DNA of 64,000 nt from the NCBI RefSeq assembly GCF_006345805.1, contig NW_021833114.1:1-64000 (forward strand), written 5' to 3'. Below are positions 1 to 64,000 of the stretch, piece by piece (within the stretch, counting starts at the first letter, position 1; each line of letters begins with the position of its first letter). Under the pieces are notes generated by a model. That model had not been told where the DNA came from, did no database searches, and saw only the letters and a program-made list of their open reading frames with translations. The DNA is from Octopus sinensis (lineage: Eukaryota). A program made the translations under genes and the position numbers.

Positions 1-420
1 CTCTCTCAGTTTTGAGAGATTGTATGTGTAATTGTTTGAGCGGTTACTCCTGTATCCGACAGTATCCGCGGAGTGTTTAATTTTCTTGAATACTTCTTTT
101 AGGAGTTTGAAAAGTGTTAAAAGGAGAACGTCTGGTCTCTTTCCTGTATTTAGTTGTGTTATAAGTTGTTCGATATTATCTTGATATTTCCTCCGTTTCG
201 TGGTATTGTTAATCAATTCCTCTGTAGCGAGCCTTCTTTGATTTGTATTGGCTGTATAGTTCATGGCTATGTTGCCAAATATTTTTTGCATACGTATCCG
301 AGCTACCGTGGTCGCTATTTGTAGCGGCGCCTCCGTAAGAGCGTGAGTCTATGAGAGAGTCCCTGTGTGTATTCTGACATAGTATATAATCTATTTGATG
401 TTCAATAACTATTTGAAGAG
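1..420 (-). mobile_element. RTE-like LINE fragment (end of APE endonuclease domain), frameshifted
   Basis: ORF 209-427 contains HQIDYIL...DSRSYGGAATNSDH, the C-terminal APE motif (IDYI..SDH); frameshifted downstream. Confidence 0.7.
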
Positions 421-647
421 TGTTCAATAACTATTTGGTTGGTTGTTGTCGCTGTTTCTATTTTTATTATTTTTGTTATCATTTCATTATTCTATCATCT
501 ATTAATCTATCCTGTCGTTATCATTCTATTAATCGTTCCTTTTCCTTTTTCTTTCGCTTTATTGCATCATTCTTTACATGGCAACTTGTTCCTCTTGTAA
601 ATCATCCAATTCCCGCAAGAAGGGCCGCTTGTGCTCCTCTTGCGATC

Positions 648-2806
648 TGTATAATCTCAAGTACCTGCATATGTACACATCTAGGGACCTCACAAAATTG
701 CATAATATATTACGTAATTTATTGCATAATCTCAAGTACCCACATATGCTCACATCTAGGGACCTCCCAAAATAAATAATATATAACGCAATTTATTACA
801 TAATCTCAAGTACCGACATATGCTCACATCTAGGGACCTCCTAAAATTGCATAATATATTACGTAATTTATTGGATAATCTCAAGTACCCCCATATGCTC
901 ACATTTAGGACATCCCAAAATTGCATAATATATTAGGGAATTTATTACATAATCTCAAGTACCCTCATATGCTCACATCTAAGGACCTCACAAAATTGCA
1001 TAATATATTACGTAATTTATTGCATAATCTCAAGTACCCACATATGCTCACATCTAGGGACCTCCCAAAATAAATAATATATAACGCAATTTATTACATA
1101 ATCTCAAGTACCGACATATGCTCACATCTAGGGACCTCCCAAATTTGCATAATATATTACGTAATATATTGCATAATCTCAAGTACCTGCATATGCTCAC
1201 ATCTAGGGAGCTCCCAAAATTGCATAATATATTACGCAATTTATTGCATAATCTCAAGTACCCACATGCTCACATCTAGGGTTCTCACAAAATTGCATAA
1301 TATATTACGTAATTTATTGCATAATTCAAGTACCTGCATATGCTCACATCTAGGGACATCCCAAAATTGCATAATATATTAGGTAATTTATTGCATAATC
1401 TCATCAAGTACCCACATATGCTCACATCTAGGGACTCGCAAAATTGCATAACATATTACGTAATTTATTGCATAATCTCAAGTACTCGCATATGTACACA
1501 TCTAGGGACCTCCCAAAATTGCAAAATTTATACGCAATTTATTGCATAATCTCAAGTACCTTCATATGCTCACATCTAGGGTCCGCACAAAATTTCATAA
1601 TATATTACGTAATTTATTGCATAATTTCAAGTACCTGCATATGCTCATATCTAGGGAGCTCCCAAAATTGCATAATATATTACGTAATTTATTGCATAAT
1701 CTCAAGTACCCGCATATGTACACATCTAGAAACCTCACAAAACTGCATAATATATTACGGAATTTATTACATAATCTCAAGTACCTGCATATGCTCACAT
1801 CTAGGGAGCTCCCAAAATTGCATAATATATTACGTAATTTATTGCATAATCTCAAGTACCCGCATATGTACACATCTAGAAACCTCACAAAACTGCATAA
1901 TATATTACGGAATTTATTACATAATCTCAAGTACCTGCATATGCTCACATCTAGGGAGCTCCCAAAATTGCATAATATATTACGCAATTTATTGCATAAT
2001 CTCAAGTACCCACATGCTCACATCTAGGGTTCTCACAAAATTGCATAATATATTACGTAATTTATTGCATAATTTCAAGTACCTGCATATGCTCACATCT
2101 AGGGAGCTCCCAAAATTGCATAATATATTACGTAATTTATTGCATAATCTCATCAAGTACCCACATATGCTCACATCTAGGGACCTCGCAAAATTGCATA
2201 ACATATTACGTAATTTATTGCATAATCTCAAGTACTCGCATATGTACACATCTAGGGACCTCCCAAAATTGCAAAATTTATTACGCAATTTATTGCATAA
2301 TCTCAAGTACCTTCATATGCTCACATCTAGGGTCCGCACAAAATTTCATAATATATTACGTAATTTATTGCATAATTTCAAGTACCTGCATATGCTCACA
2401 TCTAGGGAGCTCCCAAAATTGCATAATATATTACGTAATTTATTGCATAATCTCAAGTACCCGCATATGTACACATCTAGAAACCTCACAAAACTGCATA
2501 ATATATTACGGAATTTATTACATAATCTCAAGTACCTGCATATGCTCACATCTAGGGAGCTCCCAAAATTGCATAATATATTACGTAATTTATTGCATAA
2601 TCTCAAGTACCCGCATATGTACACATCTAGAAACCTCACAAAACTGCATAATATATTACGGAATTTATTACATAATCTCAAGTACCCACATATGCTCACA
2701 TCTAGGGACCTCCCAAAATTGCATAATATATTACGTAATTTATTGCATAATCTCAAGTACTCGCATATGTACACATCTAGGGACCTCCCAAAATTGTATA
2801 ATATGC
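648..2806. repeat. 75-bp tandem satellite, about 29 units, with higher-order structure
   Basis: Unit TTGCATAATCTCAAGTACCTGCATATGCTCACATCTAGGGAGCTCCCAAAATTGCATAATATATTACGTAATTTA; diagnostic variants recur about 750 bp apart (1261/2009, 1451/2201, 1581/2332). Confidence 0.97.
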
Positions 2807-2887
2807 TTGCTACCAAACCTATAATTACGCCTATCATTGCTTATGCACCGAGAGACCGGTACATCGTAGATCTTGTTGATTTAAGGG
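2803..2887 (+). mobile_element. Short Ginger2-like integrase fragment
   Basis: LATKPIITPIIAYAPRDRYIVDLVDLR matches the integrase core start of the elements at 11481 and 56406 (LATKPPITPIIA.SRDRYIADLVDLR). Confidence 0.8.
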
Positions 2888-2905
2888 TTAGGTTAGGGTT
2901 AGGGT
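2885..2905 (+). repeat. Short interstitial telomere-like (TTAGGG) tract
   Basis: GGGTTAGGTTAGGGTTAGGGT directly truncates the integrase fragment. Confidence 0.75.
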
Positions 2906-2966
2906 AAAAAAGATGTAATAACTTAAATCTCCTGCATAATATATTACGCCTTCCATTTTGTCATTC

Positions 2967-3670
2967 TCAATATTCACTGGATTTTCCATAGAAAGGGACT
3001 ATCTTCGTCGTCGAGTGCACTATATTGTTGTAGTCGAAATCAATATCCTTAATGCATGCAACGTATCTTCCAAAAAATTCATTTGAGGCGCTAGTAGAGA
3101 TCCGTCGCTTTATACTTTGGTTAAATCTAATTAAGAAAATAATTAAAATACAACCTCTCCACTTGACCTTGTACCTATAAATCAATCTTCTCAGCTATGA
3201 AAATAAGCGGTCCCGTCCAAAGTGATTAAGATTATGTTCCGCCTAAATTATATTGAAATAAATTTTAACTTCAACAAATTTGAGCTTCAGCTCCATTTCA
3301 ACCTCGCAAAAAACGCAATTATAGACCAGTTCTATTGTAGAATACAACTCCATTTTCGAATGTAACAGATTCAGAGAGTTTCCTGATTCTGAACCTGTCG
3401 AGGCAGCTCATGCTATCAGGAAATTCTAATTTCTGAATTTTATTCTTTGATATTTTGTATAATACTGAGAATTTCATTAGTTAGTCTCACTATCCGCATA
3501 CTTTCACGCTTCTTTATTTAAACTTTAAAAAACGGATTTTATTAAAATTTATAACTAATTAATCATTTCCAATGACGATTTGTATTAATTTATCATTTTT
3601 TCGATATGATTTTTTGTCAATTTGATGTTGGCGTTTCATTAACGGCGTGTTTCTTTATCGGACTGTGACA
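2967..3670 (-). mobile_element. Internally deleted Ginger2-like element, one terminus left
   Basis: FNQSIKRRISTSASN...YNNIVHSTT and EHNLNHFGRDR fragments; terminus ...CGGACTGTGACA ends at 3670. Confidence 0.75.
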
Positions 3671-3675
3671 TAATA

Positions 3676-5340
3676 TGTGACATGGTTTGCGTGATACCTA
3701 TGGGCCGCGCGATACCTGACGTGACCTTGCAGCTTAACTATTGTAATTAATATTAAACTTCAAAGAATAATAACTTGTTAATTATTTTTTAAGTCTGGAC
3801 ATTGGCACAATCGAAATTTCGCTCATCGAATTTTTTATCTATTAAATTTGAATGTTTAAACTACCTCAACGCGATTGTTTGATAAAATACTGATAATTTC
3901 TGCAGATGGATAATATGGAGATTCAAACTTATTCAGTCGCAATCTTTTCGGACTTGTAAACGAATAATTACAATCATCTACATATAGAAATTCAAATTAC
4001 ATGAATTTTCAATTGGACTCGGACAATTGTTTGCATCATCGACTTGATCAGGACTCAACAAATCATTACTTGAATTATCTAAGGAATAATTTTATAATTA
4101 CAACCATAAAATATTGTATTTATTCCACTTATTCCCCGGTATCTTTCAAAAGGGCTCTCATTAGAAGATGAGTGGACAGAAATGTTATAACTGTACACTG
4201 CATTTTCTAATTTTTCCAGCCACTTTTTATTATCATTGTCGATCATTTTTGCCATTTTTCTTGTAATTGACTGGTTGAAGCGTTCGACAATCCCTTGTGA
4301 GCGGGGATTGTTTGGCCTTCCGTGAATTCGTTTGATATTGAATTCCTCACATAGATTGGTCATTTCACGATTCTTGAATTCAGTCCCATTATCGGACTGA
4401 AGAAATTGACACGGACCATTTAAGAAAAATAAGGTTTTCACAAACTTCATTTGAGGACTTAGTGTAGAGCGGCCTCGCAAATGCAAATCTATAAAAATTG
4501 TTAAAAAAACTAACCTGCTATATACGTCAATGACCGTTAAAATCCATTTAAAATTTTTATTTATAGTAGAAAAACTTTTCAGATCTATAAGATATATCTG
4601 AAATCTTTCATTTGGGCAAGATGCAAAGACATGGTTATTTATATCTCCAATCTAGGATTTAAAAAAATTAAAACTTTTAAGGGTCGCGCAAATTTACAAA
4701 TTTCACAGTTTCGAATGACTTTTCGAATAATCTCATTTTTAACTGTGAAATATCGTTGTCGACATTCATATTCAATTTTGTTAACTCCTCCATGCAAGAA
4801 GTCATGCAAACTTTTAGCAACGATCTCCATTTCGGGTTCATTGTCCAGACAAATCACTAGCTTGTGATCTGAATTCGCACATTTAAGATACAATCTATAC
4901 ATTTACAATTTGTATGATACCTTTCATTAATTACAGTAAAATTTTCAATTTTCTTAACTAGTCTATATTTTTTTTGCTTTGTAAGATGTTCAGGAAATTT
5001 ATCCTGTAAAACATCTTTTAAAATTTGATATTCCAAACTATTCTTTACATAACCTTTGTACGAGGACATTGCTGCAAAACATACTTGCACGCTAGAAATA
5101 ACTCAAGAAATTTAGGTTTTCCACCAAAAAAATTAATTTCTGATAATTAAATTCCTACAAATATAATTTTTTGTCAAAATGAGAGAGTCTTTAGCTAATT
5201 TAGTAAATTATTAAATGATAAGAATGAGTCGCGGTCTAATTAAAAGATTTATAATTTAATCCCATCAATGTCATAATTGCACATTTCAAGGTCACGTCAG
5301 GTATCGCGCGGCCCATAGGTATCGCGCAAACCATGTCACA
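3676..5340 (-). mobile_element. Full-length Ginger2/TDD-like DNA transposon, integrase frameshifted
   Basis: About 54-bp TIRs TGTGACATGGTTTGCG... / ...CGCAAACCATGTCACA; TSD TAATA (3671-3675, 5341-5345); HHCC (HDFLH..CEIC) and rve core LQSDNGTEF..GRPNNPRSQGIVERFN; micro-intron near 4489-4515. Confidence 0.92.
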
Positions 5341-5406
5341 TAATATTATCTATTAATTCGATTGTCATCTATTTCATAAAAATTACATTTTTATTTTAAT
5401 AAAAAG

Positions 5407-5451
5407 TTGTCGGTCCACTCAACGGCGTGGTCCATTCAGCGAACGGTGACA
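5407..5451. mobile_element. Solo Ginger2-like terminus (same family as 32897/35280)
   Basis: GTCCACTCAACGGCGTGGTCCATTCAGCGAACGGTGACA resembles 35241-35280. Confidence 0.7.
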
Positions 5452-5481
5452 ATAAATAATCAATTATTTATTATGTCAGAC

Positions 5482-7436
5482 AATTATTTATTCGAATCAT
5501 ATATGCGGGATTCTCTTCGAAATGTTGTGTTCCAGCCTCTGAGAGGCAGAGATGATATTGACAATCTCGATGATCACCTTAGATCGTCAATCATAAAATT
5601 CCTGGATGTTTATGCATTAAAAAATGTATGGAAACCTAAAGGAACGCAAAAGCGGATGAATTCGAAACTTGTCATTCTGATCAGAACGAAAGGTACTCTG
5701 AAAATCGCAGGAAAAGATGTCGGGTTGAGTCAATTAAATGTCGCCTGGAATTGGAGATCGACAAGATAAAATCTACTATTGCAAAAATTGCCAAGACTGA
5801 GATCGAAAGTAAATGGAGGTCTGAATGCAGAAAACTGGATAAGCAAAACCTTAATTTCTAGAAAGCATATCAATGCCTTACCAGAAATGATCCCAAAGGA
5901 TTTGAAATTTCACTAAAAGAACCAGACGGGAAATATATCTCCTCTGATCGTATCCCGGAAGTACTCAGGAACCAACTCTGTCAGGTTCAAGAGGTCGAAT
6001 CTACCGTTCCACGAGGGAGTTATGACCAAATTGTGAAGAAGCTTGGTCCTTCGCAATTATCGGAGGGACCATTATGTGGGGCGATAACACAGGAAGAGGT
6101 TGAAAATGCAATTGCTGGGTTGAAAAACAAGGCGCCTGGCTTCGACTACATCCATCAGATGTTGTTAAAGAAGGCCTCTGAAATCTTGATAAAAGCACTG
6201 ACTATGTTGTTTCACGCCAGCTGGACGTTCGGACACCTTCCATCGGCGTGGAAGCATACGATTGTTCGAATGATTCCAAAATTTGGTAAATCAACACTGC
6301 TAGCAGAGAACTACTTCTCTAAGACAATGGAAAAGATTGTCTTTAACAGATTCTCTGGTCATATAGAATCACAAAATTTGCTTTTACCCGAACAATGGGG
6401 ATTTCGTGAAGGAAGATCCACAGGGGACTGCCTCAGAGAGTTAGAGCACCAATTATCTCGAGCTGACAGAAATAAAGCATGGCTAACTGTGGTGTGTCTA
6501 GACCTGGCCAAAGCCTTCGATAGCGTGTGGCACCTGGGCCTACTCCCCAGAGTCCATGACACCGGAGCCGGGATCTATCGATGGCTGGAGAGGTTCTTGT
6601 CAGGAAGACAATCATTTGTCCGCTGTGGAAACCGCCTATCGGGGTGTGTGGAACTTAGAAGGGGAGTCCCGAAGGGATCTATCTTGAGTCCACTTCTGTT
6701 CAACCTCTTCTTGGCGGACATTCCTCTGCCGTCGACACGTACTGGCAAGCTCGTCATCTATGCTGACGATATCCTGGTCATGGATACCTCAAAAAGGATA
6801 TCGCAGTCTTGGAGACGACTTAAATCATACATTGCAACGCTAAAGATGTGGACTATAGAGAAGGGTTTGACCCTAGCACCGGAGAAGGGCACCATTTCAT
6901 GGTTGCGGAGAGGGAGTCGCTATGCGGAGTCGTGTGCATATGCGATGAGTAGTTATGTGATAAATCTCTCGAAAAGCAAAAATCTTTATTACCTGGGAGC
7001 AACCATCAACTGTCGTGGCTCGTACGCAGATCATATAGCAAATCAAAGAAAGAGGAGTGTGCGAATTCTCAAAAGCTTAACCAGGTTTCATCTGGATCCG
7101 GAAACGTACATCTACGTATACAAAACGTGTGTGCAGCCAGTCCTCACATATGGCTACGAGGGCTGGTATGGTACGGAGGAGAGTGACTACCTGATCGAAC
7201 AGTTGGAAAAGACAAGACGTTTCGCTATGAAATTGGCTTACGGAGTACAACTTGACGGAAGGTTAAAAGACTAACAAAAATCCTCTGTGTCCACGATCCG
7301 GATGGTCTTGGAGAATTGTTGTCAACTATGACTACAATTGGGGATACGCATGGAAAGAGACACTTCGGTGCCTTGTTTTTATCTCCCCGTTAATGATTTC
7401 TTCCTTGTTTTTCTTTTCAGTCAATAAATTCTATTC
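5482..7436 (+). mobile_element. 5'-truncated non-LTR retrotransposon (Jockey/I-group-like) with RT ORF 6033-7274
   Basis: KAPGFD, QWGFREGRST, LDLAKAFDSVWH, GVPKGSILSP, YADD; AATAAA plus (TTCTA)n tail; 13-bp TSD TATTATGTCAGAC (5469-5481, 7437-7449). Confidence 0.9.
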
Positions 7437-7489
7437 TATTATGTCAGACTAATTTTTTAAATTTCTATTTTTTTCGGCCATTTGTGACA

Positions 7490-7530
7490 AGTGTAGATTA
7501 TTCGGCGTGTATTTTATTCGGGCTGTGACA
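7490..7530. mobile_element. Solo Ginger2-like terminus
   Basis: GTGTAGATTATTCGGCGTGTATTTTATTCGGGCTGTGACA: 16-bp doublet plus GTGACA end. Confidence 0.65.
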
Positions 7531-7664
7531 GAAGATAATAATTTAATAAGGATTGGATAAGGATTGAATTAAGAAAAATATTATAATGCGACATTACAAG
7601 ATAGAAATTATTATGTTGGTATTGTGGAGTTTGAGCTATACATTACTACACTGATATAGATTTT

Positions 7665-7990
7665 ATGATCCGTAGAGTAATAAGGGAAAAACATGTCTAT
7701 TTGCTGACAGTCAATAAAAAAAGATTGTATCTACTGCCTGCTTCGTTCGGAAAGGGGTTCTTTGAAGTCGCCCATTTAAATGAGCGTAATTTCCTAAAGA
7801 TGCATGATAACCTCCTGGTGTCTGATGCCAGAATATCAAACAAAATCTACGCGATCTTGCATACGGAAAAAACGCGAGCTAGTCATTTTGCAACCATAAA
7901 GGCGTATTTCTTGGCTAATTACGGCTTCACAAATGAACAAGTGGTAGATGTGAAGGGATTGATAATAGTACAAAAAGAGTCTTTGATAAA
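7665..7990 (+). mobile_element. R4/Dong-like (RLE-type) LINE fragment, post-RT region
   Basis: IRRVI..H...KRLYLLPASFGKG resembles the RLYL.R..GRG motif; related KGLIIVQKE fragment near 56020-56340 (minus). Confidence 0.55.
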
Positions 7991-8311
7991 CATAATCAAT
8001 TTAATAGTTTTTCACAAAACCCTCCTCAAAGTTTTGACAATGCCGCTAGGGAACTCCTCAAATTGGCCACAATTTTTGAATTAATTTTTTTTATTTAGAC
8101 GATCAATAATCTACTACTTAATAAAGAGTCTATTTTACGGGATTCGAAAATCTATCAAAATTCGTTTAAAGCTGCTCACAAATCAAAATTTCCTACGCTT
8201 GAAGAAAAATTCATTGAATGGATGGATACAATAGAGTCAGAAAGTATTAATTGAAAACTAATTTCTAGGTGGTTTTTTGAATGATTCCTTAATATCGTGT
8301 AAGCCTTACAC

Positions 8312-9703
8312 GGGCCGGATTAAAAAAATTTTAGGCTCCGCGGGCCAGACTATTTATTTTTGATTTAACAAAATTCATACTATGATTTTTAATTTATAAT
8401 TTTAATTTAAAATCATTTAACAACACATTTATTAATTTTTATAATTAAAATATGTTCCAGAAACTTGACATCTTTTCTGAGTCGCATTTCAAATCAATAA
8501 TTTCCAATTGTAAGTTAGCTGCAAGATGTGTAATATTTGCAGTGAATGGTGATCGAAAAACAGTAAATTCTTTTTCAAGTTCACGAAAAAGTTACAAACG
8601 TGTCTCAAACTATTGAAGTAATCCTGTTATGTTCACTTTATAACGACTCATATCAACATTCGATGTGGTGGAAATTACACTTTTTAAACAAGAAAAATGC
8701 TCAGTGTTTCCCACTGTCAATTGTGTCTCCCATAACATTAGCTTCACGGTGAAAGCTTGTATGCATTCGAAATATTGTGTAACAACTTTATTTCGTCCTT
8801 GCAAATTTTTGTTAAGTGTGTTCAGGTGTTCTGTAATATCCACCAAAAATGCCAAGTTTAGCAACCAATCAAGAGATTCCAATTCTGGTAAAGGTTTGTT
8901 TTTTGCAAACATGAAGTGTTTGATTTCTTCTTTTAAATCGAAAAATCTCTTCAATAACAAACCTCGACTTAACCAGCTGCCTCACTATCATTTCGAAATT
9001 TGGAAAAAGAAGATTGCTGATTCCGCAAACATGCAAGTAGTGCATTGTACTTCTTTTTTCTAATTTTTCCCATCAAATTATTCATGATCATCGTGGGTTT
9101 GGTAATGTCGTCAAATGTTATATTCTTTGACAACTGAAATTTCTTGTCTACAGACCAAACAAGTAGGTTTCCGATTTAAATCGGCAAAGAAATATTCCAG
9201 TTTCCACTTTTTTGAAAATATCTGCATTCTGTATCAACCTTACGTTATGTTGAAAAAGGCATCAGCACAAGACAAGAAAAACAATTAGAATAATATAAAT
9301 CTAAAAATATATTCATTTAAATCGGGAAGTGCATCCATCCACAAGTGCACGAAGGACCACCGCCAAATCGGCTGGCTGTACCAGAGGATATCGATCGCAA
9401 TCTTGCGAGGTAACTCGCTTGCAATCCGAGGTGCAGCCACTGCCGACACTTAATTAGCTATTTTGAAGAACTCTTTTTGATTAATACCTTGTCTCTATTC
9501 ATTTAAATAAAATTATTAAACAATTAATTATTTTTTAAGTAATAATTTTTTTATTTATATTCTAGAATCTAGATTCTTGTATTTTTATTTGGTGTTAAAC
9601 AATAATTTTAGATTTTAAATACACTTTTAAACTTTTACCGCGGGCCATTTGAGATCGTCCGCGGGCCAGCTCTGGCCCGGGGGCCGTATCTTTGACACCC
9701 CCG
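8312..9703 (-). mobile_element. Internally deleted Buster/SPIN-type hAT element
   Basis: ORF 8610-8960 LAFLVDITEHLNTLN.NLQG (GTF2IRD2/Buster-like); terminus TTTGACACCCCCG; GGGCC-rich subtermini; target GTGTAAG(G) on both sides. Confidence 0.85.
9323..9495 (+). mobile_element. 3' stub of CRE-clade LINE inside the hAT
   Basis: WLYQRISIAILRGNS; 13-bp TSD TATTCATTTAAAT (9310-9322, 9496-9508). Confidence 0.8.
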
Positions 9704-10260
9704 GTGTAAGGCTTCGCATTTTGCCAAAGAGTTACAACTTAGTAACTTTAAAAATTCTAATGGATTTTCGGCAAAATTCAAAAAGAGACACGGTTTTAGA
9801 ATGCTAAAATTACATGGAGAGATGCGAACTGATAGAGAAGTTGACATTAATTTAAAGGAAGAAATTTCTAAATCGTATAAGCTTGATCTAATTTATAATT
9901 TGGATGAAACTGTATTATACTACAAGCTTATTCTATCGAAAAGCGTATGCTGAAACCGATTCCAAGGATACAAAAATTTTAAAGACCGTGTGTCTATTAT
10001 GCTTTGTTCAAACATGAACGGAAGTCATAAATTGAAACCTGTGATGATTGGAAAACCGAAAGTCTCTAGATGTTTTAGAAATTTTGACTATGAATGTCTT
10101 GTCTCATATTATAGCTCGCAGAAAGCTTGGATGACTGGATCTATTTTTATTGATTGGATTATTAGCTTTGATCTCCAGCTTAAAATTAAAAAGAAGAAAA
10201 TTTTATTGCTAATAGACCAGTGTCCTGCACATTCTTTTCTTCAAAACTTGGATTGTATTA

Positions 10261-10868
10261 TGTCGCGAGCGCAGCGCGCGACCGAGCGCTAGACGCGACT
10301 TTGACACCTAACAAGCCTATCATCAACAAATATATTTATTAAATTATTTAAAATTTTAACATGATTTAAAATTAAAATTGAAATAACTTAAGTTTTCCAT
10401 TGAATCCCATAAAATAATTTATAAGTAGACCTTAATAGAAAAAGTAAAATCAATGAATACTGAACGCTAATTTGGTTTAGGTTGTGAGGGGGGTAATAAT
10501 TTGACAGATCTCATTGCTATTTTTTCGTTTTAATCTCTAAAATTAGGTCTTCCAATCAAAAATGAACTGTGCAGACAGGCTTGCTCCTTCAGAAGATTCT
10601 TGTTTTGACATTTTTATAAATTATGAAGCATTTAGATTTTTTCTCATTATTCTAAAATATCAATTATGAATTTTAAAATATTATTTTTATTTATGAAATC
10701 GGTTTTAAAGCTCATTCTGCTTTGGCATCGATTTTAATTTTTGTTATCGAATATATTTAATCCCAAATACAAGCCTGGGTATTTGTCAATTTATAGATTT
10801 TTTGATTGATCGGATCTAGAAATTGAGTGGTCGCTCGCTGCGCTCGGTCGCTCGCTGCGCTCGCGACA
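10261..10868. mobile_element. Non-autonomous Ginger2-like element (MITE)
   Basis: TIRs TGTCGCGAGCGCAGCG.../...CGCTGCGCTCGCGACA; TSD TATTA; removal restores the Tigger frame LDC-IKILFFPKNSTGLLQPMD. Confidence 0.92.
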
Positions 10869-11480
10869 TATTAAGATTTTATTTTTTCCTAAAAATTCTA
10901 CTGGATTACTACAACCAATGGATATTGGAATTATAAAAACTTTCAAGACTTATTTCATGAGAAGAAAGCTACAGTACTTAACTGATTTGCTGGAGACTGA
11001 AAATATTTCTGTATTCAATTCATACAAAAAATTGACATTAAAAGATGCAATTTTGTTTGTTGATATGGTTTGGGGTGACGTATCTACTGAAACCATTCAA
11101 AATTGTTTTAAGATTTTAAATAAATCTAGTCACGAAAATTCATTAATTGAACATTATGACATTGAAATTGAAAGAACTGATATTTTCGATCCTTTAATGA
11201 GTGAAGATTTTTTAGGTATTGAATGCACAGAAGATCAAGATATAAACGAAAATTGTTTACAAGAGGATCAAGAGTCTGAAAGTAGCGACGAAGAGATAAA
11301 AATCATATATCCACTTGATAGAAAAGATATTGCAAGAAGATTAACTGAAATAGAAAGGGAAGTTTACTGTAATGCAGAAACTGAGAATGATGTTTTACTC
11401 ATTACTGCAATAAGAAATTACAAAGCAAAGTTAAAAAGAGCCAATAAAAAGGAATTGGATTGAATTTTTTTAATAAAATT

Positions 11481-13156
11481 TGTCACAGTCCAGACGTGCG
11501 TCACGCCGGACGTGAGTCACTTGTTAAAAATTTATAAAAATAAATAAAAAATACCTAAATAGATATACCTTACTCCAATTTTACCATATTAGTGTTTTTT
11601 ATGTCTTTTTTTGGATAAAAGTTCATATTATTCACCCACAAAAAACAAACATAACGCATTTTTGACTCGGCATAACGTTTTATCGATTAACTTCAATTTT
11701 TTTTATTTAAAAAAAATTTTAAAATATTAAAAATTATTTTTTTGATTTCCTTAGCCGACTAAAATGTACTTTCTCAATAATATCCCCCTCCTCATTTTCT
11801 AAGTCCAATGTGTTTCCGTCCTGTTTTATCACTCTGTATGCAGATGTATCTATCTGGTCATACAGAGGATATTTTCTTGTGTTTTCATTTACATCCTGAT
11901 CCATCCGTAAAAGTGCGTGATCTCCAACTGATATTTCCTCTTCATCAAATCTCCATCTTCTCCTTTTTTTTCATTTTTTCACCCGCACTTTGCAAATTGT
12001 TCAGTACATCTTCTTGCATTCTATTCACTTCTTCGCTTTCATACACAAAATCTACCTCTTCGTATTCATTTTCTCCTTATCGTAAAATAATTTCATAATT
12101 ACCAGTAAAAGCAAATAAAGACTGCATAATCTGATCATCTAGTTTTTTTTTCATATCCCACTCCCATAAAAATATTAAACGGAATATGCTTCGTGGTGTC
12201 ATGTTTAGAATTATTGTATTGGTAGACAATTCTTTTAATAATTGTATGATATTCTCCGAACATTCCATTTGAAGCGCTTGTAGAAGAGATCCATCGTTTT
12301 ATAGATTGGTTAAATTTTAAAATTAACAAAATAAATATACCGTTCTACCTGACCTTGTATCCATGGGGCACGTGGTCTTCCACATATGTGCTTAGTTCCA
12401 AACCTTGTACACATTTCCTCCATCATATTGTTTTTGAACTCCTTTCCATTATCTGTTTGCAAGATTAATGGAGCTCCAATCATCATAAAAATGTTTTCAA
12501 TAATAGGCACTATTTCTGTGCCGCATTTGGTTTTCGCAAGTTCTACAACCCCATATTTTGAAAAAGAGTCAATTAAAACAAGAATCTGGATAAATCGTAA
12601 TAAATACCCATTTAAAGTTGTTATTTATTTCGGAATATCTTCTTAAATCTATCAAATCAGCAATGTATCTATCTCTTGGGCCTTTTGCAATAATAGGAGT
12701 GATAACCTGCCTTGTGACTAGCCTCTTCCAAAATGTACATAATTGTGCTCACACTAATCATAATTAAATAAATTGATACTTCTATATATTTCAGCTTTAA
12801 CTCTTGATCTTCTATGCAGAATAATCTGACTTTTTTATTCTTTTGGTATATGTAGGCTATATTTTCCTCAATAAGTATTCGGTTAGCAATCCTACGTAAT
12901 CTAAAACGTTCTCTTCTACTGATTCCGTCATCAAATGATCCAAATTGTTTAAAAGTTCTTATTTTCAATAAATCCTCTTGTGATAGTGTAATTAGAAACA
13001 TTTGATAACGTGCAAAATTTAAAAATAAAATACAATAATATATAATATTAATTAAGAAATTGTGATTTTTGAATGATTTTATTATATAAAAAATATAAAA
13101 ATATCCAAAATCTGACCAAGTGACTCACGTCCGGCGTGACTCACGTCTGGACTGTA
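11481..13156 (-). mobile_element. Ginger2/TDD-like transposon with intron-containing integrase pseudogene (ATG 13001)
   Basis: TIRs TGTCACAGTCCAGACGTG.../...CACGTCTGGACTGT(gac)A; TSD AAATT if a 3-nt deletion is allowed; PRDRYIADLIDL, LIDSFSKY, LQTDNGKEFKN, GRPRAPWIQGQVER. Confidence 0.9.
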
Positions 13157-13759
13157 AAATTTAAACATGTTTATTTTATTTTTTCAGTATTGAATTTTTA
13201 TCAAATTGGCCATAAAATTTGTATGTACCAAAAATGGCCAATTTGCGAGGGTTCACTGTATGGTATCATAAAGTTGCGAGCTCAAAGTCCAATCATTATT
13301 TATACAAATACAAAGTCAAGTTACAAAAAAAATAAAGTGCAATCTGTGGTAGAAAACACCAGAGTATGCATTAAAGTGGATACTACCATTTACATTTCGA
13401 TTATTGTCCAGCGCAATAAGTTAGACATTTTAGTACAAAATAATATCTCAGGCCACAGGAACCGGTTGGAAAACACTCTCTCCGTGGCGTTTCTTGACCA
13501 AAAGCAAAAGAGTCTAGTCCTCAGATTTCGGAAGCAAATGAGTCGTCGGATTAATTTAATTAACTTTTAATTGTCTCTGTTTTTTGTTTAATAAAAGTGC
13601 GTTAACAAGAGTTTTATGTATTTTTTATGAAGACGCTAAGTAGTGCGGATTTATAGTTCAGAAATTTAAAAGATATACAATCCCGACATCGATTCAGTCT
13701 TAAAAACTAATTTCAAGTTATTAAACATTTCAAAAGCTGGCAAAAAAGCAAAGTTGTAA

Positions 13760-16441
13760 TTAATTAGAGAACGGAGATTTGTCAGTGTAAATTACCATGA
13801 CATCGAAATTAAGCAATTGATTATATACATTTCTAAGAGGCATAACTCTTAGTCCCTCCTTTAAAGATTTGAGTTCCACGAAGTTGCGTGAAATAACTTG
13901 TCCGTTTTCTTCTTCCACAACAAATAGAATAAAAGATACACTTTCTTTAATGCTGGCTTTTTCCAAAACTATTTTTGAATTTTCCAAACAATCGTTCAAA
14001 TAGCATTTTCCTTCAGTCTCGATAGCACACTTTAAATGTCCTTCTGTAAAACAGTTCCCAGATATTAAAGAAACTTTTATTGTCACATTTCGTTTTGTCG
14101 ATCCGTTTAAATGAAGGGACATGATCTTAATGTAAATAAATATGATCATTGCTTTTATCGCAATTCTACTGTTCTTATTTAGTGATGGTAGTCCACGTAA
14201 ACTTCGGGGCTTGAGAATATAACCTCCCCGATTATTGTAGTCAAACATTGCGCAGTTCAGATGGACATTTTGATCGAATGTTTGGAAGTTAAGCGCAACC
14301 ATCTGAATTCCAGTTTTCCAAAAAGGCTATCGATTATTAAATTTGTACAAACAAAGGGGTTGATATTCGAAGAATCTACACGGGATATTTTTGGGTACAC
14401 ACGAAATATTTGTTTGGCCGATCGCCTAAAAGCGTCATAATTTATTTACTCTATTAAAGAATCTTGAGATGACTCCACAAGAGAAATTGCTTGCGATTCG
14501 GAAACTGAAACAAGGCGAAAGGGCATGTTATAATCTAAATTCTGGAAATAAATATAAACCATTTTCTGATTTTAGCATGGATAGTTTGGAGGTAACCAAA
14601 TAATTGACCATCTCGCATAAAGATTCTCTTGCTGGAAAATTGGTATTTTCCTCTCTGTTTGACGGGGCTCTTTTTTTGTTTAGTTTGATCGACCGACTAA
14701 ATCTTTTTTGAATATAGTGAGTTAAAGACTGTTTTCTTTTTTGTATAGCTTTTATTAAAGTATATTTAAAACCTTTAGATCCATACGCTGAATTTTCGGA
14801 ATTGTAATTCGCTCCAATTTCATTGTCAATTGTTTTAACTTCAAAATTTTTTATAAATTTATTTTCTAGTGCGATAAAATAAGTGGTTTGAATCTTACCT
14901 TTAAATAAATCGTCTTTACATTTAATAATAATTTTATTGCGAACTTCCCACAAAGAAGGAAGGCTTTCTAACCAGCGAGTAGTCCATAAATTTTGACCGA
15001 ATACTGCTCTCATATTTTGTGCCATCTTCATTTGACACAGTGTGCTGAGAATGATTAATTAAAAGTTTACGAGCAATGGTTTTCAATTGATAGAATAATT
15101 GGATGATCACTTGTTACAAATGCTACCTCTGAAATAGCCTCTACTACAGAAGAAAATGGTAGTGACGAGCAGATGGTTCTTCCATGGGTCACTACAGGCT
15201 CATCGCCATCCCAACAGTCTACTTCTACACAACGACAACCTCCTAACAAGCATGCTCTATATATATCTGCACATGATTTCCCACTTAGTTGATTTCCTGC
15301 AAAGTATAAAAAACGTGCAACCGGATAAATATGTATTGTGTGAAGAGTTAATAAAGTAATGACTTAGGGGGTATCCGTCATCTACTCTTCTCTCTAGAGC
15401 TTTTCGATCAATAAAACTGCTTTCTCCACTTAACAAATACTTGGTAAGACCACTTAGTGAAAGTTTATCTAATAGAATTATTTACCGTTAGAACCCTGCA
15501 TTTGGAGGGAATGGTCAGGTTCAAACCAATTTATAATTTCTGAGGCCATACATTCTGTCGGTTGCATTTTTTGTATTCGTTGAAGAAATAAGTTTAATTT
15601 GTTATGTTTTATTATGCCATTTGAAAAATAACTAGTAGCAAGAGAGAACATATGTACTTGATAAGAATTTTTTCAATATTCAGCCAATCAATTAAGCGAA
15701 GTCGAAAATTAATGAATTTTTCGAGAGTAAAATCCTTCAAATATAAAAAATGATTCTTTAATATAAAATACACAAATACCAGATTTGAGGGAAACTGCGC
15801 TTCTTTTAGACATTGAACTAATTTATTAGTATTATAATGCTGGTAATTTTTGATAAATCTATTACATAATTTTGAACTGTATTACTCTTTAATTTTCATT
15901 TTTTTATGTGCATTTATTTTGATGTAAAATTTATTAAACTCTTTTTCAAGTATGTTAAGTGGGCTTGGATAATAATTACTTGCACAACTCATGAAGTTGA
16001 AAATAATATTAATTAATTTCTACATAATTATCAGATTCAGTAAACCTGAACGTATTTATGACTAAAGAATGTGAATGTTAATTGTTCTGTGTTCGCATAT
16101 GAATTCCCAACGAATATTGTGACTACATTTCCCTTTAACTTTTCAACCAAGTGTCCTCTACAAGAGGTCAGATTCCCAAAATTCTAAATAAAACAAATTT
16201 AAACATAAACTAGTTCCATGTGTCTTTTTTCCACAACATCCTTAATGTCAGTCAGTTCAATAAAGCATATACACTAAACAGTATATTCAATGAATACCTC
16301 CTTGTCAGCATTTATACATGCAATTTGATAAAGGTCGATGGTCATTAGGATGAGCTCAATTTTGTTAGATTTGCGATTATATTTTAAGCATCGAATGGAA
16401 TTAAATTTATTATGTGGCTGGTTCGTGGTAGTGTTTATCAT
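13760..16441 (-). CDS. Phosphoinositide phospholipase C (N-terminal PH-like region, X, Y, C2), multi-exon
   Basis: X box PLSHYFINSSHNTYL, GCRCVEVDCWDG, VTHGRT, ILSIENHCS; Y box RVYPK..RVDSSN, QMVALNFQT, GGYILKP; short GT-AG introns; start codon tentative. Confidence 0.92.
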
Positions 16442-17174
16442 TGAACAAACTCGTGATTTTATTTATATCAACTTAAAATTCAAGCTTGATATTTTTCATT
16501 AAAAGCTAAACTATTTAATAAAAATAATAATTAAGTTGTGTCCGACACTTGGAGATCTCATAAGCCAATTTTCTCCGCCCCTCCCAGTCATTCGCAGTTT
16601 CAAGAAGCTTTGATAAAGGCAATCCCGCGACTTCTACTGTTGATAGCCATCAAGTCACGGTCGGCCGGGACTTTTTTTCTTAACAATATTGCTCAGCATA
16701 ATGAATCTTTCAAATGAATTAAAGCGGGCGACATGTATATTTTTTTAATAATGTTAATATAATTTAAAATTCAAAGTAGCAGCAGTTTACCTCTAATTAT
16801 AACCTACGAGAGTTTCTCAATAAAAACTTATGAATTCTGTTTCATTTTTTTGATTAGGCTTCGTGCAAATGATCTCTATCAGAGGTCTTAAATGTCAGAA
16901 ATGGACACTCATATTGTTGGCATTGACACGAGCATACCCCTCGATTTTATTTCTTTATACACTAAGATTGATGGCATGATGATCTAAAATATATCAATAT
17001 GAATCGTTAAATGACTTGTTAACTTTTATTTTTAATTCACAAACAAAAAATAATGAATTTTATACAACTTTTAAAGGTTCTCTGTTTAATAAATATTGTT
17101 TTTCTCAAACGAAAAAGTTTATTTTTGCTAATTTTTAATTTCATCATTTTTAAAAATAGAATCAGAAATAAGAG

Positions 17175-17480
17175 TTGTCGGTTAGGATAATCAGACTATT
17201 ATTAGCGAACACTAAGACAAGAATTGGGACACCCAAAGGTGATTCCATCTCTCATTTACTATTTACCATATATCTTGAATTTGTTTTCCGCGACCTCCGT
17301 AAATGCTATACAGGAGAAATAAAAGAGACATTTTATTCTGATGATGTGGATTTCGTATCACGGAACGTGACCGCACTCAAACACCTACTAGAAAATGCAC
17401 CATCGAGAATTGGAAAATGGTTTCTCAGCGTAAATGTAAACTTCATTCAACGGATTATTGAAACTGGATTCGTTCCATAG
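17175..17480 (+). mobile_element. Degenerate RTE RT fragment
   Basis: GTPKGDSIS.LLF.IYLE..FYSDDVDF, similar to the RTE at 58537-59886. Confidence 0.8.
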
Positions 17481-18462
17481 AAGGCAACTAAAAAGCTTAC
17501 TCGGAATGAAGTGTACGCGAAAAATATCAACCACTTGTATGAACAATTTTTTTCATTTATAAAATTAACAAAAACTGTTCATAGAACACGACTACAGACA
17601 AAAATTTGTCGGCTTTAATTAAAGTTGGGACTACAAAAATAATTGAGCCCGACATATCAAAAATCTTATTGGAAAAAATATGTCAATCATCCGAAAGTAG
17701 ATCTAAGCACGATTAAAAGATAGTGATTACACATTTAGATTTCCTTATTTTTGGTTTTTCACTAAAATAAATAAATAATCTTTCCTTGATGAAAATTATT
17801 ATGAACTAGCTCGGCAGCTCGCTTCGCTCACCGCGACCTAGCTCCTGCGGAGGGCCTGTTTCATCAAACAACTATAAGTTTATGTAGATGTATAAAACTA
17901 CCTGGTTTAATGTAACCCTATTCTATCGCCTGTTGATAAACGATGTTTGTCGTCCGTCCTTCCTTGGCATATATGAATAAATTTTCTCTTCTGCCTACCC
18001 TCAAGCATCCCACATACAGCTGTCCATGTGAAAAGCACTCACTCTCTAAAAATAACCCAACTACCTTTAATGACTGTCCCTGGGCCTTGTTTATTGTCAT
18101 TGCAAACTTTTTTTTCATTTTTTGTGGTTTATTTTTTTATATTTAATTTTTTCATTTTTCCTTTGTAATTTCTTTTTTTTCTTTTTTTATTTTTTACTGG
18201 CGGAAATGGGGCAGGGGGATGGACGGCAGGCGGAAATGCGGCAGGCAAGAAAGCGACACACAAAAAAGATTTAATTAATTACCTTATTAAGCTGACCGTT
18301 TTTTCTTCAGCTTCGTTTTTCCTCCTTCGGTTATCTATTTAAAAAATTATTTTTGAATAATAAAAAAGTTTAGGAAAAGAGGCATACCGAAAATAAATTC
18401 TATCTTTACGAAAAACTCAAGTAAATAGTTAATATTTTTACGCAAATTCTTCTGATTGCGCT

Positions 18463-18790
18463 GTCAATTGGTGGTAAATTGTGTTAATGATTGTGCTAAT
18501 GTGGTTTCAACTATCAAAGTGTTTTTCAAAATCTGTTAATTGCACACTCTATTTAAGGTCGTGCGTCAATTGGTGGTAAATTGTGTTAATGATTGTGCTA
18601 ATGTGGTTTCAACTATCAAAGTGGTTTTTCAAAATCTGTTAATTGCACACTCTATTTAAGGTCGTGCGTCAATTGGTGGTAAATTGTGTTAATGATTGTG
18701 CTAATGTGGTTTCAACTATCAAAGTGGTTTTTCAAAATCTGTAATTGCACACTCTATTCAAAGTCGTGCAATCTGTGATTGCACATTCTG
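18463..18790. repeat. About 102-bp tandem repeat x3 inside the Helitron
   Basis: GTCAATTGGTGGTAAATTGTG at about 18463, 18566 and 18668. Confidence 0.95.
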
Positions 18791-18984
18791 TCAAAGTCAA
18801 ATATGATAATAGCTTTAATTTTGATTCATGGTCGATAATGATATATGCATTTAATTTAAAGAGAAAAACATAGGATGAATTGAATTTCTTTATCGCGAAT
18901 AATTGGGAGTTCATCATTGTTAATATTCTCGCTGTCGTTTTCATCAAGGATATTCTTAATACGTGAGATTTTTGCCTTGAAGGT

Positions 18985-19945
18985 TTTAATGGACCTCATC
19001 ATGAATGTCGAGGACATTCGCGTTGTTCATTTTAATCAAAATGCAGAAAATATTTTGATTTTTTGGGGGAAAGTTTTAAGGACTTCATCATGTAAGTCGA
19101 GGACATTGTAGTGTTCATTTTAACCAAAATGCAGAAAATTTTTTTTAATTTTTTTGGGGGGAAGGTTTTAAGAACTTCATCATGTAAGTTGAGGACAGTT
19201 GTAGTTGTTCATTTTAACCAAAATGCAGAAAATTTTTTTTTAATTTTTTTGGGGGGAAGGTTTTAAGGACTTCATCATGTAAGTCGAGGACATTTTAGTT
19301 GTTCATTTTAACCAAAATGCAGAAAATTTTTTTTTAATTTTTTTGGGGGGGAAGGTTTTAAGGACTCATCATGTAAGTCGAGGACATTGTAGTTGTTCAT
19401 TTTAACCAAAATGCAGAATTTTTTTTTAATTTTTTTGGGGGGGAAGGTTTTAAGGACTTCATCATGTAAGTCGAGGACATTGTTAGTGTTCATTTTAACC
19501 AAAATGCAGAAAATTTTTTTTAATTTTTTTGGGGGGAAGGTTTTAAGGACTTCATTGTAAGTCGAGGACATTGTAGTTGTTCATTTAACAAAATGCAGAA
19601 AATTTTTTTTTAATTTTTTTGGGGGGAAGGTTTTAAGGACTTCATCGTAAGTCGAGGACATTGTAGTTGTTCATTTTAACCAAAATGCAGAAAATTTTTT
19701 TTTTTTTTAATTTTTTTGGGGGGGAAGGTTTAAGACTTCATCATGTAAGTCGAGGACATTGTAGTTGTTCATTTTAACCAAAATGCAGAAAATTTTTTTT
19801 TAATTTTTTTGGGGGGAAGGTTTTAAGGACTTCATCATGTAAGTCGAGGACATTGTAGTTGTTCATTTTACCAAAATGCAGAAAATTTTTTTTAATTTTT
19901 TTGGGGGGAAGGTTTTAAGGACCTCATCATGTAAGTCGAGGACAT
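18985..19945. repeat. About 93-bp tandem repeat x10 inside the Helitron
   Basis: AAGGACTTCATCATGTAAGTCGAGGACATTG...TTTTGGGGGGAAGGTTTT unit; length varies mainly in homopolymers. Confidence 0.95.
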
Positions 19946-20067
19946 CGTATTGCCAATTTGAAGTTGGTGTGCAACACACAGACAGACAGACAGAAGCCAC
20001 ACAGACAGACACCAGACAGACGAACAGACAACAGACAGACACACACCATACCATTTTATTATTAAGA

Positions 20068-20133
20068 TGTGGCCCTCGAAGGAAAATTATTTAAAAATGT
20101 GTCCCCTGAAGCAAAATGAGTTTGACACCCCTG
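20068..20133. mobile_element. hAT-type terminus
   Basis: GAGTTTGACACCCCTG, reverse complement of the CAGGGGTGTCAAAC hAT TIR. Confidence 0.6.
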
Positions 20134-20194
20134 CATTATACTTTCAAGTTGTTTTGTATTTGGCATATTTTAATTGATTGGTTAGATCTAAAAA

Positions 20195-21050
20195 TTATTA
20201 AGTTAGTAATTACCTCTCCACTTGGCCTTGTATCCACGGTGCGCGTGGTCTTTCACATACGTGATTTATATCAAATTTAAACTCTTTTCCATTGTCGGTT
20301 TGCAAAATAATTGAGAATCAATAAGAAATAGTTTATTTAAACAAATCAAAATTATTAAATTCATTGAAGTGAAAAATATCTTATGATAATTTTTGTTCCA
20401 ATTTCCTTCTCTTTACTCCTCCTTCCGCCGGATTCATGGGCCGGAATACAGCGTCTGTATGCTTGACAGGTTCCTCTGGAGTCTCGTTGTGGCTGTTTCC
20501 TTTATTTATTCGTTCATTGATCACATGCTACGCCGTTGTAGGCAAGAGTTTGTACTCCGGGAGCATGGTCTCCAGTATTTTTTTAATTACGATTGTCTGA
20601 AAATATGCACCCGTTGAGTCGTGGATTTTTAGGAGGTTTTGGTAGTGTTTGTAAAATCTGGATGTGATTCCATCCTATGTAAGGACCAACAGTACGACAT
20701 TCACATTTGTATTGTGGATTGACCTCAATTCGCTTGACAAAAGGTCGTATTTATGTAATTTCTCAACTTCCACATGCTTCAAAGATTGCTGAGAAGTAAT
20801 CCCAACTTCGATCAGGGTAATGATGTTCCGAATATTTCTTTTGCTGTCTTAGTTTTAGATAATTCAACGGCTGCATATTTTGATAACGAATCAATGATAA
20901 CAAGATGAATTTGAAAAAAAATTTGATTCGTTTAATTCCGAATATCTCCTTAAGTCAATAAGATCGGATATGCATCTATTACGCGGACCTTTTGCAATTA
21001 TTGGAAAGTTTTTTGCGTTAATTATGAATAAAGGTCTGCAAACTCTTTGA
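20195..21050 (-). mobile_element. Ginger2-like integrase remnants interrupted by an RLE-LINE fragment (about 20390-20830)
   Basis: LQTDNGKEF, RPRAPWIQGQVER, IIAKGPR; insert reads IEVGITSQ..VEVEKLHKYDLL (RLE endonuclease, R4/Dong-like). Confidence 0.7.
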
Positions 21051-21340
21051 TTTTTATTATTTTTAGAAGTTTTGTTTTTGCTTTTTAAATTACAAAGAAA
21101 CGCATTTTTATGTTTATTTATTTATTAGGATCAAAAACACCGTCATAACCATAATTAACTATTTCAGGTGATCCCAGCCTCTTTTAGAAACCTTCGCATC
21201 TTTTCTCTGTGTTCTACAACGCATTGTCTAAAAGGTCGGGGATCTCGAACATGGACTTTTTTCCTGAGGTCTCCACCGTTTTCTTTCAATTTCTTTTTGT
21301 CCCTTTAGTTGAATTTTGTTCCTCATGTTAAATAAATGTT

Positions 21341-21765
21341 CTACACTTTCTACACTTTTTATTGACCAAAGGACAAGGGTAAGCCAGTTAATTATAATCC
21401 CCCGTGATCCCCCGATTCATGCGAGGGAGATCCTTCTGAAAGGTTCGATCCTGCCCACAATGAACGGACTGAGACGACGATGTCCCAGGGTCAGAGTTCT
21501 AGAAGTCCTTTTTGGGTAGGCATTAGGTGCCTCCTGAGCGTTTCCATATCCGATTGGAAGTTCCAACTGACAGGGTGGACTCCATAACGCCACGCTAAGA
21601 CCGCAAGGAAGGTAAGAGATCCCCATTTTCCAACTGTGTCGTGTCAGAAGTACTCGTTGCCTCACGGGCAGGGTAACGAGAATTGACCCCCAGATGAAAC
21701 TAGCTTCCTTCGGAATCGAACTCACGACTGTCCAGATCCATTATCCATAGCTTAGTCTTCAGCCA
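21341..21765 (-). mobile_element. 5'-truncated LINE 3' end (second copy at about 42225-42440, + strand)
   Basis: 16-bp TSD ATGTTAAATAAATGTT (21325-21340, 21766-21781); AATAAA plus (AAAGTGTAG)2 tail; about 190 bp highly similar to 42230-42420. Confidence 0.8.
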
Positions 21766-21848
21766 ATGTTAAATAAATGTTGTATTTAATTAATTAATTA
21801 GTACGATAATATAATAAAAAATAAAACCAACTTTTATTTTCTAATGAT

Positions 21849-22619
21849 TTGCCATCTGATGTGACCTGCCAATCGGAGTGGACGTCGAAAGTCCACGCCA
21901 ATACGTTTTCATGCCTAAAGGAAACCATGGACCAGAGAAGGTTGGCTTGTTTACAAGCGGGCAACCAGCCCCTAAGCGGCGCGTGGCTAAACTGTTACCC
22001 TTGTAATACAACTGGCTGCCTTCTTAATGATGAAGCCGTAAGAATTGGAGTTTGTCTGCGCCTCGGTCTACGCGTTTATGAAAAACACCAATGCCTGTGC
22101 GGCGTGTGGACTGACGAGTTTGGATATCACTCCCTCTCATGTCGAAACGGAATTGGACGTTCCTCACGGCATTCCGAACTGAACCAGATCATCTGTCGAT
22201 CTCTTCGAACTGCGGGATTCCACACACAATTGGAACCTGCAGTGATTTTTGTAGAGGACGGCAGAAGACCCGATGGGATGACCACATTTCCATTCCAGAG
22301 GGGAAAGTGTCTGGTTTGGGACGTCACGTGTGTGAACTCCTTTTCCAATCAGAATATCAAATTATGCATCGAGAATCCTGGAGCCCCGTCTGAACGGGCT
22401 GAGAAAAGAAAAGCTGAGAAATACGCTGGAATTGGGAATGGGAGAGTGTTTGTCCCCCTGGCTGTTGAGACGTCAGGAATACAGGGGCCTTCTGCTCGGA
22501 CCCTACTCCAGCGTATTGCCTCATTAATCGAAAGGGTTACCGGCGACCCGTGTGAGCACCGGTATTTAATCGAAAGAATATCTATAGTCAGAGGCAATAC
22601 TCTGGCTATCTGCCAATGA
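21849..22619 (+). mobile_element. CRE-clade non-LTR retrotransposon 3' part (Zn knuckle + RLE endonuclease)
   Basis: SGAWL, LRLGL, C.CG..H.LSC, RH..LN, RPDG, WDVTC, AE.RK..KY, ERISI.RGN. Confidence 0.85.
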
Positions 22620-22684
22620 CTATTTCTCTTTTGATTTAAAATTTAATCTAATTAAATTTATTTTTAATTATAATATACGCACCT

Positions 22685-22724
22685 GGTCCGCTCAAAAACC
22701 GGGTTTATTCGAAAACCGGTGACA
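22685..22724. mobile_element. Solo Ginger2-like terminus
   Basis: AAAACCGG doublet with 17-bp period, ending GGTGACA|AATAA. Confidence 0.6.
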
Positions 22725-22847
22725 AATAATAAATAAGCGAATTTCGAAATAATTATCGTAGTAAATATATACTAAGTCAATAAAGGATTGACAGTTATTG
22801 ACTATTTTATATAATCATTAATATATTTTTTAGTGCGCTCATTTCTA

Positions 22848-23934
22848 ATGTCATCGATTGAAGAACGAAGAGAAGCAAGGCGTTTAGCAAGGTCACAGAA
22901 AAACGCAGCTCGTAATAATGACGAGAACGGTAATCAGCGGAAGAGTAAAGAAACGGTTTTAGTTGATTAACTAATATCAGTCTTCGAGATTATCTCGAAA
23001 AGATTCTGCAAGATCACGCTTTTATAGCAATGAAGAAGAATCTCTACTCTCCCCAGGACAAAATACTTATACATATAAGTTCGACGAAAAGCCCGGTGAA
23101 AATCAAAGTTCTGAAAATAACGTTGAAAGCGATAAAGCCGTTGAGGTAATGTAAATTATTTCAATTAAAGGAAAAAAATGACATAATTTGTGAAACTACA
23201 GATAATTCACATCTTGAAGATAACAATACACCAATATTAAAAATTTTTGATCCGGTGTATAATAAACATGAAGAAGAAAATATAGAAAATCAGCCATCTA
23301 TCAACGAACCCCTGACACCTATCAGTGTATGCGATCTTTTAATAAATATAGTCTTTTACTAAAATAAAAAGTCAAAATTTTCTTACTCAAGAAAAACGAC
23401 AACTACTCAAAGTGTGATTGAATCTAAAAACTCTAGAAAATAATAATGCAAAGAGTACATCAACTCGCCAAAGAAGAGGCTTTGCGAAAGGAAATAGACA
23501 GGAGGCAATATGTAGAAGGATTTCTCACTCAATTTCGAGGAGATTTTAATTCAATGAATGAAGGTAAAAATATGGATTAATATGTTAGCAACACTGCAAA
23601 CTCGAATGAAAGATATGAACAAATTGATTCAGAGTATGAAAGAAGATAACTTAGAGGCCCATATGAAATCTCGTAAATTAGACTTTGAAGTAAAATATAG
23701 TATAATGATCTAGGTAAACGAATTGACGTGCAGGCTTAGCAATAGAAGCGGAAAATAGTATTAATTGAGTATTTATTTTTGTAGTGTACTTCCAGTCTTG
23801 AAAAAAATTAACAGAATTTTAATAAAGTATTCATATTATAATTAAGTAAAAGAGATCAAAGTATTAACGAAGAGGCGGTTTGTTTCCGGGCTGCACTAAT
23901 GGACACTAAGAATACTCTTCGACGCTCATCCTAA
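22848..23934 (+). CDS. TNNI: Troponin I-like protein, 9 exons
   Basis: Removing introns 22956-22980, 23146-23170, 23327-23351, 23412-23436, 23564-23588, 23690-23713, 23758-23784 and 23827-23846 gives one ORF: MSSIEERREARR...FLTQEKRQLLKKIIMQR...NEATLQ...LDFEVNELT..GKYVLPVLKKIN...FRAAL, which matches protostome TnI motifs. Confidence 0.82.
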
Positions 23935-24004
23935 CACAATAATCGCACTCTTACTAACACTTCATGTCTACTTTATCATGTTAAGTATTGTTATTAGTAA
24001 ATAA

Positions 24005-25830
24005 TTAACGAATACTAAGATAACTTCCCGGAACATAGCCAGATTCTCCATTATTGTTTTTTGCCTGTCAAAATCACAAATAACGATTAAAACAAAGAGC
24101 CACTTGTTGGGATCAAGTTTTTCAGAAATCTCAAGAATCTCCCCCTGTTTGATTGGAAGCATGTTTGGATTATTTCCGTCAGGCTGTTATTAAACCAATA
24201 CCATTTTAAACCGTATATCCATGTGTGGCTACTACAGTTATAGAAATCGGGCTCATTGGATCAGAAATTCCGCAGTAAATCTCTTCCTACAAATTAATTA
24301 ACACATAGCAGACAGCATATTCAACAAAAGTATTTCCATAACAATCATAGTTTTCTGTATCTTGTGGTGTCACCTGTAAAACTTCTGTTTTTATTGGTGT
24401 CTCAGTCGTTAAGGTAGCTCCAAACATGGCCGAACTTCGAAACTTTGAGAGGTCTACATGATGACCAATATACTCAAGAACGGAACTAGCAAGTCTATTA
24501 AACAACTTAACATAGACATAAATTATTAAACCAGATTAATTTTGTTCCTTTTATTAACAGATTCATTATTTGGATCGGTATTTTGGTTTGTTTTAATTAA
24601 TTCGAGGATATTTTTGCTTTGTTGAAGAACAGACTTCCATTTGACGATAAGATTGTCCAAATCCACAAAAGTGTCCTCGTCATCAATTATATCCAACCTC
24701 TATTTCTTGGTCATATCAAAATATTTATATTAACTGTAGATTGTGTCATTGTGAACTGAAATTTGGTTTTGAAATTTGATTTGTCGGCTAAAAACCGCTG
24801 ACAATTTTCTGCATGGTTTTGCTAGGTTTTAAAATTTATAAAAATTCACAGAAAAAAATATTGTGTTGGTGTTTCTGAGAAGAAGACTTTCCTTTTGAAA
24901 AATATTTTTAAATAGACAATCTATTGTAGTTAGAAACGTATTGTCATTATGAAAAAAATCCTTTAGTTTGAATAGTTTCACCATAACCTCTACGTTCAAC
25001 TCAAGATTATTGTAATGCAGTTCTAGGTGAATATTGATAGTATGTAGTTCAATAAGATAGTTGTTTTGAGTGATTTTAAGAATTCTTCCAAGTTCTGTCG
25101 ATTTGTTGATCATCTGACAAAATTAAAATTCAAATTACCTTGTAATGTTTCTTAGTTTTACCGCAAGACGAGTGACTGCTAACATTGCTTGTCCTGTGCT
25201 TATTAGAATTTAAAGTGATACTTTATCCGAGAATTGAGACTATTTAGTGTCATCGAAGTCTCCTCAAATTTCTTTTCAATTGATATTAAATTATTAAATC
25301 CACTGAATAGTGCACCCTGGTCTTCTGAGGCGGCGTCTATCACCTAAATAATTTGAGAATAAATATCTCACTCGTTTCCTTTTGTCCAATATGTCCTTGG
25401 TTGCATCCACTATTTCATCGACTTTGGTGATCCGGTGGTCTAGTTCGTTTAACTCGCCATTGTAGTAATTAATGACCTCATTGCCAGCCTTAATCATAAT
25501 TTCGGCAATTCCCCTAGGTGTTGTGTTATAATTTGTGCCTTGAATCAAATTCTTTCAATTTTTTAACCATTTGAGCCGTAGAATTTTTCGTTTCCTTATA
25601 ACATTATAGTTCATTAATGAACCTGATAAAAATTTTTCTGTGCGGCTAAACATTGCAGTAAGTAGTTTCTATTACTCTAAATGAACCCCACTTTACTTTG
25701 TAATGTTGGTGATTGAAGTTAAATTGGAAGATTCCAATTCTAACTTTGAGATTTGATCAGCAAATATTTTGACAATATTATTATACTGCTTATTCTAAAT
25801 TGGTGAGGCTAGAGAATGAGAATTACCATG
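24005..25830 (-). CDS. Coiled-coil/BAR-like protein with C-terminal SH3 (endophilin-like), multi-exon
   Basis: SH3: VVATHGYT..MLPIKQGEILEI..KWLF-AKNNNGESGYVPGSYLSIR*; AEIMIKAGNE resembles N-BAR; start tentative. Confidence 0.6.
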
Positions 25831-26439
25831 CTAAAGAAATAGGATTATCTTAATTATCTTTCTTATTATTTCAATTATTGTTTAAAGCATTCAAACTAAT
25901 GAAAATCTATTTAAATTAGGATTTTTATAATCATTATATTAAATTATTTTGAGTTATCATACTTAATAGTATTTATGTGTTTTTTTGAGCCAAGAGTAAA
26001 AAAATTGCAATTCCCTGCACCTAAAGATTTTTGTTTCTTTTTAACATTAATTTTTTGTTAAAAAGGGTATAAATCCGAGCTTGCTAGCATGAGATTGTTT
26101 ATAAAAATTCAGATTGGTTGGATTAAATATTAAAAGTGAGAAAGGAATGCTCGGATTGTATGAATTAAAAATAAAATAGAGAATCTACTAAATTAAAAAT
26201 TTTCATTTTCTTTTTATGAACATGTTAGTTTTTGATAATGTCAACAGAAAATTTTCTGGGGACCAATCTTGATCATCTATTATTTATGGAGGACAATGCT
26301 TGAGAAGATTTCCTCTTTACTCCAAGATGAGATCAAGATCGTGGAAAAAATGAGGGTCTACGACTTAAGGAAGGAATTCAGAAAAGCGAATTGATGATAT
26401 GAACTAAATAGAAGACGGTTCTTTAGATGTGTTAGTTGG

Positions 26440-26940
26440 AATAATAAGAGTGCGGTAATTAATTTCAATCAAGAGGAATGTCTTTTGTTCTGGACCAAAA
26501 TCTGGAGTAAACATGAACTGAAGAAAAGCAGTTTTCCGGTTACGAAAAGAGTTATTGGGTCTGAAAATACTTTTGACGAGTTCCTAAACGAAGGAATTGT
26601 TGATATCATAAAAGTTCCTCCAAATTGGAAAACGTTTTTTATAAAGAACTTTGCTGATATCTATGGATTCCTCTGTTCGAGAAGGTGCAGTCCAGCGCCT
26701 CTTGCTGACTAAATCTCAGGAATTGATTGGATCGGGAAGCATCAAATGAGATACTTCCAGAGTCTTCTTAAAAACAGTTGACTGCATATAAGCAGTAGAG
26801 ATTTATCAAACTCCAACTGTTTTAAGTACTTCTTATGGTATTTAATGACAAGTCCATCCCATGTCATCACACTGGATGACATGGATTTTATACCGGTGCA
26901 TCAGCTTTCAAAATACGTTATTTTTAAATCAGCACTAGCT
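26440..26940 (-). mobile_element. RLE-LINE 3' fragment (R4/Dong-like)
   Basis: VMTWDGLVIKYHKKYLKQL, homologous to the 20390-20830 insert. Confidence 0.6.
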
Positions 26941-27389
26941 CGTTCATGAAAAAGTTATATTTCCTTCTCTTTTCTACTTCCACTATCTGCAAACGATCTA
27001 GGCACGTGGCGCCTACCTTGACGATCTCCTCGATGGCGTTATTTCGACCACAATATTGGGTTTGTAGTGCTGGACAACAATCAAGGTACGTATTTGGGTA
27101 TCCACCTTAATGCACATCTTCGAGCTCTCACACAACGATTAAACTCGATGGTTCATAACTTTCTGATCGCCTCAAACCATACTTATTGCAGAGCAGGAGA
27201 TGAGGAGACATCAACACCTCGTTATGTCTTCATGTGTAATCATAGTAAATCATACTTCTGCACTTTGTGGCTAAGTGGTCAACGGTCGTCGCCTTTCTTT
27301 TACAGGAGTTACAACTGTTTTCATTGACTATTGAAATATGAGAATAACCCCTCGGATCGGAGAGAGTTATTTGCATATTTCAGCCACGT

Positions 27390-27990
27390 TGATGACGTGC
27401 GGACTGTCCAGATTGCTAAAGAGAATTTTGTAAAAGACTTTAAGTTAAATTTTTAATTAGGGATTTTCTTTAAAGTTTGATCAACTCCCTCACGTAAATC
27501 CTACTATTTTTGCATTGCTCTAAATGTGCTAAATGACAATGGTCGTTAACTGAAGAATGCGTCTCCAAAACAATACTCTCGGGTCCTTGCTAAAATCAAT
27601 GGCCTGAACTATTGTTCAGATCAAATGAAAAAAATTAAAGATTATATTTCAACGTCGACAATTCTAAGTTTGAGGCCTAACTCCGTCCTTAATAAATTTC
27701 TACCGGATGTTCACCCCTCCGACATGCTTCTTGCGCTCAATTAATCTTGCTCGTTTCCGCTCTGGGTATCACCATTCATTAAACCACTACGCTCACAAAA
27801 TGGACGAGTCTCAATCTCTTCGCTCTGCAACCTCTGCTGTGTTGACGAGCATTCAACTGATCACTCTTTTCGCTGTCTCGGTTTTCTTCCTATCCGTAGA
27901 AAATTTAATGTTTACCCCTCCAAGGTCCTGTTGTTTCTGCTTGCTGCAAGTGTCATACCTTGACGTGTGACCGGAATTATGTAACAACAA
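27390..27990 (+). mobile_element. Degenerate LINE 3' region (Jockey/I-like)
   Basis: INLARFRSGYHHSLN.Y motif typical of post-RT zinc-knuckle region; (AAC)n-like tail. Confidence 0.5.
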
Positions 27991-28054
27991 TATTCCCTTT
28001 AACGCAGATTAGTTTCTTTGCAAATACTTAATTAAAATATATCCAAGCAACGGA

Positions 28055-29174
28055 ATGTCCCAACTGTCACGAAGTAAATTAGCACCTCCTAGTTCGCAAA
28101 CCAGTTTGAGAAAGCTTAAAGAAGAAGAGGAGTGGACAAGACATGCCAACATAATGTGTGACAGAAGAGTTGTTCGCGGAAATACATATGCTCTTCCACT
28201 CATTCAAACCTGCGCTCCCAAGGAACCACAAAGACCAAAGAGAAAAAATTTTCCAAGAAAAGCTAACACAGCATCTCCCTCACCAGTGAAAGGACGCTTA
28301 CATATCGAAGTTCAGACTGAACTCTATCTCGAAGAACTGTCAGAACGAGTAGAAGAAATTGAGGCCGAAATACAGACCGACACATTTATTGACCGTCCAA
28401 AAACTCCTCTGTTTATTCCTGCAAAAACTGGCCTCGATGTTACTACCCAAATTTATGAGGGAGATGTACGATTGTCAATTCGGGTTTAGAGTCAGTTGTT
28501 TGACTTCGATATCGAAGTCGTGCCTATCTTGGAAGTTATCGTGGGGAAGACGATCGAGCAGTCACTTCTTGAGATTATGGAAGAGGAAGAGTTAGCTAAC
28601 CTCCGCGAACAACAAAGACATTTTGAGGAACTGCGGAGTGCAGAATTAGTCGAACAACAAAGGCTTGAAGAACATGATAGACGACAAAAAGAAGAAAAGG
28701 TTTAAAGCAAAATTTGGATTGCAAGGAGAACAGAATTAGCCAGCAACGGGCCACCCTTCTCGTTGAAAAGGAAACTGCTAGGAAAATGGCGGCCAGAGCA
28801 TTGGCTAAAAGTTACTTAACTGATTTGGTTCCTTCCGTGTTTGACGGTCTTCGGAAAAGTGGGTATTTCTATGACCCCGTCGAGAGAGGTCGAATTAATT
28901 ACTGTTTTGTTAAGAGCTTGAACGGGTCTGCATTCCTGTCTTGATGAAGCTTGTTCGGAATAAGTTGGATTGCGTCAATATAGGTTGTGGAATCATTGAC
29001 CAAATCATAATCGATGCTAGCAGTCTTTTCAGTCAAGTTGAAAATTCTTTAGAAATGTCTAACGAGTCTCTACGCTTTAATCAGGAGAACGCACCTTTGA
29101 AAGAGGCCGATCAGTCGGAAGTTCTGTTGACTTTATCAGAAAACAGTGTCGACTTAAATAAAACCACAATTTGA
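28055..29174 (+). CDS. RSPH3: Radial spoke head protein 3
   Basis: NIMCDRRVVRGNTY, PVKGRLHIEVQTELYLEEL, QTDTFIDRP, LFDFDIEV.PILEV.VGKTIEQSLLE, GYFYDPVE; introns of 30, 26 and 26 nt restore the frame. Confidence 0.96.
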
Positions 29175-29469
29175 TATTAAAACAAACTAACAATTCTTTA
29201 CTTAAATGAAAAAAATTCAACAAATGCAAGATAGGGACATTCATAGATAATCGAATAAATAGATAAATCAACCTCGATTTAAAATTTTTGTTTCAAAAAA
29301 TGATTTTTTACTAATTTTTTATTAATATAAAATACAATTGGTTAACTTTAATGAATAAATTATAATAATTAAATTTTAGTAATTAAAATCAAATGTATTT
29401 ACCCAACTTTGATAATTTAATTCAGCAATTCCCAACCGGGGTGTCGCGAGATTTTTAATCTCATCTCGT

Positions 29470-30740
29470 TACAGAACATCGTTCTTGCCACTGCAGAAGG
29501 GATTGAGTGCACGACCCGCGAGGACTGGGTTAAATCCGCTCTTTCCCAAGTGTTAGGAAGAGTTTCCAGGATGCCCAGAAATGGGTGGCCTACCCTGCTT
29601 CAGTGCTTCAATCGACGCTTTAGCTCGAACCTATCGTTAGATGCACAAAGAAGCTGGCCAAGACCTTCCTCCTGGCTTTCGTGGTTACGCCGTAAGGATG
29701 CCCCTCGTGTTCTGAACAACACGAGTACCAAGTAGCGAGTTATCGCTACTCTTGCAGGTTAAGGATATATTTATCAACGAGTTGAGGCGTGTCCGAGCAG
29801 AGAGGGAGGAGCTAATTCTCGTTTATCAGAAGAAACTCTCAACTCATGAGTCTCGGTGTCAGCGCAGGCGAGAGAACAACCTGTTTGAATTTAATCGCAG
29901 GTTGTTCTATCGGTGTTATCACGGAGAGACGAAGGAGGGTGCCCAGCAAAAGGACAAAATGCTTGACACATGGGGTAGTATGTGGAAAGCACGTCCTCGA
30001 AAGGGTGTGTCGTTTCCGTTTTGTAGATCCGATGCTCCCTTGATGACCGAGTCTTGTGGTGTCTCTGACATCCGCAAGAAGTTCGATGAGGCAGTAAACC
30101 GTCTCTCTGACTAGAAAACACCTGGGTCGATAAGGTGTATAATTTCTTTATAAAAAATTGCAAACCAACCAGTAAAGTACTCGGCGGGATTGCTAGGGAG
30201 CTAAGGAGCAGGCACTGATCAACAAATGCCTCGCGAGAGCCACGGAAACTCACTAGTGTCGATGTGAGTGGATGTGAAGAAGGCATATGACTCGGTTGAT
30301 CATGCCTACCTTGTTGAGTGTCTGCGAAGGCTCAAGTTTCCTTTGTGGTTTATCAAATTTGTTTCAACTGTATGGACAGGTGGAACGTGCATCTACACTA
30401 CAACAAATGCGATATAGGCGAGGTTAAGCTAGATAGGGGCATATTAAAGGGCGACAGTATCTCTCCGCTCCGTTTGTCCTCTGCCTAGAACCGCAGACTA
30501 GAGTCCTCACTGTCCGATTTGAACATATGTCGATCGAACATGATGAAGGGTGTTTTAGCACCAATCATCTAATGTTCATAGACGACAGAGATCCTCTCAT
30601 GTTCAAACTGTTCGCTCGGTCTTCAAAGATCCTTCACTCGATGGGCAAAGCCTTGGAAGGTTTTATGAAGGCCGTGGGTCTGGAGCTTAATTACAACAAG
30701 TCGTCGACTAACACCCCTGTGTGTGGTGATCTAGTCAAAA
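29470..30740 (+). mobile_element. Frameshifted RT of R4/Dong-like LINE
   Basis: NNLFEFNRRLFYR, WVDVKKAYDSVDH, GILKGDSISP, NHLMFIDD. Confidence 0.8.
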
Positions 30741-31249
30741 TTTTTTGCAAGTTACGGGTAATTCACGTAATTTACAAAAGAGTATTTGAAAATTCTTTGG
30801 GATATTCTACATAAATATTTTTACCCTTCTTAAAATCGGAAGGTTGATTTTTAAGCTCTATAATTTAGTTAAAGATTTGTTAAAATAAGACAAAAATGTC
30901 ATGCCGATTATTTTAAATTTATTTTGATGCTTAGCGAGCATAAAAAGATTAGGAAAAGCTGATTTAATTTATTTTAACTAATGTTAATTTTCAGAGCAAA
31001 AATTTCTTTGCCATAGGACATTTCCTGTAATGCCAGACATTTTTGTGATGCTGGTCTATATCAGATTACTGATTTAATATGCCACAAAATAGATTAACAT
31101 ATTTTTTAAGCTGTCAGGTTCTATAGATTATACGAAACTAACAAAGAATCGATTTGTCACGCCTCACTAATTGGAAAAACCAAAATTTTTATGTAATATA
31201 AATTTTTAAGTACAGTTAAACAAAACCAACTAGTTAATTATGGCGAGTT

Positions 31250-31694
31250 GTTATTCAATCCCTGATTGAGAATGTTTTTTAATTTTGCATTCACTTTACT
31301 CTCCAATTTCTAAAAATCTTTATTATTGAAATAACCTTGTATTTGTGATGAATAGAAATATTTTTTGTTGAATTCTGAAGCAATCATGTTTAAAATAAAT
31401 ACACTTTGAAGAAGTCCATCTTTGATTCCACGGTAGACAATTCCCACATATTACTAGCTTCGAAATCGAGTTGTTCAAGTTGTAGATCCTTGTAAAATAA
31501 TAAAATGTAATTACTTTTTGCATTTTTTTTATTTTGAGGGTGATCCAGTTCTCAAAGTCAATCACTTTTTTGGCCAAATTTAATTGATCTTTATTATATT
31601 TTTGTGTGACCACGCGGTTTTGAATGTTTGTTTTTTTAGAAAACTGTTCCAAAAACTCAACACGCCCATGATTAATCGGATCATTATTTTCCAT
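31250..31694 (-). CDS. PPP1R14/CPI-17-family PP1 inhibitor-like protein (3' end uncertain)
   Basis: RVEF (RVxF), then RVVTQKYNKDQL...FENWI, like RVTVKY..E.WI of CPI-17/PHI-1; 26-nt intron 31489-31514. Confidence 0.6.
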
Positions 31695-31876
31695 TTTTAT
31701 CTAAAAGTCGTTATATTTTATTTTGGTTTGAGGTTTTCCACGCAATTCTGCATTTTATTAAACAATTAGTTTATAATATTCCTTCAATATTTTTCAGAAT
31801 AGAAAGAACTATCTGGGAAATTATCAGAAATATTGAATAAAAAATAATTGTTAAAAATAAATATGAAAGTTAAAGT

Positions 31877-32459
31877 TTATTTCTTGATCACAGTGTCTCC
31901 GTGTTTCCTATGATGTAGAAGTAGATGGTCAGAACGGGAAAATTTTCGATGGCAAATCTCACACTTGAAGGGTTTGAGACCCGTATGTTTTCGTATATGT
32001 CGTTGAAGTTCGTCCGATCTTGCAAAAGTCCAGCAACATCCTGGCCAAGTGCAAGAATATGGTTTCTCGCCTAATTGTAATTAAAGTCAAGAAACCCGTG
32101 TGACTTCGAAAATGTGTTTTAAGATGTGAACTTTTCATGTAAGACTTGGAACACCCCTGAAATGAGCATTTAAATATGCGTTTCTGTTCACTTTTATCAG
32201 GATGAAGCTTCTTAGTTGTGTTTTTAGCCTGGGGAAGTATCGATTGATATGTTTGAAAGGATTGTTTGCAGTATTGAGTAATCGGAGGGTCAAAGATTAT
32301 GTCATTATAATTATTGTATGTTTCATATGGGTTATACAACATATTTTGTTCGTGAAAATGCTCATAGTATTGTTGGTCGTAGTACATATAGTCGTAAAAA
32401 CCATTTATATATTCTTCGGGATTTTCTGAGTATATTCCATCAGTGTTATAATAGTCCAT
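31877..32459 (-). CDS. KLF: Kruppel-like factor (three C2H2 fingers)
   Basis: [63 protein letters not shown]; one micro-intron near 32072-32097. Confidence 0.93.
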
Positions 32460-32896
32460 CAAAACACAAATAACAAATGGCATGTTTAAATAGGCATACC
32501 TGACCGCATTTGAGGTTTACCGACAAATTAATTTGTGAAGTGTAAAAGTGTTTGTTTATTCTGTCCAACCTATTTAATTTTTCACAACATCTACTGAATT
32601 ATCTCTTAAAATATTCGGAATAACATAAAAGACATGTAAAGTATCTCAAAATTTGAATTGAATTTTTTTTTCAAAAACTAAAAACTCAAAGAAAAAGGAA
32701 AAATCATTATCGGGGAAATAAAGACAAGGGACCAAAGTGTCGCTTTCCATCCTAACCCCGATTATAATTACCCAACACAAATTTTCTCTAGGACCATCCA
32801 GATCGTGGTCAAGAGGATTCTTATGAGTCTTCTATCCTTCCTTCAAGTTGTCAAAATTTGATAGACAAAATCAAAGATCGCATTTTTTAAATTTAC

Positions 32897-35280
32897 TGTG
32901 ACCGTCCATAGAATGGACACGCCGTTGAATGGACACTAGAGCATAAAAAGCAAAATAAATAGCAAATTCTATAAATAATTGATTGAAAATGCATTTTTTA
33001 ATTAATTAAAATATTAATAGTTAATATTTTTAATTATTTTTTTTAAGAGTGCAAAATGGGTTTTGTGAAACTGAAAGCTTCGGATCTAAAAATAAGCAAA
33101 GAAATTCAAGACGGCCAGTTAATTGATGAGCCGAATGGGAATGTCGACCGTAAGAAAAGATTTCGATACAAAAATTTGGCCAAAAAATGATATTCAATGA
33201 AGATAAAGTGTATATTTTACACAAGGGCCTTCGGTTACGTTTTTTTGTGAGGACGAAGTGGAACTAAGGGAAAAAACCTTAGAGGTATTCAAAAAAGTTA
33301 AAAAAATTTTGGCGGAGCATAACTACAATCATTTCGGACGAGATAGATTGTTTAGTAAATTGCGAACATCTTATGTGACCGTCCATGGATTGTTTTTAGA
33401 ATTTTTGCTAGAAATCTCACATCTTTAAGCTTTCTAAAAGTCTGTATCAAACACACCGCGGCCGAAGGCCGCATAGGGAACTGTATCAAATACGTCTTCA
33501 ACGATTAGGGGTTTAGTCTAAGGCTGCATAAGAAACAATACGTGTGCAGCAATTAAGGTTTGGTTAGGGTTCCCTTTAGAAATCTGTACTGGTCATCTCT
33601 AAAATTGCTGTTAGAATACCAACGTCTATTTTATTTAATTTATTTATTAAAACACCAAGACCACGCTAAAAACCGAACAAATGTCACGTGATCCCGATGC
33701 ACTCAACCAGGGACTTCATCCTCGCTCGGTGGTCTTTCCACGAGCCCACACAAGATCGCACAGGGCGGCAGGCCGTTTTTGGCGGAGCAGTCGCTGACGG
33801 GCCCAGGTTCAGCTTGATGAGGTCTTCCAGAGAGGCTGGACCGGGGCGTTGGCTATCAAGTGACCAACGATCGGTTAATCTGAGGGCCCTTTGTTGGGCC
33901 TCCTCGATTCGCCTCCTGTTGGACCACGATAGCCGCGGACCCCATGATCCGCAAGCGTACGCAACACAGGGTTCGAAGTACTGGCGGTAGATATTCGCCA
34001 GTACCGGGTGCGACCCGTTTTTCCAAATACCAGATAGAGTTCGCAGAATGTTCAGTTTTTGTTCGCATTTGCGAAGGAGGTTGTCCACATGAGGGGAGAA
34101 ACAGAGGTGCATGTCGAGGGTTACCCCTAGGACCGTCTGACTCCTGCAGAAGGGAACGGATATATTGTTCAGCTTTAAGTCGACAGACGTCCTTCCCAAT
34201 CTTTTATCCGAGGTGAAGAGGGACTTGGCGGACTTCGCCGCGTTTACCACGAGCCGGTTGTCCGTCAGCCATAGGTTCAGCCGATCCAAGTTAGCTTGGA
34301 GCCTTTCAGAGGCCTTCTGGATGTCCCGGTCCCGTGAGGCTAGCACGATGTCGTCCGCGTATGAGAGAACAATGTCATTGTTGTCGAGGGAGTGAGGGAG
34401 GTCTTCCAAAAATAGGTTGAAGAGGGCCGGGGATAAGGGGGATCCCTGAGGTACTCCGTTGGGTAGAAGACGAGATTTGGACTTCAGACCACCGAGGCAC
34501 ACCCTTCCCCTTCGTCCACTTAGGAAGTTGGTAATCCATATTTTTAGCTTCAGAGGAAAGTCGGATTGGAATATCTTCCTTGAGAGGAGCTTCCTCGAGA
34601 CGGAATCGAAGGCTTTATGGATGTCGACGGAGCAGAGCACGGTCTTTTGGTGCCTCGGTTTGCTGGAAAAACCGATATAGATGAAGTTTGACAAGGATTG
34701 GAGGTACGAAGACGTGGACTTCGCCTTCTTAAAACCATGTTGAAAATGTCTTTCGGGTAAGAAAGCTTCTATTCTGCCAAGAACCAGTCTTTCTAGGATT
34801 TTTGACATCGAGCATAACAGGGAAATCGGCCTGAAAGAAGCCGGATCCCCTCTTGGTCTTCCAGGCTTCAGTATCGGTCTTATTAAGGCCTGTTTCCATA
34901 AAGCCGGAATTACGTTGTTGTTAATAGAATGGTTGAAGATTGCTGTTAGAAATCTGACACCTTCGACGCCAAGGTTTTTTAATAGGATCAAATAAATTTT
35001 ACAAATAAATTCGATTTTATAACTATTAAAAAGTATTATTTTAAAATGGTAAACCTCGAAATATAATAAACATTATGATTTTTAATCAATAATCGTAGAA
35101 AAAACGGTGTGGTTGGTTTTGTTAGCTCTCTTATTTTCTCAAAACTCACCAAATTCATCGAAAATAGGCTCAAAATGGGACTTGGAAAAAATTAAGATAT
35201 GTTTTATATGAGCAAAATTGAAATAAATGACATTTTGAAAGTGTCCACTCAAGGGCGTGTCCATTCAACGGACGGTGACA
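32897..35280 (+). mobile_element. Decayed Ginger2-like element (TIR pair, integrase N-terminus) carrying a LINE insertion
   Basis: TGTGACCGTCCATAGAATGGACACGCCGTTGAATGGACAC is inverted at 35241-35280; LRFFCEDE..EHNYNHFGRDRL at 33235-33375; no TSD match. Confidence 0.7.
33640..34991 (-). mobile_element. 5'-truncated Jockey/I-group-like LINE, RT ORF 33684-34991
   Basis: FRPISLL, QHGF, DIHKAFDSV, GVPQGSPLSP, YADD. Confidence 0.9.
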
Positions 35281-35330
35281 TATTTTATTAATAAATACAT
35301 AATTTAAATTTCACGTTTATTTACATTTTT

Positions 35331-36195
35331 TTGTTGTCAATGGTTATGAACTACGAAACAAAATTAAAGATTGCTAAATTGATATCGAAGAAAAAATTAT
35401 CTGAAAGACAGATAATTCAAAAATATAAAACTAGCAAAGGCATGATTTCACGAATAAAAAAAACAATTGTGCCTTTTCTTGAACAAGGAACTGTAAACAC
35501 GGATGAAGATCCTATGCCTTATTGTGAGAAATCGAAATTTGGTGATCAAGTTTTTGAAATATTTCAGAAACTACGGGAAGATAAAGTTCCAATATCAGGT
35601 CCTTTCATAAAGAAAATCGCCTTATATACGGCTTCAAAGATTGGATTTGATTCCTTCAAAGCTTCAAACGGCTGGCTTGACAGATTCAAAAAGCGTCATG
35701 AACTGAGATTCAAATTAATTTGTGGAGAGAAAAATTCATCTGACCTAACTTACATAAATGAGTTTTTTAAAATCCTTGACGAGAAAATTGCGGAATATGG
35801 AAGAGAAAATGTGTTTAATTGTGATGAAACAGCGCTTTATATAAAAAGGACACCGAGAAAGTCGTTTGTCGGAATAAATGACGATACTTTTGGCTTTAAC
35901 CGTACTTCTTTGTTGCAATTCTATGGGAGAAAAACTTGAGCCATTGATTGTTGGAAAATTTAAAAACCCTCGATGTCTCAAAAATTTCAATGTGAAAGAT
36001 TTTGGAATTTCATACTCATCATCTAAAAATGCATGGATGACTGGAAATATTTTTATGAGCTGGTTGACTCGGATAAATGAAAGATTTTATACAATCGACA
36101 GAAAAGTATTAATATTGCTTGATAATGCGGGATGTCATAAAACTATTGAATGCTAAAATATTGAGTTTTTATTTTTGCCAAAAAATACAACTGTA
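35331..36195 (+). mobile_element. Tigger/pogo transposase pseudogene, 3'-truncated
   Basis: FKASNGWLDRFKKRH, NCDETAL, NAWMT, LLDNAGCH; frameshift near 35890. Confidence 0.88.
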
Positions 36196-36889
36196 TTTGT
36201 TTTTTGTCGTTACTTTTCACTAATTAAAAAAATGAAAATCCGAATGAAGCAAGAGAAAAGGTTTTGTAGCATCTAGCTTGTTTAGTATGGGACCAAAATG
36301 TAGGCTTTTAAGGTGTCACTGGAGGAGTTTAAGGTGATATTTGAGTACACGAATTGTAAAATAGAGTATTTTTACTTTAAATAATTCGTTCGGTTTTGGA
36401 ATCCACATTACTTATTAAACCGACTATGATTCGGATTAGATTGTTTCTAATATTGGATAATCCAAATCCAGTGAGGTAGAATAGTAAAACAAATTTAAAC
36501 TAGTATCAAAAATACTCCCGATATGTTAAGGACTTGAAGAGGATGACGGTTATTGGAGAGATCGATTTTTAATTTGAATTGTAGCTGAATCCAATTTATC
36601 AATTTAGTTATCAAATGAAATCTTATTAGATAACTAGAAAAATTTATCTTTTTACAAATTTTGATTAGTGTTTAAGAAAAGTCAAAGAATGCTTATTTTT
36701 CAATAGGATTAAACTTTTTTTTATTTTGCCAGATTTATGAAAAAGCAACTAAAAACCAACTCCGTGTTTTTTTGGCAGTCAGGTTGTGTATGCTTCCTTA
36801 TAGAAAGATAAAATGAAAGAAAAAAACTCCAAGACGATGGAAACTCTCAGGATAGTGGGGTGAAATCCCTCCGTTTGTCATGGGTGTAA

Positions 36890-37145
36890 TAAAATCAACA
36901 CCAGGAAATGTGGCGTTTTCTCTTTAATGTGTAATAAATTCAAGCTGTACACATCCACCCGATATCTACCTGGTATGTTTTTGATGTTCCTGTCAGGGGT
37001 TGGTATTGTCGTGAGAATGTGACTTGTATGTTTTTTTTGAGAAAATGCTCATAGTATTGTTGGTCTTAGTACATATAGTCGTAAAAACCATTTATATGTT
37101 CTTCGGGATTTTCTAAGTATATTTTCTCAGTGTTATAATAGTCCT
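36890..37145 (-). pseudogene. Partial duplicate of the KLF gene 5' coding region
   Basis: 37040-37144 is highly similar to 32354-32457; ATG lost; possible decayed finger remnant (ATFPGV) downstream. Confidence 0.7.
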
Positions 37146-37707
37146 CAATAAATGTAAAGATGAGGCAAAAAATTAAGTTCTATAAATGTCAAAATAGTCT
37201 GAAAAGTTTTTGAGGAGGCGGCAATGTAATTCCGAATATTACATTCGTATTCTCCCGCATCTTTTACATACCCCCTATACATTGTCGCTTCCATGACAAA
37301 AATAAATCTCTATAATATTTAAATCTGCGAAACACGGCGATTAAGATTTGCTGAATCTATATATTCACCAATTAATTGTACTAGGAATTATCTATCAACT
37401 TAATAGTTTTGCACTGTCTAGTTTTCCAGGCGAGAGACTGACGCGATCGAGAAAGAGTTAGAGCGTACTGTCGCAAGAGATATCCGCTCAAAAAACCATC
37501 TCGACTCGCGAGCGTCGCCTGTGAATATAGACATCCGAAATCCGGTAATCTCCAAGTTTCGACCAAGTATAAATCTCGACGTATAAGCAATAGATTTTAA
37601 TTATTTTTTCATTATTTATTAATTTAGTTTGATTTTAATGGGATTGTCTATTGGATTGTCTGGATTTTCATATTTTTTAAGAATAAAAATTAAGCCGAAA
37701 AATCGTA

Positions 37708-39518
37708 CAGTTTACCCTCTATTGCTCGCCATTTCTATAACTCGCCACTTTTTTGGAAAAAATGCCATTTTTACTAAGGAAATTCCATTGCTCGCCACGT
37801 TTTAGTATTAAAAAATTAAAATTTATTATTAAAAAAAATAATTTTTTCAAATATTTATACCGCGTGTTTTTTTTTGTAACATGAGGAAGTGCTCAAGATT
37901 ATTTTATGATCAAAAAAGAGAAATTATAAATTATCTTATTGATAATTCTTCTCTAAGTCTAAGGCGTGTTTCAGAAATTTTTTCGTCGCGTTTCAAAAAA
38001 TCAATTTCGAGACGTGCAATTAACGATCTTAAATTGAACAAACAGAAGATTCTTGGAATTAATCCAATTTATGGGAGAAGTTCTCGTTTTTCGAAACTTA
38101 GATATTCAGCAATTGATTCTGAAATTATTGCCTGGATAGATTACATGGAATCTATTGGAGTTTGCCTCAATGATGAGATAATTTGTCGAAAGCAACTGAA
38201 ATTGCTGCGTTAAATCTCTTCGAATTTAAAGCCAGTAAAGGATGGCTTGAAAAGTTCAAAAAAAGGCACAATGTAAAACTAAGAATTTTTCATGGTGAAT
38301 TGGAATATACTGCGGATGAGTTCAAAGACCAAATCGAAGACTTTAAAAAAATTATCTCTTCTAAAATAAATGAATATGGTTCAGAAAATGTTTATAATGC
38401 CGACGAAACCGGCGTATTTTACAAGACCATTCCATCAAAAAGTGTCTGCAGGAAACGCCAACCAGGACAAAAATTACTTAAAGATAGGTTTAACATTTTT
38501 AGCTAATTTTCAGATTTTCATTAATGCTTTGGGCAAATATGACTGGATCCGATAAAAGAACCCCTTTGATGATCGGGCAGTTTAAGAAACCAAGGTGTTT
38601 TAAAAACTTGAACGTTGATGAATATTTACAATACCGGAATTCTTCAAAGGCTTGGATGAACATGGAAATATTTAACGAATGGTTGTATAATTGGAACAAG
38701 ACTCTCAAACAAAAACAAAAAAAGATACTTTTGGTTGTAGACCATTGTCCTTCACATAGAATAACAATCGAATTAAGTGATTCAAATCATTCAAAATCAT
38801 TCAAATCTCATTTCAACAAATTTAAATTTAAACATATAATTGAACAAATAACGCAACTATTGAATGCTATAAAAAATTAACCCTGAAAGATGCAGTCTTA
38901 TTTTCTTATCTAGCCTGGAAAGGTGTGTCAGTGGATAAAATATCAAAATGTTTTCAGCACGCCAAATGGGAAAACAGAATTGAAGAACCTATTATGGGAG
39001 ACCATAAAATAAAAAATTTCGAACAAATTATAGAAAAATTAATGATCACAGATCCCATAAAAGAGAAGGAGTTTATAGACTTTACGTACTCTGAAAATGA
39101 CGAACTTCATGAATTTGTTCAAAACAATAACTATGAAAATAACGATGAAAATGCAATTTTAGACAGTTCAATTACTGAAGATTGTGAAAGAAACAACTGT
39201 ATTACACATCGAGATGCGATAAAATGTATTTTTCACATGACGATAATTTTGATGTGAATATGCTAGAAAGTTTTTTAAAAATGCAAAAAAATATAGAGAA
39301 AAGATCATACAAAAAAACTATAAATGATTGCTTACTTAAAATTTTGGTTTTTTAAATAAATGTTTCGGCTATTTATTTAAATGTTTAGATAGTTAAAAAT
39401 TATAGAAATTTTTTGTTGATAGAAAATAGGATATTGATTATTTCTCTTACTCGCCAAATTCTCTTAGTCGCCAATTTTGGCTTGGTCCCAAAAATGGCGA
39501 GCAATAGAGGGAAGACTT
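37708..39518 (+). mobile_element. Full-length Tigger/pogo element, decayed transposase
   Basis: TIRs CAGTTTACCCTCTATTGCTCGCCATTT / AAATGGCGAGCAATAGAGGGAAGACTT; TA on both sides; FKASKGWLEKFKKRH, NADETG, VDHCPSH; 26-nt intron 38488-38513. Confidence 0.92.
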
Positions 39519-40425
39519 TATTTGTAAACTATTAGGAGCAGAAATTGCAGCCGCATCAACAATAGACAATCCCATTTAAAATTATTCAATGTTGGCCATT
39601 GCATTCCACGTTTTTGAGGTATTTTTTTAATTATATGAGAAGTTTGGCGGGAAACAACGGTTGAAAGAGTAGGTGGTTGGTATATTTGTTAGTTTATTGA
39701 CGATGTGTGTTTTCTTTAATTTATTAATATTAATTATTTATTTCTAACAAGGAATTATTTTAATAAAATTTTAAATAATTTATTCTCTTGTGGTTTATAC
39801 TTGGTCGAAACTTGGAGATTACCCGAAACCCGATCTCCCGGTATCTTGGGAGGAAAAGCAATCAGCTTCATCAGCTACAAGAAGAATAAATTATGATAAC
39901 GCCCAGTTACGCGTTCGCGATGTGACATATTATTTTGGTTATTATCACGTTTATTTACTTTTATTTTTATGAAATTATAATAAAATATTAAACATTTCAT
40001 GTTTATCATATTAATAAACTCTTCCTCGAGTCTACATGCTACTCGAGTAACTCTTACTCATATGAGCACTCTTTCGTCTTTTTAGAGTCTGTCTTTATAT
40101 TCGGAGATTTCATGCACTTCATCAGGAATGCGTGCCCATCTATTTGCATAAGAGTTATCCGCGGGTAAAGGGGAAACTTGAGTAAAGTCAGTGCGATGAT
40201 ATCTGGTATCCTCCTGTTCGCCTCGGCATTTGTCTACCATTGTTCGATTCCGCACCGATATCAGACAATCCTGCTTTCCAATATTTTTTTGTTATTTTTG
40301 TGAATAAATAAAATCCTGACTAAAGTATAGATGAAAGCTTAACTAGGCGATCTCCATAAAAAGAAATTTTATATTTATATATTAATCGTTTTTATAGTTA
40401 TTCATTGTGTGGTGGTATCAGGTCA

Positions 40426-41514
40426 ATGCCGAAATGGCTTGGAAGTAGCAAAAAAAAGTCGAAAAACAATTATGATGTAATCTACGGTGAATTATGTGTG
40501 ATTGGGTAATGAAGATTAATTCTAAACACCAGGAGTGGCCTTGAGATTGGGGAGTCATTGCGACGTCGCCCTCGACAAACATTGTTCAGAAGGAACGTGG
40601 CAAACGGAATTAATGGAGAAATGTTATTAGAAAGAACTAAAATTGTAAATGAAGGTAGTGACTGTGTAGCGTAACAAAAACTATTCGGTGAAATTTAACG
40701 AGGGAATTTGGGAATACGAGGCAGACGATTCCCTGGACATGTTCCAGATCGGTCGGTCACCAGGAGAGACAAACGACATTGTTATGGAAGATAATTTGAC
40801 TGTATCTCGTTTTGCTTGTCGTCTGCTCGTCTCCCGCGACCCTCCTCACACTACGAAATTATATGCGGGAGGATTTAACGATGAACACTTCCTCACACTT
40901 AACCAATCTTTCCAAAGACTCGGGTCGTGGGATGGATTCACGACCAACGGAGTTTTCATCAGGCATGCCGGGCCTGCTCAGGAATGGAAGGAAGTGTCCG
41001 TAAGAGGTGGTGTCTTTCCTCATCGAACGATTCGAACGTCAATGGAACCTTGTGGGGACAACACTCTCCACGATGGCTCACTCATTGATTTGGGTGGCCT
41101 CACTTTTATTTGGAGGAATCCCTTCGCACGACTCACTACTCCCGTACTGATTAATTAATTATTTTAGGATCCACAATCACTCGCATTACCGACCACTTTT
41201 TCCCATGTATTCTCTGGATGTGGTCATGTCTCCAATGAAGATAAATGCCAGGTGTGTCCGATTATCAGTCCTATCCGTCCACTTCTTCTTGGAACTCAGA
41301 CTTGTTTCTATGTCGATGATAATAAACTGACACACTTTTTTACAGCATGTGGACATGTCACCACTCACCTGACTGCAAAGTTATAGTTCCGTGATAAAAC
41401 TTTAGGTTCTGGGCTAATACTAAATTACCATGTGAACAAGACTTTAGGGCTGTTTGTCCTTTTTGTCGTACTCCATTAGAGGGCCCTGCATTTCTTTCTC
41501 TTATACTTTCTTGA
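40426..41514 (+). CDS. PELI: Pellino E3 ubiquitin ligase
   Basis: YGELCVIG, DMFQIGRS, SRFACR, DGFTTNGV, WKEVSV.G, LHDGSLIDLGG, CGHV x2, CPFC; several micro-introns. Confidence 0.93.
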
Positions 41515-41929
41515 CCAAATTATCATTATATAAACAATTTTTATAGTTTAATGATAGTTGTTAAACTTACCATATAAGTTATTCCAAACGGAACTTTTAT
41601 AATAAAATTCTGAAAAAATTAAGGATGAGCATTCCAAAATGTATAAGACAGTTGAGCGTTTTTGTTTACATTAAAGCCTAGCTAAAACTTTGTCTACTTA
41701 AAAGTTAAATCCTTAATTTTAAATTCACGCGTAAACTAATGGACACTTTGAAATCTTGGAAATTAGAATAGATTAATAAAATAATTGAGAAACCAAAATA
41801 TTTTAAAAATTTTGTCAATAATAATTATCAACAAACCGTTGCTGTTAAACGCCGTAAAAATCAATAATCTGTGCCGTAAATTGATTAATCTCCGTCAGAT
41901 TTAAAAATACTTAGTTATTATGTGAGAGA

Positions 41930-42200
41930 AAACTTGCAAGAAAACTTGCAGACATCAAGTTTTCAAACTTGCAAGAAACACTCGGATATGACCTTTCTTA
42001 CAACATCACTTTTCACGATGAAGTAATGACGGCGACAGAGAAATTCAATCTTGTTGATGCCTCCGTGAGACATCAAATGTAGAGAACGAGCATGGGTCTC
42101 CATCTCTGCTCGACAGTCCAAAGGAATGACTAATTTTTCAAATTTCCTTTTCAAATAAAGTCTTTAAATTAAAAAAGATTAATACTTATCATTTTTTTGA
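41930..42200 (-). mobile_element. Ginger2-like integrase HHCC fragment
   Basis: HLMSHGGINKIEFLCRRHYFIV..VRKVISEC, homologous to ORF 4639-4902. Confidence 0.75.
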
Positions 42201-42529
42201 CAAAAATTGGAAGCTTTTTTGGCCAATTCAATCAGATATGGAAACGCTCAGGAGGCACTTAATACCTACCAAAAAAAGGACTTCTAGAACTCTGACCCTG
42301 GGACATCGTCGTCTTACTCCGACCATGTGGCCAGGATCGAACCTTTCAGAAGGATCTCCCTCGCTTGAATCGGGGATCACGGGGATTATAATTAACTGAC
42401 TTACTTCGGTCTTTTGGTCATTAAATAAAATAAATAAAAAAATGCAGACAACAATAAGAAAACACGTAAGGGCGCTTAAAATGAACATTTGGTAGTTCAA
42501 ATTTATCATATTATTAAAATATTACCAAA

Positions 42530-43000
42530 TATAATGTCTGATGAACTCAAACTTTCCGCATCCCACGAACCAATCGATACAAAGGATCTGGGACAAACTC
42601 TCGACCGTAGCATCTTTCGGGAGTTTGAAGTCTGCACTCAACCAGCACTGTTTTGCCTTTCTCCTCATTGTTGCACACCAAACAGCGTTACCTGGCTAAA
42701 TGCATTAGGGGGGCTCTAATCAACGACAGCTCTTTCAGAACCGGCGTCGCCCTACGGCTCGGATTGAATCAATCCACAAGGCATTTATACAGCAGTACGA
42801 GAACGGTAGTAGAGAAAAAACTTCGCTCTTTCTCTTACCGGCGCAGCGCGCCGGCTACCACTGATACGAGGTCCTTCACTTTTAACATTAGAGAAGAATT
42901 GCTATCTTTAGGAGTGAGGCACGCAAATTATCGTGCCTTTTAAAAAGAATTTCAATTGCCATTCCCGCGGGAGTCAAGCAATTCTCTCTGAACACGTAAT
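42530..43000 (+). mobile_element. Decayed CRE LINE fragment
   Basis: WLNAL, FRTGVALRLGL, ISIAIP.G. Confidence 0.6.
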
Positions 43001-43159
43001 TTTTCTTTTTGGATAGTTTGGTTCTTTAAAAAATTTCTAAAGTATGAAAATTTTTTTTCATTTAATGAAAATAAATTTTAAGAAGAGTATTACTCGTATT
43101 CCATGATAATTTTTAATATAATGCCCACACTCGGCATTCAATTTCAAGGTTTACTTACA

Positions 43160-43790
43160 GAAGGCATCAAATTATTAAGGTATCTCTATCGATAGAAAAA
43201 ATAAAATCGTTATTAGTAACATTTTATTTAGAAAATACAAAATTTTAATTTTCATATTTTCCAAAAGTCGCTGAATTTTACTCCATATCGAGAAATCTAC
43301 AATTTTAATTAAACGTGCACTATGTTTTCCAATTCAATTAATTTTAATTCAGTCTGATAGAGATGGGAGAGTATTTCTGTATCGTTAAAATCACTTTTTT
43401 CTTTTAATCGTGCACACCATACTCATTATAAGAATTACCTTGTTTGTCAATAAATTAGTTCGAAGATAGTCATTTTTGATTGCTACACTTTCTTGTTTAT
43501 AAACTGACTCAATTATTACCGTTTATATTTTCATAACGCTGATTATATATCCATAGAATCTTTATTAAGTCGTGTTGGTCTTCAATTATATCCATAAGAT
43601 TTTGAATCTGTCGTCTTCCACTTCTTGGATTCGCCCACTTGGAAAATATCTCAATGAGAGTATAAAGCTCAAAGTTCTTTAAATTTTTATTCTTAACTTT
43701 CATCAATTGGTCAGTCGATTTAATCTATAATTATTTTAATTGGTGTTGTTTAAATACTAAATGCGTCATAAATCACCGGAACAGTCATTT
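43160..43790 (-). CDS. Possible small intron-containing gene, weak TIPIN/Swi3 resemblance
   Basis: ELYTLIEIFSKWANP...QNLMDIIE pattern plus plausible micro-introns; not fully reconstructed. Confidence 0.25.
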
Positions 43791-44280
43791 TAGTTTGTAC
43801 TTTTCTAATTCATGAGTAGACCGTAAAATTTAGCTAAATTTATTACAGAAGATATTAAAAAAATTATTTATGGATAGCAATTTTTGACACGTATATAACT
43901 ACTTCACCTGATGTTTGAGAACAAAACACAGATTATTAGAAAATCGAAAAAAAGAATACTATCAAACCCATAAAATACAAATGAAATCGACAGTTAAAAA
44001 ATTATGAAAACAAATTTCAATGTCCTGAGATGTTCGTTAAGCTACATTTTGAAGATTATTGACAATTATATCATTGTCCAAACACTGTCTTCAGAAAGAA
44101 TGATGGTTTTGTTGGGGAGTTGCTAATTTTTTAAAATTATTGTAGGATTATTTATGTATATTTATATTCAATTTAGTTATTTATAATACTATTTGTATTT
44201 TTGATTAAACATACACCAATATAATAGTCGCCATAGAAAATTAAATGGACCATATATAATTATAACAGCAAGTAATAAAA

Positions 44281-46545
44281 ATGGATCCTACAATAAAAAC
44301 CTCATACCAATTCACTAGTCTACCAAGTAATACAAACATAATTAAATTTGCAGTGCCCGGAGAAAAAAAAATTCATACAAAATTAGACCAAAAGGAATAT
44401 CGCGACTATCTATTGCAACAGATTGCAGTTCAGAGAGATAATAAGCGAAGGTTATATATTTGAAACGTAATTAACAGAGAGAAGGAATTAAAGATGAATG
44501 TTGCTCTAACAGGATCAGTCGATCCTGAAAAATCTCCAAACAGACTTGGGATTTTAGGGAATCCAATTAATTATTCGAATCAGGCTAACCACCCATATCA
44601 GACAAATGAGTCAACAGCTGAAATAAAATTATTTGAGGGAAATAAAGATTTTTCTACCAGAAATGAGGAACTGAATGGAAATAATTTAAAAGAATTGGAT
44701 TCATTGCGCGTTGAAACCTTCGAATCTACAAACCCTCAAGTATGTCGTCAAGGAGATGAGATTTCCAATTCACTTTCTTCGATTCTACATAGACCACATC
44801 GAATTAAGTATTTTCCAGAGTTACTTAACGTGTATATATCCAAATTAACTTTATAAGTACCCCTTTTAGTGTCAGTGTTGTCCCCAAAGAAGAATCTCTT
44901 GTCGCAGAAAAAAGTTCCATTCCGAAATATAAGATAACAAATCCAAACAAAGAATCACCAAATGAGTACTTCCATGCCTCGATTATTTAGCCTGAATACT
45001 GGAATAGGTGCACAGGCGACTAAAATCGAGCAGGTTGATAACAAAAAAAAGTATCAAACCGAACTTCTCAATCAGGTAAATAAATTAGATATTCACAATA
45101 ACTCAGATTCATAATAACAATGAACGAAAAAGGAAGCAGATGGAAACAGAAATCAGGTAAGTGAGTAGTATCAATGTTAGAGAACAAATCTTGGCACAAA
45201 TAGAATATGAAAACAAAAGTCCGTGGGGTCGAGAAGGGGCAGGAGCTCCAAGAAATAAAATTCAAGACGATCTACATAAAAACAAGCACAACAATCCAGT
45301 TAGTGAAAATGAAAATGCTCCACCAACGAAACCATTAAAACAACAAACTAATTTTTACGGAGAAGTGACGTTTGCTCGTGGTGGAAACTCGATTTTTGGG
45401 ACTCCAAAAGTTGATTTTTTTATTAAGCCTTTAGACCGAATTGGAGAAGTTGACAGCGGAACGATATCGTATCGACCTAGAAAGACAGATTGCAGGTCAG
45501 AAAGAATTCAAGCGATTGGAAATGGAAAAAAGAAAGGCTGAAGAGGAGAAGGAATTGCGTGAAATAAAAGAATATCATGATAAAATCACGAAAAGGGAAG
45601 AAGAGGAACGTTTAATCCATTTTGAAAAAGTCATCTAATTAATATTTAAATAATGACGTACAGGAAAGGAAACGAGTAGAGAACATTCAATACGAGTTAG
45701 AAATAAGGAGACATGCTTTTGAAAACAAAAAGAAATACATTTACAAACATGAAGATGTCTCAACTTTTTGTCCCCATAATTCTCCAATTGTTCAAAAAGA
45801 AAGCCAAAACGACAAGGTCGTCATCGAAAAAAATAAGCGTACAAATGATTATTGTCGTTATGTAATAGAATCAAAACTATTAAACCGTTTGGAAGCCTTT
45901 AGAACTCAACTAAATGAAAAAAAGGCTCGATTAGAAAATTTTGTTGACGACCAAAAAGTTTATAGTTTAATATTATTTGCCTAAGAACAAGCGTTGTGAC
46001 AATTCTGCTAAATTAAAAGTTCTAAAAAGTCCTAAAATGAAGGCCCCACAATCTGTATTTAATTATTAGCTGATTTCAGCCTGCTACCGCCCTATCAATG
46101 TCGAATAATTCAATGAAAGATCAACAAGATTACGAAATTCTGTCTGATTTTTGGAAAATATCAGAATTTGACGCAGATTCTGACAAATTTGACTTTGGAC
46201 TTTCGACTCTACCTAGAAACGACTCTGAAGCTTTTATTACAGATATATACGAAGAAACAGATAATCTAGATTCTCAGGTCTACTTTTATTTTTCAGCTTT
46301 TAGAAACAAAAAAACCCTGTTATTCCAACGAAAAAATTAGTTAAACAAATGAAGAGTCTTCGGAAAAAAAGTATAATTTTATTTTCATGTAGTATTGGGA
46401 TGTGATGGAGAGTATTATGATATTTTGTAAATTCAAAAATAATAAATTTAGTGATACTCCAACAAATAAACTTAACATTAAATTCGACTCACTAGCAAAT
46501 ATCGAGGACGACGAAAATTTGTGGACAAACCCTGGGACTGATTAG
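44281..46545 (+). CDS. CSPP1: Centrosome/spindle-pole-associated protein CSPP1-like, multi-exon
   Basis: SPWGREGAGAP, FARGGNSIFG, repeated Y...L..QI coiled-coil motifs; many 25-30-nt introns; end approximate. Confidence 0.72.
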
Positions 46546-46836
46546 TCATTAATATAATTGCTTCTTAATTTGAATATGAACAATGCAGAAATTTTTTTTA
46601 ATTTAGCAACTCTTAAAAATCAAAAAAATCGAATTTTTGTTTTGACTAACAATTTTAAGTTATTTTAAGTTATTGTCTCATCTTTTTCGAAAAAAGGCGT
46701 TAATTATAATTAACATATTTTTTTCTTTTTTAATAATCACATTATTTAAGAAAATATGAAAGGCGAAAGTTACGTGCCAGCGGCAAGGACGCAGTGTGCG
46801 TTAACTTAATTACTCAATTGTCTATACATCATTTAT

Positions 46837-48071
46837 ATTTTTTTTTTTTTTTCACATATTATATGTAATTAACAAATAGTTATTAACTAACTAAATTCCC
46901 GGCATCGTAAATGGAAACACAGTTTCCACGTACTATGGCCAAGGAAATCCTTTCGAAAAGCCACTTGGACTCGCGTGGGTCGCCCCGTTTATGGGAGATC
47001 ATGCGGCCAAGCTTTTTTAGAAAGGAAGAGACTTTTCGCCGATGACGCCGGAAGTCTCGACGGCGATGGGAGTGAACAGATACCGTTCAGAGAGCTCCTT
47101 GTACTTTCCAATCTTCATCTTCTCGGTTTTGCGAGAGACTGAGCCAGGCTCGACAGCTGAAGAAGGAAGGTTGAGCTCCGAGAAAGTGTCTGAACACGTC
47201 GCATCCCATAACAGAGACTTGCCGAACTCAAACGGGAAAGTCGATAGGCCGTCGGGTCTTTTCCGTCTCCCCTCGCAAGCCCGACGGGTTCGAGGATTGA
47301 TGGGATCCCAGCGGCCGTGAGCCCCCTCTGAATAACGTCGTTAAGTGCTGCATGGCGTGGTGCGCGCCCTGCACTGCGACGACAGGAAAGGGGATGTAGA
47401 CCAAAACGGTCAATGACAGCACCACAACGACATTTGTGTATTTCGCAGATTTCCAATCCAAGACGCAATGATAAACCAATTCGTAGGCAATCTTTGTCTA
47501 GTAGGTTACCGGTGGAAGGGACAGGGAGAGCATCCAGCCAGGCCCCACTCCCTGTGCAGCAGCCTGCGCGGAGACATGCAAGTCTGTGCTGATCGAAATT
47601 TTTGCGTAGATGTACGTCAAGAGCTTCACAAGAAATGGCATCCCATTGAGCTTGGATACACGGGTCACTGGGTCTTTTGTTGTACAATGAATCCCAAAGG
47701 TCCAGAGCGGCCACGTTATCAACTGACATTTTTCGTTCGGGAAGGTTTCTGAGAACGATGTCAGTGAGGGCACGGGATGATGCCAGGGACGAGAGGAAGG
47801 CAGGAAGAGCCAGATAAACGGGCGAACGAAGGCCAATCCCCCCGAGATTAACAGGCAGGGAAGATTGAAGCCACCCCAGAGCGTCGAAATGGATGTTGCA
47901 CAGATACTCGGCTCCAGACTTCAAGATAGAATCGATATCGGATAACAGATTAGGCATGCGAAAACAAGGAGAACTCCTTAGGGTGTACAAAAGCCTCGGA
48001 GTTGAGAAATAGTTACGCAGAAGAAAGAACCCGAGGTGGGCATCAATGAGGGAAAGCCGTTCGATCATCAT
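46837..48071 (-). mobile_element. 5'-truncated CRE-clade LINE with poly(A)
   Basis: LPVNLGGIGL, SGAWLDALP, LRLGL, CRCG..HPLSC, RHAALND, LEP.GL.RGDG; T-run at 46837-46852. Confidence 0.88.
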
Positions 48072-48149
48072 TTATATTATAATTCAATTTAAGCTCTTCT
48101 TAAATATTCCATATTTGTAGAATCAGATTCGGAGTAGAATGTGTCCTGG

Positions 48150-48775
48150 ATAATTAAAATCTATGTCACGTCTTTTACCCAACGGATTACCTCAGGGTTC
48201 CCCCTTATCCTCTGATCTATTCAATCTATTTTTGGTAGACCTCCCGTACCTTTTAGACGATAATAATGTTTTATTGTGTTATGCGGATGGCATTGTATTG
48301 GCTTCATAGGATCAGACATCCAGAAGGTCACTGAAAGGATCCAATTTAACCTGGATCGGCTCAATACTTAGCTAATAGATAACTGGCTAGTTGTGAATGC
48401 TGAGAAGTCATCTACGTCCCTCTTCATACCTGATAGAAAATTGGGAAGGAAGACAGTTGCTTTGAAGCTGAACAATGTCTTCATATCTTCCAACAGAAGT
48501 CAGAAGATTTTAGGAGTGACTCTTTATACGCATCTCTGCTTTTTTTACATGTAAATAACATAGTTCTGAAATGCGAAAAAATGAACGTGATGAAAAGCTT
48601 ATTGGGAATATGGAAGAGTGGTTTTTACTCGATCTTGGCAATCAAATATCGTCAATACATCAAACTATGCTTTTCCTACGCTTGTGCTTTACGGGAATCG
48701 CTTCTTTCTTCAACAAACAAGAGGAAAATTGAGAAGGCTCAATTAAGGGCATGCAGATTAACCGAACTTCCTTGA
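48150..48775 (+). mobile_element. Decayed copy of the 33684-family LINE RT
   Basis: NGLPQGSPLS, CYADG, collinear with ORF 33684-34991. Confidence 0.8.
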
Positions 48776-48900
48776 CAGTTTCTTAGATTTTTTCTTCATT
48801 TATTTGATTACATTTTTAGAACATCATTTGTAAGCTGCTCGTTAATTTTATTTTTAGGCAAACATAAAAAATTTATATTAGAATAATTGTCTGCCTTATG

Positions 48901-49201
48901 ATGGAGGTTGTTTGGACACATTCTAAGGATGGATTTAGATGCACCGGCAAACGCCGCTATGGAGGACTATTTCGAAGCTGGGGGTTATCGTTTTCGTGGG
49001 CGACCAAGAAATACTCTCCCGGGTACGCTGGATAGAGACCTAAAGAGGGTTAATAAAGAATTGAGGGCCGGGGACGATCTCAATGCACTACGGGACGTCG
49101 CCCAAGATCGCGGGAAATGGAATAAACTAATTACTCTTATTGTTTCCTGTGCTGCACAAGCTTTGTCATGATCTATGGCATCGCGAAAGTGCCTATAATA
49201 A
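48901..49201 (+). mobile_element. RTE LINE 3' stub
   Basis: WRLFGHILRMD..RGRPR; (TAA)n tail; TSD TCTGCCTTATG (48890-48900, 49202-49212). Confidence 0.9.
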
Positions 49202-49280
49202 TCTGCCTTATGGCATCCTGGATTCTCAAAATTAATAAAATATTTCTGTTATTATCTTTTATTTGTTCATTTATTACATA

Positions 49281-50024
49281 CAGTAAACATCGGTTAATTG
49301 CATAACATTTGTCCACGGAAAATCTTATGCAATTAACCGATATATGCAATTAACCGATGTTTTAATAAAAATCAATAATTTTTTTAGTAGTCAAGAAAAG
49401 AAAATAATCAAAAACGTTTAAAAAAATCATTAATTTTGGACTGTCTAGTCTTCTGGCAAAGGCGTAGGACGCTTTTTTCTAGTTCATAGAAGTTGTCCAT
49501 ATCCATTTCACTTGTTAAATCGCTGTTAGTAAGAAACTGGCGTATTAATCTGCATGTACCCATAACTTCCGAACTGGTTGTTTTCACGGGTATGGGACAT
49601 GTGTAATAATAATTAAATTTTAAAATTACAAATTATAATTATGCAATAATTATTATAATTATAATTACAAATTCTAGACGAAACAAGGATCCCAACGAGA
49701 CTCGTCATCTTTTCCAAAGAGTCCGAGGGAACTGCCAGGCCATCTTATGCGCCGGCAGTTCAAAATAACTGCTTTGCTTTTTTTCTTGAATTGATAAGTT
49801 TTATTTCAAAAAAAAAATTATGCAATTATGCGAAAATTTTTATAAGAAAAAATAGTAAATGTTCCCAATGAGAGTATGCAATTAACCGATTTATGCAATT
49901 AACCGATATGCAATTAGCTGATATTTTTTCAATGGAAACCATATAAGTTATGGTTTTAAACATGAATTTATGCCATTAACCGATTTATGCAATTAACCGA
50001 TATGCAATTAACCGATGACTACTG
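49281..50024. mobile_element. pogo/Tigger-type MITE
   Basis: TA|CAGTAAACATCGGTTAATTGCATA ... TATGCAATTAACCGATGACTACTG|TA; about 8 internal TATGCAATTAACCGA motifs; small CRE stub at about 49675-49770. Confidence 0.88.
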
Positions 50025-50403
50025 TATAAACATTCATTACATATAACATTTATTACATTTATTACATATAAAGAGCTTTCACACTTACCGAAAGGTGGTA
50101 TACAGGTGAAGCTATCAAACCACCAATCTCTTTCGAAACTCTCATTGAGAAGAATACAAAAGGGCATCAATGGTATAAAGAAACGATCCGCCCTCAACGA
50201 TCTTGTGTGGGCTCAAGAGAGCAGCACAGAGCGAAGCTGAGAGCAATGATCAAATTCGTCGGGATCACCTAGTTAGTTTTTTTTTCTTTTGGTTAACGGT
50301 GGTCTTTGGAATAAATTTTGATTTGATTTGATTAAAAATTTTTTTACAAATAATCCAGTCTCATCGCAGTTTAAGATATCCTTAATATAATATTAAATTA
50401 TTA

Positions 50404-50632
50404 ATTCGGCAGCTCAGGGCTTGTTTAATCAAACAACTATATGTTTATGTAGATATATAAACAACCTGGCTTGCTGTAATCTTACTCTAATATTAATGTT
50501 TTTACTTTAGCTGAATGTTTGTATTTAATTATGTACTTTAAAATCTGCTAACTGTCAAGTGGTATTTTAAAATCTTATAATTACACTAACAAGATCGATT
50601 ATGATAATGGCCTGAATTTTGATTCATAGTCT
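50404..50632 (-). mobile_element. Short remnant of the 17806 Helitron family
   Basis: TCGGCAGCTC..ATCAAACAACTATA.GTTTATGTAGAT matches 17810-17925. Confidence 0.65.
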
Positions 50633-50880
50633 ATAAGTGCCCCGAAAACCGAAAGTCCCCCACTTCCGGGGTCGCAACAATAATGGGTTGCACTGTATAT
50701 AGATCTAAAACAGAATTTCCCGTAAAACGTTAATGCTTGATTGTAAAAGCAAAAGTGTAGAAATTCGACATTAATGCTTGAAACGTGAACACTAATGCTA
50801 GTGCTTTCGACGTTAAAGTTCCGAAAACCTTAATGAACAATATTAAGAGAAATTGTTAGATTAGAATTAATAATTACTGT

Positions 50881-53800
50881 TCAATCAGTAGGAATTATTT
50901 TGGGCAGTTTTGCTTCCTATTGAATGGCGGATTAAATAATACTTGAGGAGGCATAGATCCAAGTCGAGTAAGCTCAGAATATTGCAAATCAATTTGCCTT
51001 TGTGCCTCGATAAGGTTTTTTTCAAGAATTGCGTTTTTCGTATTTGATGCTATCATTGCAAGCGTTTGTGCAGAATCGTTGTTTTCCTGATTACGATGGA
51101 TTCCGAGAGCAACATGAAGGTCATGAATTTGAGTAAGAGCTTGTTTAAGTTCTTTTCTTAAATCATTTATTTCCTTGATGAGACAAACATTTTCCTTAAT
51201 CTAAAGGAAAACAGAAAACTTGAATTATCTTGACATGATCGGCTCGATTGAGTTGCACGTCTTTAACAAGCTTTTTCCTTAATGAATGAACCGTTTTTTC
51301 CAAATGTTCTCTTTGCCTATTGTACTCGTTCTGTAAGTCAGAATCAAGCGTCGCCACTTCCAACTGTCAATGTCGTCATCTCTTAAACTTACAATGTTCC
51401 CACGAGCGTGTTTTTTGTAGAGTTGTCTGATCCTGTTCTTTAATTCTTTTGGGTCTTGTATGTAGGCAATACAACGATGTAAGTCTGTTTGGAATTTCCT
51501 GATGACGAAATCCTTATCTCTCACCTGTGAACTAACGAATGTGGGCTAACGAATTGACGTTCTTTGAGCATTTCCTTCTGAGTCTGTTTTAATTTTTCCG
51601 TGAGACTAGCAGCATTGAGATCAAGTTGAGCGTTTTGTTTGTTAAACTTTTCTAACTCACTTTCCATTTCCTTATAGTCAAAGTGCCCCTCCATTCACCT
51701 GGATTTGTTCCTTCATTGCTTTGATATAATTTTCCTTGGGCTCAATTTGTTTCTTTAATTCTCTGATCTTGTAGTCCAACACGAATTTGAACTTTTCAAG
51801 TTCCTGGTTTTTCTTTTTAATGTCGTAGATCTTTTTTTCCTATAAAAATATATGTAATCAAAAAAGTTTACTTTATCCTGAATTACGTCATCGCGCTCTT
51901 CTACTTCTTTTCTGAAACTCTGAATATCTCGTTCAAGGTTGCGAATCACATTTGCTTGTTTTCCGTTTTCAGTTTGCAGAACTTTCAGCTCGTCTTTCAA
52001 ATCGTCAATTTCAGAAGTGAGACTCGAGAACTAAAATTACAATCACCTTGTACTTTCTTTTTCATTATTCCCGACTCACTCTTGAGTTTTGTGTTCATTT
52101 CCCTTTCGTCTCTGAGTTTGCGTTCAAAGTTATTCTTCAGTTCGAGAATCTCCTGATCCGCGTCTTCTTCGATCTGATTCCTCATTTCCTCGTGTTCTTC
52201 CTGCTGAGATGCGATGACTCCTTCAGCCTACAGTCACTCAAATTGGAATACCCGCTCATTCTGTCGCCGCAACTCGTCCAATCTGACTTGGTAATATTCC
52301 TCCAATTCGTGAAGAGCTTCTTCCTTGTCGAATTCTTTTGAATTTAGTTGATTTTCATAGTTTTCCTGAATTGTCTGGGACTTGGATTGTAGAAGTTGAT
52401 ACTTTTCATATTCCAGCAACAACTTTTGGCTGTGGGAATCATCTGATTATTAAAACTATAGGCTTAACTCATGTTTTGTATTTCCCTCATGTGGTTCTCC
52501 TCGTTCACTCCCATAATATCTTTATACCGATTTTCTAACGACTCTTTTTCGTTCAAAGACTTGAGGTAGTCTGCTTTCCAGTTTTCAGTCTCAGTAGAAA
52601 ATTTATCGGTCAGTTCCTTAATTTTTTCTCCGTACATGAGATCTTTTAATCTGAGTTGATATTCATTCTCCATCTTTAGTTCACTAACTCTTGTTTGGAG
52701 GTCCACAATTGATGCGTTCTGAATGATATGCTATTATTCTACCTTATCTTCTAAATCACTTTTGGTAATCAAAATCTCTTCTGAGTATTCAATTTCAATT
52801 GACTGTTTTTTGATGATTGGTTCAGTCACTTTCCACACAATCATAGTTCCGTCTTCCGCAGTTGTAAATATTGATGTACCGTCATATGATAGTCTAATCT
52901 TGAAGTAAATATACCAAAACTTACTCGAGTAACTGCTGTGGAGTGTCCCGACTGAATTGTGTATTCAGGAGTGCCCATAATCGGGAACTTTATGGAGGAA
53001 AACTGTCCAGAGCTGGTTCCACAGTACAAAAACCTTCCAGAGGGTGACATAACAATTGCCGTGAATGGCACTCCTGGTGAATCAGCCTCGTGGCTGACCT
53101 AAGAATCCAGTAATAAATGAATGCACATTGGAATTTGATATTTCTCTCAGTTTATTGTCCGACCCGACAACACACGTGCATTTTCCATCTACAGAAGTAG
53201 TCAAGTCATAATAATTGCAATGTTTGAGAACATGTTCATTGGTTCGAATTCCTGAAAGTATGATCGAACGAGCAACCTGTAATTAAGTCCCATTCGTAAA
53301 CAGCGCCGTCCGAACCACAGGAGTGCAATCTGAGGTCGTTCATATTCCACTTTAAAGAGGTAATTCTTGAATTGTGGCCTTTGAGATTAATCATATTTTC
53401 AAATGTGATTGAGGAAAATATTTGAATCACATTCGAGTTTGCAGCTGCAAACAAATGTCCCCCATTACTGAAGCGACACTGAATACTTTAACAATTATAA
53501 TTAACTTCTTGGCATAACTTAACAAGGAATTCTTTCACAATTTTCATGTCATCGATAAGTAGACTCATCAACCGCAGTTTATCGGTGAACCCCACCAAAA
53601 TGTACAACCCTGACGGATGAAGAGATACGCAATGTATTTCCTGACTGAATTCCTTTACGAATTCTAAATTGCTGGAAAAGTAATTTTCTTAGCTACCAAC
53701 TCGGTCTCGTAGTTTCTTACTGCAATAGATCGATCATTTCCGGTGGTCACTACGAGAGTCTTGCGAATGCAAACGTCAAGACCTTTAATTGCCTCAAAAT

Positions 53801-54949
53801 GATTAAATTGTCCTAAATTTTCAAAGTGACAAGCGTCTTTCTACAGATAAACCAGGTTAAACACTTTGTCGATCGTCGTCGAATTAAGTGAAAACCAAAA
53901 TATTTGTCCCATACTGGTCGAGCAGATTAAGGATTCTTCTGCAGAACTAATTGCCAAGGAATGAAATGTCTGGTTGGAGAGACGACTTTCTGCGTTGAAT
54001 TCGTCAAATTCAACCTGAAAATGATTGAAAACAGAACCTCTATTTTTTTACTAAAAGTGTATTCCTTTCCCTTTTCATAGTTAAGAACCAGGGAAGTTCC
54101 ATAGCCAAAAAAGATTCCCTTTGAGTAGGCGCAGATTGATGTCACTGGAAAGGTCACTCTACTGCTAGAATATTAGTAGAAAACGCTGAAGTATCGTAGG
54201 GAACCAATTCACCCTGCATTTCGCCCGATTCCACAAAAATGAGTTTTCCCTCTAACGTCCCGGCTATTATCTTGTCTTCAGAAATCCACGTGTGACAAGT
54301 GTAATTTAGAGAGTCGAGTTTATGTGAACTAAAGATTTGTAGTATTCCTTCGGTGTAGTGGAAGAATTTAAACATGTTTATTCCACTGACACATATTTGA
54401 GTGTTGTCTTCAGGATTGAATGATATCTATAATGAAATAAAATCTGTATCAACCTGGGATATCTCCGCAGTAATCTTTGACAAAATTGGTTTGGTGATGG
54501 ATAGAACTTTTGCTTTTTCCCAAAGCCAATACAGAATTGTCCAATCGGGACCACTTCCAACCACCGCCAAATACTTTGAGTCAGAAGAGAAGGCCATGCA
54601 GACGACAGGAACAGATATCAATTCTGCACTCGTCAAAACTTTTTTGCGTCGAAGAAGAACTAGGTCGTAAATGCAAATGCTTGTTCTATCCAAATTCTCT
54701 GCTACAGCTACATATCTAATCTCATTTGACTGGGAAATACCGCTTATTTGGACTAAATGCCACAGCTGTCATTCCCTTAGAATTCTCACAGCATTGAATT
54801 ATTTTTTGTTCTCTTGTATCTTTATTATGTAAAACGATGTTGTTTCCGGCTGGAAAGACTAAAGTCTGTTCGTCTGTGAATGATATGTTGTTTTTTAAAG
54901 CAAAGTTGATTCCGTAAATATGATGAGGCTTAGCAGACTCGAGTGACAT
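50881..54949 (-). CDS. CFAP57: Cilia- and flagella-associated protein 57 (WD40 + coiled coil), multi-exon
   Basis: [77 protein letters not shown]; many 23-30-nt introns. Confidence 0.95.
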
Positions 54950-55672
54950 TTTGAGAACTGTTTCCTTGGAAGTATTTAATTGATTATTAATAATGAAACA
55001 AAAATATTTTAGAGTCAAAATAAAATTCTCTTTACAAATTCCTATTCCAAGAGATCAAAATTATTATTCATCGAGGCAGACATCCAAAAAATGGCTTTAT
55101 TGGGATTATATATTTTATCAAAAAGAAAGCGAACTCTGTTGAAACCCAAACTCACAATTTGATACAAAAGTTACAGTTTGGAACTAAACGATACTATAAA
55201 TGAGATTTTGGTTTTTTTGTTTGGCTCATATGCACAGGATTTATAATTTTACTAAATTTACGAAAACTTTCTTTTGACAGTTTTTTAAAATTAATTTTAG
55301 AAAGTATTTCTTTTGCAAAATAATTTTGACCTTAAAATGTACTAGTCAATTGACATCAGTTGTACAAATTGAGACATTATTTGAAGATAAACCATTCGTT
55401 TTATTATTTTATTGTTTATGAGTTGGTTGTTTTCTTAAAGATAGACGGGTTTTATAAAAAGCTAAAAATAATTTAAAATCCTTTTATCTACACAATTCAA
55501 TTCTTATTTTTTACGGTCGGCAAAATTTCCAAAGTAACAACATATTCCAAAAAATTTTTTCAAAAAATCATGATCGAAAATATTTTAATCAACTTCTATC
55601 ATGAGTATTTCGCCAGAAACCTTATCTTGTACTAAAATGTCTAGCTTATTTTTATCAAAAGTCAAGTCGGAA

Positions 55673-56010
55673 TCAATAGCAACTTGATCCAGTGTTAAAA
55701 ATTGGCAAAATTATCTTCTTGAATACATCCAAAAGTCTTTTCACAATTTCCGATGCACACGGTTGAATAAAAGTCTCCGTAATAGTACGCGGCTTCTTCG
55801 GTTTTGCAATTTCATATGCTATTTGGATTGAAAGTAGCGGTTTGTCAATGGAGGTAAATCCATGCTTCGGGGGCGTTGCTTTAATATCGTATCGGACCCT
55901 TTTAGCCTTCAAACGTTAGACAGTCATTTCTTGAACGTTTTATTATCCCTGCATAGACATAAAATCTTTGTTTAGCTTTGATGGTTTCAAATTAGAATTA
56001 GAAAAAATTA
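55673..56010 (-). mobile_element. Buster/ZBED5-type hAT transposase fragment (N-terminal)
   Basis: IAYEIAKPKKPRTITETFIQP. Confidence 0.7.
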
Positions 56011-56405
56011 AATTATTAAAATCATTCCTGGCACCTCATAAAAATTTTTCGCTCCCTAAATCGGGAAGAACTTCTTTACAATGAGAACAGACCTTAGATT
56101 GATTCCAGAAAGAGTTTTGATCGTACATATAAGTAAATAATCGGGTCAAAAGAAGTCATTTCCATATCTTAGGCAAGTCATTGACGACTTGACGTCAACA
56201 TGCGGATTATCCTAGGCTTTGAAGATATCAGACTCTTTTTGTACTATGATCAACCCTTTCACATTAGCTTGGGTAGCACATGGTCCCAAGGTGGGTATCA
56301 AGTGATTTTTCAACAGCAAGGATGACGTCGTATATGTGAAGAGATAGTATCAGCTAATCCAATAATATTGGCTGATATTGAATTAGTGATTTTTGATATA
56401 AATAA

Positions 56406-59400
56406 TGTCACAGGCCGGAAGCGTTACGGCGCCGGAAGCGTTACACATTTCAATATTCAATAAATAAGTTAATATTAAATATTTAGTAGTAAACAAGGTA
56501 TTTTAAATTTAAAAATATACTTTTTACTCTTTCGACGTCAACTATTTGTAAATCACTCCGAGGCAGAAAACCAACCAGACATAATTATCAGAACGGCGTC
56601 GCTACGTAAGTACAATGTATTCAATAATTGGCTAGCCATTTAACACTATTAATAATTTGTTAAATTAATTAAAGATTTAAAAATCAACAAAAATTATATT
56701 TATTACGCACTTTACAAAAGTTAAGTATTTGTAGGGTGCATTCCGATTTTAATTAGTCGGTAGATGTGAATTCCCTCCATTTTTTTCTCCCCTTTCACTT
56801 TCTAGCGTACATATGTCGCCTTCCCTCTCGATGATCGTGTACTTTTCCATGTGTAATCCGTCATATAATGGATATTGCCTTACATTCGCATCATTTTCTT
56901 GTCTACATAAATTACATGTTTAAATATTGTAACCTAATTATTACCTCCTCTCCTATGCATAAAGGTTCTTCGTCGTACTTCCATCTTCGTCTCTGTGCCA
57001 TTTTTTCCACAGCTTGTAAAATATTTGAGTATGCTTCTTGTCTTGAATTCGTTAGATCATCAAATTCTTCAGTGACACAGTAGAGTTGTTCTAATTCTTC
57101 ATCACTCGTTCTTACTGGAAATTGCATTCCCATAAAGATGTAGAATGGGATATTCCGTGTAGTAGAATGAACAGTATTGTTGTAGTCAAATATGATGTCT
57201 TTGACTTTTTGAAATAGAGATGTAATTTCAGCGGAGCTTTTTGAATAAGCTAACTCGACCATGGCATATTTCGAAAAAGAATCAACAATAACAAGAATCT
57301 AATCGTTTAAGAGAAGGCAAATACCCAATTAAATGAGTCATTAATTTCCGAATATCTTCGGAGATCGACCAGATCGGCGATATACCGGTCTCTACTTCTT
57401 GCAATTATCGGCGTAATAGGTGGCTTTGTTGCTAATGCCTTTTTAGACTAAAAATATAGGAAAAATCGTTACCTGACAAGGGACACATTGGGAAATGACT
57501 TGATTTATTTCGTTTCTTATAATTCCATAGTAGCGTGATCTGAGCTTAGAAAATAAGCGATCTTTACCAAAGTGATTAATATTGTGTTCAACCTATTGAT
57601 ATTGTATTCAAATACATACATCAACAAATTTGCGTCTCAATTCAGTTTCATCCGTACAAAAAAAACGTAATTTTAGATTATTGTGGCAAATGAATGGCGT
57701 TTCGCCTTCAAAAACAAATGACATAGCCAATTTTGCTAGCCTAAATCTTTTCATCTTAGACGATGAATCCTCCGAAAGAAGATCACAGAGGTTTTCTTGA
57801 AATTCTTTGATTTTCTGTAGGGATTCTTTTGTTATTTGCACTAAACGCATTATACACACTTAATAAAATGATTAAAATTTATTCATAATTTATTAATATT
57901 TATAGATATTTGTTCTTTTCAAATGAAATTATTATTGTTTTACGTATTTTTAATTTTTTTTGTTTACATGCGTAACGCTTTAATTTTTTTTGTTTACATA
58001 CACTCTGATCTCCCTGCCCTCATCAAAGAACAAAAGGAGCTAAGACTACAACTGGAAAACACATCTGATCCGAAGAAGAAACAAATCTTACAGAATAGAC
58101 GTTCATCTACCCAGAAAAAAATCAAAATGTTGAACAAGACAAACTTCACTAACAAACTCGACTTAATAGCTGCAGGAATTGAACAGCTAAAGGACTCTTC
58201 AAAAATGTTTACGGCAATCCGCCTACTCAACAGGAAAAAACAAACTAACAAACTCAAAATCCATGACAGCAATGGAAGATTCATCACAAATCCCAAAGAG
58301 CAGGCTGAATATATAGCCTCGTATTTCGAGAGTATATTAACCGCTCACGGAGAAATATCCGATTACACCAGCGGATACACCACTCATCTCAGCCTACCTA
58401 TCACCACCGGTGAAGTATCAACTGCAATAGCCAAACTTAAAAATGGCCGCTCCTCTGGACCGGATGGAATAAATTCAGAACTGTTTAAATACGGACCGCC
58501 TGCACTAACAGACAAACTGGCGGAGCTACTCAATGTATGTTTATGAAAAAGGAATTCCTCGGTCTTGATTCCGGATTATTAATACCGATCCAAAAGCCTA
58601 ACAAGCAGGCTGGGCCTGTCGAAAATCTACGCCCTATAATCTTGCTAAACACCTTACGGAAACTTTTGGGATTAGTTACACTGAACCGAATAAGAGAACA
58701 AGTGGACAACTATCTATCCCCGAGTCATAGTGGATTTAGGACAGGAAGATCCACCGCCGATGCTGTCTGGGCCCACAAGTGGTACTGCGCTATCACCCAG
58801 AGATACAAAAGTGCAACAACAGTCCTGGGAATAGACCTGTCTAGGGCCTTTGACACGGTACGCCGTGGTCTACTCCTCAAAATACTGGAACAATTCCTGG
58901 ACCCTGACTCTGTCAATATGATAAGAGTACTACTATCGAACACAAAGCTCAAGGTGCGGGTCGGCACGGCGTTTTCCCGTGAATTCACGTGCAACGTCGG
59001 TACCCCTCAGGGAGACGCCCTCTCGCCGTTGCTATTCGTGATCTATCTGGAGACGGCACTACGAGACCTTCGAAAATTCTATGCTGGCAATATCGTCGAA
59101 ATTGTATATGCAGATGACGTCGACTTCGTGTCAGACGACAAATCGGCCTTACTTCGACTCCTTGAAGTGGCACCTGCTGAGCTGAACAGATGGTTCCTTA
59201 AAATGAACGTTGGAAAAACCGACATCGTTGAAATCATGAGGATGGAGAGCAGCTCAAGTGAAGCCTGGCGCAAAACGAACAAACTCGGTTCTCTACTTGG
59301 GGACGGCCATGATATTGTCAGAAGAAAGGCTCTCGCTTGGGCCACGATGAACAAGATAAAGAAAGAGTGGATCGGCAAACGACGACTCTGTACGTCACTT

Positions 59401-60133
59401 CGTCTGAGGATGTATGAAGCCTTTGTCAAACCAATCCTGACATATAATTCGGCGACCTGGGGAATGTCTAGTACTGAACAACGTGGACTCGATTCTTTTC
59501 ACCGCAGGCAACTTAGATCCCTACTGGGATTGAACTGGCCTATAAGAATCAACCAGGAATCGCTATACAATAGATGCAGAACTGGCCCTCTGAGTGTGGA
59601 AATCGTCAATATGCGGTGGAGGTTATTTGGCCATATTCTACGAATGGACATGCTTGCCCCAGCTAACATAGCAATGGAGGGCTACTTCCTGAAAGAGGGA
59701 TCGAGCTTCCGTGGACGTCCACGTGTTACGCTGCCGGAAACACTTGACGGAGACCTGAAATGTGTGAAGAAAAGGCTAAGGAGTGGTGAGGATCTGGACG
59801 AGCTGAGGAAACTCGCTCACGACAGAGGAGGTTGGAGGAGGCTGGTTCAAAGGATTGTTTTTAATGCTGCACGAGTAAAATTATAACTAATATGATTCTA
59901 CGTATGTTGCAAATAATAATAATAATGCGTAACGCTTCCGGCGCCGTAACGCTTCCGGACTGCGACAAAGCATTATACACACTTAATAAAATGATTAAAA
60001 TTTATTCATAATTTATTAATATTTATAGATATTTGTTCTTTTCAAATGAAATTATTATTGTTTTACGTATTTTTAATTTTTTTTGTTTACATGCGTAACG
60101 CTTCCGGCGCCGTAACGCTTCCGGACTGCGACA
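56406..60133 (-). mobile_element. Ginger2/TDD-like element with duplicated end and RTE insertion
   Basis: TIRs TGTCACAGGCCGGAAGCGTTAC.../...GTAACGCTTCCGGACTGCGACA; TSD AATAA (56401-56405, 60134-60138); integrase exons about 56760-57850 (HNINHFGKDR, CVPC, DRYIADLVDL, VDSFSKY) with the central core deleted. Confidence 0.92.
58000..59925 (+). mobile_element. 5'-truncated RTE-clade LINE, RT nearly intact (one frameshift near 58540)
   Basis: LRPIILL, SGFRTGRST, IDLSRAFD, GTPQGDALSP, YADD, RWRLFGHILR; (TAA)n tail; TSD ATGCGTAACGCTT. Confidence 0.93.
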
Positions 60134-60483
60134 AATAATGCTAACATTTTCAAACCTTCAAGTCACGAACTTTATGTTATCAACATTTTAAATATGCAAG
60201 AGTTGATTTACATAAAGTACATTTCGTGAGGACAATTAAGAATTATCTTTTGGTTATTTTAAACACAATATCTATCTAACGAACTCTTCAAATATTTTCG
60301 TATAGTTCTTTATGATTGATCCTGAACGATAAATATAAAATCTTTCACATCTAACGATTCAAATTTTCAAATTTATTAGTTTAAAATTTATCTAAATCGT
60401 GTATTGATAAAGTCATTTAGTATTTATTGATATAATCGTGTTTGTTTGAGCGGATAATCTATTGTGTGAAGTTATAACTCAAA

Positions 60484-60849
60484 ATGACTTTTTTAAATAA
60501 AAAACCAGAAATTGATTCCGAAACAGATACATGGAGGCGTAACCTACTAGAGTCTAAAAAACTTTTCATTTTTTCCAGTAAATCAAAGACTCCACAAAAA
60601 GAAAATTGCAAAACTAAAAATAATTATTTGACAAGTAAACTTCAAAATATGGAAACAAAAATCTTGGAAAAAAATAAACTAATTGAATCAGTCAACTCGT
60701 CAAAGCTAGAAAAAAAACATTCTCCAATAATCGAGTCAATATTGTTTAACCAAGAATTTCGAACGATGCCTCGATTGGCCAAAGTGGAACCTGTTTTGCG
60801 AATAAATAGATTTTTTGAAAAGAAAAAAATATGGAAACCAAGAAAATAA
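60484..60849 (+). CDS. Hypothetical 121-aa Lys-rich protein
   Basis: ATG-initiated ORF, no recognised motif. Confidence 0.3.
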   Translation: MTFLNKKPEIDSETDTWRRNLLESKKLFIFSSKSKTPQKENCKTKNNYLTSKLQNMETKILEKNKLIESVNSSKLEKKHSPIIESILFNQEFRTMPRLAKVEPVLRINRFFEKKKIWKPRK

Positions 60850-61059
60850 AAAATGCAATAATATTTGTCTAATGAACTTTTATATTTGACAAATAACTTG
60901 TAATTAATTTAGATAATCTATAAACGTCAAAAATAACACAATAATTATAAATTCGATATTTTCAACACTTATATAGAACGGAAATACCTGTTACTTTCAA
61001 AAATAAACTAAAAATTTTAATTCTAATCTATTTAAAATGTAATGCAGAATGTCAAATCG

Positions 61060-61640
61060 AAACAGACTGACATAACATTCACGTTTCGTACTGAGTTGTA
61101 AAGTCGGAGTTAATTCTCTGACAGTACACTCCACATTTTTTAACAGACCAAAATGATTTTAAATTTAATGTAAATTGGTCCTTTATTGCTCTTTAAAGAA
61201 TATCCTGAAAATTTTCAAACAATGGACTGAATGTTTTCATAGAGATGTAAATTTTTCAATAAAAGGCATGATAATTCCTTTTACATTTATTAGATTAATA
61301 TTGTTTCTTTGCAAGCTTATAACTAAGGGGTATTTCATGTCTCCACAAATATTGTTCGACAGTTTTAAAAATTGTTAACCCTCTTGTGTCGAGTTCAAGG
61401 TGTTCAAACTATAAGAATTCTTCTTGAAATAGATCATTTTGATTAATAAAACGTATGTAAATTAATAAAAGTGCAACACTATCGGTAAATGTCGATTCAT
61501 CAATTTGAATTTAATATTTTGTTGTTCTTAAGAATGCACATAAAGTTTCTTCGATATCAGATGCCATTCCATCAATTCTGGAAGAGACTGAAATATTACT
61601 CAAAGGAATTGATGAAATTATTTATTCAGAATCGCAATCA
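61060..61640 (-). mobile_element. Buster/ZBED5-type hAT transposase pseudogene fragment
   Basis: IPLSN.SV..RI..MA.DIE, IQIDEST, LL.YIRFI...EEFL with in-frame stops. Confidence 0.8.
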
Positions 61641-62329
61641 ACCATTAAATTTAGAAATTTTTTGTTTAGGTAAACACCAGACAATTTGAATTTTGAATTC
61701 ATAGAAAAGCACGTGATAATAATTTACAAAAACTAATACAAATATTTATAATAAAGAAAAATAAAATTCCAGCATCCCGTTAAAAATCACTGCGCTAGAC
61801 TAATTCCTGAAGCAAACAGCAGGAAAAAACTTAATAGAAAATGTAATTTTATGCTTAAGGAAAATATATTTCTATTCGACCGATATACAAATGATAAAAA
61901 GTGCATATAAGTTTGAGACACATAAAACAAATACGATAATTTAAACTATTTCACACCGCTTTCCTTCTCTATAAATATCAAAAATTTTTTAATCAAAACC
62001 ATTTTTCAATTTTGTATGGATTATGTTTTTCAAAAGATATTTTATTGTCTTTTAAATATTTAGTTATTCTGAAACTTATTTTTCACTGTAAATTTTATTT
62101 TTTAGATTAGAATAAGATCAATTTTTGATATTGTTGAATGGTCAAGAATTTGAATAAAAACCTTCAAACTAAAACAGACCATTTTGAAAATCGTAAATTG
62201 ACCTTGTAAGTATATACACGAGATTTTTAATTAATTTACATAATAAAGAACCGACAAATTAACACAATGTTCATAAAATAAGAAAATATTCAGGTGGAAA
62301 ATTAATTCAATAGAGATAATATGGCGAAA

Positions 62330-63470
62330 CCAATTATTTATACGGAAACCAGGCATTGGGTAAAGTAACTCCTGACGAGGTCGAGTTTTTCGCCAATTGT
62401 ATGATTGTAATATCTGGGTTCAGAGGGATTTTAGTAGATGTCCTTGGAAAAGAATCCTACAGGCTCATAGAGATAAAGTTAATACACGAAAAGAACTATG
62501 AAAACGAAACGATCCGTTGCGAATAAAAGAAACATCACAGAGAGAAATAGATCTTACAAGTGATGTAATTGCACGCTTTTTTCTATCTCGAATACTCACT
62601 CCTGACAGAGTCTCATCAAAAGACCGAGATCGTGGCTTCGGATCAAAACTTTTGCATAGTGAGGTGACCTTGAAATTAGTTGAGAAAATCTCTGATTCAA
62701 AATATTTAGGAATGTCTTCTAATGATATAAGATTTTCAATATTACTATGAACTTTGGACTGATCATCAGAAGTTGGAGAACTGTTGTAATGAGTGTGAGA
62801 TGATTCCATAGTCTCTGAATAGAGAATATCATTCTCATCGAGTTCAATTGGGAGATAGTAATGGAATTTTGTCACAAACTCATAAACATGTCTGTGTCTA
62901 GCCATGCTGATATAATGCTCACAGTCTGGTATCTAAACAGAATACAACTACAATAACAACGTCAAATGTCGTGGATGATATATTTCTCGATACTTTGTCA
63001 TCGTCCTCATTCACTGAATGGAGAAAACTATGAGACTTTCCCTGTTTTCTGTGGAGACTAAGATTTCCTCCCATTATATTCATGGAACCGTCATCAAGCA
63101 GCCACCTATGCTTCACGATGCGTATTTGGATAATTGAATACTCTTAACAACGCCATACGCACTTTATCACTCCTATTCTTTCATGTGATTATATTGCTGA
63201 TAGTAATGACAGTAATCAATAAATGGGTGGCAATCGATTTAGACCAGTGTTAGCAGGTGCTTCCACGTCCTATAACTGTTTTCTGTTATTATTTAATTTA
63301 TTTAAAATCAGAATTAAAGGAATCGAATTATCTTCGAGACAGGTTATTGTGTCGATAGAATTCTGTGAAGGAGACAATGCAATTAATAATCCATTAAAAT
63401 AGCAGTATTCAATAGTAATTAAATTAATGAGTGCCATTTGAGTAGCTGTGTCTATCACGGCTGTCATTTT
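62330..63470 (-). CDS. Unidentified multi-exon gene with Ser-rich C-terminus
   Basis: ORFs 62465-62905, 62919-63116 and 63270-63467 can be joined by plausible micro-introns; no family recognised. Confidence 0.4.
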
Positions 63471-63644
63471 ATTTTACAATTTATGTGAGTACGTGACTCA
63501 TTCATTATGGGTAACAGTGCCCATAAACTTACTTTTAGCATTAAATTTAGTCAATAAATCATTAAATTTACTCCATCAGGTCAAATCCGCTGGCCAAAAC
63601 ATCGTTTGCTTGATATGAACAGCTAATATTTATTACAAATATTA

Positions 63645-63700
63645 TGTCACATGCCCCACGCGTTACCATGCCCCACGCGTTACCATTGCTCTAAATTTCT
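63645..63700. mobile_element. Ginger2-like terminus (partner probably beyond window)
   Basis: TATTA|TGTCA followed by the perfect doublet (CATGCCCCACGCGTTAC)2. Confidence 0.8.
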
Positions 63701-63841
63701 AAAATTTCAATTAAAAATATTTAGACGATTGAAATATATTTACTTATTAATTTAAAAATTAATAATATTATGGATTTTTATTTTTTCAATGCTTAACCAT
63801 TAAAATTAAAAAACAATAAATTAAGCATGCTGTTTATTGTC

Positions 63842-63978
63842 GGGGTTAGGGCTAAGGTAAAGATTAGGGTTAGGGTAAAGGTTAGGGTAAAGGTTGGGGT
63901 TAGGGTTAGGGTAAAGGTTAGGGTAAAGGTTGGGGTTAGGGTTAGGGTAAAGGTTAGGGCAAAGGTTGGGGTTAGGGT
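63842..63978 (+). repeat. Degenerate telomere-like tract with 36-bp higher-order unit
   Basis: (TTAGGG TTAGGG TAAAGG TTAGGG TAAAGG TTGGGG) about x3, followed by non-telomeric sequence. Confidence 0.9.
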
Positions 63979-64000
63979 TTGAAAAAATTTGAAAGTGCTT

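Follow-up and report, generated by a model that had tools for sequence, protein, structure and literature searches.

The 64,000-nucleotide window (positions 1 to 64,000 of contig NW_021833114.1, deposited under Octopus sinensis) carries Ginger2/TDD-like transposons of the KRBA2 type that form a radiation and have a common end design, as an earlier sequence-only reading had proposed. The source of the contig is probably a co-assembled parasite, likely a dicyemid, so the database labels likely name the wrong organism. The elements and ends in the window are as follows:

3630..3670, minus strand: 5′ end of a family F22 copy, TGTCAC plus two repeats of 16-bp period; same sequence as the end at locus L125
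3671..3675, no strand: TSD TAATA belonging to the 3676-5340 copy; the F22 end is immediately adjacent
3676..5340, minus strand: complete family F3 copy, 1,665 bp, TIR ~54 bp, period 18
5341..5345, no strand: TSD TAATA of the same copy, other side
5410..5451, minus strand: solo end, F23-related (85% over 40 bp), doublet weak
7490..7530, minus strand: solo 5′ end of family F21, period 16
10261..10868, no strand: non-coding family F4 copy, 608 bp, TSD TATTA at 10256-10260 and 10869-10873
11481..13156, minus strand: family F19 copy, 1,676 bp, TSD AAATT, period 16, 5′ tip without GTC
22685..22724, minus strand: solo end, F10-related (80%), one match only in the assembly
32897..35280, plus strand: family F23 copy, transposase N-terminus kept, LINE reverse transcriptase ORF inside (33684-35072)
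39890..39927, minus strand: doubtful solo end, TGTCAC plus a single repeat-like 16-mer ending in AC
56406..60133, minus strand: family F18 copy, TSD AATAA, period 17, LINE ORF inserted (58489-59886)
63645..64000, plus strand: start of a non-coding family F1 copy, perfect 17-bp doublet, internal TTAGGG-like tract

All 16 end positions named in the sequence-only reading are element ends, although 39927 is doubtful: it has no clean second repeat and no partner, its sequence is unique in the assembly, and it is not among the top 30 when the window's 87 TGT[CG][AG]C sites are ranked by doublet score. The tips had been described as TGTCRC or TGTGAC, and 15 of the 16 do read TGT[CG][AG]C; the end at 13156 lacks the GTC (TACAGTCC). 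With 39927 again the exception, doublet scores also bear out two direct motif copies of 16-18 bp period: the 13 best scores in the window belong to 11 of these ends, to 59967 (where the 60133 end recurs internally) and to the 7530 end reversed, and 3670, 22724, and 5451 rank 15th, 17th, and 25th. Four TSDs are exactly as reported (TAATA at 3676/5340, TATTA at 10261/10868, AAATT at 11481/13156, and AATAA at 56406/60133) and are A/T-only, which overall is true of 53 of 71 copies rather than all. Besides the four complete copies, 63645 begins a fifth (771 bp, TSD TATTA), which ends past the window at contig base 64415. The repeats had been called CpG-rich; they are GC-rich (55%; family GC 0.31-0.74), with CpG only mildly raised (o/e 1.26).

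Near-whole (broken) transposase genes are found in the window in the 3676-5340, 11481-13156, and 56406-60133 copies only. In the first, the minus-strand gene survives in pieces (N-terminal extension, HHCC, rve, and a C-terminal piece), with Tyr in place of the first catalytic Asp; the second has introns of ~22-26 nt. Transposase fragments at 2967-3236 belong with the F22 end at 3630..3670, whose partner end we looked for and did not find. The F4 copy sits within a pogo/Tigger-type DDE_1 gene, and an F4 copy of equal length (608 bp) is held by locus L022. The F23 copy shows no TSD (flanks TTTAC/TATTT), and a duplication in the F18 copy includes an extra 5′ doublet copy at 59924-59967. The RT ORFs in these two copies are LINE insertions missing from sister copies.

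In ~1.1 Mb of the same assembly we identified 71 complete copies with a 5-bp TSD, in at least 26 end families; this catalogue is a lower bound, with 150 of 2,898 and 150 of 1,911 candidates scored, and two inverted duplications (L137, L010) were left out. The elements are 1.6-2.1 kb long, with TGTSRC tips and a single HHCC+DDE transposase gene; TIRs in the window copies are ~41-55 bp. The TSD is 5 bp in 60 of 72 well-matched end pairs and only 4 or 6 bp in none of them, and the target consensus is ATAWTAT, i.e., the duplicated TAWTA flanked by A and T. Facing ends have a common TSD in 74 of 90 same-family pairs versus one of 28 cross-family pairs, and that one is accounted for by nesting. In L074, what had looked like a hybrid element is an F17 insertion near an F5 end, where a 5-mer matches by coincidence. 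Doublet scores of at least 2.5 were obtained for 68% of 155 distinct end sequences (all loci), compared with 1.5% of the remaining TGTSRC sites (1,234) and 0.3% of 3,100 shuffles, controls that rule out chance or low-complexity repeats as the source of the doublet. Periods of 17 (53), 16 (34), and 18 bp (19) were observed.

Functional annotation of the transposases gave the Pfam domains rve (PF00665) and Integrase_H2C2 (PF17921), both above cut-off; of 25 family representatives, 16 keep an intact D-D-E, and the others have it broken or missing. In several relatives a ~70-aa extension with GxYP...F...LY lies before the HHCC. No GP[YF] motif was found in the seven full-length relatives checked or in the family C-terminal pieces; degenerate equivalents (ESPYYP, YPLYD) occupy its place, and the C-terminal end is modelled as an SH3-like beta domain. 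The best structural matches, N-terminal extension domain included, are the integrases of prototype foamy virus (PFV) and Ty3 (PDB 3oy9, 7q5b): the model aligns with PFV integrase from the extension onward (VIA Z 20.8, 291 aligned), with an rmsd of 14.7 across mobile domains and ~2 in the core. A fold search with the isolated N-terminal domain gave no convincing match: the best hit reached Z 2.9, and the PFV extension Z 2.8. According to PMC3738965, PFV integrase is active on donors down to 16 bp, and its extension domain is required to complex viral DNA. The substrates of the PFV and Ty3 enzymes are LTR ends made by reverse transcription, with a single short attachment site, whereas the elements described here have inverted ends and no gag, RT, or LTR; with the transposase gene alone in complete copies, they are not LTR retrotransposons or proviruses.

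Similar to Ginger2/TDD elements (PMC2836005), these transposons have TGTNR-type tips, short TIRs, and HHCC and DDE domains without a GPY/F or protease domain; their target follows the AT-rich palindrome RTATAY with one central base added, and their 5-bp TSD is that of TDD-4/5, whereas animal Ginger2 families have 4 bp. Their TIRs reach, or fall slightly short of, the lower limit of the ~45-300 bp range (PMC2836005, Table 2). They differ from Ginger2/TDD in their smaller size (2.7-6.7 kb there) and in that a single genome holds 26 families or more; Ginger2/TDD is also defined without a YPYY motif before the zinc finger, whereas the N-terminal extension here has a possible YPYY-like pattern. KRBA2 and SCAND3 derive from Ginger2/TDD (PMC3575427), and the relatives are annotated at NCBI as KRAB-A domain-containing protein 2-like; the phylogenetic placement in Ginger2/TDD is a putative one, taken from such database names only. 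Other groups were rejected: Ginger1 (4-bp CCGG/CCGT TSD not seen; no GPY/F or C-terminal OTU/Ulp1, Pfam giving rve and H2C2 only for close relatives), IS3EU/GingerRoot, whose TA..TA ends, 6-bp TSD, and lack of HHCC (PMC10045372, PMC6839031) do not match, IS481EU (no HHCC, TSD ~4, 15, or 25 bp, PMC10045372; here HHCC is present and the TSD is 5 bp), and Polinton/Maverick (AG ends, 6-bp TSD, and a DNA polymerase gene, PMC6839031; here TGT, 5 bp, and a single gene). In the literature on Ginger elements we found no description of ends combining a tip with internal tandem sites, and no study of how these elements recognise their ends.

Each end consists of the tip TGTSRC (bp 1-6), unit 1 (bp 7-22), and unit 2 one period (16-18 bp) inward; all 52 family-representative ends start with TGT and have A or G at position 5. 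The units stand out as GC-rich islands within AT-rich DNA. Leaving out two ends with a deleted unit 2, units 1 and 2 of one end are 76% identical, compared with 37-39% between families, and the nearest unit 2 belongs to the same family in 40 of 50 ends; the difference (76% versus 39%) indicates that the units of one end evolve in concert. Within-end identity is 0.84-0.96 at bp 18-22 versus 0.66-0.78 at bp 12-17 (per-family Wilcoxon p 0.027; 16 of 26 families up, six down), likeness between families is only 0.23-0.31 at bp 19-20, and constraint is strongest at bp 10-11 and 18-22. The 3′ core GGAC is common to F9, F10, F11, F12, F23, F24, and X108; TTAC is common to F1, F2, F5, F6, F17, and F18, which span two deep clades. 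Across 44 F3 ends the middle varies, whereas ATGG stays constant, as does the last TAC (two ends have CAC); F3 copies 97-99% identical have transposed with 3′ doublets only ~65% alike, and one 3′ variant is close to sister family F2. The L004-type copies are not F2/F3 chimeras: their body is F3 throughout, and the doublet alone differs. Single-unit ends occur at two independent F1 sites of the 12 and as single 3′ ends in F7, F12, and F16; since such ends exist, unit 2 may be dispensable, or may have been lost after insertion.

These are small inverted-end DNA transposons with 5-bp TSDs and an integrase-type transposase, and we think it fairly probable that the two 16-bp repeats of each end are tandem docking sites for this transposase, read mainly at their edges. 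The elements would move by cut-and-paste through a foamy-virus-like intasome: one protomer would cover the tip and unit 1, and a second protomer or distal domains would engage unit 2, as modelled on the tiling of Tn7 ends by TnsB; a basic helix in the N-terminal extension would probably read bp 18-22. Whole-unit copying and slippage would homogenise the units and selection would hold the edges. If the docking sites are real, they would divide the families into perhaps a dozen partly separate compatibility groups set by edge bases, rather than 26 strictly private locks. Tn7/CAST elements (PMC9308760, PMC9723613) work in a like manner, with a short TGT end, a 5-bp TSD, and arrayed transposase sites of ~18-22 bp, comparable to the repeat array here, the divergence among these sites setting compatibility groups; they are, however, bacterial and multi-protein (TnsABC), bind through HTH/winged-helix domains, and have asymmetric ends of three to four sites, whereas here a single eukaryotic intron-bearing gene is paired with symmetric ends of two 16-bp units. 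Mariner elements (PMC4161770) also have many lineages per genome and TIR blocks that match the transposase tree, and diverged mariner TIRs lose binding; they differ in superfamily (DD34D, TA target, HTH binding) and in having one site per 28-30-bp TIR. That end divergence leads to specificity is already established for mariner (PMC4161770) and CASTs (PMC9723613).

The sequence-only reading had suggested lock-and-key co-evolution of paired integrase binding sites, letting subfamilies coexist without cross-mobilising; in its strict form, the whole repeat would be a private site for each family. The comparison of TIR type with an integrase tree that this reading proposed (FastTree and fast IQ-TREE; ten near-identical F3 rows left out of the clade tree; F5, whose core is short, and F1 and F22, which have no gene, left out of the core comparison) came out as lock-and-key predicts: end types track the transposase tree (Mantel r 0.35 across 25 families), and every multi-copy end type forms its own clade, with one nested insertion as the sole exception (the apparent outlier L070, an F26 copy inside an F21 copy); common descent by itself also yields such tracking, so that congruence is expected. 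The concerted change of the units likewise agrees with lock-and-key, as does the count of unexplained hybrid elements, 0 of 28 cross-family end pairs, in a screen that has low power and does not bear on mobilisation in trans. One lock per family nevertheless appears unlikely, with only the edges constrained, GGAC and TTAC shared by several families (TTAC across deep clades), and near-identical F3 copies moved with dissimilar 3′ doublets; TnsB binding, too, is a preference, not strict specificity (PMC9308760).

Under neutral concerted evolution, a TGTSRC tip and a GC-rich spacer would suffice, slippage or conversion and drift would shape the units, and cross-mobilisation would be broad. Unit 2 overwritten by unit 1 in F3 (L023, L024, L123), F1 perfect doublets collapsed to singlets, and a doublet far more variable than the element body all suit this model; we consider it quite improbable, since conversion is not expected to spare bp 10-11 and 18-22 in family after family, unit length and the 16-18 bp period are kept across transposases at a median core identity of 41%, and hybrid ends are absent. 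We see very little likelihood that the inner unit, or both units, act through a host factor or in regulating transcription (as a promoter or for autoregulation) instead of in transpososome assembly: single-unit ends and GC-rich units amid AT-rich DNA would fit, but the doublet is symmetric at both ends and retained in non-coding copies (F1, F4), and its family-specific sequence is incompatible with one host factor.

A bolder version of the docking-site reading, which we put forward only tentatively and consider rather doubtful, is that one small parasite genome holds at least 26 mutually orthogonal transposase-end pairs, a foamy-virus-like N-terminal helix reading, at two tandem sites, a 5-bp key particular to each family. 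If true, it would place Tn7-style end recognition on a retroviral-type intasome and offer a natural panel of compact, non-interfering integrases. The main docking-site reading, in which the helix probably reads bp 18-22, draws on the following correlations. With core identity removed, N-terminal identity correlates with bp 18-22 (r 0.31, p 0.001, 20 families), as does helix 2 (r 0.33, p 0.004, leave-one-out 0.25-0.40); the C-terminal domain shows no partial correlation with end sequence at bp 18-22. The helix correlation may reflect shared ancestry, because within the largest clade, of 14 families, it drops to r 0.03, one core window likewise reaches r 0.24, and the top value of a residue-base covariation scan (0.497, against a 95% permutation limit of 0.491) reflects a deep split; we regard a link from this helix to bp 18-22 of the ends as no more than suggestive. 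An aromatic residue in helix 2 accompanies the final AC, noticed post hoc and with exceptions in F8, F13, F17, and F19.

Of all DNA transposons, Ginger elements are nearest to the integrases of retroviruses and LTR retrotransposons. The 25 natural transposase-end pairs, having fixed geometry and few variable constrained bases, make a recognition code directly testable; they are also a possible source of small, partly orthogonal transposases for gene delivery. Relatives were found beyond this genome as well. Integrase-like proteins of ~400-470 aa from microsporidia and other assemblies have the same domain order and length, with 37-57% identity at the protein level; named relatives come from Dictyocoela, Nosema, Vairimorpha, and Enteropsectra. 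These relatives interleave with the families of this genome at no fewer than five places in the tree, and the intermixing with microsporidian proteins suggests that exchange among parasites was ancient or recurrent. No TIR and TSD pair was found at 80 metagenome loci (23-36% identity), and 21 viral-contig loci are distant relatives.

A well-supported radiation of Ginger2-like transposons occupies the window: every terminus picked out by the sequence-only reading is present as an element end, and the four target site duplications (TSDs) that it named are exact. The paired repeats it described at these ends are doublets far above chance, except that the end at 39927 has no clean second repeat; a search of the assembly found neither a partner nor another copy for this end. 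The copy at 32897-35280 has no TSD, the tip at 13156 is missing three bases, and the end at 63645 starts a complete non-coding copy of 771 bp, a type in which 9 of 12 examined copies have a partner end and TSD. About 1.09 Mb was covered by two protein searches (with the best 150 of 2,898 and the best 150 of 1,911 candidates scored), by pattern searches and by 80 stretches picked by hand; this gave at least 71 copies, all distinct and flanked by a 5-bp TSD, in at least 26 end families. When ends were paired by a likeness of 80% or more, irrespective of TSD, 60 of the 72 pairs had a 5-bp TSD, 12 had none, and 0 had only 4 or 6 bp. The target consensus is A-TAWTA-T, with TAWTA at 23 of 39 copies in one clade (dominated by families F3 and F1) versus 5 of 32 remaining copies. 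At window 3664-3682 an F3 copy occupies the exact 5 bp adjoining another family's end (…ACA TAATA TGT…; also L013:259-265). There the earlier end and its TSD together restore the preferred target, an arrangement seen twice among 236 ends.

Uninterrupted copies are 1.6-2.1 kb long and carry one gene, whose product has Integrase_H2C2 and rve domains; in the window these genes are broken up by introns of about 20-30 nt. In an AlphaFold model (pLDDT 80), the natural 468-aa ORF at locus L104 has an N-terminal helix-helix-beta extension, an HHCC domain, the core and an SH3-like end, and the best structural matches of the model, from the extension onward, are foamy-virus and Ty3 integrases. Ginger1, IS3EU/GingerRoot, IS481EU, Polinton and LTR elements were rejected on their defining features, as given in PMC10045372 and PMC6839031. 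By the published criteria (PMC2836005), the elements match Ginger2/TDD in tips, TIR size, 5-bp TSD, target, HHCC+DDE and absence of GPY/F, and they very probably belong to that class, from which KRBA2/SCAND3 derive (PMC3575427). Ginger2/TDD elements have no YPYY motif ahead of the zinc finger, and the N-terminal extension here may have a YPYY-like pattern.

Median identity among copies of one family is 94-99.6% (in F2, 70%), which indicates recent movement of several families; the cores of different families are 22-71% identical (median 41%). In the tree, database proteins, the named ones microsporidian, interleave with families of this genome at five or more places, which argues for several old lineages, each locally expanded, rather than one burst. 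Ginger elements have been reported from microsporidia (PMC5751038). Family F26 differs from the intron-rich families in having a 468-aa ORF without introns (L104:3210-4613; also L070 and L119). It clusters with Nosema/Vairimorpha proteins (the named ones at 37-46% identity) and is possibly a later arrival from a microsporidian-type source. L070 as a tree outlier was rejected as a nested insertion. Family F18 (window 56406-60133; L307-L316), whose copies are mostly interrupted by insertions or deletions, has 13 exact assembly matches for its 5′ end and one for its 3′ end. No autonomous partner was found for the non-coding family F1, most copies of which contain a telomere-like TTAGGG/GGGTAAA tract ~190 bp from the end (window 63830-63980; L141-L154).

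Numbered from the outermost base, each end has a TGTSRC tip (bp 1-6, with C or G as the fourth base even inside a single copy), unit 1 (bp 7-22), and unit 2 lying 16-18 bp further inward. With ends picked by TSD plus end-to-end match, or likeness to such ends, and not by doublet score, a score of at least 2.5 was reached by 68% of 155 distinct end sequences versus 1.5% of 1,234 other TGTSRC sites, and by 0.3% of shuffles. Units 1 and 2 of the same end are 76% identical, versus 37-39% between families (75% versus 42% with equal period freedom); because the doublet is present in all clades, the units must change together. This concerted evolution is directly observed to be position-biased: the units of one end match at 0.88 and 0.80 for bp 10-11, at 0.66-0.78 for bp 12-17 and at 0.84-0.96 for bp 18-22 (per-family test of uneven constraint, p 0.027), and bp 19-20 are conserved within families (0.84, 0.94) versus 0.23 and 0.31 between them. 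Across 44 F3 ends, near-fixation is confined to ATGG, G18 and the final three bases. The two constrained patches are spaced by about one helical turn, which suggests that they lie on the same DNA face.

The proposal that each family's paired repeats are private to its own integrase proved partly right. End type follows transposase clade (each type with at least two gene-bearing copies forms one clade; Mantel r 0.35, p 0.001, 25 families), and facing ends share a TSD in 74 of 90 same-family pairs but only 1 of 28 cross-family pairs (about 7% expected by chance). That single pair was otherwise explained, leaving no unexplained hybrid element among the 28. Against strict privacy, the 3′ core is common to families across deep clades (GGAC in seven, TTAC in six), and there are independent insertions of F3 copies that are 97-99% identical yet match at only about 65% in the 3′ doublets. 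Descent alone also gives the tracking of clade by ends. In F3 whole units have been overwritten, and at 2 of 12 F1 sites a perfect doublet has collapsed to a single unit; these cases show that copying errors can homogenise units without selection. Selection has to be invoked only for the choice of spared positions. Nor is the concept new: diverged ends are an established means of coexistence for mariner (PMC4161770) and CAST compatibility groups (PMC9723613), and TnsB tiles repeated sites with preference, not strict specificity (PMC9308760). Binding and the barrier to cross-mobilising are predictions. The Tn7-like end design is apparently undescribed; the literature searched contains no account of tandem sites at the ends of Ginger elements, nor do the Ginger-related papers checked use the word "subterminal". 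Repbase, Dfam and the TDD-4 paper, outside that search, may contain such an account.

By homology, an intasome-like complex would excise the element at its TG..CA tips and insert it with a 5-bp stagger. On balance we favour the units being transposase binding sites, read at their edges, which would give rise to compatibility groups. Across 20 families, in partial Mantel tests that are liberal on related taxa, N-terminal-extension identity correlates with bp 18-22 once core identity is removed (r 0.31, p 0.001); identity of the core correlates with bp 7-11 (r 0.22, p 0.006), and that of the C-terminal domain with neither. The bp 18-22 signal lies in helix 2, which is basic (r 0.33, p 0.004; leave-one-out 0.25-0.40), and is gone when the largest clade is taken alone (r 0.03); a single window of the core also attains r 0.24, and a residue-base column scan gave nothing clearly significant. 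That this helix reads bp 18-22 is a tentative lead, somewhat less likely than not to hold. The isolated N-terminal domain has no clear fold match. PFV integrase accepts 16-bp donors and requires its extension domain for complexing viral DNA (PMC3738965), which fits one protomer per unit.

The window contig, C9585, belongs to a 2.7-Gb assembly; it is gene-dense, with genes for pellino, radial spoke protein 3 and phospholipase C among others, and its introns are short (about 20-30 nt). Its pellino shares 31-46% identity with each of the animal pellinos listed, and 36% with that of octopus. None of the matches listed lies on contigs C1-C30 (four sized, 15-213 Mb; C31 is 22 kb), so that among those matches gene-dense DNA of this kind, on C9585 and other small contigs, is absent from the chromosome-scale scaffolds. 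Dicyemids, ciliated parasites of cephalopod renal sacs, have a 67.5-Mb genome with 49% repeats and a mean intron of 38 bp (PMC6736024); compared with that published description, the contig would come from a co-assembled fast-evolving parasite, probably a dicyemid. Near-identical transposases carry an octopus label in the protein collection, and such host labels are suspect because gene-dense, short-intron contigs with a long-branch pellino are likely co-assembled parasite. Contigs 80-99% alike to the F3 element (window 3600-5500) occur in other studies, in runs X5 and X6 (organism B) and X8 (organism C), so related copies exist outside the Octopus sinensis assembly; those of X5 and X6 span the F3/F22 ends with different flanks.

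Other features of the window are:
1432-2900, long tandem array, open in several frames
9681-11463, pogo/Tigger-type transposase gene (HTH_Tnp_Tc5, DDE_1), split by a non-coding 608-bp copy of family F4
21358-21556 and 42229-42425, ~200-bp repeat, two copies in opposite orientation, 84-96% alike
35295-36150, pogo/Tigger-type transposase gene (HTH_Tnp_Tc5, DDE_1)
37530-37573 and 39794-39837, 44-bp inverted pair of another repeat family, flanking a Tigger-like gene; 25 matches in the assembly
37842-39257, pogo/Tigger-type transposase gene (HTH_Tnp_Tc5, DDE_1)

Three ORFs (8610-8981, 21825-22619 and 47115-48071) have no Pfam match; we take the first to resemble a piece of a hAT/SPIN transposase, and the other two presumably resemble the C-terminal part of a non-LTR retroelement protein.
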